From: an uncultured Verrucomicrobia subdivision 3 bacterium | Lineage (GTDB): Bacteria > Verrucomicrobiota > Verrucomicrobiia > Limisphaerales > UBA11358 | Assembly: GCA_903842235.1 (NCBI GenBank) | Contig: CAIMLG010000105.1 | Coordinates: 1,621 to 65,620, forward strand | Direction: 5' to 3' | DNA length: 64,000 bases | Part shown: one piece after another, positions 1-64,000 of the stretch | How positions within the stretch are numbered: position 1 is the first letter of the stretch | How the letters are laid out: every line of letters begins with the position of its first letter | Position numbers and translations under genes: made by a program | Notes under the pieces: model-generated | What the model saw: the letters and a program-made list of their open reading frames with translations, nothing else | What the model was told of the DNA's origin: nothing | Database searches by the model: none

Positions 1-358
1 CTGTTCACGCTCAAGAACCTGGCCCCGACGCGATAAAAGCCAGGGCGAGTGCCCGCCGCGAGGCAAAAACCCGAAACGCTGCCCCCTCAAAAACCTAACC
101 GCGCCACGACACCTCCGACAAAATGTTTTTTCTGCAGCCTCCGGGAATCACCCTCCGTTCACCTCGACAACATCATTTTCTAAGCCCGACGGACTCCTAG
201 CGGCTGGGCTTGGATCATGAGCAGGCGGTGAACCCGCGGGAAAGCGTTCCGGTATCAACCGGCCTGATCTTAGCCGTGGTTGACCATGTCGGCGTGGTTC
301 CGTGGTTCAGAGCCGCGTCAGTGGTAAAGAAGCACCCACTACGAACCATCGGACCTCA

Positions 359-405
359 CCGGGTCTCACCGGCCATCCTCTGGCCGTTTGACCCGGTTAT
401 TTTTT
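359..405 (+). terminator. Intrinsic-terminator-like structure
   Basis: CCGGGTC (359-365) pairs with GACCCGG (390-396). A nested GGCCA/TGGCC stem lies at 371-375/381-385, and TTATTTTTT follows at 397-405. No convincing CDS lies between 37 and 405, so the transcript it would end is unknown. Confidence 0.45.
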
Positions 406-546
406 CCCTCCGCCGGCTTTCCTCGGCCCGTGGAATGCGCAGCCTATTCCACTGGGCAGCGTTGCAACTGTTACCTTCCGCCCCCCTTGGCCGTTGAATG
501 TTGGCTGTTCAAAGTTCCCCCTTTCGCGGGTTTCGTTCGCGGTTAA

Positions 547-975
547 ATGTCGGTGGCTGGTCAGGCCCGCCCGCTGCGCCTTTTGCGCCTTTTGGCGGCT
601 GACTGGATGGCCGCTTTTCCGGTTCCAGCTTTTATCGGGGTGTCTGTGACCCTGCCACCCGACGGAACTAATTCGCTGGCATTCGCATTGACAGCCATAG
701 GCGGAACCCACAACCTCCCCCTCATGGAACTCATCGGGGTCAGCTTGTTGCTGCTGGGCGTGGTCATTTTTGTGATTGGCGGCTTGCTTTTCTTGATCGC
801 GGCCTTCCGGGAAAGCCTTTGGTGGGGGCGGACCTGTCTGTTCATCCCCATCGTCCAACTATTCTTTTTGATCGTGCATTGGCCGGAGGCTCGGAAGCCC
901 TTTCTGCTTCAACTGCTGGCCTTCGGGATAATTCTTGTGGGCTTCCTGATCAGTCCGCAGACGCTTCACCGTTAA
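547..975 (+). CDS. Small hydrophobic membrane protein (hypothetical)
   Basis: 142-aa ORF with several long hydrophobic stretches (LIGVSLLLLGVVIFVIGGLLFLIAAF, LFIPIVQLFFLIV, LLQLLAFGIILVGFLI). I recognise no family. Overlapping antisense ORFs look like GC shadows. Confidence 0.45.
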   Translation: MSVAGQARPLRLLRLLAADWMAAFPVPAFIGVSVTLPPDGTNSLAFALTAIGGTHNLPLMELIGVSLLLLGVVIFVIGGLLFLIAAFRESLWWGRTCLFIPIVQLFFLIVHWPEARKPFLLQLLAFGIILVGFLISPQTLHR

Positions 976-996
976 TGCCGCGTTCCGCCCTTGGGT

Positions 997-1019
997 GGGG
1001 CGAGCGTCCCCGCGAGCCG
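997..1019. repeat. Interspersed GC-rich repeat GGGGCGAGCGTCCCCGCGAGCCG (copy 1)
   Basis: An identical 23-mer recurs at 45516-45538. Both copies are intergenic. Confidence 0.7.
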
Positions 1020-1428
1020 GTTCCGGCATTTCGGGTTCGGGTTTCACTGGGGCGGCGGGAATCGTCGGCACCGTTGGCCCGTCCAGCACGAACAGCGGCC
1101 GCCGCACGCGCCGAATGATGGGTAAAAGTTCGTTCATAATTTTGGTATCCCTTCCCTCTCCCCACCCAATAATTAGTATCGCGATGCCACAGGATGAACA
1201 AATTCGAATATTTCGACACAACGGGCTGCACTCAATAAGCCGGCTGCCGCTGCCGAAACTCTTTTTTATAATTTCCGATTTTTTTTCAGGTTTGAGGACC
1301 ATCCGGCGCAATACCAAGCAGAGTCACTGAATCAATGCCATAGAGCGTATGCCGCTTGTGTCATGCCCTGTGTCCTGTGGACACGGGTGGGGATTCTTTA
1401 AAAACTATAGCCTATTGCCAAATTAAAT

Positions 1429-2196
1429 ATGAAAATCCGATATCAACGTAATCCGAGTTTCCGACTGGCTGGCTTCTCAGCCTCAGGGCTAACCCAACTG
1501 TATTTGGTTGCCGCCTTGATGTTTCTGGGGGGCGTTTTGGGCGCTTCGGCCGGCAATGTGTATCTCCGGGCGAATGATGCGAGCGGATCTTCGTCGGTCA
1601 CGGGTTCGACGAATTGGAATCCCACCGGGGTGCCGGTGGCTGGCAATACATATTATACCACCAACACCTCCGGCGTGGGCTTGTTGATGCGCACGCCCAC
1701 CGGCCTGCGGAACGATATCTTTCTCGGCGACGCGCTCGTGCTCTGCACCAACCTCAACAATGATACGCTGACCATCAAGGGCGACCAGGGGAGTGTCCTG
1801 ACCGTGAGCAACTTGATCATGGCCGGTGGCAGCGTGGCCAATGGTGCAAGCTCTGCCAATGCGGCAACGACCAACACGCTCGCCGGTTTTATTAACGTGG
1901 TGGCGGGTTCGCGGTTCAACCCCACGTCGGCCGGGCGTGCGATAGTGGTGGTTGCCGCCATCACCAATGGCGTCAGTCCCATCACCTGCGCCAATCCGGG
2001 CGCGGTTTGGATGCTCGGCACCAACTATGGTTTCACCGGCAAGATGGTGGCCAACGCCGGCTGCACCTTGCGCATCACCAACCAGTTCAATTTGGGCGGC
2101 AATCCGGCAGCCTTCACCGCCGACCAGCTGCTGCTCGACAACGGTGTTTTGCAGGTGACCAACAATGTTTCGCTCAACGACGCCAACCGGGGGTGA
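1429..2196 (+). CDS. N-terminal fragment of a giant autotransporter-associated beta-strand repeat exoprotein (signal/anchor plus head module), ended by a frameshift
   Basis: N-terminal hydrophobic segment LTQLYLVAALMFLGGVLGASA. The head-module-like motif follows (WNPTGVPVAGNTYY...LMRTP...FLGDALVL...IKG). The ORF stops at ...NDANRG* inside a G5 tract and continues in another frame (see 2193..8111). Confidence 0.75.
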   Translation: MKIRYQRNPSFRLAGFSASGLTQLYLVAALMFLGGVLGASAGNVYLRANDASGSSSVTGSTNWNPTGVPVAGNTYYTTNTSGVGLLMRTPTGLRNDIFLGDALVLCTNLNNDTLTIKGDQGSVLTVSNLIMAGGSVANGASSANAATTNTLAGFINVVAGSRFNPTSAGRAIVVVAAITNGVSPITCANPGAVWMLGTNYGFTGKMVANAGCTLRITNQFNLGGNPAAFTADQLLLDNGVLQVTNNVSLNDANRG

Positions 2197-5100
2197 CCTT
2201 GGGCGCCGGTAACGGCACCTTGGATGTGGGTTCAGGCGCGACTTTGATAATTGCCGATCCGATCACCGGCGGCGGCAAACTCACCAAAAACAGTGCGGGC
2301 AGCTTGATTCTGAGCGGCGCGAACACCTACACCAATGGCACCACCCTCAATGCCGGTATTCTCAACGTGCAAAACAGTTCGGGTTTGGGCACGAACGGCA
2401 CGGTTACGTGCGTCACCCGCAACGGGGGCATTCAATTGCAGGGTGGCGTTAACCTTCCGGCGGCGGTCAATTTCACCTTGAGCAATGATGGCACCGGCGC
2501 CAGTCCGCAGATTCCCTACGCGCTCGACAACGTTAGCGACAACAACACGATCAACGGCGTGATTACGCTGACCACCGGTGGCGGCGGCGCGGCCATCCAG
2601 TCTGACAGCGGGGCGCTATTGATCACCGGCATCATCCGGATTGCGTCCGGCCAATCTTCCCGCGGCATCACCCTGCAAGGGGTTTCCACGGCCGCCAATA
2701 TGATCAGCGGGGCCATCACGAACGGTGCCAATGGGGTGAACAGTGTCACCAAAACCAACGCCGGCACTTGGACGCTTTCCGGGATGAACCTCTACGCCGG
2801 CCCCACGATCATCAGTGGCGGCACGCTGGCCTTGAGCGGCAGTGGTTCGATTTCCTCTTCTCCGCTCATCAGCATCGCGTCGGGCGCGACGTTGGATGTC
2901 TCGGGGCTGTCCTCTACCTTCACGCTGGGTGCGGGCCAGAGCCTTTCCAACAGCGTAGGCACGGTGAATGGTTCTATGGCAACGGCGGCCGGTGCCACAA
3001 TTTATCCGGCGACGGTGGGGGCGGCGGGAACGCTGACCGTTAACGGCAACATCGACCTGAGCGCCGGTGGGATTGTCACCTTTGATTTGAGCACCAGCGC
3101 GGCCGGCGGCAACGACCTGGTGGCCGTGGGCGGCAATCTGACCTTGAGCAGCAGCGACTTCATTCACATCAATGCCTTGAGCGGCGCTCTGGACACAGCT
3201 GATTATGTTTTGTTCTCGGTCAGCACGGGCACGACCATAGCCACGACGCCGGTGCTGGTTTGGGATGGTTCGATTCCGGGTAATTATCTCAACTACAGTC
3301 TGTTGAAAGTCGGCAATAATGTGGTGCTTCGTTACTCGTCCTCCACGGCCCCGTCGGTCACGGCGTCCGTCAACCCCGCTTCGGCCATTCGCAATCAAGC
3401 GGTGGTGGTGACGGCCAATGTAACCAAAGGCAGTGGCAATATTGTGAGTGTGACGGTGGATTTGACCCAGATTGGTGGCTCCGCCACGGCGGGTCTGGCG
3501 TTGGACAGCGCGAACAGCACTCCGCCCACCTATATCTACACGAACACCTTTTTTGTCCCAGCCAGCGTTACTTTGGGAAACAAATCGCTGACCGTTGTGG
3601 CGACCGATGATTCTTCTCCCACACCTTTGACCGGGACTTATGTCATCACGCCCTACACGATCAACCCGAACGCCGTGACTTGGGACGGCGGCGGGGTGGA
3701 TAACAAATGGACTTCAAACGCCAATTGGACGAGCGATATTGGGCCCGGCTACATCGGCGACAGCGTGGCTTTCGATACGGGCAACCAGTTGGCGGCGGAC
3801 ATGGACACCAATTACACCGTTGCCGGCGTGACCTTCAACGGCGGGGCGGGCGCGTTTGTCATCGGCAGCAGCACCGGCAGCACGCTGACCAGCAGCGGCG
3901 GCATGGTCAACAATTCCTCCAGCCCGCAAACGCTGAATGTGCCGGTGGTGATTAGTGCGGCCCAGACCTTCAATGCGGTATCCGGCAATTTGACCCTCAC
4001 CACCAACGTCACGCTTGGTGGCAACACGCTGACCGTGGACGGCGCGGCGAATACGACCCTCAGCGGCTTGATTGCCGGCACGGCGGGCCTGACCAAAAAT
4101 GGGGGCGGCACCCTGGTGCTTTCGAGCGCGAATACCTATGGCAACAATGGGGGTTCCGACACCCTGGTCAATGCGGGCACGCTGGTCCTGGGCAATGATC
4201 TGGCATTGGGAACGAGCCGGTTGAATATTTCGGATGGGGGAACCGTGCAATCTGCGGATAGTTCGGCGCACATCATTACCAATCGGCTCAACTTCGGCGG
4301 CGTCGCCGGGGCCAACGCGATCTTCGGCGGCACGGGTAATCTTAAATTTACCGGCTCGGCCGCCAATGGAACCGACAAGATCCTGACGGTGAACAATCCC
4401 CAGACCGAGTTTAGCGGCGGGCTGAGCGGGGCCAGCAAGCGCACGGTGGCCGGCCCGGGCACGCTGATTCTCAGCGGCGCGAACACCTACAGCGCCGGCA
4501 CGACGATCAACCCGGGCGCCACGCTGCAACTGGGCAGCGGCGGCACCACGGGTTCACTCTCCACCAGTGGAACGATTGATGACGAGGGCACGCTGATCTT
4601 CAACCGCAGCGATTCAATTGTCCAAGGCACCCACTTTAGCAGCGCCCCCATTATCGGCGGCGGCGCGGTGGTGCAAGCTGGTTCCGGCACCACCACATTG
4701 AATGCGGCGAACACTTATTCGGGCGCCACCACCATCAGCGGCGGCGAATTGTTCATCACGCCGGCCTATCAGGCGGGCGGCGCTGTCACGGTTGGTGACA
4801 ACGCCAAATTCGGGGTTTCCGCCAACTCGGTCAGCACCAGCGCCACGATTGGCAGCCTGAATTTGGGCGGCGGCGGGGCGACCACGCTGGACTTCGCGTA
4901 TGGGTTTTCGGGCAATCCGACCAACGCCGCCCTCGCGGCGGGCGCGGTCACCCTCAATGGCACCAGCGCGATTCGCGTCAGCGGCAGTTTTGCCTTGGGC
5001 GCGTTCCCGGTGCTCAAATACGGCAGTCTTTCCGGAGCCTTTGCGAGCACGGTGGCCGGCCCGCGGGGGGTGACGGCAACGCTGTCCAACGATGTGGTTA

Positions 5101-8100
5101 ACCAAATTATTTATGTAAAGATTTCCTCGATTGGCAATGGGATAGTCTGGACCGGCACCAACAGCGTTTTCCCCAATCTCTGGGATTTGAACACGACGAC
5201 CAACTGGCTGTTCGGCGGCTTGCCGGCGGTTTATATCGAGAACGTGCCGCCGGGAGACGCGGTGACTTTCAATGACGCCGGCAGCGGCCTGGTGCTGGTG
5301 AGCAACACGGTGAGCCCGGCGGGAGTGACCATCAGCAATGCGGCGGTCAACTACACGTTCCAAGGCTCCGGCCAGATCAATTCCCCCGGCGGTTTGACCA
5401 AGGTTGGGGCGGGCACCGTGACGCTGAATGTGCCCACGACCTTCGCTGGTAACACGGTGGTTTCCAATGGCACGATCAGCCTTGGCGCCAGCCAAACCTT
5501 TGCCAATTTGTCCGGCAACAGCGCCGTGACTGCGCCATCGGGCGCGGTGACGCTCACGGTCAACGAAGGCTTGACCAGCGCCTTCTCCGGAAACCTTTCG
5601 GGGGCGCTGGGCCTGACCAAGACCGGGACCGGCCAGATCACGCTGACCGGCAGCAATAACTTCTCCGGCAATCTTTTTGTGAAAGCCGGCGGGTTGACGC
5701 TGGATTCCGGGTCCGTGGCCGCGAACAATTTCTGCAGCGTGGGCCAGAACGGCACGGACAACGGCGCGCTGACCTTGAAAGGAACGGCAGCCTGCACCAT
5801 CAACAACGACTTGAACGTGGCTGACGTGGGCGCCTCCGTGGGCACCTTGAATATTCAGGACACGGCCAGTCTGATCATGAACTCGTTCTTTATCGGGTCG
5901 GCCAACGGGGCCGGTTCGACCGCCAGCGGCACGGTTAATCAAACCGGTGGCACGGTGACGCAATTGACCACCGGTGCGGGCACATTCTGCATTGGTGGCC
6001 GAGTCCAGACCAACTCGGTCGGTGGGGTGGGCGTCTATAATTTGAGCGGCGGCACTTTGATCGCTGCTTCGGGAATCCGCGTGGGCTCGGCGGGTCCGGG
6101 AACTTTTAATCAGAGCGGCGGAACAGTGATCCCCAACGGCGACTTAAATATCGCCCGCTTCGCCGGGGCGACCGGCACCTACAATTTGGATGGCGGCACC
6201 CTCGTTTCCCGCGTGACTTCGAGCACCGGTGCCAACGCCGTCTTCAATTTTAACGGCGGCGTGTTGATGGCGGCCGGGGATAACACCACCTTCATGGGTA
6301 GTTTGTCGCAGGCCAATGTCCGAAATGGCGGCGCGGTGGTGGACACCACCAACTTCAATGTCACCATCGTGCAGAGTCTCCAGCACAGCCCCCTCGGTGG
6401 TGATAATGCCATTGATGGCGGCTTGACCAAACGCGGCAACGGCACGCTGATCCTGAGCGGATCGGGTTCCACCTACACCGGGCCAACCGTGGTTGCGGGC
6501 GGCACGTTAAGCCTCCTGCCCAATGCAGTTGTCAGCCTGAACAACACGACGGTCAGCAATGCCGCCTTGAGCCTGACCATGAACTATGGCTCGGGAACTT
6601 GTTATGCCGCCGACCTGACCTGGGCCGGCAACTCGGCCTTGAACGTGAACTATGGCCTCGTGCTGGGTGTGCCCCCCGTGGCCCTGGTTGCCAGCGGCAA
6701 TCTGACCGCTTCCGGCACCAACATGATCAATCTGAACGCCTACGGATTGACGGTGGGCCAATATACCTTGGTCGCCTATTCCGGCCCCCCGCTCGCGAAC
6801 CTGAGCCACTTCAGTTTGGGAACCATCCCGGTGGGCGTTACCGCTAGCTTGTCCAACAACGTCGCCAATTTGTCCGTTGACCTCGTCGTCTCGGCGGTCG
6901 GGATGGCGAACTGGATTCCGCTGGCAAATTCGGATGCCGCCGGCGCCTCCAGTTTCAACGCGGCGCTCAACTGGCTGGATGCAAGTGTGCCGACGGCGGG
7001 CAACGGCTATTTCACCCGCAACTTTACCCTGCGTTCGCCGGCGGATGCCAACGCCTACACCTTTGGCGGCAGCATTTTGGCGGTGGATGCGGGCGGCCGT
7101 TTCTTAATGAAGGGCAACAATGGTCAGGTCATCACGGTTACCAACCTCGTGTTGAACGGCGGCTTGGTGGACTTTGCCGTGACCACGGCGGATAACTTTA
7201 CCGAAACCCTGGCCGGCAACATCTCGCTGAACGGCGGCCTGACCAGCTATCTGGGGGCGGCGGGGGCGGCGGGGGCGGCGGAAACCTTGTTTGTGGACGC
7301 GCCGGTCAGCGGCAGCGGCAATCTCCAACTGGGCGGCCCCAGCGTGAATAGCGGCTCGGATGTCGGCGTCGTGGTGCTGGCGGCCACCAACACCTATACC
7401 GGCACCACGACCGTGGCTGGCGGAACCCTGCTCATCAACGGCGCCAACGGTAACTCGGCTATCACCGTGAACGCCAATGCCACGCTGGGCGGGATCGGTT
7501 CGCTCGCCGGGCCGGTCACCGTGCAATCCGGAGGCAACCTGGCCCCGGGCATTCCGGCTCGCGGCGCTTTGACGGCCGCGATTGGGACGTTGACGGCTGG
7601 CGGCACCACCGTGGGCGGCACGGTGCTGATGAAAATGGATCGCAATTCGGCGCCGACCAGCGACCGGTTGGCCGCATCCAGCGTGGTGGTGAACCCCGGG
7701 GCAACCCTCACGGTCAACAACCTCGGCTCGACCAATCTGGTGGCGGGTGACACGTTCGCGTTGTTCAGTTCGCCGGTCAGCGGGACGTTTAGCACGGTCA
7801 ATCTACCCGCCTTGCCCGTGGCGAGCTTGGCGTGGACCAACCGGCTGGCCCTGGACGGGACCATTGCCGTGGTCGCCCTGGCGACCATCAATACCAACAG
7901 CCCGGTCCTCACCAATTCCTTCTCCGCTGGCTCAGTGAATTTGTCCTGGCCGGCCGATCACACGGGCTGGACGCTGCAGGTCCAGACGAATTTGTTAGGG
8001 GATGGCCTGGGCACCAACTGGGTGGATGTGCCGGGTTCGGTGCTAACCAACGAGGTTGCCATTCCGGTGACCATCACCAATGGAGCGGTGTTTTTCCGCT

Positions 8101-8111
8101 TGAAATTGTAA
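2193..8111 (+). CDS. Giant autotransporter-associated beta-strand repeat exoprotein, main part (continuation of 1429..2196)
   Basis: The ORF is open over 2007..8111, but 2007-2189 encodes Arg/Gln-rich out-of-frame noise overlapping 1429..2196. Recognisable protein begins at GVTLGAGNGTLDVGSGATL (2190). It has dozens of PF12951-type units (G.L.LSGANTY[TS]G.T.I..G.L), an Ig-like segment, a second head module (~6910), a neck module and an F-F-R-L tail. Confidence 0.85.
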   Translation: MTLGAGNGTLDVGSGATLIIADPITGGGKLTKNSAGSLILSGANTYTNGTTLNAGILNVQNSSGLGTNGTVTCVTRNGGIQLQGGVNLPAAVNFTLSNDGTGASPQIPYALDNVSDNNTINGVITLTTGGGGAAIQSDSGALLITGIIRIASGQSSRGITLQGVSTAANMISGAITNGANGVNSVTKTNAGTWTLSGMNLYAGPTIISGGTLALSGSGSISSSPLISIASGATLDVSGLSSTFTLGAGQSLSNSVGTVNGSMATAAGATIYPATVGAAGTLTVNGNIDLSAGGIVTFDLSTSAAGGNDLVAVGGNLTLSSSDFIHINALSGALDTADYVLFSVSTGTTIATTPVLVWDGSIPGNYLNYSLLKVGNNVVLRYSSSTAPSVTASVNPASAIRNQAVVVTANVTKGSGNIVSVTVDLTQIGGSATAGLALDSANSTPPTYIYTNTFFVPASVTLGNKSLTVVATDDSSPTPLTGTYVITPYTINPNAVTWDGGGVDNKWTSNANWTSDIGPGYIGDSVAFDTGNQLAADMDTNYTVAGVTFNGGAGAFVIGSSTGSTLTSSGGMVNNSSSPQTLNVPVVISAAQTFNAVSGNLTLTTNVTLGGNTLTVDGAANTTLSGLIAGTAGLTKNGGGTLVLSSANTYGNNGGSDTLVNAGTLVLGNDLALGTSRLNISDGGTVQSADSSAHIITNRLNFGGVAGANAIFGGTGNLKFTGSAANGTDKILTVNNPQTEFSGGLSGASKRTVAGPGTLILSGANTYSAGTTINPGATLQLGSGGTTGSLSTSGTIDDEGTLIFNRSDSIVQGTHFSSAPIIGGGAVVQAGSGTTTLNAANTYSGATTISGGELFITPAYQAGGAVTVGDNAKFGVSANSVSTSATIGSLNLGGGGATTLDFAYGFSGNPTNAALAAGAVTLNGTSAIRVSGSFALGAFPVLKYGSLSGAFASTVAGPRGVTATLSNDVVNQIIYVKISSIGNGIVWTGTNSVFPNLWDLNTTTNWLFGGLPAVYIENVPPGDAVTFNDAGSGLVLVSNTVSPAGVTISNAAVNYTFQGSGQINSPGGLTKVGAGTVTLNVPTTFAGNTVVSNGTISLGASQTFANLSGNSAVTAPSGAVTLTVNEGLTSAFSGNLSGALGLTKTGTGQITLTGSNNFSGNLFVKAGGLTLDSGSVAANNFCSVGQNGTDNGALTLKGTAACTINNDLNVADVGASVGTLNIQDTASLIMNSFFIGSANGAGSTASGTVNQTGGTVTQLTTGAGTFCIGGRVQTNSVGGVGVYNLSGGTLIAASGIRVGSAGPGTFNQSGGTVIPNGDLNIARFAGATGTYNLDGGTLVSRVTSSTGANAVFNFNGGVLMAAGDNTTFMGSLSQANVRNGGAVVDTTNFNVTIVQSLQHSPLGGDNAIDGGLTKRGNGTLILSGSGSTYTGPTVVAGGTLSLLPNAVVSLNNTTVSNAALSLTMNYGSGTCYAADLTWAGNSALNVNYGLVLGVPPVALVASGNLTASGTNMINLNAYGLTVGQYTLVAYSGPPLANLSHFSLGTIPVGVTASLSNNVANLSVDLVVSAVGMANWIPLANSDAAGASSFNAALNWLDASVPTAGNGYFTRNFTLRSPADANAYTFGGSILAVDAGGRFLMKGNNGQVITVTNLVLNGGLVDFAVTTADNFTETLAGNISLNGGLTSYLGAAGAAGAAETLFVDAPVSGSGNLQLGGPSVNSGSDVGVVVLAATNTYTGTTTVAGGTLLINGANGNSAITVNANATLGGIGSLAGPVTVQSGGNLAPGIPARGALTAAIGTLTAGGTTVGGTVLMKMDRNSAPTSDRLAASSVVVNPGATLTVNNLGSTNLVAGDTFALFSSPVSGTFSTVNLPALPVASLAWTNRLALDGTIAVVALATINTNSPVLTNSFSAGSVNLSWPADHTGWTLQVQTNLLGDGLGTNWVDVPGSVLTNEVAIPVTITNGAVFFRLKL
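7254..7280 (+). repeat. In-frame 9-bp x3 tandem repeat (GGGGCGGCG)3 encoding GAAGAAGAA
   Basis: Read directly from the sequence at 7254-7262, 7263-7271 and 7272-7280, inside the giant gene. Confidence 0.9.
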
Positions 8112-8120
8112 TGACAATCG

Positions 8121-8153
8121 CCGCCGGGACGACCATTGGGGCCGTCCCGGCGG
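8121..8153 (+). terminator. GC-rich hairpin after the giant gene (terminator/attenuator candidate, no U tract)
   Basis: CCGCCGGGACG (8121-8131) is the perfect reverse complement of CGTCCCGGCGG (8143-8153), with an 11-nt loop. It starts 10 nt after the stop at 8111. Confidence 0.35.
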
Positions 8154-8193
8154 TCCTTAACCAGCCATTAAAAATAGCCCCCTATTTAATCTC

Positions 8194-8982
8194 GTGATGA
8201 ATCTAACCTCCCCGCGTAAACAGGCCTTTACCCTGATCGAACTTCTGGTCGTGATCGCCATCATCGCCATCCTGGCGGCCATGCTGCTGCCGGCCCTGGC
8301 CAAGGCGAAGGAAAAAGGCAAACGCGCCCTGTGCGTCAGCAATCTCCGGCAGATTGCCGTGGGGATGACCGTTTATGCCGGTGACAATAACGATCTGGTT
8401 GTTGAGTCGCACATCGACGGGGCCTCGAAGCAGGGAGTGCAGAATGTTTTGGAGCCGAGTTCAGCCTCCGCTGCTGCCAGCGTGCAGTTGATCGTAAACA
8501 CCAACAGCGGAACTCGTTGTATTTGGGCCTGTCCGAATCTCCCGCAACTGCCCGGCTATGAGCCCGGCTCTTATAATCAATTTGACATCGGCTACCAATA
8601 TTTCGGCGGCACGGGCTTCAAAAATTGGGTCAACACGCTCGGCAAATTTACCGGCCATAGTCCCATTAAACTGGCCCAAGCCAAGCCGCATTGGGTCTTG
8701 GCGGCGGATTGTGTCATGAAAATAAACGGCGCCTGGGGCAAAAAGGATCCAACCCGCACGCTCTATGACAATATGCCGCCGCATAAGTCCGGCGGCGCCT
8801 TGCCGGCCGGCGGCAATGAAGTTTTCTGCGACGGACATGTGGAATGGATCAAGGCGCAATCCATGTATTATCTGACCACGTGGCAGACGGATGGCACCCG
8901 GATTTGTTACTTTTATCAGGATCCGCAGGATTTTGACGCGACCCTGCAGGCGGCGCTTAAATTCCTGGCCTTCAAACCTTGA
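8194..8982 (+). CDS. Prepilin-type N-terminal cleavage/methylation domain protein (pseudopilin-like, H-X9-DG-family-like C-terminus)
   Basis: Canonical N-terminus [27 protein letters not shown]. The C-terminal [15 protein letters not shown] resembles the DG-H motif of the H-X9-DG family, but the His spacing is not canonical (H-X15-DG). Confidence 0.9.
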
Positions 8983-9020
8983 AGCTCGGGCCCATCCAGC
9001 AGCTCGACGCGTAATCTAGA

Positions 9021-12000
9021 ATGCCGATTCTCAAAATGACAAGGTCGGGCCGCGGCAGGGCCTGCGATCTGGGGCGCAGGATTGGTTTCGGCCGGTTCCG
9101 GCTGGCCGTTGCCGCCCTTGGGCTCTTGGGGTGCCTCCCGCTGCGGGCGGCCAGCGTGACGCTGGTGACCAATGATGCTTACGGCGCCTCCAGCTTCGCG
9201 GCCGCTGGTTACTGGAGCAACGGCGCGGCGCCCAGCCCCACCAACATTTATTCCACGGCCGGCTTTTCCTTGCGTTCCCCGGCGGACACGGCGGCTTACG
9301 GGTTTGGCGGCGGTTCATTGACCGTGGAAACCGGCGGTCGCTTGTTGATGAAGGGCGTGGGGGGGCAGGCCCTGACGGTGACCAATCTGATTCTGAATGG
9401 CGGCTTGGCCGACTTTGCCAACGGTGGGGCGGATTATTACACCGAAACCCTGGCGGGAAACATCACGCTTCAGGCGGGAACCCGCAGCTATCTGGGGGCG
9501 TTATCGGGGGCGCCGGCCTTCGAAACCTTGGTGGTGGCTGCTGCGATCAGCGGCAGTGGCGATCTGCAGTTGGGCGGGGCCAGCGTCAACGCGGGGGCGG
9601 ACAACGGCGTGGTCATTTTTGCCGGCACCAATTCCTCCACCGGCACCACGACCGTGGCCGGGGGAACCTTGCTGATCAATTTTCCAAACGGCAACGGCAA
9701 CGTCTATGTCACAAACGGTGGCACCCTCGGCGGCACCGGCCGCCTCGGTGGCCCGCTCGTGGTGCTGGCGGGAGGGAAACTCGCGCCCGGCATTCCCGCC
9801 CGGGGGGCACTGGCAGCGTCGCTCGGCGCGCTGACCGTGAGCAGCCCGGCGACGAATGCTGGCATGGTCGTGATGAGAATTGACCGGTCCGGGACAACGC
9901 CCAATGACCGGCTGGTGGCCTCAAGCATTGTCATCAGTCCGGGCGCAACCTTGACGGTAACAAACGTAGGCACGACCAACTTGGCGCCGGGCGACACGTT
10001 CGCGCTCTTCAGCCCGCCCATCAGCGGGGCGTTCGATACCGTGAGCCTGCCCCCGCTGCCCAACCCGGTGTTGATTTGGACCAACCAACTCGCGGTGAAT
10101 GGAACCATCGCCGTGGTCGCCACCAATCTGGTCATCGCCGGCGCGGCTAGCCCGCCGGTCGTGGCGGCCGGCCAGGCCATCTGGCTGACGGTCACGGTGA
10201 TTCCCGCCGCGAATCCAACCAGCACCGGTCTCGCGGTCACCGCCAATCTGACTCCGATTGGCGGTTCGGGCGCGCAGACTTTTTACGACGACGGCACTCA
10301 TGGTGACGGGGCGGCCGGCGATCATATTTATTCCTTTAGCACGACCGTGGCTTCCAATGCGGTTCCGGGCAGCGCGAATCTGAACGTCAGCGCGAGCGAT
10401 GATCAAGGCCGTGCGGTGGGGACGACGATTCCGCTGACCGTCGTCGCGTCCGGGGCGCCGTTTATGGGCGCGCCCTTTCTGTCGCTCTTGGAAACCAACG
10501 CCGCCGGATCGCTCCCAGTTGTCGCGGGGGGGCAGGGCACGCCGATATATTACGGCGGCAATGATGCGACCGTGGTTGGTATCGCGGCCGGTGCGCTGCG
10601 GGATGACGTGCAGCGGGTGACGGGCGTGACCCCGCTCCTTTCCAGCAACCCGCCGGCGGCGACCGCCAACGCGATTTTCATCGGCACCATCGGGAAGAGT
10701 GCGTTGATTGATGGCCTGATCGCCGCCGGGAAAATCCACGTCGGATCCATTCAAGGCCAATGGGAATCCTACCTCGCCACGGTCGTTACGAATCCCGTCG
10801 CCGGGGTCGGCCGGGCGCTGGTGATCGTCGGCAGCGACCGCCGCGGCACGACTTTCGGAGTCTTCGGACTTTCCGAAGCGATCGGCGTTTCGCCGTGGTA
10901 TTGGTTCGGCGATGTGCCCGTGACGCAGCGGATGGCGCTTTACGTGGGTGCCGGCACTTATACCGAGCCATCGCCGGGGGTGAAGTATCGCGGGATTTTT
11001 CTGAACGACGAGGATTGGGGCCTGAATCCGTGGGCGGAGCAGACGTTTGATCCCTCGGGCCAGATCGGCCCGACCACCTACGCGCGGATTTTCGAACTGC
11101 TGCTGCGGTTGCACGCCAATTACATCTGGCCCGCAATGCACGATGTCACGAAGGCGTTCTACACGGTTCCCGGCAACCGCGATATGGCGGAAAACTACGC
11201 CATCGTCATCGGCACGTCGCACCACGAGCCGATGCTGCGCAATACCTCGGAATACAACACCACGACGCTCGGCGCCTACAACTACTGGACCAACCGCGCG
11301 AACATTTACAACTTCTGGGAGCAGCGCGTGATCGAAACCGCGACCAACGAAAACACCTACATTGTCGGCATGCGCGGAATAGGCGACGCCGCCATGATTG
11401 CGCCTGCCGGCACGACGACGCAACAAAAAGCCGATGAGCTGCAGAACGTCATCATCCCCGACCAGCGGCAGATGATCCACGATCACGTCAATGCCAACCC
11501 GGCGCTCGTCCCGCAGGTGTTTGTGCCCTACAAGGAGGCGCTCACGCTCTACCAGACCGGGATGCAAGTGCCCGACGATATCACGCTGGCTTGGCCCGAT
11601 GACAACCACGGATACATCCGCGAACTATCCGGCGCGGCAGAGCGGGCCCGGGGGGGCGGTTCGGGTGTCTATTATCACTTGTCGTATTGGGGGGGGCCAG
11701 TCAGTTATCTGTGGCTTCTCACCACGCCGCCCGCAATGACGTGCGAGGAGATGATGAAGGCCTGGGATTATCAGGCCCGCAGAATTTGGGTCGTGAACGT
11801 CGGCGACCTGAAGCCCGGCGAAATCGGCATGGAGTTTTTTCTGCGGCTGGCGCGGAACCCGGAAGCGTTTCGCAATTTCGACCCGCACGCCTACCTGGCG
11901 CAATGGGCGGCGCGGAATTTCGACGCGCCGAACGCCGAGGCCATTGCCACGCTGCTGGAGGAATATTACCGCCTGAACATCATCACGCGGCCCGAGCAGC

Positions 12001-14093
12001 TCAATTTCACCGCGAGCGGCTTTAATTTTACCGGCAACGGCGACGAGGCGCAGCAACGCTTGGATCAGTTTGCCGCCCTCACCGCATCGGCCAATGCCCT
12101 TTACGCACAACTGCCGGCGAATCAGCAGGCGGCGTTTTACGAGATGATTTTGTATCCGATGCGCGGGGCGGATTTGCAGAATAAAAAGATTTTGCTCGCC
12201 GAGCGCAGCCGGCTGTGGGCCGCGCAAGGCCGCGCGGCCACAACGAAGCTTGCCCTCGCCGCACAAGCCGCGCAGGACGCGATTCTGTCCGAGACGGTTT
12301 TTTACAACAAAACCAACGCCGGCGGAAAATGGAATCGCACGATGACGGTGACCACGACCGGCGAGGCCAAAAAACCTTACATCATGCCAACGCTGGGCAG
12401 CTACACCGCGCCCGGCACCGCCGGTTTAGGGGTGGCGGTGGAAGGCGCCGCCGCCGGGCTGGGCACCCATGCGGGGGTGCTGCCGACGTTCAACCCCATG
12501 GCCAACCAGGCTTATTTCATCGACGTTTTTAACACCGGCACGAGCGCGATGACCTGGACCGCGCAAAGCAGTGTGCCGTGGATCACGCTCACTCAGACCA
12601 ACGGGACTGCCGATGCGCGCCTTTGGGTCGGCATTGATTGGCCGAACGCGCCGCGCGGCTACGCCGTGCCCGGCACGATCACCATCCAAGGCGCGGGCGT
12701 GACCAACACCGTGGACGTGCAGGCCTTTTATCCGCTCTCGCTCAATCTCGTGACGCTCCCGCCGGCGGTGGAGAACAATGGCGTGGTGAGCATTGAAGCG
12801 GAGAATTTCACGTCGCAACAGGACGGCACGAACGGCGTCGGCTGGCGGAGGTTGACTCGCGCGTGCGCCTCGCGCGACGGCATGACCATCCTGCCGGTCA
12901 CGGCGGCAGTCATGGATCCGGCGGCGATTACGAGCAACACGCCGGCGCTCACTTACCAGTTTTACGCGTTCAGCACGGGGGCCACAACGGTTCAGTTGGC
13001 GTGCCTGCCCACGCACAAGATCACCTCTGACCACGTTGGCTGCCGCTACGCGATTTCACTCAACGGCGACCCGCCGCAAGTTGTGGACATCAATGCCGAT
13101 GCGGATTCCGCCGCCTGGAACATCAATGTTCTGCGCGCCGCCGCCTATGGCACATCCCATCACCTGATCGCCAACCCCGGCCTGCAAACGCTGCAGGTCT
13201 GGATGATTGATCCCGGGGTGGTGCTGGACAAGATGACCGTTTCGATCAATAGCGGAGTGTTTGAGGCCGAGAATCAGGCCTTTGCCGCCTCGACGGCTTA
13301 CCACACATTCTCAGAAGCCGGAGTGAGTGGGGACGGGGCGGTCTCGTTGGATGCCACCGGGGTCGGACAATCCATTGCGTTCACTTTGCCTTACCTCGCG
13401 GCTGGCACCTACGACCTGGCGGTGCGCGTCAAAATGTTGAATACCAGAGGTATCGCACAAATGGCAATCGGCGACACCGCCAGCGGACCGTTCAGCAAAC
13501 TCGGCAGCCCGCTGGACTTCTACGCTGCATCTGCCACCTACACAAATCTCGTGACGCTTCGAGTCACCAATTCAACGGCTGGTCCGAAATACCTCCAATT
13601 CACGATTACGGGCAAAAACGCCGCCTCCAGCAGTTATCAAATTGTCCTCGATAAATTCACGTTTGTTCCCGTCATGGCCGGAACCCCGGCGCCCTCGCTC
13701 GGAGGCTGGCGCCTGGCCTACTTTGGCACGACCGACAATGCCGGCGATGCCGGCGATGCCGCGGATCCCGATCACGACGGGATTCCCAACCTGATCGAAT
13801 ATGCGACGGGCAGCTATCCGACCGCCGTCAGCGGGGCCTTACTGGCGGCAGCCATTACAAATAATCATCTGGCCGTGACCTTCAACCGGGCCAAAGACGC
13901 CCCCGGCGTTACGATTCATGTGGCGGCGGCGAACAGCCTGTCCGACTTGTTGTCCGGCGGAACGGAAATCTGGTCGAGTGCCGTTGTGCCTTATCCCGCA
14001 GGTTTGGCGCCGGTCGCGCCGGTTACGGTCGTTGATCCGCAAGAAAACACCAACACTACGCGCTTCCTCCGGTTAAGCGTGTCCCGTCCTTGA
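9021..14093 (+). CDS. Modular exoprotein: head plus neck modules, Ig-like segment, GH115-like alpha-glucuronidase domain, CBM-like domains, TSP3-like D-x-D motif tail
   Basis: Signal-like N-terminus; ATG 9036 is an alternative start. The head and neck modules are paralogous to 6910-7910. The GH115-like core shows YRGIFLNDEDWGLNPWA, LRLHANYIWPAMH and GTSHHEPMLRN. The C-terminus has DPDHDGIPNLIEYATG and ends RFLRLSVSRP. Confidence 0.88.
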   Translation: MPILKMTRSGRGRACDLGRRIGFGRFRLAVAALGLLGCLPLRAASVTLVTNDAYGASSFAAAGYWSNGAAPSPTNIYSTAGFSLRSPADTAAYGFGGGSLTVETGGRLLMKGVGGQALTVTNLILNGGLADFANGGADYYTETLAGNITLQAGTRSYLGALSGAPAFETLVVAAAISGSGDLQLGGASVNAGADNGVVIFAGTNSSTGTTTVAGGTLLINFPNGNGNVYVTNGGTLGGTGRLGGPLVVLAGGKLAPGIPARGALAASLGALTVSSPATNAGMVVMRIDRSGTTPNDRLVASSIVISPGATLTVTNVGTTNLAPGDTFALFSPPISGAFDTVSLPPLPNPVLIWTNQLAVNGTIAVVATNLVIAGAASPPVVAAGQAIWLTVTVIPAANPTSTGLAVTANLTPIGGSGAQTFYDDGTHGDGAAGDHIYSFSTTVASNAVPGSANLNVSASDDQGRAVGTTIPLTVVASGAPFMGAPFLSLLETNAAGSLPVVAGGQGTPIYYGGNDATVVGIAAGALRDDVQRVTGVTPLLSSNPPAATANAIFIGTIGKSALIDGLIAAGKIHVGSIQGQWESYLATVVTNPVAGVGRALVIVGSDRRGTTFGVFGLSEAIGVSPWYWFGDVPVTQRMALYVGAGTYTEPSPGVKYRGIFLNDEDWGLNPWAEQTFDPSGQIGPTTYARIFELLLRLHANYIWPAMHDVTKAFYTVPGNRDMAENYAIVIGTSHHEPMLRNTSEYNTTTLGAYNYWTNRANIYNFWEQRVIETATNENTYIVGMRGIGDAAMIAPAGTTTQQKADELQNVIIPDQRQMIHDHVNANPALVPQVFVPYKEALTLYQTGMQVPDDITLAWPDDNHGYIRELSGAAERARGGGSGVYYHLSYWGGPVSYLWLLTTPPAMTCEEMMKAWDYQARRIWVVNVGDLKPGEIGMEFFLRLARNPEAFRNFDPHAYLAQWAARNFDAPNAEAIATLLEEYYRLNIITRPEQLNFTASGFNFTGNGDEAQQRLDQFAALTASANALYAQLPANQQAAFYEMILYPMRGADLQNKKILLAERSRLWAAQGRAATTKLALAAQAAQDAILSETVFYNKTNAGGKWNRTMTVTTTGEAKKPYIMPTLGSYTAPGTAGLGVAVEGAAAGLGTHAGVLPTFNPMANQAYFIDVFNTGTSAMTWTAQSSVPWITLTQTNGTADARLWVGIDWPNAPRGYAVPGTITIQGAGVTNTVDVQAFYPLSLNLVTLPPAVENNGVVSIEAENFTSQQDGTNGVGWRRLTRACASRDGMTILPVTAAVMDPAAITSNTPALTYQFYAFSTGATTVQLACLPTHKITSDHVGCRYAISLNGDPPQVVDINADADSAAWNINVLRAAAYGTSHHLIANPGLQTLQVWMIDPGVVLDKMTVSINSGVFEAENQAFAASTAYHTFSEAGVSGDGAVSLDATGVGQSIAFTLPYLAAGTYDLAVRVKMLNTRGIAQMAIGDTASGPFSKLGSPLDFYAASATYTNLVTLRVTNSTAGPKYLQFTITGKNAASSSYQIVLDKFTFVPVMAGTPAPSLGGWRLAYFGTTDNAGDAGDAADPDHDGIPNLIEYATGSYPTAVSGALLAAAITNNHLAVTFNRAKDAPGVTIHVAAANSLSDLLSGGTEIWSSAVVPYPAGLAPVAPVTVVDPQENTNTTRFLRLSVSRP

Positions 14094-14206
14094 TCTAAAC
14101 TCTGAAACGCCACAGTTGATCTGCAGTCTGAATGTTAGAATGCCAAACTGAAATCCAGCAACCGATTACAAACCACACCTGAATAATCATCAATCCCCAA
14201 TAGCGC

Positions 14207-14983
14207 ATGAAAATCCCCATTGTAACTAAGTTACTTCTATTCTCGGCGATCCTTCCCGTGATGGCTGCGGATCCCGTCCAACCCAATACCCTCACCGACA
14301 CGGAAAAAGCCGCCGGTTGGCGTTTGCTTTGGGATGGTAAAACCACGGAGGGCTGGCGCAGTCCGAAGAGCGACGCATTTCCCAAGAAGGGCTGGTCTAT
14401 CAAGGATGGCGTGCTGACGGTCCACGACAACAAAGGCGAGGAATCTGCCGGCGGAGGCGATATTATCACCAAGGAACGATTCTCGGAGTTTGAACTGCTG
14501 GTGGATTTCAAGCTCACCCCCGGCGCGAACAGCGGCATCAAGTATTTCGTCCAGCCGAACCTGGCCCCCATTGACAAGCAGACCGGCAAGCCCACCGGCG
14601 TGGGTTCGGCCATTGGTCTCGAATTTCAGCTTCTCGATGATGAGCGGCATCCCGACGCCAAGCTGGGGCGCGATGGGGACCGCACGATTTCCTCACTCTA
14701 TGACTTGATCACAGCCTCGCCGTCGAAGCAGCCCAACCCGATCGGCGAATGGAACACCGCGCATATTATTGTCCGCGGCAAACACGTCGAGCACTGGCTG
14801 AACGGGCAGAAAGTGGTGGAGTATGAGCGTGGCTCTCCCGCGTTCCGGGCGGTGGTGGCGCAGAGTAAATTCAAGAACATCCCGGACTTTGGCGAATGGG
14901 CGGACGGCCACCTCCTGTTGCAGGTGCACGGCAACACGGTTTCGTTCCGCAACCTCAAGATCCGGGTTCCCGCCGGCAAGTAA
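14207..14983 (+). CDS. DUF1080 (3-keto-disaccharide hydrolase-like) domain protein, secreted
   Basis: Signal peptide MKIPIVTKLLLFSAILPVMAADP. Family-typical motifs are GW..LWDGKT..GW, GGDIITKE.F.DFEL..DFK...ANSGI.Y and a C-terminal LQ.HG..V.FRN..I. Confidence 0.9.
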   Translation: MKIPIVTKLLLFSAILPVMAADPVQPNTLTDTEKAAGWRLLWDGKTTEGWRSPKSDAFPKKGWSIKDGVLTVHDNKGEESAGGGDIITKERFSEFELLVDFKLTPGANSGIKYFVQPNLAPIDKQTGKPTGVGSAIGLEFQLLDDERHPDAKLGRDGDRTISSLYDLITASPSKQPNPIGEWNTAHIIVRGKHVEHWLNGQKVVEYERGSPAFRAVVAQSKFKNIPDFGEWADGHLLLQVHGNTVSFRNLKIRVPAGK

Positions 14984-15007
14984 TCCACCCGCACCCAAAT
15001 TTTCAAA

Positions 15008-16453
15008 ATGAAATCATCCTCACGCAGCAGTCTATTTGGCCGGCCGATAGGACGGCGTTCATTTATCAAAGGGGTTCTGGCCGCCGGAACCGTTTCTGTG
15101 ATTTCTCCGCCGGCATGGTTCGCTGCGGATGCTCCTGCCCGCCGAAGCCGGGGCGAAAAGGTTCGCCTGGCTTGCATCGGCATCGGCAATCGGGGCGCGG
15201 ATGTGGTCAAGGCGCTCAACGCCACCGGCCTCGCCGACATCGTTGCGCTCTGCGACACCGACATGGGCGCGCCGCATACACAGGGGGTTTTGAAAATGTT
15301 TCCGAACGTCCCGCGCTTCCAGGATTTTCGGAAGCTGTTCGACAAGCTGGGCAAAGAGATTGATGCCGTCAGCGTCGCGGTTCCCGATTTTTCGCATTTT
15401 CCCATTGCGATGCTCGCGATGTCGCTGGGCAAGCATGTGTATTGTGAAAAGCCGATGGCGCACAGCTTCAAACAGATTGAACTGATGATGGCGGCCGAGA
15501 AGAAATACCAAGTGGCCTGTCAGATGGGCAACCAGGGCCACTCTGAGGCAAACTATTTCCAGTTCAAGGCCTGGACCGACGCGGGCGTCATCAAGAACGT
15601 CACCAAGATTACCACGTGGATGAACAATTCGCGCCGTTGGCACGGGATGAAAGTGGACGGCTATCTGCCAGAGCAGCCGATTCCCGAGTCACTGGACTGG
15701 GATTGCTGGCTCGCGACGGCTTCGGCCCACAAATACAACCAGGGTTACGTCAACGGGGACTGGCGCTCCTGGTTCGACTTCGGCAACGGCGCGCTGGGCG
15801 ACTGGGGGGCGCACATCTTCGACACCGCGCACGAGTTTCTTGACCTTGGCTTGCCGGTCGAAGTCGATCCGAAATCGGAAGGCTACAGCCCTTATATTTT
15901 TCCACAAGCGACCACGCTGGCCTTCAAGTTCCCGGCGCGCGGCACCAAGCCCGCGCTGGAACTGATGTGGTATGACGGCCAGGATAATCTGCCGCCGCTG
16001 CCCGACAACATGGGAGCATCAGTCGTGGATTCCGACATCCCGCCACCGTCAAAGGGGGCGCCCGTGCCGGGCAATCAGAAGCGTCCTCCCGGAAAGATCA
16101 TTTACGGCGAAGGGCTGACTTTCAAAGGCGGCTCCCATGCCAGCACGCTGAAAATTATTCCTGAGGAAAAGGCGAAGGCAATGGCGGCCAAGCTGCCCGC
16201 AGTGCCGAAGAGTCCGTCAAATCACTTCGCGAACTTTCTGAAGGCGGCCAAGGGCGAAGAGAAAACCCGCTCGAATTTTGCGGTGGCTGGCCCGCTGTGT
16301 CAGGCGATGGCCATCGGAATTATCGCGCAGCGGGTGAACGCGAAACTTGAGTTCGACCGTGCGACGAAGCAAATCACCAATCACAAGGTCGCGAACGCAT
16401 TCCTGGACGGCGTGCCGCCACGCAGGGATTGGGAGCAATACTATAAACTGTGA
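15008..16453 (+). CDS. Gfo/Idh/MocA family oxidoreductase with twin-arginine signal
   Basis: TAT motif GRRSFIKGVLAAG. Rossmann N-terminus RLACIGIGNRG, plus the EKP motif (HVYCEKPMAH) typical of Gfo/Idh/MocA. Confidence 0.92.
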   Translation: MKSSSRSSLFGRPIGRRSFIKGVLAAGTVSVISPPAWFAADAPARRSRGEKVRLACIGIGNRGADVVKALNATGLADIVALCDTDMGAPHTQGVLKMFPNVPRFQDFRKLFDKLGKEIDAVSVAVPDFSHFPIAMLAMSLGKHVYCEKPMAHSFKQIELMMAAEKKYQVACQMGNQGHSEANYFQFKAWTDAGVIKNVTKITTWMNNSRRWHGMKVDGYLPEQPIPESLDWDCWLATASAHKYNQGYVNGDWRSWFDFGNGALGDWGAHIFDTAHEFLDLGLPVEVDPKSEGYSPYIFPQATTLAFKFPARGTKPALELMWYDGQDNLPPLPDNMGASVVDSDIPPPSKGAPVPGNQKRPPGKIIYGEGLTFKGGSHASTLKIIPEEKAKAMAAKLPAVPKSPSNHFANFLKAAKGEEKTRSNFAVAGPLCQAMAIGIIAQRVNAKLEFDRATKQITNHKVANAFLDGVPPRRDWEQYYKL

Positions 16454-16779
16454 AAGGCGGGCGCTACATATGCCAACCAAGGCAGATTGCCGGCAGGCAA
16501 CCAATGGATGAGCCTTTTTGAGGCTTATGGAGGCAAGATGGTCCCGGCTTATGAAAAGCACCAAGCAAGACACCTCCAAAGAGCCGTCTTAGGTGGTTCG
16601 TTATACACTCCGTTACGGACCTTACGGCGAAGTGAACCAGCCATATCAATTGTTTGGACGCATTGGCGATTGGAGGCCGGAGGTTCGATTCCTTGGTGCC
16701 CGGTTTTGCAGGCTATTATCACTTCGCCTTGTTCAGACCGGTTTTACACAAGCCTCAACCTCAAATTCAGAATCAAGCC

Positions 16780-19700
16780 ATGAAGAGTATGCTGATCGGA
16801 ATTGCATGTTTTGTTTCTGGGACGTCGAAACGATGGCCTGTCTTTTCCTTTGTGTTGGTCTGTGTCTTATCGATAGGCATGGCCGGTCACGGCCAAGTGC
16901 TTCGATGGGACAATATGCCAGCCAAGGCTGGGGTTCAGGATGGCGGTGGCAATTGGAGTAATTCAAGCACCCTGACCAACTGGTGGAATGGGACAAGGAA
17001 TGTTGCCTGGATCACTGGTGCCTCAGCAGTAATTGGCTCGAATTTGACTTCCAGCGCAACGATTACGCTGGCCAATTCCATCGTCGCTGGAGGCATGATT
17101 TTCTCAAATAACTTTACCATCACCGCAGCCGGACAAAGTGTGCCTGCCTACACGGTTGCGGGTATCGCTCCCAACACAAACCTGACAGTAATGGGGAGTC
17201 CAGCTGAATTAGTCATGGCGGATAATTGTCCCAATCCACAATCTTATCCGGGGGCCTCTGGCCAAGTGACGATTAATGCCTCCCTCGTAGCCACTGGCGG
17301 AATAAGTGTGGTAACTAAGGCCTCGGGGTGGCAGTCGCAAATCGCCTTTAACAACCCGACGAATTTCATCAATGGCACGATGGAAGTCGGAACCCCGGGG
17401 GCTACGGATTACAACAGTGCTACCGCCTTGCAGGTGCAGTTCAATAACAGCGGTTTGGGCGCGGGAACTTTGACGGGTTGCACCAACCTGATCATCCACA
17501 CCAACTCCGGCGTGCTGCTGCGCGGAACCAGTGGCGGTTATACCCTCAACTGGCCGAAGAATTTCATCATTTCCGGCGATGGCATTCCGGCTTCGTTCTT
17601 CTGCTTCGGCGCCATCAACTTTTCCGGCAACAATGGCTGCACCTTTCCTGCGAACATCCAACTGGCCGGGGACAGCACGGTGATTTTGACCTGGGGCGTT
17701 AACAATGCGGCGGTCACCAACGCCGGCAACATTACCGGCGCGGGCCGCCTGCGCTTGAATCAATCCGCCAACCGGCCCACGACGGGTTCCCGGGTGGTTT
17801 TGAAAGGCACGAACACTTATGTGGGGGCTACGATTATAGACGGGGGCCTGGTGGTGCAGGCCGCGTCTGGCGCGAACAACCGATTGCCGGGCGGAACAGC
17901 GCTTCAATTGGGCAATTCAGGACTTTTCTATGCGGCGAACAGCAGCGGGACGCCGCAATCGAGCTACAATGGTTTTGGTGGGCTGATCTTGGGGGACCTG
18001 GGCGGGGCGAGTTCGCAAATGCTGAGCGGGCTGACCAGCGACACGACGGCCTTGGGGCAGCAAAGTTATGTGGCGGGTGGGAATGCGGCGGCGGTCTCCA
18101 CGCTAACGGTAAGCAACAACGGGGACAACATCTATATCGGCACGCTGGGCGGGACGGCCGCACCCGCGAGCAATCTAGCGTTGGTGAAGAGCGGCGCCGG
18201 CACGCTGAAGTTGCACGGCACGAACTTGTGCGCGGGCGGATATGCGATCAATGGCGGAACGGTGGTGTTTGGGGATGGTGTGGCGGACTATCCCTTGACC
18301 GGCCCTATTACCAATAATGCCACCGTCACTTTTAATGTCGCCAGCCGCCAAACCTATACCGGTGTGATCAGGGGCGGCGGCGCGCTGAATTTAAATGGCT
18401 TTGGCGTCTTGACCTTCGCAGGAACCAATGCCGGAACCGGCGCATTTAACATTCGATCCGGCACGCTGGCGGTTAATACCGATGCGCAGTTAAGCGGCGT
18501 GCCGATGGTGTTGTCACCGGGTGCGAGTTTGCAGGTGAATCGCACGGCAAACGAAAACAGTCTGGCGGTCGCTGCCTTGACGGCAACCAATGCGACCCTC
18601 AGTTTTAATCTGGCGGGATATGCCATCAACAGCTCCCCGTTGTTGGCGGTGCTGGGAGCTTTCGTTAATACGGGAAATTCCACAATTAACCTGCCCAATC
18701 CGGGTTCGATTGCGGCCGGAAGGGGATCGCTGATCACCTATGGGAGCTATCAGAGCAATGCTTTCAGTTCTTTCACGGTGAATGGCCTCCGGCCGGGCAT
18801 GGTTGCCCGCGTCGAGGACAACCCGGGGAATCATTCGCTGGACCTGGTGGTTTCCATCGTTGATCCCACGGTCACGGCCATCGTTCAGTCGGGCCATGTG
18901 TTAAACTTGTCATGGCCGGCCGCCTGCACGGGCTGGCAATTGCAGGGCCAGACCAATCCGTTAAGTCTCGGTTTGAGCAGCAATTGGTTCAATCTTTCCG
19001 GAACTGAGGCGACAAATAGCTATGCGATGGGAATTGATCCGACCACGCCGACGGAGTTTTTCCGCCTCATCTACCCGCCGATGCCGCCAATTCAAATGCC
19101 AATTTTCTCGAACTCGGCATTCGTCTTTTACCCCGACCGGATGGAGTGCTCGGATGTATACGCCGGGGTTTATCGCTCCACCAATGGCTTGACCATCACC
19201 CAGGATGGAAATCCAAGCTATGCTTGGACAACCCCGCAGATGAACCAGCTCTCTTTGCAAACACCCTACCCCATTCTGGATGGCGCGTTTGCTCTGGCGG
19301 TGGATGCGCTGTTCAAAGTGCGGGCGCCAGCCGGAACCGCCAGTGCCATGCTGGGGGGATACAGTCCCGGCAGCGTTTATTATGTTCCCTATTTCTATAT
19401 GACCCACGGCGCCGATATCCGCGAATACACCCGGGATTTCTCCCAGGAAATCCAATGGGGAGATATCGCCGTCATTGATCCGGTCACCACACGCGGAACA
19501 CTGATACGCCGGTGCGATATTACCAATAACATCATCCGCGAGGATGCCGTGGTCACCTCGGACAGCATTCATTTCATTTCCGCAGCATGGGAATATTTCA
19601 AAATCACCGGCGACACTAATTTGCTGACGACCTGTTGGCGTTGCATGTGGAACACCATGACGAACAAGGAAACGACCTATTTGGATGGCGACGATGGTCT

Positions 19701-20631
19701 TTGGTATGGCGGTCCGTGGAGTGATAATGTTTCGGGCTATGTGACAACCGGGGATTTCAACAATCGATTGACGCAGTTGAAGAGTCTGTATGGCAATCTT
19801 TTGGTGACGATGGCGTGGCGTGATCTCGGTCAAATTGCCGCCACGCTGGGGTTCGCCAATGAGGCCATCCTGTGCGGCCAGAAATCGTCCGCCAGCAAAG
19901 TTGCCATCAATGCCAAACTCTACCGACCGGAATTTGGCACCTATTGCTATTACATGAATGTGGTGTCCAACACCGCTTACAACTACCGTGAAGATATTTC
20001 AGCCGGATTGCTATATTTATCCGGCGTCGCCAGTGTACAAGCCTGTCTAAATTACCATTCAAATTTCGCAGCCACCCCTTACGGTTATCGCAATGTGGAC
20101 CCCATCATGCCCGCCGGTCAGACATCATATCATGGTGGAAATGTTTGGGAGGATGAAGCAGGCTTTCACGGATGGGCAATGGCGCTGCTTGGCCGACCTG
20201 AAGAACTGGAGCCCTTCATTTTCTGGCATGCGCGCGCGGGTCTACCGTTAAAAAAATGGCAGGAGGGAACCATCAATCCCTCCACGGGCCAATTTCACTC
20301 GAATTATACCTGGGTCAGCTGGGGGGCCACGGGCTATACGTGCTATTGGACGCGTGGAGTGTTTGGCATCACCTACAATCCCGATGGCATTCAATTTGCC
20401 CCCTGCGTGCCGAATTCATTCGGGAATAATTTTTATTCCGTGTTGAACCACTTCACGTATCGAAACTGCAACCTGCGAATAATTTTGATCGGCTGTGGCA
20501 CGGTGGTTCAGATCATTCTCGTTGATGGCGTGCCCGCCAGTAGCGTGCCCGCCACGCTGACCGGCAATCATGTGATTCAAATAAAAATGGCGAATTCAGG
20601 TTCGCCAAATATACCGCCTCCACAGGAGTAA
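16780..20631 (+). CDS. Beta-strand repeat exoprotein with an internal tail-like module and a C-terminal (alpha/alpha)6-barrel glycosidase-like domain
   Basis: The likely start is MKSMLIGIACF (16780); the ORF is open from 16654. It has PF12951-type repeats, then an SWP...GWQLQGQTNPL...EFFRLIYP module at ~18880-19080. A Pro-rich linker PPMPPIQMP follows, then a domain with DGDDGLWYGGPWSDN and SYHGGNVWEDEAGFHGWA, which resemble six-hairpin glycosidases. The exact GH family is not assignable by eye. Confidence 0.8.
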   Translation: MKSMLIGIACFVSGTSKRWPVFSFVLVCVLSIGMAGHGQVLRWDNMPAKAGVQDGGGNWSNSSTLTNWWNGTRNVAWITGASAVIGSNLTSSATITLANSIVAGGMIFSNNFTITAAGQSVPAYTVAGIAPNTNLTVMGSPAELVMADNCPNPQSYPGASGQVTINASLVATGGISVVTKASGWQSQIAFNNPTNFINGTMEVGTPGATDYNSATALQVQFNNSGLGAGTLTGCTNLIIHTNSGVLLRGTSGGYTLNWPKNFIISGDGIPASFFCFGAINFSGNNGCTFPANIQLAGDSTVILTWGVNNAAVTNAGNITGAGRLRLNQSANRPTTGSRVVLKGTNTYVGATIIDGGLVVQAASGANNRLPGGTALQLGNSGLFYAANSSGTPQSSYNGFGGLILGDLGGASSQMLSGLTSDTTALGQQSYVAGGNAAAVSTLTVSNNGDNIYIGTLGGTAAPASNLALVKSGAGTLKLHGTNLCAGGYAINGGTVVFGDGVADYPLTGPITNNATVTFNVASRQTYTGVIRGGGALNLNGFGVLTFAGTNAGTGAFNIRSGTLAVNTDAQLSGVPMVLSPGASLQVNRTANENSLAVAALTATNATLSFNLAGYAINSSPLLAVLGAFVNTGNSTINLPNPGSIAAGRGSLITYGSYQSNAFSSFTVNGLRPGMVARVEDNPGNHSLDLVVSIVDPTVTAIVQSGHVLNLSWPAACTGWQLQGQTNPLSLGLSSNWFNLSGTEATNSYAMGIDPTTPTEFFRLIYPPMPPIQMPIFSNSAFVFYPDRMECSDVYAGVYRSTNGLTITQDGNPSYAWTTPQMNQLSLQTPYPILDGAFALAVDALFKVRAPAGTASAMLGGYSPGSVYYVPYFYMTHGADIREYTRDFSQEIQWGDIAVIDPVTTRGTLIRRCDITNNIIREDAVVTSDSIHFISAAWEYFKITGDTNLLTTCWRCMWNTMTNKETTYLDGDDGLWYGGPWSDNVSGYVTTGDFNNRLTQLKSLYGNLLVTMAWRDLGQIAATLGFANEAILCGQKSSASKVAINAKLYRPEFGTYCYYMNVVSNTAYNYREDISAGLLYLSGVASVQACLNYHSNFAATPYGYRNVDPIMPAGQTSYHGGNVWEDEAGFHGWAMALLGRPEELEPFIFWHARAGLPLKKWQEGTINPSTGQFHSNYTWVSWGATGYTCYWTRGVFGITYNPDGIQFAPCVPNSFGNNFYSVLNHFTYRNCNLRIILIGCGTVVQIILVDGVPASSVPATLTGNHVIQIKMANSGSPNIPPPQE

Positions 20632-20751
20632 CATTTTCCAGTGAAAACTTTACCTGTCCATCTCCGAGGCTGTTTAAAGCGTGCAAGTGCGCGGGTGAAA
20701 ATCACGCGATCTCCCGCCCTTGGTGATCCGGCGGTTTGGCGCACTGCCAAG

Positions 20752-23700
20752 ATGCTTACTGCCATTCTGGGCTTGCTCGTTTTGCTCTGTGCTTCGAGTT
20801 TTGCCCAGCCATATCAACTGCGGGGTCACTTGGGCGCTCATGATCCTTCGACCGTAGTGAAGTGCAAAGACCGTTACTACCTGTTTGCCACCGGATCGGG
20901 GATTACGAGCCGGTCGTCCGCCGACAAAATATTTTGGTCGGCGGGGCCAAAGGTGTTTGCGAACGTGCCCGCTTGGACCACCAATGCCGTGCCCGGTTTC
21001 ACCGGAACCTTCTGGGCGCCGGACGTCCTCTACGTCAGCAATCGTTACTGCCTCTACTATTCCGTTTCCACGTTCGGCAGCCAGATTTCTGCGATCGGAC
21101 TGGTGACCAATCCGACGTTGGACCCGACGGATCCGAATTATCTGTGGACCGATCAAGGCCCCGTGATCACTTCGACGAACGGATTGGCCTACAACACCAT
21201 TGACCCCTGTCTGTCATGGGACGCCTCCGGCAAGCTGTGGCTCTGCTTCGGTTCCTACTGGAATGGGATTTATATAACGCAACTGGATCCGGCCACCGGC
21301 CTCCGCATCACACCGAACTCAACGACCTTCCGCCTCGCGGACAGCAGTTCGATTGAAGCGTCGTATATTTTTCGGCAGGGCAGTTACTACTATCTCTTTG
21401 TCAACTGGGGCTCCTGTTGCGACGGCGTGGATAGCACCTACAATATCCGTGTCGGTCGCAGCCTTTCCATCACCGGTCCTTACCTGGACAAGAATGGCGT
21501 GGATATGGTCAACGGCGGCGGCACCTTGTTCATGCGTGCGTCCGGCAAATATTCCGGGCCGGGCCACGTTGGCATCTTGTCGGATGGCGGAACGCTATTT
21601 CTCACGCATCATTACTACGACGCCAATTCCTGGGATACGGGATATAACGCTTACGGAACGCCGCGCTTCGCCATGTTGCCGCTTTCGTGGACTACGGACG
21701 GCTGGCCGGTCTATGATAACAGTTGGTCGGCCGTCTATAATTTTCAATCCGACGCGCGGGAGGAGAACGGCCAATTCTCCGGCCTGCTGGTGAATGGCGC
21801 CTCGGTCAAGCTCGACCCCACATACGGCCACGCTCTCGATCTCAACGGGACCAACCAATACGCCTGGCTGCCTCCTGGTGTTGCCTATGCGCAAACATTC
21901 GCGGCAGTGGTGAAATGGCGCGGCGGCAGTCAGTGGCAACGCATCTTTGATTTCGGCACGGACACGTCCAAGACTGTGATGCTCACTCCAGCCGCCAGCG
22001 GCAATGTCCTGCGCCTCGACATCAACCCGGGCGGCAATTTGCAGACGCTGCAATGGACCCAACCACTGCCGATGAACGTTTGGACCCACGTTGCAGTGAC
22101 GCTGGATGGCTCGAAGGGCATTCTCTTCGTCAATGGAGCCGCGGTGGCCACGAACAACAGCATGACCACCCTTCCTTTAAACGTCACGTCGCAGACCAAT
22201 CATCTTGGGCGCAGCAAATTCGCGGTGGACCCTTACTTCAATGGCCAATACGCGAGTTTTCGCGCGTATAGTCGGGCGCTGACGGCGGCCGAAATTGTGG
22301 CGCCAGTGCCCGTCATTGCGTCGCCAGCGGATGGCTCTGCCTGTTGGCCGGGCGGCACGATTCGTTTTCAAGGCCGCGCTACTGATTTCATGAACCTGCC
22401 TTTGGGTGCCGGCAATCTGACCTGGCAGATTCAATACATCAACAACGGGGCGACCAACATAGTGCTGAGCCCGGTCACGGGTTTGAATGAAGGCGTTTAT
22501 ACCGTGCCAGCCAACGGAACGAATGGTTTGTATCGCATCTTCCTGATGGCGACGGACAATCTCGGTCGCAAAGCAACCAATTCAGTGAGCGCCTATGCCT
22601 CGGCGACCGTCGGCTCGAATGCGTGGTCATCCTTTTATCCGCTGACCAGCAATGCCCTGGATGCCAGCAACAACTTCAACGGCACGCTCGTGAACGGAGC
22701 TTCCTTTGTGAACGACCCGACGCGTGGAAATGTTCTAAACCTTACACCAGCGCCCAAGCAATACGTCAAACTGGCGACCGGTGCGGGTTCGGCGCAGACA
22801 GTTTCCGGCTGGGTCAAGTGGAACGGTGGCGCCAACTGGCAACGCATTTTTGATCTGAGCAAGAACAACAATTGTTTTTACTATCTCACCCCTTGCAACT
22901 CCTCGACCCAGCTGCAATGCTCGATCACGCCGGACTATGCCACTTACAAGCGGACGATTGAGATGCAGGGCGCACTGCCCACCAACCGGTGGGTGCAGGT
23001 GGCCGTGACGATGAACGGGCGTGAGGGAATTCTCTGCCTGAATGGCGATGCGGTCGGCGTCAATAACAGCGTCAATCTATTGCCGTCCGACATCGCCGGA
23101 ACCAACTGCGTATTGGGGAAGAGTCAGTTTTCTGCCGATCCCTATTTCGATGGGCAAATCAGCGCGGTACGTTTGAATTCAAAGGTGCTCTCCCGCGCCG
23201 AGCTCGTGGCCCCGCAACCGCTCATCCTTCAGCCCACGAATACAACCAAGTTTGCCGGCGGAGTTCCGTTGGTTTTCATCGGATCCGCTAAAGACTATTC
23301 GGGCGCGATTTTGTCGCCGGGCGCATTCTCGTGGAATAGCCAACTGTTTTCGAACGGACTGGCCTATGCCGCCTTCGGTCCGTGGACGGGCATAACCAAC
23401 GGGGCTTATCTCGTTCCGACTAATGCCGCAACCGTCACCAACATTTTCTACCGCATCAATCTCACCGTAACCGACACCAACGACAATCAGCAGTCCGTTT
23501 CGGCAGATGTGCAACCACGAACCAGCGTGCTGAGTTTTACCACCGTGCCGGCCGGCTTAAACATCTCACTCGATGGCCAAAGCCTGACGACTTCGACCTC
23601 CGTTGTCGCCGTCGCTGGAATGAGCCGAACGATGGGAGTGCCGTCGCCACAATTCAAAGCCGGCACGAACTTCCCGTTTGTGATGTGGTCTGACGGCGGT

Positions 23701-23973
23701 GCGCAATCGCATAACCTCACGGTTCCAGACACCAACACCAGCTACACGGCGAGTTTCGTGCAGCCGACCATGGATATCAGATCAAGCGATGGCGGGCTAG
23801 ACCTATCATGGCCGGGTTGGGCTGCGCCCATGACGCTTGAGTTCACGACGGACCTGATGCCGCCAGTCCTCTGGTCCGGGTTGGCCGTGCCAATTATTCC
23901 AACCAACGGCATGCTTGGCGTTCACTTCTCGATGACCAACACGATCCAGTTTTACCGGTTGAAGCTCCCATGA
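20752..23973 (+). CDS. GH43 endo-arabinanase-like enzyme with two LamG/concanavalin-like domains, Ig-like segments and an F-Y-R-L tail
   Basis: Signal peptide MLTAILGLLVLLCASSFAQP; the ORF is open from GTG 20641. GH43 motifs are HDPS, FWAPDV, YYSVSTFGSQ.SAIG, NTIDPC...GSYWNGI and IEASY. There are two copies of LVNGAS...W.RIFD(F/L) (Laminin_G_3-like). It ends IQFYRLKLP. Confidence 0.9.
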   Translation: MLTAILGLLVLLCASSFAQPYQLRGHLGAHDPSTVVKCKDRYYLFATGSGITSRSSADKIFWSAGPKVFANVPAWTTNAVPGFTGTFWAPDVLYVSNRYCLYYSVSTFGSQISAIGLVTNPTLDPTDPNYLWTDQGPVITSTNGLAYNTIDPCLSWDASGKLWLCFGSYWNGIYITQLDPATGLRITPNSTTFRLADSSSIEASYIFRQGSYYYLFVNWGSCCDGVDSTYNIRVGRSLSITGPYLDKNGVDMVNGGGTLFMRASGKYSGPGHVGILSDGGTLFLTHHYYDANSWDTGYNAYGTPRFAMLPLSWTTDGWPVYDNSWSAVYNFQSDAREENGQFSGLLVNGASVKLDPTYGHALDLNGTNQYAWLPPGVAYAQTFAAVVKWRGGSQWQRIFDFGTDTSKTVMLTPAASGNVLRLDINPGGNLQTLQWTQPLPMNVWTHVAVTLDGSKGILFVNGAAVATNNSMTTLPLNVTSQTNHLGRSKFAVDPYFNGQYASFRAYSRALTAAEIVAPVPVIASPADGSACWPGGTIRFQGRATDFMNLPLGAGNLTWQIQYINNGATNIVLSPVTGLNEGVYTVPANGTNGLYRIFLMATDNLGRKATNSVSAYASATVGSNAWSSFYPLTSNALDASNNFNGTLVNGASFVNDPTRGNVLNLTPAPKQYVKLATGAGSAQTVSGWVKWNGGANWQRIFDLSKNNNCFYYLTPCNSSTQLQCSITPDYATYKRTIEMQGALPTNRWVQVAVTMNGREGILCLNGDAVGVNNSVNLLPSDIAGTNCVLGKSQFSADPYFDGQISAVRLNSKVLSRAELVAPQPLILQPTNTTKFAGGVPLVFIGSAKDYSGAILSPGAFSWNSQLFSNGLAYAAFGPWTGITNGAYLVPTNAATVTNIFYRINLTVTDTNDNQQSVSADVQPRTSVLSFTTVPAGLNISLDGQSLTTSTSVVAVAGMSRTMGVPSPQFKAGTNFPFVMWSDGGAQSHNLTVPDTNTSYTASFVQPTMDIRSSDGGLDLSWPGWAAPMTLEFTTDLMPPVLWSGLAVPIIPTNGMLGVHFSMTNTIQFYRLKLP

Positions 23974-24015
23974 TTAACCACGAACAAAGATTTTCGCCAA
24001 GAAGCAGACCAGGTC

Positions 24016-27000
24016 ATGAATAGTCGAACTGTAAAATTTCCCATGTTGTTCCGATTGGTCGGATGGATTTGTTTGGTGACGTCGGGTCTGCCGATGATTT
24101 GTTTCAATGCAGGTGCTTACACGGCGGCGGATGCGCAAACGATGGTGGATTCCTTCAACAACGCTTTTTATTTCACCACCAGCGGTCGCGGCTATTTCCG
24201 TGACTCAACCGATGGCGGCACAACGTGGTTCTGGGGGCGGGCAAACCAGATGGAAATGCTCGTTGACCTTTATGAGCAAACCACCAACACCGCCTACCTG
24301 ACCCAGTTCTCCAGTCTCTACAACGGTTTCGCTTACGACTACGGCACGAGCTGGACCTGGAACGCTTACAACGACGACATCATGTGGATGGTGATCGCCT
24401 GTTCGCGCGCGTATCAAAAGACCGGCAACAACACCTATCGCTCGGTGGCGAAAAGCAATTTCGACGCGTGCTATACGCGGGCATGGTCTACGAATGGCGG
24501 TGGCGGGTTGTATTGGAAATACCCGGACAATTCGTCGAAGAACGCCTGCGTTAACGGCCCGGGTGCGATTGCAGCCTACCTGATCTATCAAAACTACGGG
24601 GACACCAACTATCTTGCCAAGGCCGAAAGTTTATACCAGTGGGAGCGGGCAAAATTATTCAACAGCGGCAGCGGTTCGATCGCCGACTACTACGGCAGCG
24701 ATAACGCCGCCCATGGTGGGGCAACCTCATACAACCAGGGGACGTTCATCGGTGCGGCAAATTTCCTCGGCTACACCAATGACGCCATCCTCGCGGCGAA
24801 TTACACCAGAAACAGCATGGGCACCGGTGGCCAGTTGCCAAATTACGACGAGAACAGCGACCTGGGCAATTTCAACGCCATCTTCGTCCGGTGGATGGTG
24901 AGGTTCATGAAGGATCGTGGGCTGCAAAGGGATTATCAGTTGTGGCTCCAGCAGAACGCCAATGCCGCGTGGAATGTGCGGCGCCCATCGGACAATATCT
25001 CCTGGTCGAAATGGTGGGATCAAACGCCCGATGACACGCGCTACTCGGTCGGCTGCTGGGGTTCCGTAATGGTGATGAACCTGGTGCCGCCGACCCAAAA
25101 TCCCGGTGGCAGCGTGGTGACTTTGAACACCAGTGATGTGGCCGGGAGCAGCAGTTTCGAAAGCGCGTTGAACTGGTCGGACGGAGCGGCTCCGTCGTCG
25201 GCCAAGAATTACGTGGTGAACATCGCCCGCACATTGCGAACGCCGGCAGACGGATCCCATCACACTTTTGCCGGAAGTTCGTTGACGCTGTCAAACGGCG
25301 CTGTGCTCGCGTTCAAGAACACCTCCGGTGGACGCTATGTTTCCATCGGCACGGATCTGTTTCTCGATGGCGGCGAAGTCCACAACTGGTCGGGCAACAG
25401 CGCCAGCCTGGGGGGCAAAGTCACACTGAAAGCGGGCGGGGGGAAAATTGATCCGCAGGGGAATTCATTTTCGTTTCCCGCGTTAATTGGCGGACCCGGT
25501 GCGTTGCGGATCGGTGCCACGGCGGTTTCTCCTTTGAACGGCACCGTCAATCTGAACGGCGTAAACACCTACACGGGCGGCACGGTCATTGAAGCGCCGC
25601 ACACGGTGCAAATCGACAACTCTGCTTGTCTGGGTAGCTCAACCGGTTCACTCGCTTTCAGCAACTCGGTTGGGCGCGGATATGGCACAATGAACCTGAA
25701 TGGCATTGACCTGACAATTGGAAAACTCAGCGGAGCAGGTGGCACCATTATGAACAGCAAGAGCGGGACAACGAACACGCTGACGATCGGCAATGGCGAT
25801 GCGACCGGCGGCATCTATCAGGGCATTATCACCGATGGCGGTGGTATGCTAGGTGTGACCAAGGCTGGCACGGGTTCGATTGCGCTTTCGGGGGCGAACA
25901 CATTCAGCGGCGGCATGACCATGGACGCGGGCCAGTTGAACATCAATTACGGCGGTTCCAGCAGCGCCAACTCGGCCATCGGCATCGGTGTTTTGACTAT
26001 TTTAGCGAATACCACGCTGGACAACACCAGTGGCACGGAGGTGACGCTGCGGCCGAATAATGCCCAAGTGTGGAATGGCAATTTCACCTATGCCGGAACT
26101 GCGAACAGTCTGAATCTGGGCACGGGCGCGGTGAGCCTGGCCGCCACCCGCACGGTGACGGTGAGCGGTAATAGATTGACGGCAGGGGGTGTGATCAGCG
26201 GCGCCGGTGGACTCGCTAAAATGGGCCCCGGCACTTTGGCGCTTACCGGGGCGAATATGTTCACGGGAACGGTGGACCTTCAGGCTGGCACACTGGCAAT
26301 CGGTAATGATTCAGCCCTCGGAACCGGGCCATTGAATTTTAACGGTGGCACGCTTGGAGCGACCATTCAGTCCATTGACGGCGCGGCGCGCATGATAACG
26401 AATGCCTTCAATTTCGGCGGCAGCGCGGGCGCCAACGCAATCTTCGGCGGCACGGGGAATCTCAAATTCACGGCCACCCCGAATGCCAATGGCACCGCCA
26501 AGACCTTGACAGTGAACAATCCGCGGACGGAGTTCAGCGGGGTCTTGGGTGGAGCCAGCGCGCGCACGGTGGCCGGCACGGGCATCCTCATTTTTAGCGG
26601 GGCAAACACCTATAGTCTGGGCACGACGATCAATCCGGGCGCCACGCTGCAACTGGGCAACGGCGGCACAAGCGGCTCGCTTTCCACCAGCGGCACGATT
26701 GATGACGAGGGCACGTTGATCTTCAACCGCAGCGATTCAATTGTCCAAGGCACCCACTTTAGCAGCGCCCCCATTATCGGCGGCGGTTCGGTGATCCAAG
26801 CCGGTTCCGGCATCGTCACCCTCAACGCAGCAAACACCTACTCCGGAAGCACTATGGTCGGCAACGGGGTGCTAGGCGGCACCGGTTCAATCCCCGGAAT
26901 GCTCAATGTGCAACCCGGGGGAACCTTGGCTCCGGGCATGCCTTCCTGGGGGATTTTGCCGGCTGTGATGGGGACATTGACCGCCGGCAATACGACCATT

Positions 27001-27495
27001 AACGGCACGATGCGGATGAAGATTGACCGCTCGGTGACGCCCACCAGCGACAAGTTGTCTGCCCCTAGCGTTGTTGCCAATGCGGGATCTGCTTTAGTGG
27101 TTACCAACCTCGGGCCGACCAATTTTTCGGCTGGCGACCGATTCACGCTTTTCAGCGTGCCCATCAGCGGCGCGTTTAATTCGGTCAATCTTCCGCCATT
27201 GCCTGATGCGAGTTTGGTCTGGGCCAACAACCTTGCCGTGGACGGCTCGATTGCAGTGATTCCGGCGGTCGCCATCACGCCAACCAATCTGGTGGCGCAA
27301 TTTTCGGTGAACACGCTGACCCTCTCGTGGCCGGCTGACCATACCGGGTGGCGGTTGCAGACGCAGACGAATCCGTTGGTCACCGGGTTGAACTCGAACT
27401 GGTTTGATGTCGCAGGCGCAATAAGCACGAATCAAATGATCCTCCCGTTTTCGCCCGATGCGGGGGGCGTCTTCTTCCGTTTGATCTATCCGTGA
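24016..27495 (+). CDS. GH76-like alpha-1,6-mannanase fused to head module, beta-strand repeats, neck module and F-F-R-L tail
   Basis: N-terminal domain with WFWGRANQMEMLVDLYE, NDDIMWMVIACSRAY, GGGLYWKY and KNACVNGPGAIAAYL, which are GH76-like. Downstream are PF12951 repeats and modules paralogous to 4230-4740 and 7490-8108. Confidence 0.88.
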   Translation: MNSRTVKFPMLFRLVGWICLVTSGLPMICFNAGAYTAADAQTMVDSFNNAFYFTTSGRGYFRDSTDGGTTWFWGRANQMEMLVDLYEQTTNTAYLTQFSSLYNGFAYDYGTSWTWNAYNDDIMWMVIACSRAYQKTGNNTYRSVAKSNFDACYTRAWSTNGGGGLYWKYPDNSSKNACVNGPGAIAAYLIYQNYGDTNYLAKAESLYQWERAKLFNSGSGSIADYYGSDNAAHGGATSYNQGTFIGAANFLGYTNDAILAANYTRNSMGTGGQLPNYDENSDLGNFNAIFVRWMVRFMKDRGLQRDYQLWLQQNANAAWNVRRPSDNISWSKWWDQTPDDTRYSVGCWGSVMVMNLVPPTQNPGGSVVTLNTSDVAGSSSFESALNWSDGAAPSSAKNYVVNIARTLRTPADGSHHTFAGSSLTLSNGAVLAFKNTSGGRYVSIGTDLFLDGGEVHNWSGNSASLGGKVTLKAGGGKIDPQGNSFSFPALIGGPGALRIGATAVSPLNGTVNLNGVNTYTGGTVIEAPHTVQIDNSACLGSSTGSLAFSNSVGRGYGTMNLNGIDLTIGKLSGAGGTIMNSKSGTTNTLTIGNGDATGGIYQGIITDGGGMLGVTKAGTGSIALSGANTFSGGMTMDAGQLNINYGGSSSANSAIGIGVLTILANTTLDNTSGTEVTLRPNNAQVWNGNFTYAGTANSLNLGTGAVSLAATRTVTVSGNRLTAGGVISGAGGLAKMGPGTLALTGANMFTGTVDLQAGTLAIGNDSALGTGPLNFNGGTLGATIQSIDGAARMITNAFNFGGSAGANAIFGGTGNLKFTATPNANGTAKTLTVNNPRTEFSGVLGGASARTVAGTGILIFSGANTYSLGTTINPGATLQLGNGGTSGSLSTSGTIDDEGTLIFNRSDSIVQGTHFSSAPIIGGGSVIQAGSGIVTLNAANTYSGSTMVGNGVLGGTGSIPGMLNVQPGGTLAPGMPSWGILPAVMGTLTAGNTTINGTMRMKIDRSVTPTSDKLSAPSVVANAGSALVVTNLGPTNFSAGDRFTLFSVPISGAFNSVNLPPLPDASLVWANNLAVDGSIAVIPAVAITPTNLVAQFSVNTLTLSWPADHTGWRLQTQTNPLVTGLNSNWFDVAGAISTNQMILPFSPDAGGVFFRLIYP

Positions 27496-27856
27496 GCAGT
27501 CCCTTGAGGCTTCTCTTCCAGTCGGCATCGTGCGAGAGGTCTTTCAAATTAAAAACATCCGTGGGGCAGGGCACGGTTCCGGCTGTCGTTGCCCCCAAGG
27601 AAACACCAACACCGCACGTTTTCTCCGCTTGAAGATACCCAACCCATAGCCGGCGATGCGTCACCCGGCGGGGTGAGGCAAAAGCACCCGGCGGCGGCTC
27701 CCGGGACAGTTTGAAGAACTATTTCCGGGCTGGTGCGCGCTTCGGGCGGCAGCATGGCAGCGGATTCCGGTTAGCGCTTCGGGGATTTGTTTGATTCAAC
27801 CAGAGTTGTTGGTTAAGTTGAAGGAGAATAAATTCCATCCATTTTACCGGCCGGCA

Positions 27857-28441
27857 ATGCCCAATTTTGAAGCCCAACATGATGTGACGCGCGTGCTGCA
27901 GTCGCAGTCCCCGGAAGGCGGCGTTTCCGAGGAGTTATTGCCTTTGGTTTACAAGGAATTGCGGGTATTGGCGGCCTCGCGAATGGCGCGGGAAATGGGC
28001 GGTCAAACCCTGCAGCCCACCGCCTTGGTGCACGAGGCTTGGCTGCGGCTCCAATCCAATTCCGCCCCCGTCTGGCACAACCGGGCGCATTTTTTTGGTG
28101 CGGCGTCCGAGGCCATGCGGCGAATTCTCATTGAACGGGCGCGGCGTAAATTACGGCTGAAGCGGGGAAATCGGGCTGAGCACGTCAGCATTGATAATGT
28201 GGACGTGGCCCAAACCCTCCCCGACGACCGCATTTTGCTGATTGACGAGGCGTTGACGCGTTTGGGGGCGGCCGATCCCGAACTGGCGCAGATTGTGACG
28301 CTGAAATTTTTCGGCGGCTTAACCAACGTGGAAGTGGCTGAGGCTCTGGGGGTCACCGAGCGCACCATTTACAATAAATGGACCTTTGCCAAGGCTTGGT
28401 TGTTAAAGAGCATTAACGAAGAATGGAATGGGGAGGCATAA
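27857..28441 (+). CDS. ECF-type RNA polymerase sigma factor (TIGR02999 / kinase-linked ECF type)
   Basis: DVTRVLQS...LLPLVYKELRVLAASRMAREMGGQTLQPTALVHEAWLRL, and a region-4 HTH (LTNVEVAEALGVTERTIYNKW). ATG 27857 is preferred over the TTG at 27791. Confidence 0.9.
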   Translation: MPNFEAQHDVTRVLQSQSPEGGVSEELLPLVYKELRVLAASRMAREMGGQTLQPTALVHEAWLRLQSNSAPVWHNRAHFFGAASEAMRRILIERARRKLRLKRGNRAEHVSIDNVDVAQTLPDDRILLIDEALTRLGAADPELAQIVTLKFFGGLTNVEVAEALGVTERTIYNKWTFAKAWLLKSINEEWNGEA

Positions 28442-28508
28442 CCCCGATGCCTTTCCGGTTTTCCCCCCTGCCAGCGCATTATTGTGTGAAAAACTGCTGT
28501 CTCAACCC

Positions 28509-30749
28509 ATGAGTGCGGATACTGACAAAGAACAATTGCTATTTGCCGCCGCGCTGCCGATTACGGACCCCGGTGAACGGGAAGCCTTTCTCAAGCGAGC
28601 CAGCGCGGCTGACCCCCATGTGTGTTCCCGGGTGGTTGAAATGCTGGCGCATCATGATCAAAGTGACCGGTTTTTTTCTGAATGCATCACCAACCTGGCC
28701 ATTGATGAGGTGGATGTTTTGGAAGTGGCGGAGCTGGTGAGCGCAAAATCGGTGGTTGGAGAAATGGCCGGCATACGGATCGGTCGATATCGGTTGCTGC
28801 GGCAATTGGGTGAAGGCGGGTGCGGGGTGGTTTATTTGGCGGAACAGGAAGTGCCGGTCCGCCGCCGCGTGGCCTTCAAGCTCATCAAGCTGGGCATGGA
28901 TACCCAGAATGTCATTGCGCGGTTTGATACTGAACGCCAGGCCCTGGCGATGATGGATCATCCCAATATTGCGAAAGTCCTGGATGGGGGTGCCACGGAA
29001 TCCGGTCGTCCATATTTCGTGCTGGAGCTGGTTCAAGGAGTGAAAATCACGACCTACTGCGACGAAGAAGACCTGACTGCGCCCCAGCGGCTGGAGCTGT
29101 TAATTCAAGTCTGTCAGGCCATCCAGCATGCACACCAAAAGGGGGTGATTCATCGCGACATCAAACCGTCCAATATTTTGGTGACGATGCTCGATGGCCG
29201 GCCCGTTCCCAAGGTGATTGATTTCGGGATCGCCAAGGCCATCGAAGGCCGGCTCATGGACAATCCCGATCTTACAATGGCAGGACAGGTCGTTGGCACG
29301 CCCGCTTACATGAGCCCGGAACAGGCGGAGCTGAGCAGCCTGGACGTTGATACACGCAGTGACATCTATTCACTTGGCGTCCTGCTTTATGAATTGCTTA
29401 CCGGTCGCACGCCCTTTGACCAAAAGGAACTTGTCCAATCCGGTTTGGATGAAATGCGGCGCACGCTGCGTGACAAGGAACCCCAGCGTCCTTCCACGAT
29501 GCTGACCGGTCTCACAATTACCGACCTGGCCGCCACCGCCAAACATCGCCAGATGGAGCCGCCCAAACTGATCAAGTCATTGAAGGGTGATTTGGATTGG
29601 ATCGTCATGAAAGCGTTGGAGAAGGAGCGGCAGCGGCGTTATGAGACCGCGAATGCCCTGGCCATGGATGTCCGGCGCTACCTCAACAATGAACCGGTTG
29701 TCGCGCGGCCCCCCAGCCCGTTCTACCGGCTCCAGAAATCAATTCAGCGCAACAAGGTTATTTATGCCAGTGGTCTGGCGGTGGCCCTCACGCTGATTGT
29801 GGGATTGGAAGTTTCCACCAGTTTTTTCTTCAAGGAACGGCAGGCGCGCATGGAATCCGAACAGGCACACGCCAACGAAATGTTGTTACAGAAAATGGTG
29901 AAGGCGCGTGAGACCGTCACCGAGGCGGGGGTTCTGCTGAGTCATGGTGCCTCGGCGGAGGCGGATGCCTTGGTGAAGGCCATTCCGGTGGAATTGCTTT
30001 CGCCCTCCCGGGAGTCTAGTGACGTCTTTCGCCAACTGGGCATGTGGAATCTGTTACAGCGGAAATGGAAACAAGCCGCCAATCGTTACATTGTTCTGTT
30101 GCAGGTCAATCAGGTGGACAAAAACGACCGGACGGATCAGGCCACCCATGATTTGTTGTTTGCCGCGCCGATCTTGATTGAAGCGGGTGACATCGCCGAC
30201 TATGAACGGATCCGGCTGGCGGCCTTGGCCCGATTGAACACCACCACCAGCGTGGGCGCCGCCGAACAGTTGATCAAGACCAGTTTATTGCTGCCGGCGG
30301 ATGACGCCATTCTCAAACAATTGGAACCTCTGGAGGGCGTTGTAAAAAAGGCGCTGGCCAGCCGTGATCCGGCCGTGAATGACCGCAGCCAGCTTGCCGC
30401 GTGGCGGAGCTTTGCCCTGTCTCTGCTGGAATATCGCCGGGGTGATTTCAACGCCGCCGTCACCGAGCTGGGTGTCTGTTCCAGTTATCCCGGTCAGTCA
30501 CCGGCCTGCGTGGCCGGCACGCATCTGTTGTTGAGCATGGCTCTCCGCCAGCTTGGAAAAGCTGAGCAAGCCGACGAGGAATTGGCGGAGGGCCGGGCGA
30601 TGGTTCAAAATCGGTTCCAAGAGAAGCTCGAATCCGGCAATGATGTAACCGGCAGGATTGAAGGGTGGATCGTCACGCCTATTCTACTGCACGAGGCCGA
30701 GTCACTGGCCAACACGTCCACCTGGCTGCGAACTGGCGACACGAAATGA
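28509..30749 (+). CDS. Membrane Ser/Thr protein kinase with extracytoplasmic TPR-like sensor domain
   Basis: Hanks kinase motifs are present: LGEGGCGVVYLA, VAFKLIK, HRDIKPSNILV, DFGIAK and GTPAYMSPEQ. There is one TM segment (VIYASGLAVALTLIVGL) and a helical-repeat C-terminal half. ATG 28509 is preferred over 28428. Confidence 0.92.
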   Translation: MSADTDKEQLLFAAALPITDPGEREAFLKRASAADPHVCSRVVEMLAHHDQSDRFFSECITNLAIDEVDVLEVAELVSAKSVVGEMAGIRIGRYRLLRQLGEGGCGVVYLAEQEVPVRRRVAFKLIKLGMDTQNVIARFDTERQALAMMDHPNIAKVLDGGATESGRPYFVLELVQGVKITTYCDEEDLTAPQRLELLIQVCQAIQHAHQKGVIHRDIKPSNILVTMLDGRPVPKVIDFGIAKAIEGRLMDNPDLTMAGQVVGTPAYMSPEQAELSSLDVDTRSDIYSLGVLLYELLTGRTPFDQKELVQSGLDEMRRTLRDKEPQRPSTMLTGLTITDLAATAKHRQMEPPKLIKSLKGDLDWIVMKALEKERQRRYETANALAMDVRRYLNNEPVVARPPSPFYRLQKSIQRNKVIYASGLAVALTLIVGLEVSTSFFFKERQARMESEQAHANEMLLQKMVKARETVTEAGVLLSHGASAEADALVKAIPVELLSPSRESSDVFRQLGMWNLLQRKWKQAANRYIVLLQVNQVDKNDRTDQATHDLLFAAPILIEAGDIADYERIRLAALARLNTTTSVGAAEQLIKTSLLLPADDAILKQLEPLEGVVKKALASRDPAVNDRSQLAAWRSFALSLLEYRRGDFNAAVTELGVCSSYPGQSPACVAGTHLLLSMALRQLGKAEQADEELAEGRAMVQNRFQEKLESGNDVTGRIEGWIVTPILLHEAESLANTSTWLRTGDTK

Positions 30750-33019
30750 GCAAGCCAAAAAGTTCTTTGATGCCTTTCCTGAACTTGATTCGGAGAAACC
30801 TGAATTACTTGTGCTTCGTGGTCATTATTGCGCAGTTGGTTGCATGCAGCCCAGCCAGCGGGACAGACATACTCGAGGCCGCCACGGCCGCGGCGTCGGG
30901 CACGGATTGGAATCAAGGCAGCCAGTGGAATGGAGGAAATCCGCCGACCAGCGGAATCAACTATGTCCTCTATACCAACACTTCAAATAATTCGACATTA
31001 TCCAGCTACTACGGTGTCAGTTTCGGAACCGGTTATATCCGGACGCCGGCCAACAATGGCGCGAGTGGGTTTCTTGGGGATAATCTTATCCTCCCCCCTG
31101 GCACTGAAATATTGTTGAAACAAACATCGGGCGGATCCGCCAGTGCCAACATCATTTTCACCAATTACAATAATATCAGCCCCGTCGGGCTGTATCCTCT
31201 CGTTCGTTTGGGGCCCAGCACCTCGGGCGGAACGGCGACTTTGAATGGGACCATCACCCTCCGGGTGGATTCGTATGTGGCCAATGATGCTGGCGCGACC
31301 ATGACACTCAATATTGCCTCGCTGGTGGCGGGGGGGGGCAATTTGACCCTGGTATCAGCCAATGCCGGGACTTTTTCTACGACCCGGACCAATTTGGTGA
31401 CGGGTGACTGGAGCGGATTCACCGGCACGTTGAACATTGGAAACTCGACGGTGGCCGGGGTGGTGGAACTGAACAACTCAGCGTGGAATGTGAACATGGC
31501 GCTCACTATGCCCAGGGCGAACGGGGTGTTGGTATTGGACAAGGGGATCAGCGTGAAAGGCTTTTCTATCGCCAACAACACGGTGTCGGCGGGAACTTAT
31601 ACGCCGGGGCAATTGACGGCCTTGGGCTTTGGTGGAAGCTTTTCAGGCACGGGCTCGCTGACGGTTGGTTTTACCGCGCCTCCGGGTTTGGCCGCAACGC
31701 CCGGCAATGCCCAGGTGGCGTTGACCTGGCGACCGGTGTATGGCGCGGCCGGCTACAACGTAAAGCGTTCGACGGTCAGCGGCGCGGAAACCACCATCAT
31801 TAATGTGGCCAATCCGAATTATACGGATACGGGACTGGCCAACGGCACGACTTATTACTACCAGGTATCGGCGACGAATATTGCGGGCACCAGTGCTGAT
31901 TCGGCCGAAGCCAACGCCACGCCCAACAGCACGGTGTCTTCTCCAAAAATAATCAAGGTTTATCTGCAAGCCGGGCAATCAAACTCGGACGGTCGGGCAT
32001 TGACCAATGGGCTGCCGTCTTATTTGCTCAACCCACAAAATGACGTGCCGTTTTATTATTACCTGACGGGTGGTGCCGCCAATGGCGATGGCACGCTGGG
32101 CACCCTTTCGCCGTTGCACCCCGGCGCTTCGGCGCTCGGCGGCGGCACCACTTTCGGCCCGGAGTTGACCTTTGGGCGGACGCTTGCCGATTACTTTGCC
32201 CTGACCAACGGCGCTTCGACCAATACCGTTATGGTGGCAATCATAAAATATGCCCACGGCGGCACTTCGTTGGTTTCGGGTTGGGCCGCCAATGGGAATA
32301 GTTCCACCAACGGTGACGGTCCTGATTACCTCATCTTTCAAAAGGTTGTCAGCCATGGGTTGTCCCGTTTGGCTGCGGCGTATCCCAATACCAGTATTGA
32401 ACTAGATGGCATGATCTGGGTGCAGGGGGAAAGTGACATTGACGCCGGATCCAGTGCGTCTGCCGCCTACGGTATGAATCTGGAAAAGTTCATCAATGAT
32501 GTGCGCTCAACGTATGCCGCAAATCAACCCTTCGGCACGAACCTGCCGTTTTTTCTTTCCCGAATTTCCGCCAATCAAACCGTCTATTCCTCGCCGCCGG
32601 ATGCCGATTATCCGAACTATCTTTTATTGCGCGCGGGTCAACAATTCGCAACTACAAATCTGCCTAATGTCTTTATGATCAATACGGACGCATCCCAATT
32701 TTCCACAGCGACACCCTGGTCGAGCCCCGGGCTACATTTTGACACTCAGGGACAGCAATCAATAGGCGTGGCCTTTGGGCAATCCGTGATCAAGGGCCTG
32801 CCGGCGCCACGATTGCAACTCCCGCAGCGGGCTGATGGTGGCTGGCTTGTGGGTTTTTCAGGGGAATCAGGAACGTGGCATTCAATTGAGCGTTCATCTG
32901 GTATTAACGGAACATGGATTTTGCTCACAAATATTCTGGTTGGGGCGTCTTGGTTCACAAATTACGTTGACCCAAGTCCGCTATTTCCTTATGGCTTCTA
33001 TCGCGTAAGCCGACCATAG
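30746..33019 (+). CDS. Exoprotein: head-like module, fibronectin type III domain, SASA-type (sialate O-acetylesterase-like) carbohydrate esterase, F-Y-R-V tail
   Basis: The ATG at 30746 overlaps the kinase stop (ATGA). It has a lipoprotein-like N-terminus (LVACS) and an FN3 segment (AQVALTWRPVYGAAGYNVKRS...TYYYQVSATN). The esterase motifs are QAGQSNSDGRA, YAHGGTSL and WVQGESD. It ends GFYRVSRP. Confidence 0.88.
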   Translation: MSKPKSSLMPFLNLIRRNLNYLCFVVIIAQLVACSPASGTDILEAATAAASGTDWNQGSQWNGGNPPTSGINYVLYTNTSNNSTLSSYYGVSFGTGYIRTPANNGASGFLGDNLILPPGTEILLKQTSGGSASANIIFTNYNNISPVGLYPLVRLGPSTSGGTATLNGTITLRVDSYVANDAGATMTLNIASLVAGGGNLTLVSANAGTFSTTRTNLVTGDWSGFTGTLNIGNSTVAGVVELNNSAWNVNMALTMPRANGVLVLDKGISVKGFSIANNTVSAGTYTPGQLTALGFGGSFSGTGSLTVGFTAPPGLAATPGNAQVALTWRPVYGAAGYNVKRSTVSGAETTIINVANPNYTDTGLANGTTYYYQVSATNIAGTSADSAEANATPNSTVSSPKIIKVYLQAGQSNSDGRALTNGLPSYLLNPQNDVPFYYYLTGGAANGDGTLGTLSPLHPGASALGGGTTFGPELTFGRTLADYFALTNGASTNTVMVAIIKYAHGGTSLVSGWAANGNSSTNGDGPDYLIFQKVVSHGLSRLAAAYPNTSIELDGMIWVQGESDIDAGSSASAAYGMNLEKFINDVRSTYAANQPFGTNLPFFLSRISANQTVYSSPPDADYPNYLLLRAGQQFATTNLPNVFMINTDASQFSTATPWSSPGLHFDTQGQQSIGVAFGQSVIKGLPAPRLQLPQRADGGWLVGFSGESGTWHSIERSSGINGTWILLTNILVGASWFTNYVDPSPLFPYGFYRVSRP

Positions 33020-33034
33020 GTTGGCCATAGGTTG
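33014..33034. repeat. 11-bp tandem duplication CCATAGGTTGG/CCATAGGTTGT at the locus/island junction
   Basis: Read directly from the sequence. It spans the stop codon of the esterase gene, and GC content drops immediately downstream. Confidence 0.85.
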
Positions 33035-33735
33035 TCGAAGGTGGGTGATAGTGATGAAACTCATAAAGTGGAGTTGATTGGTGAGTCTAGAATTACCGGC
33101 GCAATAAATCGCCACATTCTAAAACTTCTGAATTATTCCCACGCCCCGGACCAAGCCGCGCACCCGAAAATTCCCCCCTTCGATGGCCCGTGCGGCCCGC
33201 ATTTTTCATCCCATCCGGGCAGCCGGCGGCTCCAATGGGCAGGAAGCGACTGCCAGTGAAACTGTCAGTTAAACGATACGCCACCAGCCAAAATTTAACC
33301 CGATTTAAGCCAATTTCCCATGAAAACACCAACAAATCTGCTATATTCCTTGCATTCGGATCAGTGTAAAAGAATTAACATTTCTTTACCCTTTTTTTAT
33401 TTTTCCCCGCATCCCCGTCTGCGTCACCGGCCCGAGGCAGACACCCAGCCCAGGCAAGGCGGGAAGCGCGCACGAGCGAGAACGGGCGACGAGAGGGCGC
33501 AAACACCGATCCAACCAGCCGCCGACCCCGGCGAACAAAATGTCAAAGAACGGCAAACCCGGCTCCAAGAAATCCGCTGTTTGCTCGTAGTCGTCTTTCT
33601 TATACGACAATGACGGACGGCGGTCAAGGGGAAAAATTTACACGCCGCCAAGGGGTGCAGCTTGACCCTGTCATTGCTGGTCTGAAGGTCGTCCGCCGGC
33701 TCGTTCTCGTCCTCGCACTCGGTTTGGCTGGGAAT

Positions 33736-33918
33736 TTCGCGGACGAGGATGAGGACGAGGATGACCGCGGGGTCGCGGAAAAGATCCTCCGCCACCTGGG
33801 CGTCTGGCATGACCCGCCGCCGGTCATGTCCACGCCGGCGGGCGCGAGAAATTACACTCGCGTTCCCTTCGACGACGTGGACCCCATGCCCGACTACGAT
33901 AACGTCCTGACCGATTGA
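33736..33918 (+). pseudogene. C-terminal remnant resembling an IS91-family (Y2/HUH) transposase tail
   Basis: ...GVAEKILRHLGVWHDPPPVMSTPAGARNY....DPMPDYDNV matches my recollection of the conserved IS91-family C-terminus (I..IL.HLG......PP...PAR.PP......P.PDY). No upstream catalytic part is present. Confidence 0.4.
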
Positions 33919-34101
33919 AACCCGCACGCTGAAAAGCCCGCGGCCTGCTCCGGGCTTTCATTCAATCGGGCCTCCGGTCGCGACATTTCAGCATTTCAGC
34001 GTGTCAGCTGTCACAATTTCAGAATAATACCTCCAGTTGACAGCCGCCGCGCGTGTTGGCACGTTGACTGATGATGGAAAAAGGCCAAAACCAATTCTCC
34101 C

Positions 34102-34157
34102 TTACCCGCGCAGCGTCAAGTCAATGAGCCCGCATGAAAAGCAATTTCCTATCAGTT
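34102..34157. repeat. Direct repeat DR-L (56 bp)
   Basis: TTACCCGCGCAGCGTCAAGTCAATGAGCCCGCATGAAAAGCAATTTCCTATCAGTT. It is identical to 38454-38510 except for a 1-nt indel, and it contains the ATG of the 34134 gene. Confidence 0.95.
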
Positions 34158-37100
34158 AGTATCATGAAAATACAAGTCGATCCGAAAAACGCATTGCTCG
34201 GTCTCGTTCTTGGGGCTGGCGTGCTGTTCACTGTTGCCGCGGTATCGGAAGCGCCGGGGGGGAAATATCAGGTGGATGTCGGCACGTATCGTGCCGGCGC
34301 TTTGAGCGATGAGGCCTGGCAAAAGGTGCGCGACACTTACAAGACTCTGCCGCCGGAACTGGTGGACCAGTGGCGGCCCTTTACGCTCCCGCAGCAAAAC
34401 CCGCCGCCGGGGGTGCCGAAATTTCTCGGCAACCAGAAGCTTGCGGCGCTCGGCTACGTGGATGTGACCGCCCCGCCCTTCAGCGCGGACAACACCGGCA
34501 AGACTGACACGACCAAGAGCCTTCAGGCGGCGGTGGACTGCGCGCGTGATTACCAGATGGCGGCGTTTTTTCCGCCCGGCGATTACCGCGTCTCGGATAC
34601 CATCCTCGCTGAGGTCTCGTTTAATTTAGGTGGGAAAGAATCGAAGAAACCATCGAAGAAGGCGGCTCGCGACAAGCCCGCCGAGGACTCTGACGCCGAG
34701 GCGGATGCAGATGGACTGCGCCAAAACGGAGACGGCTACAACATCTGGCAAGGCTCGACGGCTGATCCCGCCAAGCGCGCCCGCATCGTGCTGGCGGCGA
34801 ATGCGCCCGGCTTCAACGACCAGGCCAAGCCCAAGTTGGTGGTCTTTTTCCGCAACGCAGTTTCTTTGTCCCGCATCCACGAAGGCGGGAAAAACCAGGG
34901 CATGCTCGAATCTTCGACCATCCACTACAACCAGATTTACAGCGGCATCGACATCACGGTGGAACCCGGCAACGCCGGGGCGGTGGGGCTGCGGATGCGC
35001 GGCGCGGAGGGCTGCACGATTCAGGACACCACGATTGATGTCACCCACGGCCACACCGGGATCTGGGGAACACCCGCTTCCGGCGGCAGCACCCATAAGG
35101 TCACGGTGATCGGCGGGGACATCGGCATTGACATGCGCGATTATCCCAACCTCAAGGGAATCGGTGAGCAGCCTTCGCCGAGCTTCTCGCAACTTCGGCT
35201 GGTGAACCAGCGCCAGTATGCCATGTGGGTGCGTTCGCGCGGCGCGACCGTTGTGGTCGGTGCAGATTTCAAGCGCGACACGCCGGGGACGATGGTGCGG
35301 CTCGATCCGCATTGGTATGGGGAGCCCTACGACAGCTCGCTCGGGCTGGTGGACTGCACCTTTGACTTCGGGCAGCAGAACCCCGGCAATGTCTGCATCT
35401 CCCGCACGCCGGCCGGCGGCATCAATCACGGCCGCGGCTTCTACTTCAACAATGTTTTTGTTCACAACGCGGCGAACATCGCGACCGTCGGCAAAGAGCA
35501 GGCGTCCGCCGTGGCCGATGGCAACGAGGACGAGGGCACGGCCAAGGGCCCAGAAGTGACACCCCCCAATGACGGCGGTAATGCGCCGGACACATCGAGC
35601 GACAAGCTGGCCCTGTCGGGCGGCCAATGGGTGCAATACCGCGAGCTGGCGGTGGCTGGGGATCCCGCCAGGGGGCGGCAGGGGATTCGCTACGTCGAGA
35701 GCGTCTTTCTCAACGGTCAACCGGCCGACGGGGGCGGAATGTTTTATGAGGACAAAACAACGGCGGAGCCGCCCGCCGACCTGGTCACGCGTCATGGCTG
35801 GGGTGATAATTTTCCGTCCTTCGAGAACCCCGGCGCGACGCCGGTCACCGACTTTGCCAGCCTCGTGAAGAACGGCGATTGGGCCCCCGCCATCCAGGCG
35901 GCGGTGGACGCGCACGAGATCGTCTTTTTTCCCAAGGGCGAATACCCGGTGCGCAGCACGATCCAGCTCAAGCCAGACAGCAAATTGATCGGCATGGGGC
36001 CGTGGCGCTCGCGGATCGTCGGCGTGGACGAACCGGGACGACGCTTCGGCGGCGGCAAGGGCGATGTCGAGCTGCCGGTCATCCGCACGGCGGACGACGC
36101 GGGCGCCCACACGGTGCTGGCCTTCCTTGGCGTTTACCAGCCGAACACCCTCACCCAGCATGGCCAGACACCGCTTGCCTGTTACCCACTGCTGTGGCAG
36201 TCGGGCCGTGACAGCATCGTGCGCATGTGCTGGTTTGGGCGGAACGGAGGGGCGAACTGGCGCTTCGAATACTCGGTTTCCAGAGGCAAACAGGCCATCT
36301 CGCTGGAAGGAGCCAGCCTCCCCATCGCCCACGCCGCCACGGGCCTGAGCATCGACTCACTGAACGCCACCGCCAGTCAACTCTTGATGGAAACGGTCGG
36401 CGGAAAACCGCGCTTGATGACCAAGACCAGTCCCAAAGGCTCCGATGTGCAGCTCAAAGCGGCCAGCGGCACCTTCGACCTCGCCAGCCTCGACGTTTGC
36501 AACGCGACTTTCGACCCCAATGCACGGGCGGTCATTACCCTCACCGGCGTGACGGCCAGCGGCGAGACAAAGACCACAACGGTCGAAGTCGGCAAGGAAG
36601 TCCCGGCGGACCGCAAGGGGGGCTTCCAGTGGAAGCTCGACTGGAAGGGACTTGCCTCGGCCAGCATCACCTCCCCCTCGCCCTTTGGCCTCGCGGCGAT
36701 CACCACCGGCAAGGGCACCTTGCAGCCCGCGAGCGTGGACACCACCAGAAATCTGGCCTTGATGAAAACGATCAAGACCTACGGCTTCGAGCACTATCCC
36801 TACAGCCCCATCCGCCATCCGTTCGTGTTGATCTCCGGCCACGGCGGCGGCAAGTGGTATAATGTCTGGTATCATGGCGACATCTTTGCCCAGACGGACT
36901 TCCGCTTCCTCGAAGTGAAGGACAATACGAGTCCGCTGGCCTTTTACAGCTGGCACCTGCAGCACATCCACTCCGATGCCGAGGCCGTCTTCGACCACGC
37001 GCAGGACGTGAGTGTTTATGGGGTCAAGCACGAACACAGCTCCTGTTTCCTCGAAGTCCACGACAGCGACCGCATCCGCCTCATCGGCTCGGGCGGGCTT

Positions 37101-37370
37101 TCCGACGCCGCTCCGGGCAGCGCGCATTTCAAGTTCTACAACACGCCCAATTTCCTTCTCGCCTGCCTCGCCGACGAGGTCCACCCCATGCGCAAGGAGA
37201 CTCAGGTGCATAACAAGGATAATCCCTTGGTGGAAATCTGGGCCAAGGCCTACAACGGCATCTGGGACGTGCAAAAGGGCGTAAAGGCGGCGGACGACAT
37301 CAGCGGTGAGACCACCATCGTCCGCCCGATCCTTTGGCGGCGCGGGGATTACCTGCCGACGCCGAAATAA
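34134..37370 (+). CDS. Membrane-anchored double beta-helix protein (pectate-lyase-superfamily / GH55-like)
   Basis: N-terminal TM segment (LLGLVLGAGVLFTVAAV). There are two pectate_lyase_3-like N-caps (VTAPPFSADNTGKTDTTKSLQAAVDCA...FFPPGDYRVSDTI and DWAPAIQAAVDAHEIVFFPKGEYPVRSTIQL), as in two-lobed GH55 enzymes and tailspike-like depolymerases. A Lys/Asp-rich low-complexity insert sits at ~34630-34720. Confidence 0.8.
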   Translation: MKSNFLSVSIMKIQVDPKNALLGLVLGAGVLFTVAAVSEAPGGKYQVDVGTYRAGALSDEAWQKVRDTYKTLPPELVDQWRPFTLPQQNPPPGVPKFLGNQKLAALGYVDVTAPPFSADNTGKTDTTKSLQAAVDCARDYQMAAFFPPGDYRVSDTILAEVSFNLGGKESKKPSKKAARDKPAEDSDAEADADGLRQNGDGYNIWQGSTADPAKRARIVLAANAPGFNDQAKPKLVVFFRNAVSLSRIHEGGKNQGMLESSTIHYNQIYSGIDITVEPGNAGAVGLRMRGAEGCTIQDTTIDVTHGHTGIWGTPASGGSTHKVTVIGGDIGIDMRDYPNLKGIGEQPSPSFSQLRLVNQRQYAMWVRSRGATVVVGADFKRDTPGTMVRLDPHWYGEPYDSSLGLVDCTFDFGQQNPGNVCISRTPAGGINHGRGFYFNNVFVHNAANIATVGKEQASAVADGNEDEGTAKGPEVTPPNDGGNAPDTSSDKLALSGGQWVQYRELAVAGDPARGRQGIRYVESVFLNGQPADGGGMFYEDKTTAEPPADLVTRHGWGDNFPSFENPGATPVTDFASLVKNGDWAPAIQAAVDAHEIVFFPKGEYPVRSTIQLKPDSKLIGMGPWRSRIVGVDEPGRRFGGGKGDVELPVIRTADDAGAHTVLAFLGVYQPNTLTQHGQTPLACYPLLWQSGRDSIVRMCWFGRNGGANWRFEYSVSRGKQAISLEGASLPIAHAATGLSIDSLNATASQLLMETVGGKPRLMTKTSPKGSDVQLKAASGTFDLASLDVCNATFDPNARAVITLTGVTASGETKTTTVEVGKEVPADRKGGFQWKLDWKGLASASITSPSPFGLAAITTGKGTLQPASVDTTRNLALMKTIKTYGFEHYPYSPIRHPFVLISGHGGGKWYNVWYHGDIFAQTDFRFLEVKDNTSPLAFYSWHLQHIHSDAEAVFDHAQDVSVYGVKHEHSSCFLEVHDSDRIRLIGSGGLSDAAPGSAHFKFYNTPNFLLACLADEVHPMRKETQVHNKDNPLVEIWAKAYNGIWDVQKGVKAADDISGETTIVRPILWRRGDYLPTPK

Positions 37371-37534
37371 CATCGGCGCATGACCGTTTCAGTCTAGCTT
37401 TCTACGTAAAGGGTTCGCAGGTTTCAGTTTTCATGTTTGGTGACCTACACTGGTGACAAGACGAAAATCACCGCTGTGTTAATCTAAAGGCGTTGGGAGT
37501 AGTGAACCAACCGAAAACACAGTGTTGTTAAGAA

Positions 37535-37562
37535 GCCCGGCGTAGTGTCCGGGCTTTTTTCA
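37535..37562 (+). terminator. Rho-independent terminator
   Basis: AGCCCGG (37535-37541), an 8-nt loop, CCGGGCT (37550-37556), then a T tract to 37561. It lies 165 nt downstream of the 34134..37370 stop. Confidence 0.65.
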
Positions 37563-37682
37563 ATATTCCAGCCCCTTACGTTCTCCCCGGTGGCCAATCC
37601 GACACGGATTATGCCGTAACTTCACCGCATCCCGCCACTGCGCCACATCATCCACGCGCTCCCGCTGGTAAATCTGGTGGAT

Positions 37683-38547
37683 CTATTTGACGAGTGATTC
37701 ACCATGCGCTTTCATGGCCGACCAATTTGGGGAAATCCGCAACATGGTGCGACATCTACGAGGAATTTTCGGCACAATCGCAAACCATGCCTTCGCCGCG
37801 TCCGGCCGCACCAGCTCGCGATAATGTTTGAAAATCATTTGCGGCGAGTTACCAGCTTCCAGCGAAACTTTGGCGGCATCGTGCGTCTCGGCCACGCGAT
37901 AGGAAATAAACGAATGCGCAGCCCATTGTGTTTCCACGCGAACGGCACCCAACCCTCTTCCGCCGCCGTGTCCGCGCCCGCCGGCAAGACCGTGCCCCGC
38001 GCCCGCCGCCCCGTCTGCTTTTTGTTCTCCGCCAAACGCCGCTTGGTGGCCCGCGCGTCGGCTTCCTTCAGCGCCTCCTCGCCGCCGCCCAGGCCGCACG
38101 CCGCGCTTGGTTCACCTTGCGTGTCATGCCCCTGAATTGATCCACCATGTTCGCGAACGAGCAGACCGGCCCGGCCTCTTTCCAGTGCGGTTTCAGCCAC
38201 GCCGCCAGATTCGGCAGGATCGGAATCACCCGCCGGCTCGCCGTCTTGGCCGCGTCCGCCCGGATTTCGATGATGCTCGCCGCTTGGTCCACGTTCGCCC
38301 AATCCAGCCGCTGAATTTCCGCGTGCCGCACACCGGCGAAAGCGCTGATGGCCATGAAGGGCAGTTGTTCGTCCGAGGCCGCCGCCAGCAGCTCCGCCAT
38401 TTCATTCGGCGTGAAAATCTCAATCTCGCCGCCCCTGTCCCTCGCCAGCGGGATTACCCGCGCAAGCGTCAAGTCAATGAGCCCGCATGAAAAGCAATTT
38501 CCTATCAGTTGTTCTTCCCGGCGTCGGGAAGGTAAGTCCCGCGTAGG
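37683..38547 (-). pseudogene. Tyrosine recombinase/integrase, N-terminally truncated and frameshifted
   Basis: The catalytic-domain motifs are spread over three frames. These are AGVRHAEIQRLDWANVD and KTASRRVIPILPNL (frame of 38068..38472), WKHNGLR (frame of 37835..38302), and HSFISY...GNSPQMIFKHYRE (frame of 37683..38099). The N-terminal core-binding domain is absent. Confidence 0.7.
38454..38510. repeat. Direct repeat DR-R (57 bp)
   Basis: Second copy of the 34102-34157 sequence, with one extra A. It lies inside the integrase reading frame. Confidence 0.95.
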
Positions 38548-38789
38548 TCAGCACCACCACCGCCAAGGTAACCTGGCATAAGCCGAGGATGGTTTTTCCT
38601 TCGTATTGACGCTTTCGATGGGTTCACGGGGGTTGGTATAAATGGGTTTCCGGCCGGAGATGATCCGAAGCAAAACCATCACGATGGCAATAACGAGGAG
38701 GACGTGAATGAAGCCACCCATCGTGGTGCCGGTCACCAGACCGAGCAGCCACAGCACGAGCAGGATCAGGGCAATTGTGTATATAACAT
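38548..38789 (-). pseudogene. lmo0937-family (DUF5670-like) small membrane protein, frameshifted at codon 5
   Basis: ATG TTA TAT ACA [CA] ATT GCC CTG... Removing the CA gives MLYTIALILLVLWLLGLVTGTTMGGFIHVLLVIAIVMVLLRIISGRKPI, which matches the family pattern as I recall it. As written, the ATG frame stops after 7 codons. Confidence 0.5.
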
Positions 38790-38889
38790 AAAATTTCTTT
38801 TGCCCGGTTCGCTGGCGAAGCCGCTGCGGGCGGCAATGAGAATTCCGGATCGCTTGACGATTTGATTTGACGGAGTTTCTGACCGCGGC

Positions 38890-40368
38890 TCAAAGGCCCA
38901 GAACCCGGGAGGTCTTACGAAAGTGGTGACCAAAGATGGAGAGCGTGACGGCCAGCGGGAACAGCGTGGGACGGTGGAAGGAGGTCCAGACCAGCAAGCG
39001 CCAGTATTGGAACCGTTCGCGGCCAAAAATGCCGAGGCAGACATTGGCGCGCAGGAACGCCAGAAAATTCCGCCAAGTCATCGGGCTGGAAATCTGCGGA
39101 CGGCGGTATTCGCGCAGGAAGGTGCGGATGCGGCGGTAATACGGCCCCGGCGAATACAAACCTCCCATCAGGTTTTTGTAACCTTCACGCAGCGTCTCGC
39201 GATTCATCTGCGGAATGAAATTAGTTGTCCCATCCAGGTTATTGCCAGAGGTCTGGCCAGCCAGGCGGCCCTGAAGCTTCAGCCGCTGATGCAGCTTGGT
39301 GCCGGGGATAGCTTGCAGCAGGCCGACCATCGCGGTGACGATGCCACTTTGCTGGATAAACTCAAGTTGCTGGGCAAAAATCGCGGGCGTGTCGCTGTCG
39401 AACCCGACGATGAACCCGCCCTGCACCTCCAACCCCGCACGCTGGATGCGCTTCACGTCGGCCACCAGATTGCGCCGCTGGTTCTGGCGCTTGTTGCACT
39501 CAACCAGACCCGCCGCCGCCGGCGTCTCAATACCGACAAACACCTGATTAAACCCCGCCGCGACCATCAGCTGCATCAGCTCCTCATCATCGGCGAGATT
39601 AATGGAGGCTTCGGTAAAAAACGGGGTGCCGCGCCGGCCACGCTGCCAGTGAATGAGCGCCGGCAGCAAGTCTGCCTTGAGCACGCGTTGATTGCCGATA
39701 AAATTATCGTCCACGAAAAAGACCGCTCCGCGCCAGCCTGCCCGGTGGAGGCTGTCCAGTTCGGCGACGATTTGCCCGGTGGATTTGGTGCGCGGCCGGT
39801 GCCCGAACATCGCGGTGATGTTGCAAAACTCACAATCGAACGGGCAGCCGCGCGAATATTGCACGCTCATCGAGGAATAATGTTTCAGGTCCGCCAACTC
39901 CCACAGCGGGGCGGGCGTCTGGCCGAGGTCGGGGAAGACCGACGAGGCATACAGGCGGCGCGCCGCGCCCCGGGCAAAATCCCGCAGAAATTCCGGCAGC
40001 GTCACCTCGGCTTCGTTCAGCACAAAGTGGTCCACCTCGGGAAACTGTTCGTGCCCCAAAGTGAATAGCGGGCCACCCGCCACGATCAGCTTCCCCGCCG
40101 CGCGGCACCGGGCGATCAACTCGCGCGCCGAGGGCTGCTGAGCAATCATTCCGCTGATAAGAACGAGATCCGCCCAGGCCAAGTCCGGGGCGCGCAGCGG
40201 CCGCACGTTGACATCCACGAGGCGCTTTGGCCATTCCGGGGGCAGCAGGGCGGCCACGGTCAGCAGTCCCAGCGGCGGCAGCGAGGCTTTTTTGCCGATA
40301 AATTTCAGCGCGTGCTTGAAACTCCAGAATGTGTCCGGAAACTCAGGGTATAGTAGCAGAACCTTCAT
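38890..40368 (-). CDS. B12-binding domain-containing radical SAM protein (DUF4070-type C-terminus)
   Basis: N-terminal B12-binding-like MKVLLLYPEFPDTFWSFKHAL...PPLGLLTVAALLP. The radical SAM cluster motif is YSRGCPFDCEFCNI. Confidence 0.9.
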   Translation of the reverse strand: MKVLLLYPEFPDTFWSFKHALKFIGKKASLPPLGLLTVAALLPPEWPKRLVDVNVRPLRAPDLAWADLVLISGMIAQQPSARELIARCRAAGKLIVAGGPLFTLGHEQFPEVDHFVLNEAEVTLPEFLRDFARGAARRLYASSVFPDLGQTPAPLWELADLKHYSSMSVQYSRGCPFDCEFCNITAMFGHRPRTKSTGQIVAELDSLHRAGWRGAVFFVDDNFIGNQRVLKADLLPALIHWQRGRRGTPFFTEASINLADDEELMQLMVAAGFNQVFVGIETPAAAGLVECNKRQNQRRNLVADVKRIQRAGLEVQGGFIVGFDSDTPAIFAQQLEFIQQSGIVTAMVGLLQAIPGTKLHQRLKLQGRLAGQTSGNNLDGTTNFIPQMNRETLREGYKNLMGGLYSPGPYYRRIRTFLREYRRPQISSPMTWRNFLAFLRANVCLGIFGRERFQYWRLLVWTSFHRPTLFPLAVTLSIFGHHFRKTSRVLGL

Positions 40369-40521
40369 CCAGCAACCAATCTCCGCCCAAACCGCGCGGA
40401 TGCAATGGGGTATTCACCCCATATACAGATCAAGGTTGCCGCGCGATGCTTCCGGGGTAACGAGCGGCCCGGTTAAAACGTTCCGGCTTAATGGAGCATT
40501 CCCCCGCATCGGCAGGCACCC

Positions 40522-41256
40522 ATGAAACAACAAATCATCGAACTCTCGCAACGCTATGGGACGGCCCTGCAACAATATCTGAAACCGGGGCGGCTGGCGA
40601 GCCGGCTACTGGCGTTGCAACTGGGACGCCAAGCGGTCAACTTGGGGCTGCCGACGCTGGAACTGGCCCGGATGCACGAGCAGGCGCTCGCCACGCTGGC
40701 CCTGCCAAAAAACAAGCCGCGGCTGATCCAGCGGGCGGATTATTTTTTCAACGAGGCTCTGAACCCGATCATGGAATCGCATCGCGCGGCGGGCCCGGAC
40801 CCAAGGCAACTCACCCGGCTGAACGCCACGCTGACCCAGCGCACGGCGGAACCAGCCAGCCCCCACCGGCAGTTGAAACGCGGAAGCCTCCGACGCAAGG
40901 TCATGGCGGCGGCCCGAATAAGCGGCGAGGACCACAACCAATGCCTGGAAGAATCGCTTCAACTGCAGACGCATTTGCGCCAGTTGACGCACCGGGTGAT
41001 GGCGGCGCAGGAAGATGAGCGCGCCAAAATTGGGCATGAACTTCAGGATGAAATCGCCCAGACGCTGCTGGGCATCAATGTCCGCCTGTGCTCCTTGAAG
41101 CAGGAGGCCTGGGGCAACGTCCAGGGGCTTAAGAATGAAATCGCGAGCACGCAGCGGTTGGCGGCAAGGTCGGCGAAATCCGTCCGGCAATTCGCGCACC
41201 AGCTCGCCCAAACCTGCAACGGAAGTTCTCACGACGATATCAGGCCGCGCGGCTGA
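40522..41256 (+). CDS. RsbU_N-like plus HisKA_3 phosphoacceptor domain protein lacking an ATPase domain
   Basis: The H-box AAQEDERAKIGHELQDEIAQTLLGI is HisKA_3 type. The ORF ends ~70 aa later with no HATPase_c motifs (N, G1, G2). Confidence 0.75.
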   Translation: MKQQIIELSQRYGTALQQYLKPGRLASRLLALQLGRQAVNLGLPTLELARMHEQALATLALPKNKPRLIQRADYFFNEALNPIMESHRAAGPDPRQLTRLNATLTQRTAEPASPHRQLKRGSLRRKVMAAARISGEDHNQCLEESLQLQTHLRQLTHRVMAAQEDERAKIGHELQDEIAQTLLGINVRLCSLKQEAWGNVQGLKNEIASTQRLAARSAKSVRQFAHQLAQTCNGSSHDDIRPRG

Positions 41257-41927
41257 ACTTGCTCCGGCAATTTTCGCAGGCTTGGCGGCAACCGGCGAAC
41301 GAGCCCCTCACCCGCACGCCATCAGCGCGGGCATCATCGAAAGCAGAGGGCCGTTAACCATCGTCTAAAAGATGACGCAAACGACGCTCAATCCAAATTT
41401 GGAATATTAAATAAAAAATGGGCCGGATCGCCCCGGGGCCGGCACCACATGAATGAAAACCGATTCGCTTTTTGAATGACTCTGGCCGGCATCGTCTGCC
41501 GGGGAGTCGGTTTCTGGTGGATGCACCGATTCTCCACCACACAGAACATCCTTCTGGACCCGCTTCAAGAACAGGGTAAACGCATTAAAAATTCATCCCA
41601 CATTAAACACGATCGCATCCAGGAAGTGCATCCTCAAGCTAACGAGATCATGGAAGGAATAGAGGAAATGATCGCGGTGGTGAGTGAAAGCAATCTTCCG
41701 CCGGGAGAGAGAAAACGGGCGTTGGCCGGGTAAATCAGGCGGGTTGGATTTGAGGCGCTTTAATTCCATGATTCACGGGTATGGGGTGAACACCCCATGT
41801 CCGCCACGCGGCTTCCGTGGTTAACTGAATTAATGAGAATCAAAATCCCAATCCATTGGCAGACAGCTAAAATTGGGGAAACCGTTAGGATCCGGCCAAA
41901 GTCGCGCACGCCAGCCGCGCCTCATGG

Positions 41928-44003
41928 TTGGAATCTGCCGGCCGACAAGTTCATCGCCCCCAGTCTGGAAAGGCGGACGCTTTGAATCTCCAACCACAGA
42001 ATTTCCGCCGGTCGGCGCTGGTCCTGCTAACCTTGAGCCTCATGCTATCCGCCTTTGGGCAAGAAGCGGAAGTGGTTCTCCCCCAATCCGTCCCCGATCC
42101 CCTCGAACCGTTCAACCGTGTGATGTGGGGCTTCAATAAAGGCCTGATGACCGGCGTGGTTAAGCCGACCAGCCGGGTGTATCGGTTTGTGGTCGCGAAA
42201 CCGGTTCGCACCAGCATTGGAAATTTTGGCCGGAACCTTACCTACCCGGGACGCCTGATCAACAATTTGCTCCAGGGAAAATGGCATGGAGCGCGCGATG
42301 AATCCTACCGGTTTGTCTGCAACACCACCGTTGGCGTCGTCGGCCTGTTCGACGTGGGCACCCGCTGGCACATCCCAAAATCAGAAGCGGATTTCGGCCA
42401 AACGTTCGGCCAATGGGGCTGGCAGCCGCAATGTTTCATCATGCTGCCGGTTTTCGGGCCGAGCAACGAGCGGGACACCGTCGGCCTGGCCGCCGACACC
42501 GCGGCGAATCCCCTGCTCTACATTGCGCCCTACGATTTCGTAGCGAATGACCCGCTGACCTGGCTGGGTCCGTATTCCTATTTCTCCTACGCGGTCATGT
42601 ATAACGACATGTCTGACACCGTGGACGAATATGTGCGGTTCAGCCAAGCCGAAGCGGATCCGTATTCCGAGGTCCAGTATGCTTGGACATTTGCACGGGC
42701 AAACCAAGTGGCAGATTTTCAGGTAAAAGGCGAACCGGACGAAGTCTCGCTGGAAACCATTGAATCTGTCTTCTTCACCTTCAAGAATCCTGAATTCCCC
42801 AACCACGGGAAGACGCGGTCGGTGCGGATTCCAGCAACGGGCAAAGACTTGAAATTCACCTTTTGGCTGCAACCGGGATCGGCAAACGTGGTTTACATCG
42901 TTCCCGGCCTGGGCGGTCATCGGCTGGCCCACAACACTCTGGCACTGGCCGAACTGGTCTATAAAAACGGCTTTTCCGCCGTGGTGGTCAGCAGCCCGTT
43001 CAACGCGGAGTTCATGGAACACGCCTCGACCACCGCGCTCCCAGCGTATCTGCCGGTGGATGGCCATGACCTGCACGTGGCGCTCACCGAGATTGACCGC
43101 CGCCTACAGGCGCTGTATCCCGACCGGCTGGGCCACAAGGCTTTGATGGGCTATTCCATGGGGGCCCTCGAAACGCTGTTCATCGCGGCCACCGGGGCAA
43201 CCAACCAGTATTCGGTGGTGACGCCGGGCCGGGAGCTGCGGTTTTTCCTGGGTAAACAAGGCCTGAAAATAGTGCAAATTGCCCCAGTCACGAACCCGGT
43301 GCCGCTGATTCAGTTTGACCGCTATGTCGCCCTCAACACGCCAGTCCGAACGCGTCACGGAATGTCCATGTTAGACGAGTTTTACAATGCGCCCCTGGAC
43401 TGGCCGGCGGCGGAACGGGCGGACGACCTGGAAAACACTTTTCTCAAGGTGGCCGCGTTGAGCCGGAGCACGCTCACCCCGCAAACCACACTGCCCTTCA
43501 GCGCCATCGAATCCAAATTCCTCATCGGCCTGACCTTCCGGCTCATCCTGCGGGATGTCATTTACAGCAGTCAGCGGGAAAACAACCAGGGCGTCCTGCA
43601 ACATCCGATCCACAATTTCCGGCGCGAACCGGTGTATCAGGAAATCATGAACTATTCCTACCAGAACTATTTTGAACAGTTTGCGGTGCCCTATTATCAA
43701 GCCAAAGGCCTGGCGGGGCCCGTGGCGACGACGCTGGAAAACGCCGGGGATCTGCGGACATATGACACTGGCTTGCGCGCCAATCCCGACATTCGGGTCA
43801 TCGTCAATCAAAACGATTTTCTGCTGGAGGATGAAGACCTGACCTGGCTTCACGCAACGTTTGCCACGAATCAATTGAAGGTCTTCGACAAGGGCGGGCA
43901 CTTGGGAAACCTGGTAAATCCGGCAGTGCAAAAATCGATTCTGGCCGCGCTCACACCGATGCGTCCGCCCGATCCAAAACCGGAGGCGTCGCCGAAGAAT
44001 TAA
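41928..44003 (+). CDS. MlaA/VacJ-family lipoprotein domain fused to a C-terminal alpha/beta-hydrolase domain
   Basis: MlaA motifs: DPLEPFNRVMWGFNKGL, NFGRNLTYPGRLINNLLQGKW and RFVCNTTVGVVGLFDV. The C-terminal half has a nucleophile elbow GYSMGA plus candidate Asp (NQNDF) and His (KGGHLGN). The start may be TTG 41982, which gives a signal peptide. Confidence 0.85.
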   Translation: MESAGRQVHRPQSGKADALNLQPQNFRRSALVLLTLSLMLSAFGQEAEVVLPQSVPDPLEPFNRVMWGFNKGLMTGVVKPTSRVYRFVVAKPVRTSIGNFGRNLTYPGRLINNLLQGKWHGARDESYRFVCNTTVGVVGLFDVGTRWHIPKSEADFGQTFGQWGWQPQCFIMLPVFGPSNERDTVGLAADTAANPLLYIAPYDFVANDPLTWLGPYSYFSYAVMYNDMSDTVDEYVRFSQAEADPYSEVQYAWTFARANQVADFQVKGEPDEVSLETIESVFFTFKNPEFPNHGKTRSVRIPATGKDLKFTFWLQPGSANVVYIVPGLGGHRLAHNTLALAELVYKNGFSAVVVSSPFNAEFMEHASTTALPAYLPVDGHDLHVALTEIDRRLQALYPDRLGHKALMGYSMGALETLFIAATGATNQYSVVTPGRELRFFLGKQGLKIVQIAPVTNPVPLIQFDRYVALNTPVRTRHGMSMLDEFYNAPLDWPAAERADDLENTFLKVAALSRSTLTPQTTLPFSAIESKFLIGLTFRLILRDVIYSSQRENNQGVLQHPIHNFRREPVYQEIMNYSYQNYFEQFAVPYYQAKGLAGPVATTLENAGDLRTYDTGLRANPDIRVIVNQNDFLLEDEDLTWLHATFATNQLKVFDKGGHLGNLVNPAVQKSILAALTPMRPPDPKPEASPKN

Positions 44004-44088
44004 TGCCCGTGAATTTTGAAACTTCCGCCCGGGTAGCCCAGTTTCTTCAGTTTACATCCTGCCGCGGCAACGGTTAGCTTGGCCACCG

Positions 44089-45348
44089 ATGACCGCCACC
44101 ATTCAGCGCAAGCCACTCTCGCCCACTTGGGTTCTGGTCATCCTCACCGGCCTCAACCTATTCAACTATCTCGACCGCTATGTGCTGTCGGCGGTGTTGA
44201 CACCGCTGCAAAAAGATCTTGGCCTCAACGATGGTCAGGCCGGGCGGCTCGTAACGGCGTTCATGATCGGCTATTTCGTCACGTCGCCGGTCTTCGGGTG
44301 GCTCGGCGACCGCTGGTCGCGTAAATGGCTTATTGCCGCCGGAATTTTGGTGTGGAGCATCGGCACCGTCCTGACCGGGTTTGCCGCGACGTTTGCGATG
44401 ATAATCGGATTTCGCGTGCTTGTCGGCGTGGGCGAAGCAAGCTATGCCACCATCAGTCCGAGTCTGATTTCTGACAGCTACGCTCCCGCGAAACGCAACA
44501 ACGCGCTGACCATTTTCTACGTCGCCATTCCCGTTGGCGCGGCGCTGGGCACAATCATCTGCGGAGTCATCGCCGCGAAATGGGGCTGGCGGCACGCGTT
44601 CATCTGGGCGGGCGCGCCGGGCTTGGTCCTCGCGCTCGTAATGCTACCCTTTGCCGAACTCAAACGCGGCCAGGCCGAGGGCAAAACGACTGAATCGGCA
44701 AAGAAACCTTCCGTCCGCGACATCGCGCAGCTTTTTCGCATCCCGGATTATGTGCTCGTGGTGCTGGGCTACACCGCCTATACGTTCGCGCTGGGGGCGT
44801 TCGGGCATTGGGGGCCGACGTTTCTGCATCGCACGCATGGCGTGGCCGTGGAACAGGCGGCCACTTTTTTCGGCGCGGTGCTGGTGGGGGCGGGACTCGT
44901 GGGCACGTTGATCGGCGGATTTGCCGCGACCGCATGGCAGAAACGCAATCGCGCCGGCTACGCGTGGACTTTGGGACTCTCCGTGCTGGTGGCCGTGCCG
45001 CTGGCGTTTGGCGCGTTCCTCGCCGTTTCGACGTTTTGGTCCATGGCGTGCCTGGGGGCCGCAATGTTCTTTCTATTTCTGCCCACGGGCCCGGTCAACA
45101 CGCTCATTCTGGAAACTGCACCGGCAAATCTCCGAGCCAGCGCCATGGCCATTTCCATTTTTACGATCCACCTTTTCGGCGACATGTGGTCGCCGGAAAT
45201 TGTCGGCCGGCTCGCGGATTCATTTGGCGGAAATCTGCAGAAGGCCGTGCTGATTTTGCCGGGCGCGTTGATCCTGGCCAGCGCGCTTTGGCTGGTGCTC
45301 GCGTTGAAAACGAAGCGAAGCAACGAAACCAAGCCGGCTTCGGGGTGA
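44089..45348 (+). CDS. MFS transporter, Spinster-like
   Basis: LNLFNYLDRYVLSAVLTPLQKDLGLNDGQAGRL...FGWLGDRWSRKW, with ~12 hydrophobic segments. Confidence 0.9.
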   Translation: MTATIQRKPLSPTWVLVILTGLNLFNYLDRYVLSAVLTPLQKDLGLNDGQAGRLVTAFMIGYFVTSPVFGWLGDRWSRKWLIAAGILVWSIGTVLTGFAATFAMIIGFRVLVGVGEASYATISPSLISDSYAPAKRNNALTIFYVAIPVGAALGTIICGVIAAKWGWRHAFIWAGAPGLVLALVMLPFAELKRGQAEGKTTESAKKPSVRDIAQLFRIPDYVLVVLGYTAYTFALGAFGHWGPTFLHRTHGVAVEQAATFFGAVLVGAGLVGTLIGGFAATAWQKRNRAGYAWTLGLSVLVAVPLAFGAFLAVSTFWSMACLGAAMFFLFLPTGPVNTLILETAPANLRASAMAISIFTIHLFGDMWSPEIVGRLADSFGGNLQKAVLILPGALILASALWLVLALKTKRSNETKPASG

Positions 45349-45515
45349 TGGTCCGTTTGTGGATTGCGCGGACAGAAAATCCATTCCTTTAACCACGAAA
45401 CACACTAGACACACGAAATAAAAAAGCCTGCCTCATAGAGCCATTCCATAATTTAGCCAGCGAATCCGATTCAAGAAAAGCGCTCTTGGGGGTGGTGGCC
45501 ACCGTTCTAAAGGGC

Positions 45516-45538
45516 GGGGCGAGCGTCCCCGCGAGCCG
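45516..45538. repeat. Interspersed GC-rich repeat (copy 2)
   Basis: Identical to 997-1019. An imperfect inverted copy, GGACGCTCACCCC, lies at 45569-45581. Confidence 0.7.
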
Positions 45539-45674
45539 CTTTAACCTCCGCCGCAAGCCGGTTCGCAAGGACGCTCACCCCACCATGGCCAGTCACGCCA
45601 GCCATGGGGGGGGGCGCGCATTCGCCGACGAGGACCGGGCTGAGCTACGGATCGGGACGGCGCTCCGACTTTAA

Positions 45675-45710
45675 GCAAAAAACAAGCCGGTGAGGGTCAT
45701 CGCCGGCTTG
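45675..45710 (-). terminator. Rho-independent terminator of nrdJ
   Basis: On the minus strand: CAAGCCGG, a 12-nt loop, CCGGCTTG, then TTTTTT. It lies 15 nt after the nrdJ stop. Confidence 0.75.
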
Positions 45711-45725
45711 CGAGGGGCGGTTATT

Positions 45726-48812
<3,087 letters not shown>

Positions 48813-48899
48813 GGTGTGGTTCAGGTTTTTTCGGATGATCCCCCCTGAGCGGCCTTCTGAGCTATAATACGCTTAAGGGTTCAAAAAACAGCCAATTTC

Positions 48900-48921
48900 C
48901 CTAGAAATCCGACCTTCTAGG
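48900..48921. promoter_or_regulatory. Perfect 7-bp inverted repeat CCTAGAA-N8-TTCTAGG in the nrdJ / DUF4202 divergent region
   Basis: Read directly from the sequence. It lies ~90 nt upstream of the nrdJ start. No known consensus can be assigned. Confidence 0.3.
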
Positions 48922-49201
48922 AAAACTGAAGTCCCCCTACTAATTGGGGAACGGCAGCCATCATGCTACCACCGGTTGTGGCTTTCAAGATAATTTTGAA
49001 AAAATGTTACGCAAACGATAATTCCAAGGAAATCAACGGATTTTGCCCGGTCAGCCGGCAAAAACACGCTGCCATCCCGGCCCCGACGCCGCATATCCCC
49101 CGGTTCCAGAACGAGTCAGATTCCGACCTAATCGCATCACCCCCCCCCGCCTGAATTCACCTTCGAAATGAACCCGCTGTTGAGGAACCGCTTGCATTTC
49201 C

Positions 49202-49801
49202 ATGGCTATTGGAAAAACTGGCCCCGTGAACGAGCTGTTTGCCGCCGCCATCCGTCGCTTTGACGAAGAAAATTGCCGCGACCCCAACCGCGAAAATGGC
49301 CAGCCACGCGAGCGGCTTTATGCCGAGCGGCTGACGAACTGGGTGCGGAAATTGTGTCCCACCGCCTCCGAACCGCTCCGGCTGGCCGCGCGCTGCCAGC
49401 ATATCTGCCGCTGGGAAAGCCCGCGCGAAAACTATCCCGCCACCCGCGCCGGCTATTTGAAATGGCGGGCTGACTTAAAAAAGTTCCACGCGGAAAAATC
49501 CAGCCAGATCCTCCGGGAGGTCGGCTACGACGAGGCAACCCTTCACCGCGTGCAAGCGCTCAACCTGAAACAGAATTTCCCCGCCGATCCCGAAGTGCGC
49601 GTGCTGGAAGACGCGCTGTGCCTTGTCTTTCTGGAATTTCAGTTCACCCCGCTTGCCGCCAAGAGCGACGATGAGAAAATGGTCAACGCCGTCCGCAAAT
49701 CCTGGGAGAAAATGACCGAAGCCGCCCGCGCGGAAGCCTTAAAACTGCCCTTCGGCGAGCGGGAAAAAATGCTGATTGCCCGCGCCCTCAGTGGTAAGTG
49801 A
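49202..49801 (+). CDS. DUF4202 domain protein
   Basis: 199 aa with LAARCQHICRWESPRENYPATRAGYLKWRADLKKFHA and VLEDALCLVFLEFQF, which match my recollection of DUF4202. Confidence 0.7.
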   Translation: MAIGKTGPVNELFAAAIRRFDEENCRDPNRENGQPRERLYAERLTNWVRKLCPTASEPLRLAARCQHICRWESPRENYPATRAGYLKWRADLKKFHAEKSSQILREVGYDEATLHRVQALNLKQNFPADPEVRVLEDALCLVFLEFQFTPLAAKSDDEKMVNAVRKSWEKMTEAARAEALKLPFGEREKMLIARALSGK

Positions 49802-49827
49802 ACACCACCATTAGACCACGCTGGAAA

Positions 49828-50430
49828 TTAGCGCGCCATTGATCCCGCTTCCGGCTGGAGCAAACTCACAGCATCTTCCGCCCGCAAGTTGGGCAAAAAA
49901 CGCACCTGGCCCCGCGCATTAAAATACGCGCTGGCCTGCTGCCGGAAACCGGATTCGCGGCAGAAATCCTGGAAGTCCAGCACGGACAGGAAATGCAGGT
50001 TGCGGGTGCGATACCACGGCGTCGGCAGGGAGCGAGTGATCGGGGTGCGGCCGGAGGTTAAAATCTGCAAGCGCACGCGGATGTGGGCAAAGTTGGAGTG
50101 CGCCACCACCACCTGCCGCCCCACCCGAAAGGCTTCCCGGATGATTTCGCTCGGGGCCACCAGTTCCTGAAACGTGCCCAGCAGCAGCACATAATCAAAT
50201 GCGCCGTCGCCGTATTGATCCAGCCCGTCGGCGATATTGCCCTGATGCACCACCAGGCCGCGCTGCACGCATTTGGCCACGGAGGAGGCGTCCAGTTCCA
50301 CGCCTTCGCCGGAAACGTGGCGGGTTTTGACGAGTTGCTCAAGGAAGGCGCCGTCGCCGGTGCCCAGGTCGAGCACGCGGGATTTTTCGGGAATCCAGTT
50401 CGCCACCGTTGCGTAAATGCCGGGATGCAT
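49828..50430 (-). CDS. metW: Methionine biosynthesis protein MetW
   Basis: VLDLGTGDGAFL...GVELD...FDYVLLLGTFQE...VVAHSNFAHIRVRL....GRTP.T..LP.PWY.T.N.HF. The gene sits 3 nt downstream of metX. Confidence 0.9.
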   Translation of the reverse strand: MHPGIYATVANWIPEKSRVLDLGTGDGAFLEQLVKTRHVSGEGVELDASSVAKCVQRGLVVHQGNIADGLDQYGDGAFDYVLLLGTFQELVAPSEIIREAFRVGRQVVVAHSNFAHIRVRLQILTSGRTPITRSLPTPWYRTRNLHFLSVLDFQDFCRESGFRQQASAYFNARGQVRFLPNLRAEDAVSLLQPEAGSMAR

Positions 50431-50433
50431 GAT

Positions 50434-51645
50434 TTATTTCGCCGCCGTTTCCAATCGGCCGGCGGGGGGATGATGCAGGCCATGCTGCCGCCCGTGTTCC
50501 AGATAATCGCGGATGAGGTTGGCAAAGGGCGGATTCTCGATCAGGAACGAGTCATGGCCGTAATCGGTGTCCAGATTGACGTAGGTGACGGGGATGTTGG
50601 CGCGCTTAAGCAGGCGGACGAGCTCGCGCGACTGCACCGGCGGATAGAGCCAGTCCGATGAAAAGGAAACCACCAGAAAGCGGGCGCGAATGCGCTTGAG
50701 CATCGCGTCCGGCGGCTGACTTTCAAAGAGGTCGAACCGGTCCAGCGCGCGGGTCAGGTAAAGATAGGAATTGGGATCGAAGCGTTTGACGAAACTTTCG
50801 CCCTGATGGTGCAGGTAGCTCTCGATGGAGAACTGATCCTTGTGGGCCGCCGTGGCTTCGGCCTGGCGCTGGCGGCCGAACTTGTGCGTCATGGAGAATT
50901 CGCTCAAGTAAGTGACGTGGCCCACCATCCGCGCCACGGAGAGACCATGCGCCGGCGGGTGCGCCTCGGAATAATTGCCGCCATGCCAGTTGGGGTCGGA
51001 GAGAATGGCGTGCCGGCCGATTTCATTGAAGGCAATTTGCATCGCGCCATGGCTCGGACAGGTGGCAATGGGCACGCAGTGCTGCAACCGCTCCGGAAAA
51101 TCCGTGGCCCAGGCCAGCGCCTGCATGCCGCCCATGGACCCGCCGATAACGGCCAATATTTTCGCAATGCCCAAGTGCGCCACCAGTTTTGCCTGCACCG
51201 CCACCATGTCGCGCACGGTCACGGAGGGAAATGCCATGCCGTAAGGTTTGCCCGTCTTCGGATTGATGGAAGCCGGGCCGGTGGTGCCGCTGCAGCCGCC
51301 CAGCACATTGGCGCAGATGACGAAGAATTTATCCGTGTCAATCGCCTTGCCGGGGCCCACGTGAAAATCCCACCAGCCGGGGCGCTGGGTGTCCGGATGG
51401 AGGCCCGCCACATGCGCGCTGCCGGACAGGGCGTGGCAGACGAGGATGGCGTTATCGCGCGCCGCTGCGAGCTTACCCAACGTGAGATAGCTCACGTCCA
51501 CCGCCTCAAACGTGAAACCGGATTGCGTGCGGAAGCCCGGCAGCGAAACGGTCTGCGGCCGGGTGACGCCCAAGGCCGACTGATAACCAGCGACTTTCTG
51601 GTCCTGCAAATCGCCTTGGGCAAAACTTTTGGAAGCGGCGGGCAT
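50434..51645 (-). CDS. metX: Homoserine O-acetyltransferase
   Basis: ILVCHALSGSAHVAG, WWDFHVGPGKAIDTDKFFVICANVLGGCSGTTGP, and the nucleophile motif GGSMGGMQAL. Confidence 0.93.
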   Translation of the reverse strand: MPAASKSFAQGDLQDQKVAGYQSALGVTRPQTVSLPGFRTQSGFTFEAVDVSYLTLGKLAAARDNAILVCHALSGSAHVAGLHPDTQRPGWWDFHVGPGKAIDTDKFFVICANVLGGCSGTTGPASINPKTGKPYGMAFPSVTVRDMVAVQAKLVAHLGIAKILAVIGGSMGGMQALAWATDFPERLQHCVPIATCPSHGAMQIAFNEIGRHAILSDPNWHGGNYSEAHPPAHGLSVARMVGHVTYLSEFSMTHKFGRQRQAEATAAHKDQFSIESYLHHQGESFVKRFDPNSYLYLTRALDRFDLFESQPPDAMLKRIRARFLVVSFSSDWLYPPVQSRELVRLLKRANIPVTYVNLDTDYGHDSFLIENPPFANLIRDYLEHGRQHGLHHPPAGRLETAAK

Positions 51646-51648
51646 TGC

Positions 51649-53040
<1,392 letters not shown>

Positions 53041-54567
53041 TCACTGCCACGCCAAATCCACGATCACCGGTGCCCACGAAAGATGCTGCACCACGCGTTG
53101 GAGCGCGGGGATGGAATCCGGCGTCCGCATTTCCGCCAGATCCCGCACGCGGACTGTCACCGGCACCGGCGACTGGCGCAGGCGCTCCAGCAGCGGGGCC
53201 ATGAAGCGGTAATAATCAAACTGCGTCAGCACCAGCTTGGACGGGCGGAGCCGTTGCAGCGCCGTCACATCGGTATCGGCGGTGGCCGTGGCGTGATTGT
53301 AAAACCAGTCCGTATGCACCGGATGCTGCACGCCCTGCCCCAGCGCGGCGTATAAATAGGCCGAGGAAAGAATAACCACCGCATTAGTCTGCGTGTAAGG
53401 GGCCAGTTCCGCTCGCAACGTGGCCTGCGTGCGCCCGTAACTATTCTGCCAGGCGCACGCCACGCCCCACGTCGTCAGGCCCACGGCGCGGACCGAGACG
53501 ATGAGCAGGCAGCCCACCAGCGCCCCGGTCACCATCCGTTGCCCGGCTGGCCAAAAGCGTTCCACCAGCCCCAGCAGCCCCGCCGCCAGGATCACTTGCA
53601 CGAACTGCACATACGAAACATAGTCCGGCGCCACCACCGTCATCGCCGCCAGCAACATGCCCAGCCCCACCAAGAACCCACCAACCAGCAGCGCCAGCCC
53701 CGGTTCGCCCCACCCGGCGCGGCAGCGACGGATCAGAATGGGGAACAACGCCACCGCCAGCAAAAACACCGGCGCCGTGCGCAGCAGCTTGAGAAAATCC
53801 AACCCGTGCGGCAGCCGCAGCCCCTGGGCGCGAATGGGCGTTTGCTGCGAATTCTCCAAAAATCCCTGCCACCACAGCGGCTCCAGCAGAATGATGCCCA
53901 CCGTCACCGCCGCGAACAATCCCGCCGCGGCGAAGAAGGGCGCAAAGGAACTCGTTTTCCGCTGCGTCCCCCACACCAGGGCCGCCGTCAGGAAACCCGC
54001 GCCAAAATAAAACGCGCCGAGAATCACGGAGGTGTAGAGCAGGCCCCACAGGACCAGCGTCAGCGCGACCAGTGTTTTCCCGCCGCCGCGCCCGGTGCTC
54101 AGGCGCGCCACCAGATACAGCGAGCCCAAGCCGAGCGTGTGGCCCAAATCATCCGGCCGGTCGCCAAACGTGATGCCCATCAGCAGCAGGACCGCCAGCG
54201 CATAGTTCGTCGCCGCCGGAAACAGTTGGCGCACGATCGCCAGCGTCAGAAACCCCGAGCTGGCGAACAGCGCCAGATGCAGCGCCATCGCGGCGAGCAC
54301 ACTGGTGCCAAACAGCGTCATCCAGCCCAGCAGCACCGCCTGATACAGCGGCGGATAAGCCGAATACACCTGCGTGCCGGAAATTGGCAGCACCTCGGCG
54401 GCGGCGGGATTCACATAGTGGCCGTGCTGGAGATAGTTCACCACTGCGCCATCGAAGAAAAATGCATCGTTGGCCGGAATCGGCTGGGCGGTAAAGAGGA
54501 ACAGCGCCAAGCGCCACGCCAGCACCAGGCCCAGGAGGAAAAACGGGTTACGCAGACTGAATTTCAC
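53041..54567 (-). CDS. Polytopic membrane protein, GT-C (ArnT/PMT)-like glycosyltransferase candidate
   Basis: 508 aa with ~11 hydrophobic segments. There is an acidic first-loop motif (ANDAFFFDG) and a soluble C-terminal ~100 aa. The family assignment is tentative. Confidence 0.6.
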   Translation of the reverse strand: MKFSLRNPFFLLGLVLAWRLALFLFTAQPIPANDAFFFDGAVVNYLQHGHYVNPAAAEVLPISGTQVYSAYPPLYQAVLLGWMTLFGTSVLAAMALHLALFASSGFLTLAIVRQLFPAATNYALAVLLLMGITFGDRPDDLGHTLGLGSLYLVARLSTGRGGGKTLVALTLVLWGLLYTSVILGAFYFGAGFLTAALVWGTQRKTSSFAPFFAAAGLFAAVTVGIILLEPLWWQGFLENSQQTPIRAQGLRLPHGLDFLKLLRTAPVFLLAVALFPILIRRCRAGWGEPGLALLVGGFLVGLGMLLAAMTVVAPDYVSYVQFVQVILAAGLLGLVERFWPAGQRMVTGALVGCLLIVSVRAVGLTTWGVACAWQNSYGRTQATLRAELAPYTQTNAVVILSSAYLYAALGQGVQHPVHTDWFYNHATATADTDVTALQRLRPSKLVLTQFDYYRFMAPLLERLRQSPVPVTVRVRDLAEMRTPDSIPALQRVVQHLSWAPVIVDLAWQ

Positions 54568-54626
54568 CTCGCCAGCGTAGTAGAAGACTTGCCAGCGGCC
54601 AACTCAATCCGCAGCATACTGGCGAC

Positions 54627-56846
54627 ATGGAAGACACCCGACCTGTCCCGCTGATTGTGGACCTTGATGGCACGCTGATTCGCACCGACATGATGTGGGA
54701 ATCCATGGCGCGCCGGCTGCGGCGCAATCCGCTGGCCCTTTTTCAAATCCTGTTTTGGTGGACGCGCGGGCGGGCGTATTTAAAACAGCAACTGGCGGCG
54801 CGGGTGCAGGTGGATTCCGCCACCCTGTCCTACAATGAAAAGTTCCTCGCCTGGCTGCGCACGGAGCAAGCCGCCGGGCGCAAAATCATTCTCGCCACCG
54901 CGTCGGACGTGAAGATGGCCAAGCCGATTGCCGACCATGTGGGGCTGTTCGATGAAGTCATGGCCAGCAACGGGCAGATCAACCTGCGCAGCGAAAACAA
55001 GCTCAAGGCGCTGACGGAAAAGTTCGGGCCGCGCGGCTTTGATTACGCCGGCAATTCCACCGCCGATTACGCCGTCTGGCGTGGGTCGCGGCAGGCGGTG
55101 GTGGTCAACGCCAGCCCCCGCGTTTTACGCGAGGCGGCGCAGTGCACCACCGTCGGCCCGGTGTTTTGCGATGGATTTTGCGCCACGGCGGTGGCCCGCA
55201 GCGTGGCCACCGAACTCCTCTGGCGCAGCGGCTATCTCCTGGCGCTGATCGCGGGACTGCTGCTGGCGAGCGCGTTTCCCAACTTCAATCTCGCGGGTTT
55301 TGCGTGGATCGCCCCGGCGCTCCTGCTCTTTGCCGCGCGGGGCCAGACTGGCGCTGACGCGTTTCGCGTGGGCTACGTCGGCGGCCTGGTCTTCTGGCTC
55401 GCGTCGCTGGCGTGGCTGTTGAAGATTCCTGTGACCGGCTATCCGATCCTCGGCTGGGTCGCGCTGGCGGCGTATCTCGCCCTCTTTACCGGCGCGTGGC
55501 TGTGGCTGGTTTCCGGTTTCAAGTTTCAAACCTCAAGCTGGGCGGGCCGCCTGCTTTGGGCGCTGGGCGGGGCGGCAGCCTGGGTCGCGCTGGAAATGCT
55601 CCGGGCCCGGCTGTTCGGCGGTTTCCCGTGGAATTTCTTGGGGGGGTCGCAATTCAAGCTCGTGCCGCTCCTCCAGATCGCGGCGATCATGGGGGTTTAT
55701 GGCGTGTCGTTTCTCGTGGCGTGGTTTGCGCTCGCGCTGTTTGCGGCGGTGGCCATGATTTTACGCCATCCCACCCGGCGCCACATCTGGCAGGCGGAAA
55801 TCGTCCTGCCGCTCGTGGCCACGGTGGCCGGCTTCGCGGGCGGAATCTTCGCCCTGCCCCGTGAACGGCCAACGGAAAAAGTCTTGCGCGTGACGCTCAT
55901 TCAACCGAGCGTTCCGCAGTCGCTCATCTGGAGTTCCAGCGCGGATGAACAGCGCTTTCAGGAATTACTCCAGCGCAGCCAGTTGGCGCTCACGAACCCA
56001 ACCGACTTGCTCGTCTGGCCGGAATCCGCCGTGCCGGGGCTGGATGCCGCCACCTATCGCAGCGTGGTCCAGTTTGCACAGTCGAACCGCGTGTGGATTC
56101 TCTTCAACGGCGACGATGTGAAGGTGAGCCCGACCGCAACGAACTGGTTTAATTCCGCGCTGCTGATGAATCCCGACGGTCAATTGGCGGACATTTACCA
56201 CAAACGCCAGCTCGTCATCTTCGGCGAATACGTGCCGCTCACGCGCTGGCTGCCATTTCTGAAATGGCTCACACCCATCGAAGGCGGCTGGACGCCGGGC
56301 GACCGGCCGGGACGATTTGAGATGACGCGGCGGGGCGAGCCGCCCCGCGAACCGCGGATGGAATTCACCAACGCCGCGCCGGCAGCGGACTCCCAACTGC
56401 CCCCGGTGAGCTTCGCCCCGCTCATCTGCTTTGAGGATGTATTTGCCGGCACCGTGCGCGCGGCGACGGAGGACGACACGGATTTCCTGATCGACCTCAC
56501 GAACGACGGCTGGTTCGGCGACAGCGCGGCGCAATGGCAACACACGGCAGCGGCCGTCTTCCGCGCCATCGAGAATGGCCGCCCGCTCGTCCGCTGCGCC
56601 AACAACGGCGTGACGGGCTGGATTGATGCCCATGGCCGCTTGCGGGAAATCTTCACGGACGCCACGGGCAATGTCCACGGCGCCGGCGCGCTGACGGTGG
56701 AAATTCCCTTGCGGCCCGCGAGCGAAAAACCCGGGCCGACGTTTTACCGCCGGCATGGCGACTGGTTTGGCGGGGCCTGCGCGGGCATCACGATTTTGTG
56801 GCTGGGCCGCCGGCTGCTTCGGCCCGCCCGCCGGCGGGAGGCCTAG
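54627..56846 (+). CDS. lnt: HAD-like hydrolase domain fused to apolipoprotein N-acyltransferase
   Basis: HAD motif I is VDLDGTLIRTD, followed by ILATASD. The Lnt membrane domain comes next, then a CN-hydrolase domain with the E-K-C triad contexts LVWPESAVP, YHKRQLVIFGEYVP and PLICFEDVF. Confidence 0.88.
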   Translation: MEDTRPVPLIVDLDGTLIRTDMMWESMARRLRRNPLALFQILFWWTRGRAYLKQQLAARVQVDSATLSYNEKFLAWLRTEQAAGRKIILATASDVKMAKPIADHVGLFDEVMASNGQINLRSENKLKALTEKFGPRGFDYAGNSTADYAVWRGSRQAVVVNASPRVLREAAQCTTVGPVFCDGFCATAVARSVATELLWRSGYLLALIAGLLLASAFPNFNLAGFAWIAPALLLFAARGQTGADAFRVGYVGGLVFWLASLAWLLKIPVTGYPILGWVALAAYLALFTGAWLWLVSGFKFQTSSWAGRLLWALGGAAAWVALEMLRARLFGGFPWNFLGGSQFKLVPLLQIAAIMGVYGVSFLVAWFALALFAAVAMILRHPTRRHIWQAEIVLPLVATVAGFAGGIFALPRERPTEKVLRVTLIQPSVPQSLIWSSSADEQRFQELLQRSQLALTNPTDLLVWPESAVPGLDAATYRSVVQFAQSNRVWILFNGDDVKVSPTATNWFNSALLMNPDGQLADIYHKRQLVIFGEYVPLTRWLPFLKWLTPIEGGWTPGDRPGRFEMTRRGEPPREPRMEFTNAAPAADSQLPPVSFAPLICFEDVFAGTVRAATEDDTDFLIDLTNDGWFGDSAAQWQHTAAAVFRAIENGRPLVRCANNGVTGWIDAHGRLREIFTDATGNVHGAGALTVEIPLRPASEKPGPTFYRRHGDWFGGACAGITILWLGRRLLRPARRREA

Positions 56847-57937
56847 AGTTTGATGGCTTTACCCGTCTTCGCCGACTGGTGCGCGGCGTCCAGAATTTCC
56901 ACCACGGTCACATTCACATCCAAGGCACCAAGGCCGGCGGGCTTGATTTCCTTCCGCACCACGGCGGCAAAATAGGCCACCGGGTCGGCGTTGACGCCGG
57001 TCAGCGCCGGCGGGACGATCTCGGTTTCCTTGGGCACCGCCGCCGTCCGCACGCGCACCACGTCCCCGCGCGGCACCAGCACCTGGCCGGTTTGACCGTA
57101 GATTTCCATGTCCTTGCGATCCATGGCCCAGTTCCACGATGGCATTAAAACCACCTGCGCCTGCGGATATGTCAGCACGATGGTGGCGTCATCCTCCACC
57201 TTCGGATACACGTCCGGCTTAAACTGCGAGGCGACGGCAAACACGGACACCGGCTTTTTGCCATCCATGAACCACGTCGCCAGATCCGCGCCGTAACAGC
57301 CAAAATCGTTGATCGCGCCGCCGCCGTTCAGGACCGGATCCGTGAGCCAGGCGAGAAAATTGGTGGAGCAGCCAATCTCCTTGGGCCCGCGATGGCCATG
57401 ATGAAAAACCATTTTGCGAATGTCGCCGATTTGATGCTCGTCATGCACCAGGGCAAACGCCGCGTGATTGCCGGGATACCAGCTCGTCTCGTAATTGACG
57501 AAAACCTGGATGCCGCTCTTTTGGGCGGCGGCGGCGATGGCCCGGGCCTGTTTGAGATTCGCGGCGAGGGGCTTTTCCATCATCACGTCCACGCCTTGTT
57601 TGGCGCAGGCTTCCACCACGCGCAGATGATCGAAGGTGGAAGTGAACGTCGCCACCGCCTGGGGGTGCGCCCCGGCAAACAGCGCATCCAGACTGGGGTA
57701 GAATAAATTCGTCGCGAGGTGATACCGCTGGGTATAGCGCGCGATCAAATCCTGATTAGTCTCCACGATGCCGACCAATTGCACGTCGCACCGACCCGTG
57801 ACTCGGGGCAGGAAACCCAGCGCATGATCGTGGTTCAAACCCACCAACGCCAGCCGAACGGGCGGCTTGGTTTCCTGGGCGAAATGGGTTGGCGCCCCGG
57901 CGACCAGGCCGAGACAGACAAGCAGGATGGTTTTCAT
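56843..57937 (-). CDS. Gfo/Idh/MocA family oxidoreductase, Sec signal
   Basis: Signal peptide MKTILLVCLGLVAGAPTHFAQE. Rossmann N-terminus VRLALVGLNHDH, plus DVMMEKPLA (EKP motif). Confidence 0.9.
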   Translation of the reverse strand: MKTILLVCLGLVAGAPTHFAQETKPPVRLALVGLNHDHALGFLPRVTGRCDVQLVGIVETNQDLIARYTQRYHLATNLFYPSLDALFAGAHPQAVATFTSTFDHLRVVEACAKQGVDVMMEKPLAANLKQARAIAAAAQKSGIQVFVNYETSWYPGNHAAFALVHDEHQIGDIRKMVFHHGHRGPKEIGCSTNFLAWLTDPVLNGGGAINDFGCYGADLATWFMDGKKPVSVFAVASQFKPDVYPKVEDDATIVLTYPQAQVVLMPSWNWAMDRKDMEIYGQTGQVLVPRGDVVRVRTAAVPKETEIVPPALTGVNADPVAYFAAVVRKEIKPAGLGALDVNVTVVEILDAAHQSAKTGKAIKL

Positions 57938-58068
57938 GGATTGATGTAATGGTGCGAATTCGGCTTATTTCACGCCGAATTCCGGAGCAAGTCAAGCCAC
58001 GGTCGCCCCACCAGCCCCGCCAACAATTTCGTGCGTTGCCGCGCCCGCTTTGCTAGCGTCTGCGTCCT

Positions 58069-59181
58069 ATGCGAGTTTTGATTGCGACAGTGACGTGCGG
58101 CGCGGGGCATCTGGCGGCGGGCGCGGCTTTGGAGGAAGCTTGGCGCGTGGCGCATCCCGACGATGTCGTGGAGAAGATTGACCTGCTAAAACTCTTTTCG
58201 CCGCTGCATCGGAAGATTTATTTGGACGGCTACGTCAAGCTCATCGAACGAGCGCCGGAACTCTGGGGCTTGGTCTTCGCCAAATCGGACAATCCCAAGC
58301 TGCTCCGGCGGATGAAACTGCTCCAGCGCAAATTCCCCAGCGGTTCCAAGCAGCGTTTCGCGAAGCATGTAAAACAGTTCAATCCGGACGTCGTGCTCTG
58401 CACCCATTATCTACCACTCGAAACCCTGACGCCGATGCGGGAAAAAGCAGATGGCAAGAGTCCGTTCGTCGCCTGCATTGTGACCGATTTCGAGGCGCAC
58501 GCACTGTGGATGGAAGCCTGCGTGGACTTATATTGCGTGGCGGCGGAAGAGACCAAGGCCCGGCTGGTGGCCCGCGGGGCGGCCCCGGAAAACATCGTGG
58601 CCACCGGCATTCCCATCGCGGCAAAATTCTCGTCCAAGCCGGATGCGAAAGTCGCCCGCAAACAATACGGCCTGCGCGACGACCTGCCGACCTTGCTCGT
58701 CTTAAGCGGCGGTTTCGGCATGGGACCGGTGGCGGAAATCCTGATGGAACTCGATAAAACTTCAACGTCCTTCCAGACGCTCGTTGTCACCGGGCGGAAC
58801 GAGGAATTGCGCCGCAAGCTGGCTGCGCAGGATCGCAAGCACCCGACGCACGTCCTCGGGTTCTCGACGAACATGCACGAGCTCATGGCGGTGGCCGACC
58901 TCATCATCACCAAGCCCGGCGGCCTCACGACGTCCGAGGCGCTCGCGCTTGGCAAGCCGCTGTTCATCTTGAATCCCATTCCCGGCCAGGAAGCGGCCAA
59001 CAGCGATTTCCTCCTCGAACACGGCGCGGCGGCCAAGGCCAACCGCGTCGAAGATCTGCCTTATCGCGTCGAGCAACTGCTCGGCTCCAAGAAATTGGGC
59101 GAGATGGGCAAGCTGGCGAAATCCCTGGGCCGGGCGAACGCGGCGCAAGCTATCTGCCGGGAAGTTTTGGCGCGCGTTTAG
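58069..59181 (+). CDS. MGDG-synthase-like / GT28 glycosyltransferase (diacylglycerol glycosyltransferase candidate)
   Basis: N-terminal MRVLIATVTCGAGHLAAGAALEEA. The C-terminal GT-B motif is ITKPGGLTTSEALALGKPLFILNPIPGQEAANSDFL. Confidence 0.88.
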   Translation: MRVLIATVTCGAGHLAAGAALEEAWRVAHPDDVVEKIDLLKLFSPLHRKIYLDGYVKLIERAPELWGLVFAKSDNPKLLRRMKLLQRKFPSGSKQRFAKHVKQFNPDVVLCTHYLPLETLTPMREKADGKSPFVACIVTDFEAHALWMEACVDLYCVAAEETKARLVARGAAPENIVATGIPIAAKFSSKPDAKVARKQYGLRDDLPTLLVLSGGFGMGPVAEILMELDKTSTSFQTLVVTGRNEELRRKLAAQDRKHPTHVLGFSTNMHELMAVADLIITKPGGLTTSEALALGKPLFILNPIPGQEAANSDFLLEHGAAAKANRVEDLPYRVEQLLGSKKLGEMGKLAKSLGRANAAQAICREVLARV

Positions 59182-59433
59182 CGTGAAGGTGATTCCTGAA
59201 GAAGGTGGCGTCGGCCATCTTGGCTGACGTAGAGCTGGCGCGTCCCGCCCGGCGGCAAAAGCGTCGCCGTGCGATCAGCTTGGTAAAATGGAGCGTTTCC
59301 GCCCAGAGAATGGTTTTTCCGGACGGCAAGATGCCGACCTTTACGGCCGTCGGGACGCCCGCCGCCACATTTTTAAACCAGTTCTGAGGGGATTCCTGAT
59401 AAGCAAGCGGGATGGACGACCCGGCACTGTAGC

Positions 59434-59536
59434 GCAGAGTTGCAATCTGCTGTATCGCCGAATTGCATTCGGCGGGGCGTCCGATGCTGCCAAACCCGTT
59501 CGAATTGGCGAAACTCCACGCAGGTTGCAAACCTGC
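59434..59536. repeat. Cluster of three TTGCA-centred palindromes
   Basis: GCAGAgttgcaaTCTGC (59434-59450), CCGAATtgcATTCGG (59458-59472) and GCAGGTTgcaAACCTGC (59520-59536). Confidence 0.8.
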
Positions 59537-59590
59537 TGCGCGCACCATCTCTCAATCTTCGATAGAATTTGCCGCGCCGAGCCAAGGGGC

Positions 59591-59610
59591 CACCCACCTC
59601 CTCCAAGCCG
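59591..59610. repeat. 20-bp direct repeat CACCCACCTCCTCCAAGCCG (second copy 59965-59984)
   Basis: Read directly from the sequence. Both copies are followed by a related TTCACCCCGCC segment. Confidence 0.85.
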
Positions 59611-59640
59611 TCCTCAAAGAAGCCTTCACCCCGCCCAATG

Positions 59641-59835
59641 GAAACGCCAACGGCGTTTCGTCCATCGGCCCAAGGTTGCCGAGTCTGCGAGGCTACCCTG
59701 GGGCACGCGGATTTTCATTTTCCCTAACCCCAACGGGGTTGGGCCTTCCCGTCGTGACAATGCGCCACAACCCCGTTGGGGTTGATAAAATGTGGATTCG
59801 TTTTCCCAGGGTAGCTCGTGCCTCGCAACCCTGGG
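59641..59835. repeat. Nested inverted repeats / hairpin repeat element
   Basis: GAAACGCC-AAC-GGCGTTTC lies at 59641-59659. An 11-bp IR, GCTACCCTGGG (59692-59702) / CCCAGGGTAGC (59805-59815), encloses a perfect 16-bp IR, AACCCCAACGGGGTTG (59726-59741) / CAACCCCGTTGGGGTT (59768-59783). CCCAGGGT/ACCCTGGG lies at 59805-59812/59828-59835. Confidence 0.85.
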
Positions 59836-60267
59836 CTGATGGCCTGAATCCCTTTGGGATTCCTCCCGCTCCCGGCGTTGGCGGAGCAAGCGGTGATCGT
59901 GGCGCGAGTGGAGACGTTGCCGGAGAGCAGCCGCTTGCTGGCGTTGGAGCTGGCGCACCCACGTCACCCACCTCCTCCAAGCCGCATTCACCCCCGCCGC
60001 GTAAGAGCGCGTGCCGTCCTTTCAATCCAACTTTTCCATCTAGGCATAGGAATTCTACAAGGAGCCTTAGCCGGGGTCCGGCAGCGCGGAGCGCCCGCTT
60101 CCCCACCACCTGTTTCCCGGCCAAGGGATCCCTTCAAGTTTCACACACGCCACAGTCGCTTTGGCGTTTGATCGGCGGCATCCACTGGCCGATAACATTC
60201 ATCGGCTTCGACCTTTCGTTTGTCGAATCCATTTTCTTTCAGCGCGCAATTCTGTTTAATTCTCCGC

Positions 60268-60969
60268 ATGGACGCCGCCCCACTACCCTTGCTCACCGCC
60301 AGCACGCTTTATCTCGTGGCCACGCCAATTGGCAACTTGGAGGACATCACGCTCCGCGCGCTGCGCGTCCTGCGCGAGTGCGACGTGGTCGCTGCCGAGG
60401 ACACGCGCCGCTCCGGGCAGTTGCTCAAACACTTTGACATCAGCAAACCGCTCCTGAGCTATTTTCAGTTCAACGAGGCCAAGCGCAGTGAGGAAATCAT
60501 CGAGCGCCTCAGGCGCGGCGAGAAAATCGCGCTGGTCACGGATGCCGGCAGCCCCGGCATCAGCGATCCCGGCGAGCGCGTGGTGAAAGCCGCCATTGCC
60601 GCCGGCTTTCGCGTGGAGGCAGTGGTCGGAGCGTGCGCCTTGGTCGGCGCGCTCACGGCGAGCGGTTTGCCGGCGGAGGAATTTCATTTCGTCGGCTTTC
60701 TCCCACACAAATCCGGCCAGCGGCGCAACCAACTGGAAGCTCTCAAAACCGTTCCCGGCACGCTGGTGTTCTACGAATCGCCCTATCGCATCGAGAAACT
60801 GCTGGGCGAACTGAACGAAGTTTATCCCGAGCGCGACCTGGTGCTGGCGCGGGAATTGACGAAGAAGTTCGAGGAATTCCTGCGCGGCAAACCCGCAGAA
60901 CTGCTCGCCATCGCGCAAAAGCGCAGCTTGAAAGGCGAGTTTGTGGTGCTGGTCGGCGCGGCGGCCTGA
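60268..60969 (+). CDS. rsmI: 16S rRNA (cytidine1402-2'-O)-methyltransferase
   Basis: LYLVATPIGNLEDITLRALRVLRECDVVAAEDTR, VTDAGSPGISDPG, GFLP.K...R and VFYESPYR. ATG 60268 is preferred over the upstream extension. Confidence 0.92.
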   Translation: MDAAPLPLLTASTLYLVATPIGNLEDITLRALRVLRECDVVAAEDTRRSGQLLKHFDISKPLLSYFQFNEAKRSEEIIERLRRGEKIALVTDAGSPGISDPGERVVKAAIAAGFRVEAVVGACALVGALTASGLPAEEFHFVGFLPHKSGQRRNQLEALKTVPGTLVFYESPYRIEKLLGELNEVYPERDLVLARELTKKFEEFLRGKPAELLAIAQKRSLKGEFVVLVGAAA

Positions 60970-61019
60970 ACCCGCGAAATGCGATTGTTTTCGGCGCCAT
61001 TTCCCGCCACAGTGGGCGC

Positions 61020-63341
61020 ATGAAATTCGCTCCCATTTTCCTTGGCCTGTTCGTCGCGTCCACCGTATCGGCAGCAGCATTTTCCCTCTATCACAACGGC
61101 TGGAATGACCTGAACAAGGACGGCGAGAAGAATGTTTACGAAGACCCGACCCAGCCAGTCGCCGCCCGCGTGGCCGACCTGCTGCCGCGCCTGACGCTCG
61201 AAGAAAAAATCGGCCAGCTCTGGCAGCTATATCTGCCGGAAGCCACCAATTTCAGCCAAAGCGCCGAGCAGGTGCGCGCGGGCACGGTGGGTTCGTATCT
61301 GGGCGGCAGCGAGAACATTGAAACCCCGGCGCTGCGCAACCAATTGCAGCGGGAGGCCATCGAAGCCAGCCGGCTCGGCGTGCCGCTGATTTTCGCGCAC
61401 GACGTCATCCACGGCTTTCGCACGATTTTCCCCATCTCGCTGGCACAGGCTTGCGCGTGGGAGCCGGAATTGTTCGAACAAACCCAGACCATCGCCGCGC
61501 GGGAAGCGGCAGCCGCGGGCATTGACTGGACGTTCGCTCCGATGGTGGATCTGGCCCGCGACCCGCGCTGGGGCCGCATCGCCGAAGGGTTCGGGGAAGA
61601 TCCGTGGCTCGGCACACTGAACGCCGCCGCCAGCGTGCGCGGCTTCCAAGGCACGAACGTCGCCGCGCCGGACCGGGTGGTGGCCTGCCTGAAACATTAC
61701 GTCGGCTACGGCGCGGCGGAAGGCGGGCGCGATTACAACACCACCGAAATTTCCGAGTTTACCCTGCGCAATTTCTACCTGCCGCAATTCCAAGCCGGCG
61801 TGAAAGCCGGCGCGCTGACGGTGATGAGCGCGTTCAATTGCATTTCCGGATTTCCGGCCAGCGGCCATCACCACACGCTCACCGAAATCCTGCGGGGCGA
61901 ATGGCAATTCCCCGGCTTCGTTGTCAGCGACTGGGAATCGGTCGGCGAACTGGTGGATCATGGCGTCGCCGCCGACAACGCCGCCGCCGCCCGCCTGGGG
62001 CTGACCGCCGGGGTGGACATGGAAATGGTTTCGCCCACATATCACGACACGCTGGCCCAGCAGATCAAGTCGGGCGCCCTTCCCGAGGCCGTTTTGAACC
62101 AGGCGGTGGCCCGCATCTTGACGGTGAAATTCGCCAAGGGCCTGTTTGAAAATCCGTTCACCGACGAAACGCAAGCCGCCACGCCGTTTCTCCGGCCCGA
62201 TGCCCTGGCCCTCGCCCGCACGGCGGCCGCCAAATCCTGCGTGCTGCTCAAGAACGAAAACGTCGCGCTGCCGCTGGCCAAACGCGCCGGAAAAATCGCG
62301 CTGCTCGGCCCCTTCGCCGACAACGCGGAGGAACTCATCGGCTGCTGGAGCTCGCGCGGCCACAGCAACAGCATTGTTTCCCTAGCCGATGGCATCCGCG
62401 CCCAACTGCCCGCCGGGGCGGAACTGATCATCCGGCGCGGCTGCCGCATGATTGATGCCGGCAAAGTCCGCCATCACCTGGATTTCTCGCTGGTGCAGGA
62501 ACCGCCGACCGGCAGCCATGAAATTGCCGAAGCGGTGGCCGTGGCGCAGGCGGCCAACGTGATTCTGCTGGCCCTCGGCGAACCCCGCGAATGGAGCGGC
62601 GAAGACGCCAGCCGCACGGAACTCGGCCTGCCCGGCCGGCAACTCGAGCTGTTTGAAGCCGTCGCCGCGACCGGCAAACCGGTCATCGTGGTTTTATTCA
62701 ACGGTCGCCCGCTCGCCATTCCCCAGTTGCAAGAAAAGGCGGCGGCCATCTTGGAAGCCTGGCATCCCGGCATTCAAGGCGGTCTCGGCGTGGCTGATGT
62801 GCTGTTGGGCGAGGTTGCGCCGGCGGGCCGGTTGACCACCACCTTCCCGCGCAGCGTCGGCCAGGTGCCGTTTCACTACAACCATTTCAACACCGGCCGG
62901 CCCGGCTTTGGCGATTACAAGGGCAACTACGCCGACAGCCCCACCACTCCGCTCTATCCGTTCGGCTTTGGGCTGGCCTACACCACGTTTGAATTTGGCA
63001 AAGTAATCCTCAACACCAACCGGGTGCCCGCGACCGGCACCGTCACCGCCCACGTCGAAATCACCAATACCGGCAAACGCGCCGGCACCGCCGTGGCGGA
63101 GCTTTATCTCCGAGCACTGGCGGCCACCGCCGGGCCGCGGCCGGTGCGCGAGTTGAAGGGCTTTCAGAAAATCACCTTGCTGCCGGGCGAAAAACGCGCG
63201 GTGCAGTTTGAACTGCCCGCGCAAGAACTCGGCTACTTCGACGCCCGCGGTCAGTGGCTGGTGGAAGCGGGCAAATACCAGCTCTGGATTGCCGCCGACT
63301 CCGCCGCCGGCGAACCAGCCGCCTTCGAACTGACGCGCTGA
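61020..63341 (+). CDS. bglX: GH3 beta-glucosidase (BglX-like), secreted
   Basis: Signal peptide MKFAPIFLGLFVASTVSAAA. Motifs are LTLEEKIGQL, IFAHDVIHG, FAPMVDLARDPRWGR and the nucleophile context GFVVSDW. The ORF extension back to 60633 overlaps rsmI and is not coding. Confidence 0.92.
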   Translation: MKFAPIFLGLFVASTVSAAAFSLYHNGWNDLNKDGEKNVYEDPTQPVAARVADLLPRLTLEEKIGQLWQLYLPEATNFSQSAEQVRAGTVGSYLGGSENIETPALRNQLQREAIEASRLGVPLIFAHDVIHGFRTIFPISLAQACAWEPELFEQTQTIAAREAAAAGIDWTFAPMVDLARDPRWGRIAEGFGEDPWLGTLNAAASVRGFQGTNVAAPDRVVACLKHYVGYGAAEGGRDYNTTEISEFTLRNFYLPQFQAGVKAGALTVMSAFNCISGFPASGHHHTLTEILRGEWQFPGFVVSDWESVGELVDHGVAADNAAAARLGLTAGVDMEMVSPTYHDTLAQQIKSGALPEAVLNQAVARILTVKFAKGLFENPFTDETQAATPFLRPDALALARTAAAKSCVLLKNENVALPLAKRAGKIALLGPFADNAEELIGCWSSRGHSNSIVSLADGIRAQLPAGAELIIRRGCRMIDAGKVRHHLDFSLVQEPPTGSHEIAEAVAVAQAANVILLALGEPREWSGEDASRTELGLPGRQLELFEAVAATGKPVIVVLFNGRPLAIPQLQEKAAAILEAWHPGIQGGLGVADVLLGEVAPAGRLTTTFPRSVGQVPFHYNHFNTGRPGFGDYKGNYADSPTTPLYPFGFGLAYTTFEFGKVILNTNRVPATGTVTAHVEITNTGKRAGTAVAELYLRALAATAGPRPVRELKGFQKITLLPGEKRAVQFELPAQELGYFDARGQWLVEAGKYQLWIAADSAAGEPAAFELTR

Positions 63342-63537
63342 ATCCGCGATCCGCCGCGCCGCCTAACCGCGTTAGCATTCCGGCGCTTGACCCGTGCCCC
63401 AATTGAAATCAGAATCACCCGCACATCCGGATGAAAATGAACTTCAATGGAATCAGGGGTGGCTTGGGCGCGGTCTGTCTGCTCGTCTCGACGTTGACCA
63501 GCCAGCCTTTGCTTTGCTGGGGCCACCGGAACCGTGG

Positions 63538-64000
63538 ATGCAGTCCACCAACGGGGTGCTGTGGACCGGCGATATTGGCGGGCCGATGGATCTGGGCAGC
63601 GGCTACCGGTGGAATGTGCCGGTGATCACTTACGGCTTTGACGCCTCCGTCCTCGATTATTTTGGCACCAACGGCGTGGCGGCGGTGGAAAGCGCCATTC
63701 AGATGTTGAATGAACTGCCGCCAGCTTCGAGCCTCGCGCTGACGAGTTTTCCATTTGATACCATTAATTTGAACACCACCGCCCAAGCTCAGGGCCTGAC
63801 CGACTTAAAGTCCCAAACCATTTCGCTGCTTTTGGAACACCTCGGGTTGACCCAACCCGAGCGTTATATTTACGCTATAAAACAATGGGACTCTGCCCGA
63901 ATCAAAGCCACGCGGGAGCTTTATGGATACCCAACAAATTTAATCTATCTTCCAGAATCCTGCTGGCTGGATTGGGCCATTCCCGATTACATCGTGATGC
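63538..64000 (+). CDS. Partial CDS running off the window end (hypothetical secreted protein); its signal peptide is apparently encoded out of frame at 63431..63511
   Basis: The frame is open from ~63430 to 64000 and encodes a protein-like sequence (WNVPVITYGFDASVLDYFGTNGVAAVESAIQMLNELP...). It is not listed in the ORF track because it has no stop. ORF 63431..63625 supplies a plausible signal peptide (MKMNFNGIRGGLGAVCLLVSTLTSQP) in another frame. Confidence 0.5.
   Translation, partial: MQSTNGVLWTGDIGGPMDLGSGYRWNVPVITYGFDASVLDYFGTNGVAAVESAIQMLNELPPASSLALTSFPFDTINLNTTAQAQGLTDLKSQTISLLLEHLGLTQPERYIYAIKQWDSARIKATRELYGYPTNLIYLPESCWLDWAIPDYIVM

Follow-up and report, generated by a model that had tools for sequence, protein, structure and literature searches.

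In soil, freshwater and the ocean, the Verrucomicrobiota rank among the major degraders of polysaccharides, and little is understood of the way in which their enzymes are exported, positioned and organised. Glycan capture in Bacteroidota is explained by the SusC/D machinery, which, to our knowledge, the Verrucomicrobiota do not have. Do the large secreted proteins encoded side by side in one such bacterium form a dedicated apparatus, with enzymes displayed on a common fibre, or do they follow a format that is general in the lineage? The window analysed here comprises 64,000 nucleotides; the nearest named relatives of its source bacterium are Pedosphaera, Limisphaerales and subdivision 3. In the interval 1429-33019 every convincing open reading frame lies on the plus strand, as an earlier note on this DNA had stated. 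Its count of 13 coding sequences or 12 genes has to be corrected to 12 open reading frames, or 11 genes when the giant gene A is joined. A single frameshift within the five consecutive G at 2189-2193 splits the frame of A, and adding one G restores the reading NDANRG followed directly by VTLGAGNG. The genes are:

1429..8111, + strand: gene A, a secreted giant of about 2,227 aa with nine PATR repeats (PATR E 6.1e-38; TIGR02601)
8194..8982, + strand: gene B, prepilin-type, with an N-terminal cleavage/methylation domain (N_methyl, PF07963, E 4.6e-9; TIGR02532)
9021..14093, + strand: gene C, with head (9150-9425), neck (9756-10124), GH115 (10971-11996) and GH115_C (12768-13247)
14207..14983, + strand: gene D, a 3-keto-disaccharide hydrolase (DUF1080) with Sec signal (PF06439, E 1.1e-47, 162.9 bits)
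15008..16453, + strand: gene E, a Gfo/Idh/MocA oxidoreductase with the twin-arginine signal RRSFIKG (PF01408 and PF19051)
16654..20631, probable start 16780, + strand: gene F, with PATR beta-helix, internal tail (18889-19077) and a six-hairpin glycosidase-like domain (19078-20628)
20641..23973, + strand: gene G, with GH43 (20839-21708), two LamG domains (the first at 21847-22296) and a tail of subtype 2 (23776-23970)
24016..27495, + strand: gene H, with GH76 (24130-25038), head (25102-25425), PATR beta-helix, neck (26902-27276) and tail (27289-27492)
27791..30749, + strand: the overlapping genes I, an ECF sigma factor (27791-28441), and J, a Ser/Thr kinase (28428-30749)
30665..33019, probable start 30746 with lipobox LVAC, + strand: gene K, with head (30878-31138), fn3 (31679-31912), SASA acetylesterase (31955-32791) and a divergent C-terminal domain (32810-33016)

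The earlier note had made its reading depend on HMM support for the glycoside hydrolase and esterase assignments. The Pfam scan indeed backs GH115, GH43 with LamG, GH76, SASA, DUF1080 and Gfo/Idh/MocA; all catalytic and accessory domains named here exceed the Pfam gathering score, except for the fn3 domain of K, proposed together with SASA, which reaches 21.6 bits (E 2.5e-4) against a cut-off of 25 bits. In C, GH115 (405.6 bits) and GH115_C lie in the middle of the protein, and a motif match to a choice-of-anchor X domain (10278-10349) is found between neck and GH115. G combines a GH43 domain of the AbnA-like endo-arabinanase type with two Laminin_G_3 domains. The GH76 domain of H is N-terminal (PF03663, 86 bits), and the AlphaFold model of H matches Aman6 (4boj; Foldseek E 2.7e-19, TM 0.86, 32% identity), so that the (alpha/alpha)6 fold of the family is indicated by profile and structure. 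N119, D120 and D121 are invariant in 52 sequences and would represent the catalytic Asp-Asp pair of the family. The combination of GH76 with PATR occurs in more than 50 database clusters. For F, an (alpha/alpha)6-like domain behind an internal tail had been proposed. The internal tail is clearly recovered (1.6e-18); the fold is matched weakly when the domain is scanned alone (Bac_rhamnosid6H, E 0.0095) and is backed by precomputed PF17389 and/or PF22422 matches in 19 of 25 homologues. Full-length homologues of this domain are mostly stand-alone proteins of about 530-560 aa; in F it is fused straight behind the tail, a fusion that is also kept in P0294.

D and E form a pair. The function and biochemistry of the DUF1080 (3keto-disac_hyd) family have been described, and there is precedent for a 3-keto pathway (PMC8121099); D carries the DUF1080 domain that belongs to a 3-keto-glycoside pathway of the BT2156-BT2159 type. 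E scores 273 bits with NF058561, the BT_2158 family, below the cut-off of 750 bits. By its profile matches E is a glycoside-3-dehydrogenase-like, related Gfo/Idh/MocA enzyme with a predicted Tat signal and not an equivalog of BT_2158.

The locus has the make-up of a CAZyme gene cluster, that is, at least two CAZymes adjoining a regulator, signalling gene or transporter: GH115, GH43, GH76, SASA and the six-hairpin glycosidase stand with the ECF sigma factor and the Ser/Thr kinase, which are probably regulators. With the PULs of Bacteroidota and dbCAN-type gene clusters it shares the co-directional arrangement of several CAZymes and regulators. In contrast to a PUL, it has no SusC/SusD pair or TonB-dependent receptor, and control would lie with the sigma factor and kinase or with HisKA_3 and LuxR two-component systems. 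As the earlier note had said, SusC/D and TonB receptors are missing: Pfam and NCBIfam scans of 13 open reading frames gave no match to SusC/D, TonB receptors (TonB_dep_Rec, Plug, SusD) or autotransporter barrels, and an adjacent SusC-like transporter and SusD-like lipoprotein were not found in them. No transporter is encoded in the interval 1429-33019 and no secretion machinery in the window. We consider it probable that the locus is a CAZyme gene cluster of the non-SusC/D type, located on the chromosome and typical of the lineage; it would then be an ordinary example of the lineage's design and not a unique system.

What the exported proteins have in common was examined with HMMs for head and neck that were built from orthologues of H alone, so that matches in the other proteins of the window are independent; the tail HMM was built without window sequences. 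In A the modules are:

1549..1860, + strand: head copy 1, at the N-terminus of A (i-E 1.4e-10)
6912..7184, + strand: head copy 2, internal in A (i-E 1.8e-19), opening a C-terminal head-helix-neck-tail unit
7518..7883, + strand: neck of A (i-E 6.7e-30), with a weaker partial copy at 2979-3257 (i-E 2.9e-9)
7908..8105, + strand: tail of A, a C-terminal beta-sandwich of about 65 aa (i-E 3.9e-25)

The C-terminal unit of A is kept in P0268, P0270, P0272 and P0279. A head is also present in C (1.5e-17) and K (8.4e-8), with no match in F or G, and a neck in C (4.9e-29), with no match in F, G or K. PATR exceeds the Pfam threshold only in A (nine copies), H (four) and F (one), and G has no beta-helix. 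Besides A and F, tails were found in H (9.4e-27) and G (2e-11). The tail HMM does not match C, a large exoenzyme with a C-terminal domain of a different type that ends in RFLRLSVSRP. The C-terminal domain of K, ending in GFYRVSRP, matches a variant-tail HMM weakly (12.3 bits), and for the C-termini of K and C nothing beyond the final strand, F[FYL]R[LV]xxxP, is shared. Six proteins had been described as built from the same parts. Shared modules are real, as the independent matches demonstrate, and the full set of head, PATR, neck and tail is confined to A and H; each of the other four proteins holds a subset.

Could the modules be artefacts of low-complexity, Gly/Thr/Asn-rich beta-strand repeats? 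Many weak and diffuse BLAST matches of 22-26% identity do connect the large proteins. However, independent profile matches of 1e-17 to 1e-30 have sharp boundaries, the alignments contain invariant residues, the tail model has a pLDDT of 91, and 10,159 database matches to the tail share a fixed position in the protein. Profile matches, invariant residues and position together refute this explanation, which we regard as negligible, and the modules pass a test on which the earlier note would have given up its case, conserved boundaries. On these alignments, head, neck and tail are to be taken as genuine modules with a patchy distribution among the proteins of the window. No Pfam or NCBIfam model covers any of the three.

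By sequence, the stalk is homologous to the passenger of an autotransporter-type serine protease (8e7f_A, E 2.2e-9). Like type Va autotransporter passengers (SPATE/subtilase; PF12951), the proteins combine a Sec signal, a right-handed PATR helix and a catalytic domain in cis; PF12951/TIGR02601 matches occur in A, F and H, and there are weak matches to EprS, ShdA and fusolisin models. Their cargo, in contrast, consists of glycoside hydrolases that sit N-terminally, in the middle or C-terminally, and the stalk ends in a neck and a soluble beta-sandwich of 65 aa instead of a beta-barrel translocator. The 12-stranded barrel (PF03797/TIGR01414) has no match in any open reading frame of the locus. 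The missing barrel refutes classical type Va autotransporters, except if the genome encodes a separate translocator elsewhere, in the style of two-partner secretion, and we give this explanation very little chance. The stalk is best described, from its profile matches, as an autotransporter-type PATR beta-helix without beta-barrel.

Common blocks of 82% and 68% nucleotide identity show that modules have been exchanged among paralogues in the window. They were found by self-blastn and by a search for repeats; the first is:

26384..26846, + strand: block of H shared with 4264-4723 in A (82% nucleotide identity)

It corresponds to a stretch of low pLDDT in the model of H that varies among orthologues, and it represents a recent exchange between the paralogues H and A. 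The second block links 7022-7877 in A with 9263-10121 in C (68%); at the protein level, residues 28-367 of C and 1626-1957 of A2 are 59% identical.

Exchange of cargo is also seen in relatives, in line with the claim that a scaffold swaps its cargo: proteins with head, PATR, neck and tail bear GH76 or GH85 (the latter in L085), and the tail without the other parts stands behind GH97, GH43 and many other domains. The claim that the enzymes are displayed on one common fibre, as an integrated alternative to a PUL directed against one complex acetylated heteroglycan, fared less well. It has on its side that all genes are co-directional, that their products share modules, that regulators lie inside the locus, that SusC/D are absent and that a comparable co-directional locus exists (L083, with a giant tail protein, a prepilin gene, regulators, GH76-PATR-tail and GH97-tail). 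But each enzyme carries its own paralogous stalk in cis, which argues against a shared fibre, and neither a scaffoldin-like partner nor a docking pair is present; a beta-helix is missing from G and a tail from C, and thousands of unrelated proteins bear the modules. Moreover, gene content differs strongly among relatives. In the closest one only the kinase, GH43 and GH76 genes remain adjacent; in L080 an orthologue of J (63% identity) adjoins those of G (83%) and H. Gene order is patchily conserved, other GH76 loci hold GH125, GH97, GH2, GH85, GH78 and others, and relatives' clusters also contain MFS transporters and GH125, GH97 and GH2 partners. Relatives do not preserve the locus as a whole. 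Finally, alpha-1,6-mannanase, endo-arabinanase, alpha-glucuronidase and acetylesterase indicate no single defined acetylated heteroglycan; the families point to alpha-mannan, arabinan and glucuronate-decorated polymers. A common fibre is therefore improbable.

We find it more convincing that the exported proteins follow a standard modular format of the lineage, with a catalytic domain in cis with non-catalytic modules and cargo swapped by shuffling, and hold this to be the probable explanation. In this format, GH115, GH76, GH43, SASA or the six-hairpin glycosidase is fused to non-catalytic modules, one of them a barrel-less PATR helix with the head at its N-terminal and the neck at its C-terminal side, others LamG or fn3 spacers; most of the proteins end in the beta-sandwich tail. 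Domain shuffling and gene conversion among paralogues, not a shared fibre, would account for the cargo swapping. A constant scaffold with changing cargo is already known from autotransporters, T9SS cargo and cellulosomes, precedents for this logic that the earlier note did not know of, though it did not exclude them; the particular set of head, neck and tail is nevertheless undescribed and is an unnamed general design of this bacterial group. Cellulosomes, in which dockerin-bearing enzymes sit on a cohesin scaffoldin, likewise join one unchanging, non-catalytic tag to glycan-active cargo of various kinds. Here, scaffold modules are part of each enzyme instead of a separate scaffold protein, and Pfam finds no dockerin or cohesin family in the open reading frames of the locus.

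The design is not specific to this locus: the tail profile matches 10,159 cluster representatives, and their cargo is not limited to CAZymes. The named sources are all Verrucomicrobiota, mainly subdivision 3 or Limisphaerales; a GTDB scan gave 487 confirmed tails, and the best 79 loci were all from Verrucomicrobiota-type MAGs with several tails per genome. Cargo is very diverse (GH76, GH85, GH97, GH43, lyases, a protease and adhesin-like giants). On 43 long tail-bearing proteins the cargo includes PATR (24), LamG (12), Ig, DUF642, GH85, GH43, alginate lyase and pro-kumamolisin domains. The neck is directly N-terminal to the tail in 18 of 40 long proteins. The tail lies within five residues of the C-terminus in 144 of 147 best matches (98%), and 12 of the 147 have tandem arrays, with eight copies in P0121. 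Its AlphaFold model (five strands) has FN3 domains as best Foldseek matches in the PDB, non-significant with E 0.2-1 (best 0.23) and TM about 0.5; the top 50 are mainly FN3 or Ig-like, none is named a T9SS CTD, and known sorting domains gave no structural match. Isolated tails match nothing in Pfam (even at E<=10) or NCBIfam, and by sequence nothing in the PDB.

What does the tail do? A role as shared localisation module, suggested by its position, has in our view a little less than an even chance. Alternatively, tail and PATR helix may be purely structural or substrate-binding, like a CBM, spacer or folding cap, and free of sorting information, with secretion by a general route such as a T2SS that recognises the folded protein. 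The small predicted beta-sandwich with its FN3-like best matches and the conserved aromatics W14, W21 and W38 agree with this. The tandem arrays, together with the internal tail of F and P0294, are more in keeping with an FN3-like domain for structure or binding than with a sorting signal that is cleaved off. On the other hand, so strict a position at the extreme C-terminus would be unusual in spacers or CBMs, the tail is also found on proteases and adhesin-like proteins, paralogues with and without tail coexist in one locus, and the head-bearing homologue P0282 ends in a PEP-CTERM-like anchor instead. We consider a purely structural tail rather unlikely, and less probable than a role in localisation.

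Among known C-terminal elements, the tail resembles those of T9SS cargo in Bacteroidota, small beta-sandwiches that terminate hundreds to thousands of otherwise unrelated secreted proteins in one lineage, many of them CAZymes. It differs in that it has no sequence or fold match to T9SS CTDs (no Pfam or NCBIfam match to Por_Secre_tail, CTD type A or B) and in that some copies are repeated or internal. We know of no T9SS in the lineage of the window. The PEP-CTERM/exosortase PATR proteins of other Verrucomicrobiota, of which P0282 is an example, have head and PATR with a C-terminal element in the equivalent place; the tail, however, has no transmembrane helix, PEP motif or basic cluster, tail-bearing proteins of the window end in FFRLxYP without a hydrophobic helix, and TIGR02595 matches none of the open reading frames scanned.

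A, in which Pfam and NCBIfam scans reveal no catalytic domain, is followed after 83 bp by B, whose sequence has the prepilin-peptidase cleavage/methylation motif and, behind it, a hydrophobic helix. Full-length orthologues of B are present in L076 and L024. B and its relatives, prepilin proteins of a DUF1559-like kind, measure 250-335 aa and stand straight 3' of giant tail-bearing proteins. The pairing is recurrent: a prepilin-like gene lies directly 3' of a tail-bearing gene in 17 of 86 cases (about 0.25 expected). The cargo-less A and the prepilin-like B may form a separate, recurrent adhesin-plus-pilin-like cassette. In Akkermansia, the mucin utilisation locus MUL2 involves a type IV-like pilus for glycan attachment (PMC13174399). 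Both cases are Verrucomicrobiota with pilin-like proteins genetically tied to glycan acquisition; in contrast to MUL2, B-type genes stand next to giant tail-bearing proteins, with no PilM or other pilus-assembly genes near B and its relatives. One could imagine that the tail with its terminal FFRLxYP strand is the recognition or attachment module of an undescribed sorting and surface-display route, specific to subdivision 3 and working with the downstream prepilin-like proteins. We think this unlikely. If true, the tail route would do for these bacteria what T9SS CTDs, dockerins or SusC/D-associated lipoproteins do for other glycan degraders, and the locus would be one case of a new pilin-linked PUL-equivalent architecture.

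For the modular format, a working scheme can be drawn. The proteins would cross the inner membrane via Sec, and E via Tat. The tail would then direct outer-membrane export or cell-surface retention, and the beta-helix act as rigid stalk or substrate-contact module. Released oligosaccharides would be finished in the periplasm, where the DUF1080 and Gfo pair would do part of the work by way of 3-keto-glycosides, and sigma factor and kinase would regulate at least G and H. Against the scheme speak the absence of secretion machinery from the window and of a tail from C; the enzymes could also act in the periplasm, and selfish uptake has been reported for Pedosphaeraceae (PMC13174399).

The analysis offers three handles on enzyme export in these bacteria: a strictly C-terminal module on more than 10,000 protein clusters for which there is no curated family model, a barrel-less autotransporter-type stalk with defined caps, and a prepilin-like partner gene that recurs beside tail-bearing genes. 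As a marker, the tail could help to tell which paralogues are surface-exposed or extracellular, for instance among the GH97 paralogues with and without tail in the same locus.

The interval is best explained as a CAZyme cluster typical of its lineage, of a non-SusC/D type, in which standard modules have been shuffled to make up the exoenzymes. Every convincing ORF in it lies on the + strand, as the earlier note had stated, but the count of 13 CDS (12 genes) has to be corrected: there are 12 ORFs, and two of them, A1 and A2, are one gene.

Genes of the locus (window coordinates, strand, product)
1429-8111, +, A: single giant gene (A1 + A2)
8194-8982, +, B: prepilin-type protein with N-methylation domain
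9021-14093, +, C: GH115 protein
14207-14983, +, D: 3-keto-disaccharide hydrolase (DUF1080)
15008-16453, +, E: GFO_IDH_MocA oxidoreductase
16654-20631, +, F: PATR, internal tail and six-hairpin domain
20641-23973, +, G: GH43 and two LamG domains
24016-27495, +, H: GH76 protein
27791-28441, +, I: ECF sigma factor (TIGR02999)
28428-30749, +, J: Ser/Thr kinase
30665-33019, +, K: SASA protein

A single frameshift, at five consecutive G (2189-2193), breaks the reading frame of A; it may reflect an assembly error, a pseudogene or slippage. Upon addition of one G, ...NDANRG is joined to VTLGAGNGTLDV..., a typical context for PATR (the PF12951 beta-helix repeats), and the ORF is continuous over about 2,227 aa. 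K probably starts with the ATG at 30746, which overlaps the stop codon of J. A lipoprotein-type signal (IAQLVAC) lies at 30746-30800, and K may be lipid-anchored.

The head and neck HMMs were built from H and 51 orthologues only, and matches in the other window proteins are therefore independent; the tail HMM used on the window was built without window sequences.

Matches of the shared modules (HMM E-values)
Head, N-terminus of A: 1.4e-10
Head, internal in A: 1.8e-19
Head, C: 1.5e-17
Head, K: 8.4e-8
Neck, A: 6.7e-30, with a partial second copy at 2.9e-9
Neck, C: 4.9e-29
Tail, H: 9.4e-27
Tail, A: 3.9e-25
Tail, F (internal): 1.6e-18
Tail, G: 2e-11

With these HMMs no head was found in F and G, no neck in F, G and K, and no tail in C. 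PATR exceeded the Pfam threshold solely in A (nine copies), H (four) and F (one). When the C-termini of K and C were compared with the tail profile lacking window sequences, the last strand alone aligned (F[FYL]R[LV]xxxP), and K matched a variant-tail HMM weakly, with 12.3 bits. The end of C (13690-14090) is a different domain, in which a calcium-binding-like motif (W..FG...D.D.DG..N..EYA) is followed by a beta-rich segment and a final RFLRLSVSRP. Of the proposal that six proteins are made from the same parts, the reality of the modules stands, but the full set of four is confined to A and H. In C, head and neck are joined to another C-terminal domain; F combines PATR with an internal tail; G carries the tail as its sole module behind two LamG domains; and K has a head and a divergent end. 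The remaining 31 kb of the window contain no further copies of head, neck or tail. The alignments recovered the head and neck motifs described before nearly exactly and with conserved boundaries; those of the tail are sharp as well, with W14, P15, W21, L23, T27, N28, W38, R64, L65 and P68 invariant. A low-complexity artefact is excluded as the source of the modules, since the HMMs were independent, the boundaries are sharp and the fold is predicted with confidence.

The GH and CE assignments were borne out by Pfam, where every domain except fn3 was above its gathering threshold. GH115 (405.6 bits) and GH115_C occupy the middle of C; G has GH43, for which AbnA endo-arabinanase is the nearest NCBIfam family, and two Laminin_G_3 domains; K has SASA and an fn3 match of 21.6 bits, under the 25-bit cut-off. 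The N-terminus of H is GH76, and the barrel, confident in the AlphaFold model, superposes on Aman6 of Bacillus circulans (4boj; Foldseek E 2.7e-19, TM 0.86, 32% identity). D is a DUF1080 3-keto-disaccharide hydrolase by Pfam, and E, a GFO_IDH_MocA oxidoreductase with a twin-arginine signal, matches the BT_2158 glycoside 3-dehydrogenase family of NCBIfam under threshold. The pair corresponds to the 3-keto-glycoside route demonstrated for BT2157-BT2159 (PMC8121099). The C-terminal 517 residues of F gave a weak direct match to Bac_rhamnosid6H (E 0.0095) and none to PDB sequences. Since 19 of 25 homologues of this domain have precomputed PF17389 and/or PF22422 labels (six-hairpin glycosidase), it was reasonable to call it (alpha/alpha)6-like. 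Its full-length homologues are mostly stand-alone proteins of about 530-560 aa, headed by a signal peptide in those inspected. SusC/D and TonB receptors, reported as lacking, were not matched in the locus ORFs by Pfam and NCBIfam, nor were dockerin, cohesin or an autotransporter barrel.

At the C-terminus of A-like proteins from other metagenomes (P0268, P0270, P0272, P0279), head, a short PATR helix, neck and tail recur together as a compact block of some 400 aa. The profile of this block matches 8e7f_A (E 2.2e-9), a structure named 'extracellular serine protease', in its passenger region, and NCBIfam gave weak matches of window proteins to autotransporter proteases and adhesins. It follows from these matches that the stalk is a beta-helix of the autotransporter type, most plausibly capped by the head at its N-terminal and by the neck at its C-terminal end. 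The AlphaFold model of H is rich in beta-strands at residues 365-640 and 950-1085, mostly with good confidence. A classical autotransporter is excluded, as the defining beta-barrel is missing. The tail is modelled as a five-strand beta-sandwich (pLDDT 91). Its best PDB neighbours in Foldseek are FN3 domains, without significance (E 0.2-1, TM about 0.5), and Pfam, NCBIfam and PDB sequences gave no match. With neither a family nor a fold match, a T9SS CTD, a dockerin and PEP-CTERM were rejected as identities of the tail.

The tail is widespread. Its profile matches 10,159 of 1.84 billion cluster representatives at E<=1e-3, and 2,878 of them still match at E<=1e-10. In 144 of the best 147 matches it ends no more than five residues from the C-terminus; 12 of the 147 have several copies, with a maximum of eight. 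P0121 (eight copies) and P0122 (six) consist mostly of tandem tail domains and have no Pfam match whatever. The cargo of 43 long tail-bearing proteins includes PATR (24 proteins), LamG (12), Ig, DUF642, fn3, GH85, GH43, a PL4 module, alginate lyase, pro-kumamolisin and NHL repeats. The neck directly precedes the tail in 18 of 40 long tail proteins, and the H-type head is rarer (1/40). A scan of GTDB for subtype-1 tails, with one genome per species, confirmed 487, several genomes having more than one; additional variants ending in FYRL fall outside the tail HMM. The best 79 of these loci are from MAGs mostly labelled Verrucomicrobiota, subdivision 3, Limisphaerales or Pedosphaera, and the few labels Bifidobacteriaceae, Acidiferrales or Sulfotelmatobacter are taken to be mislabels. 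For H itself, the homologues number more than 300; among the best 120, about 50 combine GH76 with PATR and about 55 others GH76 with LamG, and 103 end in a tail.

Cargo swapping, as proposed for the locus, is seen in relatives, where the same scaffold carries other cargo, but it is a property of the lineage and not of the locus. A GH85 enzyme in the related locus L085 has head, PATR, neck and tail, and in L083 and L086 some GH97 enzymes have a tail and other GH97 paralogues have none. Within the window, 4264-4723 (A) and 26384-26846 (H) share 82% nucleotide identity, and 7022-7877 (A) and 9263-10121 (C) share 68% (59% protein identity over 340 aa). Both blocks indicate recent recombination or gene conversion within the locus. 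In H, the A/H block is the part that varies among orthologues and for which the model is poor. Such sharing is direct evidence that modules have been exchanged through recombination. F is a fusion in which the signal peptide of a stand-alone six-hairpin enzyme was swapped for a PATR-tail protein: at 18889-20628, the six-hairpin domain starts right behind the FFRLIYP of the tail, at the signal-peptide position of its stand-alone homologues, and the junction is kept in the homologue P0294.

What the tail does is a matter of tentative preference. A shared role in localisation could well apply and is the most likely of the readings, because the tail is strictly terminal, is attached to unrelated cargo and is present or absent among paralogues, and because in P0282, a homologue with a head from a different metagenome, neck and tail give way to a PEP-CTERM-like anchor (VPEGSSFLIFGLGG...RR). 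The same four points speak against a purely structural or binding function, which the tandem and internal copies keep alive; we regard it as somewhat less likely. The display of enzymes on a common fibre, as envisaged earlier, is not supported. The principle of joining variable cargo to unchanging scaffold modules and a terminal tag is well known. This particular set of modules seems not to have been described: no curated family covers head, neck or tail, and literature searches on CAZymes with PATR or autotransporter repeats in Verrucomicrobia, Pedosphaera or Limisphaerales turned up no account of them.

The prepilin-type gene B starts 83 bp downstream of the cargo-less A (8111-8194), and this arrangement recurs. 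Of 86 ORFs with a terminal tail in the GTDB loci, 17 have a same-strand gene with a prepilin motif next downstream, mostly after 60-160 bp, compared with about 0.25 pairs expected from the background of the same loci. Recurrent pairs are found in L012, L017, L018, L024, L040, L043, L049, L056, L061-L063, L073, L074, L076, L078 and L079. The prepilin-like genes encode 250-335 aa, two of the 17 being full-length orthologues of B, and the genes that precede them code for non-catalytic giants of the Ig, LamG or PATR kind. Among 105 genes immediately next to a tail gene, N_methyl is the commonest family (18), followed by response regulators and CAZymes. Prepilin genes also lie inside three of seven related GH76 loci examined (four of eight with the window's locus). 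A possible precedent from the same phylum is the type IV-like pilus of Akkermansiaceae, for which a link to glycan attachment has been made (PMC13174399).

The locus is a unit only in part. Its synteny as a whole is not conserved in relatives, the sole adjacent set being kinase, GH43 and GH76. In L080, the closest relative, the order is kinase (63% to J), GH43-LamG (83% to G) and GH76-PATR (65% to H). The genes of I and J overlap (27791-30749), and in L080 (1-1824) the GH43 and GH76 orthologues lie immediately downstream of the kinase orthologue; because of this position, gene order suggests that the sigma factor/kinase pair I/J may regulate G and H. More distant GH76-PATR genes lie in co-directional CAZyme clusters with partners other than those of the window, namely GH125, GH97, GH2, GH85, GH78, GH67, GH130, MFS transporters and HisKA_3/LuxR regulators, which suggests use of alpha-mannan or N-glycans. 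GH115, GH43 and SASA of the window are outside this set, and therefore no single substrate can be named in place of the one complex acetylated heteroglycan assumed before.

Housekeeping genes (class II ribonucleotide reductase, metX, metY-like genes, Lnt, a GH3) lie in the rest of the window, and thus the locus is chromosomal. The composition profile gives a G+C content of 0.55-0.59 for 14000-34000 and 0.60-0.63 for the flanks. Scans of the window for tRNAs and Rfam families gave no matches, and promoter and terminator counts were no higher than chance. The next + strand gene, L (34134-37370, 1,078 aa), has an N-terminal hydrophobic segment and a pectate-lyase-like RHGA/epimerase beta-helix domain, with no head, neck or tail; the co-directional glycan-related run may therefore extend beyond 33019. 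A 1,052-aa ORF at 45690-48848 (+) is antisense to the ribonucleotide reductase gene (45726-48812, -) and is almost certainly spurious, a product of the high G+C content, as are many long antisense ORFs in the locus.

Follow-up and report, generated by a model that had tools for sequence, protein, structure and literature searches.

The C-terminal domains (CTDs) of the T9SS of the Bacteroidota (type A, TIGR04183/PF18962; type B, TIGR04131) are small β-sandwiches that form the very end of CAZymes and adhesins exported by Sec; they occur on many paralogous carriers per genome, mark only a subset of the exported proteins, and are cut off by the PorU sortase, with or without attachment to A-LPS. 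The PEP-CTERM/exosortase and LPXTG/sortase systems follow a C-terminal sorting logic as well, with many carriers per genome, through signals that consist of a short motif, a transmembrane (TM) helix and a basic tail. The dockerins of cellulosomes are usually the C-terminal module of diverse CAZymes and dock to a common, cohesin-like partner; they are built from Ca-binding, duplicated EF-hand-like helices (PF00404). In autotransporters (type Va), passengers of the PATR type (TIGR02601) are joined to a translocator barrel (PF03797 type). For the tip complexes of T4P and T2SS (PilY1/PilC adhesins with minor pilins, and the GspK-I-J tip), the gene of a large non-pilin exoprotein adjoins a prepilin-type gene. 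Canonical FN3 domains (PF00041 clan), finally, are seven-stranded A-B-C-C'-E-F-G sandwiches, to the core of which strand B contributes a Trp and in which strand F is aromatic.

Here, we describe a C-terminal module of approximately 72 aa (the tail) on proteins encoded in a stretch of 64,000 nucleotides (the window) from Verrucomicrobiota subdivision 3, a group of abundant polysaccharide degraders of soil and freshwater. Like a dockerin, the tail is found on diverse cargo, but it is all-β, has no Pfam match, and no cohesin-like partner is known for it. It sits on PATR-containing, passenger-type proteins where the translocator barrel of an autotransporter would be; with only 72 aa in a sandwich it cannot be a pore itself, and the cargo would need another route across the outer membrane. 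In contrast to the PEP-CTERM and LPXTG signals it is a folded, TM-free domain. From its position and its conservation, the tail may be a C-terminal recognition or docking tag on Sec-exported proteins, and we put the probability of this reading at roughly one half.

Four homologous copies of the tail in the window

The window carries a block of large genes on the forward strand, the products of which are exported. When all six frames of the window were scanned with a family profile of 54 sequences, exactly four copies of the tail were identified, at E-values between 4e-16 and 3e-34; the match that ranked after them had an E-value of 0.2 (Table 1). The pairwise identity between the four copies is 31–51%. 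We defined the new family by a significant match to the 54-sequence profile together with an F[FY]R[LM] end at most 5 aa from the stop. Both features are present in the tails of the giant PATR protein, the GH43 + LamG protein and the GH76 + PATR protein, and the copy in ORF 16654–20631 matches the profile at an internal position. A metagenomic fragment, P0074, belongs to the same divergent subtype as the tail of the GH43 + LamG protein. The giant PATR protein contains nine PATR repeats, and its real N-terminus is probably ORF 1429–2196, which encodes a signal peptide and would be joined to ORF 2007–8111 by a frameshift. A chance or low-complexity origin of the similarity was ruled out by E-values of about 1e-15 to 1e-34. 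Recent gene conversion among the tails was likewise rejected, as no DNA repeat spans them and only PATR segments are repeated.

Table 1. Position of tail copies, claimed tails and associated features in the window (aa, amino acids; bits and E-values for the 54-sequence family profile).
Feature	Position	Strand	Sequence	Remarks
Canonical tail, giant PATR β-helix protein (ORF 2007–8111)	7896–8108	+	…LSWPADHTGWTLQVQTN…AVFFRLKL-stop	106 bits
Prepilin-type (N_methyl) DUF1559/HX9DG-like gene	8194–8982	+		PF07963, TIGR02532; directly downstream of the giant PATR gene; HX9DG-like segment at the end of the product
C-terminal ~87 aa of the GH115 protein	13830–14090	+	…RFLRLSVSRP	Claimed as related; homology undemonstrated
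Internal copy in ORF 16654–20631	18859–19080	+	…LSWPAACTGWQLQGQTN…EFFRLIYPP	94.7 bits
(α/α)6 glycosidase-like domain downstream of the internal tail	19081–20628	+		
Divergent tail subtype, GH43 + 2x LamG protein (ORF 20641–23973)	23758–23970	+	…LSWPGWAAPMTLEF…IQFYRLKLP-stop	Lacks the D-H loop; 54.5 bits, E = 4e-16
Canonical tail, GH76 + PATR protein (ORF 24016–27495)	27277–27492	+	…LSWPADHTGWRLQTQTNPL…VFFRLIYP-stop	112 bits, E = 3e-34; the tail reaches the final residue of the protein
C-terminal 73 aa of the SASA esterase	32798–33016	+	…GFYRVSRP	Claimed as fourth tail; homology undemonstrated

A preliminary description of the window, made from the sequence by eye, had listed six tails. The peptides that it quoted are all found on translation, but two of its intervals (27290–27492 and 32815–33016) are off by 1–2 nt and have stops inside. 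Four of the six tails, three terminal and one internal, are homologous; for the ends of the SASA esterase and the GH115 protein this could not be demonstrated. The only element that these two share with the family is a terminal F-x-R-[LV] strand. Neither was matched by an HMM of 4 sequences, by the 54-sequence HMM or by a profile iterated over six rounds. Aligned to the family profile with hhalign, the SASA end reached a probability of 2% over just the 12 terminal columns and the GH115 end 1% over 14 columns. A database search with the SASA end detected 0 relatives, and its single-sequence AF2 model (pLDDT 43) is uninformative. We therefore do not count either end as a member: profiles, iteration and hhalign give no support for the two of them, nor do the database search and AF2 for the SASA end, and both regions fall outside the family as defined above.

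The internal copy is probably the result of a gene fusion

The internal copy had been put forward as a sign that the module can also be a plain domain. No stop follows its EFFRLIYP sequence, and the frame runs on into a domain of 516 aa. Precomputed Pfam assignments of homologues of this domain (PF17389/PF22422) indicate an (α/α)6 glycosidase. Its full-length homologues are mostly standalone proteins of 527–575 aa with a classical signal peptide of their own, directly after which the mature protein starts with PIF(S/A)N…F(Y/F)xDR(M/L)ES, as does the domain in the window. ORF 16654–20631 has a PATR protein and its tail in the place of the glycosidase's signal peptide. These features indicate that the internal copy was once the C-terminus of a PATR protein and was later fused to a downstream glycosidase, and with no stop and standalone homologues we dropped it as proof of a plain domain. 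The same fusion is present in the orthologue P0259 at 83% identity (…KFFRLVYPPTNAANGPIFSNA…) and is thus genuine rather than an error of sequencing, and in P0260 only a degenerate remnant of the tail is left ahead of the glycosidase domain. Both fused tails have lost the D-H pair of the family, with WPAACTGW and WSVAYTGW against the canonical WPADHTGW. The caution voiced about a plain domain thus loses the internal copy, a derived fusion, but retains a basis in the related 72-aa units that do form internal tandem repeats elsewhere (see below).

A large family confined to the C-terminus

Searched exhaustively with the profile, a set of 1.84 billion cluster representatives yielded 7,517 proteins at E ≤ 1e-3, each standing for a cluster at 50% identity, and 3,874 at E ≤ 1e-10. 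With a word-indexed search, 110 metagenomic fragments were found, and the sole informative names among these were Verrucomicrobiota MAGs. A search of GTDB species genomes with just two narrow peptide patterns, taken from 9 close sequences, gave 358 matches that were confirmed by tblastn. The best 80 of these 358 are mostly labelled Verrucomicrobiota, Verrucomicrobia subdivision 3, Limisphaerales or Pedosphaera, with up to five tail loci contributed by a single MAG. Approximately eight of the 80 carry other labels (Bifidobacteriaceae/Bifidobacterium, Acidiferrales, Angelobacter), which we take to be misassigned MAG names. With these labels set aside, the tail was found in genome records of Verrucomicrobiota subdivision 3 (Limisphaerales/Pedosphaera) only, and we regard it as a domain family specific to this lineage.

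Nearly all copies are found at the end of their protein, in samples that are biased to top scorers (the best-scoring 150 of the 7,517 representatives and the best 80 of the 358 genome matches). A copy lies at most 5 aa from the C-terminus in 147/148 of the best cluster representatives. We also scanned 79 genome loci and the window (880 kb in total) with the HMM in all six frames; 98 copies were found, and 94 of the 96 that could be evaluated end 0–4 codons before the stop. Copies that had not been selected by the search behave in the same manner, 12 of 13 evaluable ones being terminal, and the exception is a weak match of 20.7 bits. Among the metagenomic fragments, 99 of the 110 end exactly on F[FY]R[LM]xxP. 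The most frequent endings in the family are VFYRLVYP, VFYRMVYP and VFFRLVYP. The terminal bias that was suspected for otherwise different cargo in the window is therefore extreme, and it holds far beyond the window.

Neither the isolated tails nor the tail regions of the full proteins match any model in Pfam-A or NCBIfam, even at E ≤ 10, and a sequence search of the PDB with the tail profile gave nothing significant. The option that the tail is an existing Pfam or NCBIfam domain without positional bias, raised in the preliminary description as one that would speak against a sorting function, can be set aside: no such match was found at E ≤ 10 and the bias is strong. In the literature that we searched, we found no description of the tail.

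Cargo and export signals

In the window, the tail is carried by a GH76 + PATR protein, a protein with PATR alone, a GH43 + LamG protein and the PATR protein fused to a glycosidase, all of which start with Sec signal peptides. Outside the window, too, a Sec-type signal peptide is present at the start of those carriers whose N-terminus seems complete, with a count of 39/79 in a crude hydrophobicity test. Among 41 full-length representatives PATR is present in 25, and others contain Ig, LamG, fn3, pentaxin, Big or DUF642 domains. As regards the parts of an autotransporter, the carriers have PATR/TIGR02601 repeats but no C-terminal 12-strand β-barrel (PF03797/TIGR01414). The tails contain no TM segment and have no NCBIfam match to PEP-CTERM (TIGR02595); more generally, the absence of PEP-CTERM, autotransporter β-domain and LPXTG signals from the tails, noted before by eye, is borne out by the Pfam and NCBIfam scans. 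Several exported-type proteins of the window (GH3, pectate-lyase-like and 3-keto-disaccharide hydrolase proteins) have no tail, and a tag on only some of the exported proteins is as expected of a sorting class.

As the tail follows a conserved last-PATR region after a short linker, and PATR repeats occur in 25/41 carriers, it could assist the folding of PATR β-helices, as a cap at their C-terminal end or as an intramolecular chaperone, in place of the autochaperone and barrel of an autotransporter. We consider this improbable, since the tail is also found on the GH43 + LamG protein and other cargo free of PATR, and since the GH115 protein uses the same C-terminal PATR-end module at its N-terminus without any tail.

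Predicted fold of the tail and its relation to FN3

Modeling by AF2 with an alignment of 54 sequences (pLDDT 91) gives an all-β structure of five strands and a two-residue bridge, which we read as strands A, B, C, (C'), E and F with the bridge at the position of C'. The model suggests that the tail is a compact FN3-like β-sandwich of ~72 aa that ends at strand F and has no G strand, in line with the β-sandwich proposed earlier for this module. In a Foldseek search of the PDB, FN3 domains (Tencon, IFNAR1) lead with a probability of up to 0.99, but with E ~0.03 and TM 0.5–0.57. With the iterated profile, a bona fide fn3 domain, that of the SASA protein, is also detected (E = 3e-5 in a local database); the profile aligns with it over strands A–F, placing the vFYR of the tail against the TYYY of strand F. 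A direct hhalign comparison of the tail with this fn3 domain is not significant (0.5% probability), and the tails have no direct match to Pfam PF00041 (fn3). The relationship to FN3 is thus only probable, and remote. The tail differs from FN3 in its length of 72 aa, the missing G strand, the WPxDHxGW loop, the F[FY]R[LM]xxP-COOH end and its C-terminal location in 94/96 copies.

The resemblance to T9SS CTDs that had been remarked upon is one of position, size (~70–80 aa, β-sandwich) and the combination of a Sec signal with a C-terminal domain on CAZymes and adhesins, and a divergent CTD handled by a T9SS would account for it. The tail is found in a different phylum, however, and has no sequence similarity to the CTDs: the absence of matches at E ≤ 10 includes the curated T9SS CTD models. 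T9SS CTDs are also absent from the 50 best PDB fold matches listed, which are mostly FN3-type domains. The fold is a generic FN3-like one. There is no T9SS gene (SprA/Sov, PorV, PorU, GldKLMN) within the 64 kb of the window, as was observed previously, and T9SSs are characteristic of the Bacteroidota/FCB group, with none known in PVC bacteria. A T9SS origin is therefore not supported, and we consider it very improbable.

Units related to the tail, 72 aa in length, also occur head-to-tail with Pro-rich linkers, six of them in P0113 and eight in P0114. P0115 contains classical FN3 repeats, which match the profile weakly and in which a G strand is present. The stop after strand F, seen in both the fn3 alignment and the AF2 strand count, would fit an incomplete Ig-like fold that is completed in trans by the donor strand of a partner (cf. 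chaperone-usher pilins), and the continuation of the P0115 repeats into a G strand agrees with this. The tandem units, linked by nothing but Pro-rich segments, indicate that the 72-aa unit is self-sufficient as a domain, and AF2 models the tail confidently on its own; donor-strand completion is therefore very improbable.

The most conserved loop of the tail, WPxDHxGW, lies between strands B and C. D-H is present in this loop in 299 of 344 distinct terminal copies versus 3 of 23 internal copies or repeats, a contrast that is indicative only, as the 23 internal units derive from few proteins. About 13% of the terminal copies, including the tail of the GH43 protein, lack D-H. In the canonical FN3 topology, strand F ends at the pole that also bears the B-C loop, and one would therefore expect this loop and the free C-terminus of the tail to form one surface.

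Recognition tag or accessory domain

Four features of the tail are those expected of a recognition tag read by one common partner: it nearly always lies close to the stop, it shows a common loop and end on unrelated Sec-exported cargo, its motif decays in the rare internal copies, and it is found mainly on passenger-type proteins without a barrel. In such a scheme, the tagged cargo (PATR β-helix passenger-like proteins, glycoside hydrolases and LamG/Ig proteins) would be bound by one common partner, which would read a conserved surface composed of the WPxDHxGW loop and, at the free carboxy end, F[FY]R[LM]x[YL]P. Recognition would then send the cargo to its final place, either by retention or docking at the cell surface or by passage of the outer membrane. 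Counting against a tag are the generic adhesion or spacer fold, the use of 72-aa units as plain tandem building blocks, the terminal copies that have no D-H, and the well-conserved internal copy that the fusion protein keeps in two genomes. We identified no candidate for an outer-membrane machinery that would handle the tag.

The main rival is an ordinary FN3-like accessory domain with a function in ligand or glycan binding, adhesion or spacing, which would be terminal only because it spreads by domain shuffling at the 3' end of genes, and would have no role in sorting. FN3 domains are the best structural matches, and related units form internal tandem arrays; FN3-type modules are frequent in CAZymes (in the window, fn3 in the SASA protein and an Fn3-like domain in the GH3 protein), and the internal copy is tolerated in the fusion protein. 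Binding modules are, however, not normally found 0–4 residues from the stop in >97% of cases. A single near-invariant loop and C-terminal motif on very different cargo also argues for a common partner rather than for diverse substrates, and the cargo consists mostly of non-enzymatic PATR proteins. We regard an accessory domain as a serious possibility, though less likely than a tag.

Prepilin-type genes adjoin many tail genes

Directly downstream of the giant PATR gene, the window encodes a prepilin-type protein (Table 1). Over all loci, a pilin-like gene adjoins 35 of 95 tail-bearing genes on the same strand, in 24 cases downstream, in 10 upstream and in 1 on both sides. Nine of these pilin-like neighbours match PF07963, and eight also match DUF1559 (PF07596), weakly and mostly below the Pfam cut-off. 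When only genes without a tail are considered, 32 of 101 immediate same-strand neighbours of tail genes are pilin-like, versus 3 of the 300 others (odds ratio 46, p = 3.5e-18). The association is independent of PATR, with a pilin-like neighbour for 14/46 PATR-positive and 21/49 PATR-negative carriers. The subtype of the tail (K[LY] versus xxP end; D-H versus none) was considered as a predictor of a pilin-like neighbour and showed no association. In at least seven loci, the gene immediately upstream of the one for the tail protein encodes a response regulator of the NarL/LuxR type.

Our data offer a single candidate partner for the recognition tag, the pilin-like neighbour. As a tentative and rather unlikely elaboration, the tail could be a docking tag for the adjacent prepilin-type DUF1559/HX9DG-like proteins. 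The D-H loop and the free C-terminus would attach each Sec-exported enzyme or PATR adhesin to its cognate pseudopilin, and a T2SS- or T4P-like fibre would carry out or display the bound cargo. The likeness to the T4P and T2SS tip complexes is one of gene arrangement, and in contrast to these there is a single DUF1559/HX9DG-like pilin here, no minor-pilin operon and no PilY1 domain.

Discussion

The tail family is very large and uncurated. Its members are now annotated as 'hypothetical' or as 'fibronectin-binding autotransporter adhesin', and the family merits a curated domain model. A simple profile can define the tagged secretome, and the tail can be used as bait for its partner. If docking to pilins is true, it would be a route of cargo display that has not been described before, and would assign a role to the DUF1559-type pilins, the families of which are hugely expanded in PVC bacteria. 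With the statistical link to prepilin-type DUF1559-like genes, there is also a first function that can be tested for these proteins, which make up one of the largest gene families in this group that are still uncharacterised. Subdivision 3 presents the puzzle of PATR passengers without autotransporter barrels, and the tail provides a handle on how these bacteria bring their CAZymes and giant exoproteins to the outer membrane or past it.

The PATR proteins and a separable module

In the window, the PATR giant is apparently divided into two ORFs by a frameshift around position 2190. The first of its two ORFs (Table) is the source of the signal peptide and the first β-helix turns and ends in …NNVSLNDANRG-stop, after which coding sense resumes in the next frame (…VTLGAGNGTLDV…). 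Either the gene is a pseudogene, or the sequence contains an error here, or the frameshift is programmed. In the giant, a module of ~330 aa (…RSPADANAYTFGG…TIAVVA) precedes the C-terminal tail; the GH115 protein has this module at its N-terminus, there without a tail, indicating that module and tail are separable. Over 211 nt the match is also seen in the DNA (Table). The PATR regions of the giant and of the GH76 protein share two pairs of repeats, the longer of them direct, and comparison of these sequences points to a recent duplication or gene conversion of the PATR segments that would not have included the tails.

Table. Coordinates of features in the window and at a related genome locus
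Feature	Position	Remarks
PATR giant, first ORF	window 1429-2196	
PATR giant, second ORF	window 2007-8111	
PATR giant vs GH115, segment	7244-7454 vs 9485-9695	72% DNA identity over 211 nt
PATR giant vs GH76, direct repeat	4362-4661 vs 26485-26784	300 nt, 86% DNA identity
PATR giant vs GH76, second repeat pair	4235-4351 vs 26355-26471	
Prepilin-type gene	window 8194-8982	
GH115 C-terminal region	window ~13700-14090	
PATR-tail/glycosidase fusion ORF	16654-20631	junction 19078-19095
ECF sigma factor (PF07638) and 773-aa Ser/Thr protein kinase genes	window 27791-30749	14-nt overlap between the two genes
SASA esterase	window 30665-33019	lipoprotein-like signal (…IIAQLVAC-S); true fn3 domain, aa 339-416
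Housekeeping genes with unusual domain fusions	window 41928-44003 and 54627-56846	
NarL/LuxR-type response regulator, example	L010:149-808	PF00072 + PF00196

Gene fusions and tandem tail units

One ORF joins a PATR protein and its tail in frame to an (α/α)6 glycosidase, a relative of PF17389/PF22422, and the PATR protein and tail take the place of the enzyme's signal peptide. The same fusion is conserved in the metagenomic protein P0259, and in the related P0260 the tail is reduced to a degenerate remnant. Tail-like units of 72 aa are found in tandem, with Pro-rich linkers and the last unit terminal, in P0113 (511 aa, six units) and P0114 (960 aa, eight units). P0112 (2370 aa) has a second, N-proximal tail copy with a degenerate F[FY]RL end (ELFIPELFTPH); this protein, too, seems to derive from a fusion, here of two consecutive tail genes.

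Two housekeeping genes of the window also have unusual domain fusions: an MlaA lipoprotein domain (aa 56-259) with a C-terminal extension of ~430 aa that has no Pfam match, and an apolipoprotein N-acyltransferase (LNT_N and CN_hydrolase) with a HAD-like domain at its N-terminus.

C-termini of the GH115 and SASA proteins

The C-terminal region of the GH115 protein opens with a Ca-binding-like DPDHDGIPNLIEYATGSYP motif. A β-rich segment ending in RFLRLSVSRP comes next, and the region may represent another type of C-terminal module, as yet uncharacterised. For the C-terminal 73 aa of the SASA esterase homologues were not detectable, leaving this segment an orphan.

Pilin-like and regulatory neighbours of tail genes

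Prepilin-type genes directly adjoin tail-bearing genes in the window and at related loci (L007, L011, L015, L016, L037, L041, L051, L069, L077 and others). Their products are ~250-300 aa long, with N_methyl, weak DUF1559 and HX9DG-like matches. Pilin-like genes make up 32 of the 101 same-strand neighbours of tail genes, against 3 of 300 other genes (odds ratio 46).

At no fewer than seven loci (L010, L011, L016, L030, L047, L051 and L065) a NarL/LuxR-type response regulator gene lies directly upstream of the tail-bearing gene, giving a recurrent cassette of regulator and large tail-bearing gene that in several of them also includes a pilin-like gene. Within the window, the tail-bearing GH76 gene and the SASA esterase gene flank the ECF sigma factor/kinase pair, which may regulate the CAZyme block.

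Follow-up and report, generated by a model that had tools for sequence, protein, structure and literature searches.

Gene organisation of the locus

The window examined, which is the whole 64-kb stretch of DNA, carries on its plus strand an ECF sigma factor gene directly followed by a gene for a membrane Ser/Thr kinase of the Hanks type, both within a glycan locus (Table 1). The original prediction had described such a pair in this setting and every element of that observation was verified, down to the 67 nt that separate the sigma stop (28441) from the kinase start (ATG 28509). Upstream of the pair lies a co-directional array with mostly short intergenic gaps, a putative transcription unit, which encodes a giant PATR protein at its head (1429-8111, broken by a frameshift), followed by an N_methyl protein, GH115, a 3-keto-disaccharide hydrolase, a GFO oxidoreductase, a PATR protein, GH43 with Laminin_G_3, and GH76 with PATR. 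On the 3' side, Pfam matches on the same strand identify a SASA esterase and a pectate-lyase-like protein. Since the ATG of the esterase gene overlaps the kinase stop codon (ATGA), the promoter predicted at 28451 probably drives this gene together with the kinase gene. No gene for a TonB-dependent receptor was found among the scanned genes of the 64-kb window. A T-loop-like sequence (GGTTCGATTCC) at ~ 16680 was considered as a tRNA or other RNA and rejected, as ARAGORN returned no tRNA and Rfam no family.

Table 1. Features of the sigma factor-kinase locus, in window coordinates
Feature	Position	Strand	Basis
Candidate ECF-type promoter, array head, TTTTCAGGTTT-N10-CGGCGCAATA	1283..1313	+	Conserved position
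Exoprotein/CAZyme gene array, putative target	1429..27495	+	Pfam matches
Sigma-70-like promoter of sigma gene, TTGATT-N17-TAAGTT	27791..27819	+	Conserved blocks; inferred
ECF sigma factor, TIGR02999/PF07638, ECF43-like	27857..28441	+	Profile matches, homologue alignment
Thr55 codon, sigma2.2 motif QPTA, predicted phospho-acceptor	28019..28021	+	Alignment of related sigmas
Predicted cognate ECF promoter, sigma-kinase spacer, CTTTCCGGTTT-N10-CAGCGCATTA	28451..28481	+	Best window match, conserved
PknS-like receptor Ser/Thr kinase gene	28509..30749	+	Pfam, alignments, structure comparison
Kinase N-terminal extension, residues 1-85	28509-28763	+	Conserved three-helix segment
Pkinase domain, residues 94-384	28788-29660	+	Pfam E 1e-43
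TM helix, residues 417-441	29757-29831	+	Sole hydrophobic helix
TPR-like periplasmic domain, residues 455-746	29871-30746	+	Structure model
FN3 + SASA carbohydrate esterase exoprotein gene	30746..33019	+	Pfam; ATG within kinase stop (ATGA)

The sigma factor carries a threonine in place of an acidic sigma2.2 motif

The sigma factor (194 aa) is built as a minimal ECF protein of sigma2 and sigma4. As predicted, it is of the TIGR02999 type, matching the family model at 189 bits for a cut-off of 126 (residues 9-186), and it also matches PF07638 (E 1.1e-47, residues 8-186), with a match to region 4 as well. Homologue alignments favour the start at ATG 27857 over a longer ORF from TTG 27791. Among solved structures in the PDB the sole match was SigK (E 7e-4), which is uninformative.

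The sigma2.2 stretch reads LQPTALVHEA, with an uncharged QPTA in place of the acidic DAED. Thr55 within this motif is invariant in 45/45 related sigmas, 28 of which show QPTA, 15 QATA and two QATV. The replacement of DAED by an uncharged sigma2.2 motif with a conserved Thr is the ECF43 signature (PMC8999054, PMC13147305), and by this signature the sigma and its kinase are classed as ECF43-type, the related kinase-linked groups ECF59-62 and ECF217 being also possible. Thr55 would be the equivalent of T63 in EcfP and T51 in EcfK and is the predicted phospho-acceptor.

No plausible ORF was present in the 362-nt region upstream of the sigma gene or in the 67-nt spacer downstream of it, and no anti-sigma family matched the kinase N-terminus even at E<=10. 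The claim that the anti-sigma gene is missing thus holds, and together with the uncharged sigma2.2 motif and the adjacent Hanks kinase this agrees with the ECF43-type pair proposed at the outset.

The sigma gene has a putative sigma-70-like promoter of its own, whose TTGATT and TAAGTT blocks are kept in four orthologous upstream regions while the flanking sequence has diverged. The consensus scan, which uses a stricter, E. coli-type consensus, did not flag it, and a search for sigma-70 promoters and terminators across 27400-34200 yielded no informative result around the pair. Autoregulation of the sigma gene was considered and dropped, because no shared bipartite motif lies upstream of sigma genes: a bipartite word search over 45 upstream regions returned nothing above shuffles, the sole signal being an enriched sigma-70-like TTGAyT.

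The adjacent gene encodes a PknS-like receptor kinase

For the 746-aa kinase, homologue alignments favour the start at ATG 28509 over a longer ORF from ATG 28428. The catalytic motifs are complete, with the GEGGCG Gly-loop, VAFK (K124), HRDIKPSN (D217, N222), DFG (D238) and SPE, and are unchanged across 29 homologues. By sequence, the top PDB match is 9EED at 199 bits (PknB, 156 bits), and the top Foldseek match is also 9EED (E 3e-19, TMt 0.90, 40% identity). This entry is the structure of PknS (PMC13147305), which is hence the best solved relative of the kinase by sequence and by fold. The 85-aa three-helix N-terminal extension is conserved within the kinase family; the phmmer alignment to 9EED begins at residue 80, and Pfam TPR models gave no significant match in the extension.

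Beyond the single TM helix, the C-terminal outer domain is all-helical and ~ 300-305 aa long, as expected from the original prediction of a one-TM membrane kinase with a TPR-like ectodomain. Its model is confident (pLDDT 91.6) and is best matched by the TPR domains of KLC1 and LGN (E ~ 4e-4, TM ~ 0.46). The best Pfam TPR match of this domain is below the cut-off, at E 0.007, and the ectodomain is thus TPR-like by predicted fold only. TPR folds usually have proteins or peptides as ligands, which argues for a protein or peptide ligand over a free glycan, and none of the observations supports the glycan-sensing role first suggested for the pair.

A sigma gene lies directly upstream of the kinase gene for 47 of 50 kinases with the same ectodomain class in other genomes, and therefore the sigma-kinase pairing is not due to chance.

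A strand-specific bipartite motif lies between the sigma and kinase genes

In related loci a bipartite motif, TTGTCGGGTTT-N10-nGGCGCATGT, recurs on one strand at two places, the sigma-kinase spacer and the region just 3' of the kinase gene, and never ahead of the sigma gene. With a matrix trained on 14 downstream-of-kinase sites only, it was found in 15/29 sigma-kinase spacers, where 0.15 would be expected at random, while the same matrix had no match on the reverse strand (0/29) or in the regions upstream of the sigma genes (0/29). The two blocks are 16-17 nt apart, a fixed spacing, and a third conserved block, GAAsCC, follows ~ 12 nt past the -10-like block. Each -35 variant goes with a particular form of the sigma4.2 helix: ERQW/ERHW occurs with GTCGGGTTT, DRHWVC/NRHWLC with GGCGGAAA and Y/Q/C-NKW with TTCCGnTTTT, these covarying classes being clades that amount to only ~ three independent events. 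Moreover, both sites of one locus carry the same -35 variant, and the -10 block and the sigma2.4 region are both constant while the -35 block varies with sigma4.2.

In the window, the spacer site at 28451-28481 is the best match with three models (19.3, 21.0 and 24.7), the last of which was built without window sites and gives here a score exceeding all 30 shuffled windows. It is also the single occurrence of the exact orthologue-type pattern in the window, and both of its blocks are conserved in four orthologous spacers. The second-best match, at 1283-1313, stands 115 nt before ATG 1429. With the model built without window sites its score is 16.9, within chance as 12/30 shuffled windows reach it, so that the support for this site comes from its conserved position. 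Indeed, at the orthologous array heads of three other genomes the motif is found at L164:561 (31.6), L165:381 (29.1) and L163:3648(-) (23.1), the first two being training sites of the scoring model and the third not, and in the array-head alignment conservation is confined to the two motif blocks.

The suggestion that the genes of the locus share an ECF-type motif stood for the kinase-SASA esterase (30746) unit and, through the weaker but positionally conserved copy, for the gene at 1429, but the window scans found none before the internal CAZyme genes (9021, 16780, 20752 and 24016). Control of the whole 26-kb array would thus need very long transcripts. Another match, at 48895(-) ahead of a class II ribonucleotide reductase, was regarded as a chance hit. 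Across the 88%-complete genome the orthologue-type matrix gave no other comparable intergenic site; the general matrix lacks the specificity to define a genome-wide regulon, most of its 20 matches scoring at least 19 being intragenic. The genome has a second sigma-kinase pair (contig C140, 1558 bp), for which the motif is absent at the standard spacing.

Proposed mechanism and alternative readings

On balance we favour a two-gene unit of the ECF43 kind, in which the kinase phosphorylates the sigma, the cognate promoter precedes the kinase-esterase genes and a second copy probably lies at the array head. This model builds on direct observations, namely gene identities, conserved residues, architecture, motif position, strand bias and covariation. 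A housekeeping-type promoter of its own would drive the sigma gene. The sigma protein would be inactive as made, because its sigma2.2 does not contain the acidic residues needed to bind the beta' clamp of RNA polymerase. Upon a periplasmic signal, we infer, the PknS-like kinase phosphorylates Thr55, and the phosphorylated sigma would then bind core polymerase and read TTTCCGGTTTT-N12-CGCAT as its promoter (TGTCGGGTTT or TGGCGGAAA followed by GCGCAT in paralogous pairs). With this promoter ahead of the kinase gene, to which the SASA esterase gene is translationally coupled in a putative transcription unit, positive feedback would act on the sensor rather than on the sigma, and the second, weaker promoter copy would probably head the upstream PATR/CAZyme array. 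Local control of the glycan locus by the pair is plausible, given the motif before the kinase-esterase unit and the positionally conserved weaker copy at the array head.

The pair could also be a genuine ECF43-type unit that does not regulate the glycan locus, with envelope stress or some other cue as its signal and a regulon made up of the pair and the esterase alone, or of genes located elsewhere; its CAZyme setting would then reflect the lineage's high density of such genes. We consider this unlikely. In its favour, the strong motif is single in the window, the score of the 1283 site falls short of significance, and known ECF43 members govern type VI secretion or polymyxin resistance and not glycan use. 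Against it, the array-head position of the motif is conserved in four genomes, and in other loci the motif precedes mostly glycan uptake and degradation genes. Indeed, across ten related loci the motif is followed by a gene for a TonB-dependent receptor (two), a Laminin_G_3 or PATR exoprotein (two), an MFS_2 sugar transporter, a sugar-binding AraC regulator, GH43 or an N_methyl protein (one each), or a product with no Pfam match (two). Among 43 downstream neighbours of related pairs, Laminin_G_3 recurs 7 times, TonB Plug 4, N_methyl 4 and PATR 3 times, unlike in 40 random ORFs of the genome, where no family occurred twice save two TPR families; this control shows the top 25 of 76 families, beyond which single CAZyme matches could be hidden, and the enrichment is therefore qualitative. 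In favour of the alternative, related pairs also adjoin RRF, UvrD, AcrB and TROVE genes. Hence the expectation of CAZyme-type neighbours was borne out in that glycan-uptake and degradation genes abound around related pairs, but not as an exclusive setting, as unrelated housekeeping genes adjoin pairs too.

It is improbable, in our view, that the bipartite motif, instead of being the cognate promoter, is bound by a different regulator or sigma or forms a conserved element of the 5' leader. The block GAAsCC would suit a leader element, the general matrix matches many intragenic positions genome-wide, and an experimental promoter for these sigmas was not found in the literature examined. A fixed block spacing, a strict strand bias and a -35 block that covaries with the sigma4.2 helix, next to a constant -10 block and sigma2.4, speak instead for a promoter read by the sigma itself. 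Lastly, that the kinase does not act on the sigma, their linkage serving shared expression only and the sigma being controlled otherwise, is very improbable: paralogous kinases with other C-terminal domains have an adjacent sigma gene in just 16/53 cases and several substrates are common for Hanks kinases (PMC13147305), but pairing is near-constant in the present ectodomain class, the invariant Thr55 sits where phosphorylation was shown for EcfP and EcfK, and the sigma is without the acidic motif needed for unmodified activity.

Extending the phosphorylation-dependent model to the phylum, we tentatively propose, as a possibility that falls somewhat short of probable, that Verrucomicrobiota hold an expanded family of ECF43-like sigma/PknS-like kinase pairs acting as locus-specific regulators of polysaccharide-utilisation and exoprotein loci, each recognising a -35 element of its own through three or four sigma4.2 residues, and with feedback that targets the kinase rather than the sigma. 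The regulation of the very large CAZyme/exoprotein repertoires of Verrucomicrobiota is poorly known, and the locus and its relatives give a concrete, testable candidate promoter. Pelagicoccus mobilis KCTC 13126 (locus L071; NZ_JAENIL010000029.1, ~ 54-76 kb) is a cultured organism that offers a test of the circuit; downstream of its pair come the motif and a gene for an MFS_2 sugar transporter. Furthermore, a possible sigma4.2/-35 specificity code would help to build orthogonal sigma/promoter sets.

Comparison with known systems

The closest characterised system is EcfK/PknS of Xanthomonas citri (ECF43, PDB 9EED), which likewise has no anti-sigma and an adjoining receptor Hanks kinase (PMC13147305). 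The architecture found here is not unusual, as PknS is laid out alike, with an N-terminal extension of similar length (~ 83-85 aa), a kinase domain, one TM and a periplasmic TPR-type domain, although the Pfam TPR models stay below significance for the present ectodomain. Both sigmas have an uncharged sigma2.2 with a conserved Thr, QATE in EcfK and QPTA here, whereas the linker phosphosite T106 of EcfK has no conserved counterpart in the present sigma family. EcfK governs a type VI secretion system against amoebae, while the neighbours and predicted targets here are exoproteins and CAZymes.

EcfP/PknT of Vibrio parahaemolyticus, also ECF43, is reportedly the system studied by Iyer et al. 2020. 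It shows the same charge switch, with STTA in EcfP for QPTA here, and belongs to another phylum, with polymyxin as signal and polymyxin resistance as regulon. As summarised in PMC8999054 and PMC8103513, the Thr at the Glu position of DAED is the phospho-acceptor of EcfP, and these texts claim no TPR ectodomain for PknT, in contrast to the TPR-like ectodomain found here. Activation of a sigma factor through phosphorylation of a Thr is not a new mechanism, since it has been established for Vibrio and for Xanthomonas (PMC8999054, PMC13147305), in line with the ECF-kinase linkage and the sigma phosphorylation in Vibrio named in the original prediction. Our literature search found no paper linking kinase-activated ECF sigmas to CAZyme/exoprotein loci.

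Bacteroidota PUL regulators consist of an ECF sigma, a FecR-like anti-sigma and a SusC-like transducer. What the present pair appears to share with them is a dedicated alternative sigma inside a glycan-degradation locus and a predicted promoter before genes of that locus; unlike them, it has no FecR-like anti-sigma, and no SusC/TonB transducer was seen among the scanned window genes. Activation would occur here by phosphorylation, and in the Bacteroidota systems by release from the anti-sigma, so that the likeness is one of analogy only. If the proposal for the phylum is true, the Verrucomicrobiota pairs would represent a phosphorylation-based counterpart of the Bacteroidota PUL regulators.

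Sigma factor and its predicted phospho-acceptor threonine

The product of the sigma gene matches PF07638 (E 1.1e-47) and, at 189 bits against a cut-off of 126, the subfamily model TIGR02999, in agreement with the TIGR02999-type N-terminal extension originally noted. Ordinary ECF sigmas carry an acidic DAED in sigma2.2. In an alignment of 30 sigmas, then of all 45, this segment is replaced by QPTA, QATA or QATV and its Thr, which is Thr55 in the window, is invariant among the 45. An uncharged sigma2.2 with Thr is the ECF43 signature and, in EcfP of Vibrio (STTA) and EcfK of X. citri (QATE), the kinase encoded next to the sigma phosphorylates this Thr and so gives back the negative charge required for beta' binding (PMC8999054, PMC8103513, PMC13147305). 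Judged by this signature, the pair belongs to the known kinase-activated kind of ECF sigma, as had been proposed.

Kinase and TPR-like ectodomain

ORF and domain inspection found no anti-sigma-like ORF or domain in the spacer or on either side of the pair, hence the sigma does stand without an anti-sigma gene. After a gap of 67 nt, the second gene encodes the expected membrane Hanks kinase, whose Pkinase domain (E 1e-43; all catalytic motifs intact) spans residues 94-384 and is followed by one hydrophobic helix (residues 417-441) and a helical C-terminal part of ~300 aa. Among all solved structures its best match is 9EED (199 bits vs 156 for PknB), which is PknS of X. citri according to its paper (PMC13147305), and the AlphaFold model of the kinase (pLDDT 82) again retrieved 9EED first (E 3e-19, TMt 0.90). 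In PknS, an 83-aa N-terminal extension precedes the kinase domain, and a TM helix leads to TPRs in the periplasm (PMC13147305); the window kinase, which has the same domain layout, is a PknS-type receptor kinase.

Folded alone, the ectodomain reaches a pLDDT of 91.6 and a pTM of 0.88, and structural comparison matches it best to TPR domains, e.g. those of KLC1 and LGN (E about 4e-4, TM about 0.46). Since all Pfam TPR models fell below threshold against it, the ectodomain is TPR-like by fold only, so that this part of the original prediction stands for the predicted fold and not for the Pfam models. At residue 32, in the N-terminal extension, the window kinase has Ser where at least 90% of 29 homologues carry the Cys of FLDxACxGD.

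Gene neighbourhood

Family matches on the same strand as the pair comprise GH115, a 3-keto-disaccharide hydrolase, a GFO oxidoreductase, GH43+Laminin_G_3, GH76+PATR, PATR giants and a SASA esterase; a pectate-lyase-like protein is encoded on this strand as well. The location of the pair inside a glycan locus was hence borne out.

Two plus-strand ORFs at the array head look like parts of a single giant PATR exoprotein gene, interrupted by one frameshift close to a G-run (~2190): one frame ends in NDANRG and a stop, and the other goes on with VTLGAGNGTLDV. The frameshift may be genuine or a MAG assembly error. The plus-strand ORF opposite a class II (B12-dependent) ribonucleotide reductase, and as long as the reductase ORF, has no family match; it is probably a shadow ORF, and the stretch shows unusually strong GC and AT skew. 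On the 3' side of the esterase gene, 1.1 kb is without a convincing gene, and an ORF therein has an IS91-like-looking tail but no Pfam match. The 326-nt gap 5' of the gene at 16780 contains a T-loop-like GGTTCGATTCC; this element was rejected as a tRNA or tmRNA, as ARAGORN reported none there and no Rfam family matched.

Positions of the features discussed
Feature	Position	Strand	Basis or remark
Sigma gene	27857-28441	+	ORF map and sequence
Thr55 codon	28019-28021	+	sigma2.2
Spacer site, candidate promoter	28451-28481	+	best match; orthologue conservation
Kinase gene	28509-30749	+	ORF map and sequence
Ser32 codon	28602-28604	+	N-terminal extension
Kinase/FN3-SASA esterase overlap	30746-30749	+	ATGA, stop and start
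Array-head site, candidate promoter	1283-1313	+	115 nt before ATG 1429
Split PATR ORFs	1429-2196, 2007-8111	+	frameshift
T-loop-like element	about 16670-16700
Stretch 3' of esterase	33020-34133
ORF with IS91-like-looking tail	33610-33918
Ribonucleotide reductase ORF	45726-48812	-	class II
Probable shadow ORF	45690-48848	+	no family match

A promoter-like motif

No shared bipartite motif was found 5' of the sigma genes; instead, a sigma-70-like TTGAyT-N17-TAnGTT is conserved there across four orthologous loci. In the intergenic DNA 3' of the kinases, an element TTGTCGGGTTT-N10-nGGCGCATGT recurs, with GAAsCC about 12 nt beyond it. Fourteen of these downstream sites, and no spacer sites, served to train a first matrix, whose single best match in the whole window is the site in the sigma-kinase spacer. 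Furthermore, of 29 sigma-kinase spacers (at least 40 nt), this matrix found 15 with the motif, against 0.15 expected by chance (random segments of the same loci); there was none on the opposite strand (0/29) or in equal-length stretches upstream of the sigma gene (0/29). Once refined, the motif was found in the spacer at 17 of 45 loci and within 450 nt after the kinase at 25 of 45.

The -35-like block displays three variants, which partition exactly with the sigma4.2 recognition helix: G(T/G)CGGGTTT with ...VERQW/VERHW...AKAWLF, GGCGGAAA or G(A/T)CGCAATT with ...VDRHWVC/VNRHWLC, and TT(C/G)(C/G)GnTTTT with ...(Y/Q/C)NKW, the window's group. Loci with two sites carry the same variant at both, and neither the -10-like CGCAT nor the sigma2.4 region changes between variants. 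Direct recognition by the cognate sigma predicts such covariation, the independent events being few because the variant classes are clades.

With a matrix from five orthologous sites, all in other genomes, the spacer site scores 24.7, higher than anything in 30 shuffled windows, and the window contains a single exact match to TTCCGNTTTT-N12-CGCAT. When the four orthologous spacers are aligned, the two motif blocks are the sole conserved parts. Given the ATGA overlap of kinase and esterase genes, a promoter at this site would therefore drive both together. The array-head site is the window's second-best match with a score of 16.9, which 12 of 30 shuffles reach. Orthologous PATR array heads in three other genomes carry the motif as well (loci L164:561, L165:381 and L163:3648(-)); the first two became later training sites of the orthologue matrix, and the third, scoring 23.1, is outside the training set. 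Here too, the two blocks are the sole conserved parts when three of the heads are aligned. Hence it is conserved position, not score, that supports the array-head candidate.

At the L164 locus (genome G023), another site, L164:472 (-), with an orthologue-type score of 22.6, faces the opposite direction to L164:561 (+), so that the two may form a divergent promoter pair; nothing equivalent was seen in the window.

Genome-wide, the orthologue-type matrix gave no further comparable intergenic site in the 88.65% complete assembly (4.3 Mb, 354 contigs), which points to a local regulon. The shared motif anticipated before the locus genes was thus recovered for the unit of the kinase and the esterase gene at 30746 and, as a weaker copy, before 1429; it was absent before the internal genes 9021, 16780, 20752 and 24016.

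Distribution and glycan association of related pairs

The kinase family is very large in Limisphaerales, with up to 27 matches per genome, and more than 599 loci were counted in the species-representative collection; the window's own genome has two sigma-kinase pairs only, the second on a 1.5-kb contig. Among the matches listed, kinases with the same ectodomain occur in Limisphaerales, Opitutales (including the cultured Pelagicoccus mobilis), Luteolibacter and Pontiellaceae. In these related loci, which are kin and not independent samples and whose ORFs follow a simple longest-ORF rule, a sigma gene lies directly upstream of 47 of the 50 same-ectodomain kinases with enough upstream DNA, but only 16 of the 53 paralogues with the same N-terminal extension, kinase domain and TM helix and different C-terminal domains have one adjacent. 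These other C-terminal domains are much longer (900-1600 aa; loci L103, L098, L076 and others) and their kinases often form tandem arrays of two or three; several sensor kinases may converge on one sigma. In P. mobilis KCTC 13126 (locus L071, NZ_JAENIL010000029.1), a same-class pair is followed by the motif, TTGGCGGGTTT-N10-GGGCGCATTG, and then by an MFS_2 sugar transporter gene; this cultured strain could serve as an experimental model for the pair.

The first genes 3' of 43 non-redundant same-class pairs were surveyed. Recurrent families are Laminin_G_3 (7), TonB-dependent receptor Plug (4), N_methyl (4), PATR (3), sugar-binding AraC regulators (3) and GH43 (2), with GH92, GH115, SASA, GDSL and MFS_2 once each. 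Upstream neighbours include PATR (5), GH43, GH32, GH_cc, GH3 and arabinofuranosidase, and also RRF, UvrD, AcrB and TROVE. Among 40 random ORFs of the window's genome, only two TPR families occur twice and no glycan-linked family appears among the best 25 of 76 families, a coverage that makes this control qualitative. Directly behind a strong motif, ten genes encode two TonB-dependent receptors, an MFS_2 sugar transporter, a sugar-binding AraC regulator, a GH43+Laminin_G_3 protein, two Laminin_G_3 exoproteins (one with PATR repeats, one with Ig-like domains), an N_methyl/DUF1559 protein and two proteins with no family match. The family's tie to nutrient and glycan acquisition genes is real, though not exclusive.

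Proposed mechanism and known systems

We propose that the sigma would be made constitutively from the sigma-70-like promoter, inactive as made. The kinase would sense a periplasmic cue via its TPR-like domain, for which the structural model favours a protein or peptide partner, and, by homology to EcfP and EcfK, would phosphorylate Thr55. Once phosphorylated, the sigma would initiate at the motif before the kinase-esterase unit, giving feedback on the sensor, and probably also at the PATR/CAZyme array head, as suggested by motif position, conservation and covariation. In the literature, no paper was found connecting kinase-ECF sigma pairs to Verrucomicrobia CAZyme loci. The likeness of the pair to the Bacteroidota PUL sigma/anti-sigma pairs is one of logic only; with EcfP and EcfK the sigma shares the position of the sigma2.2 Thr (QPTA here, STTA and QATE there).
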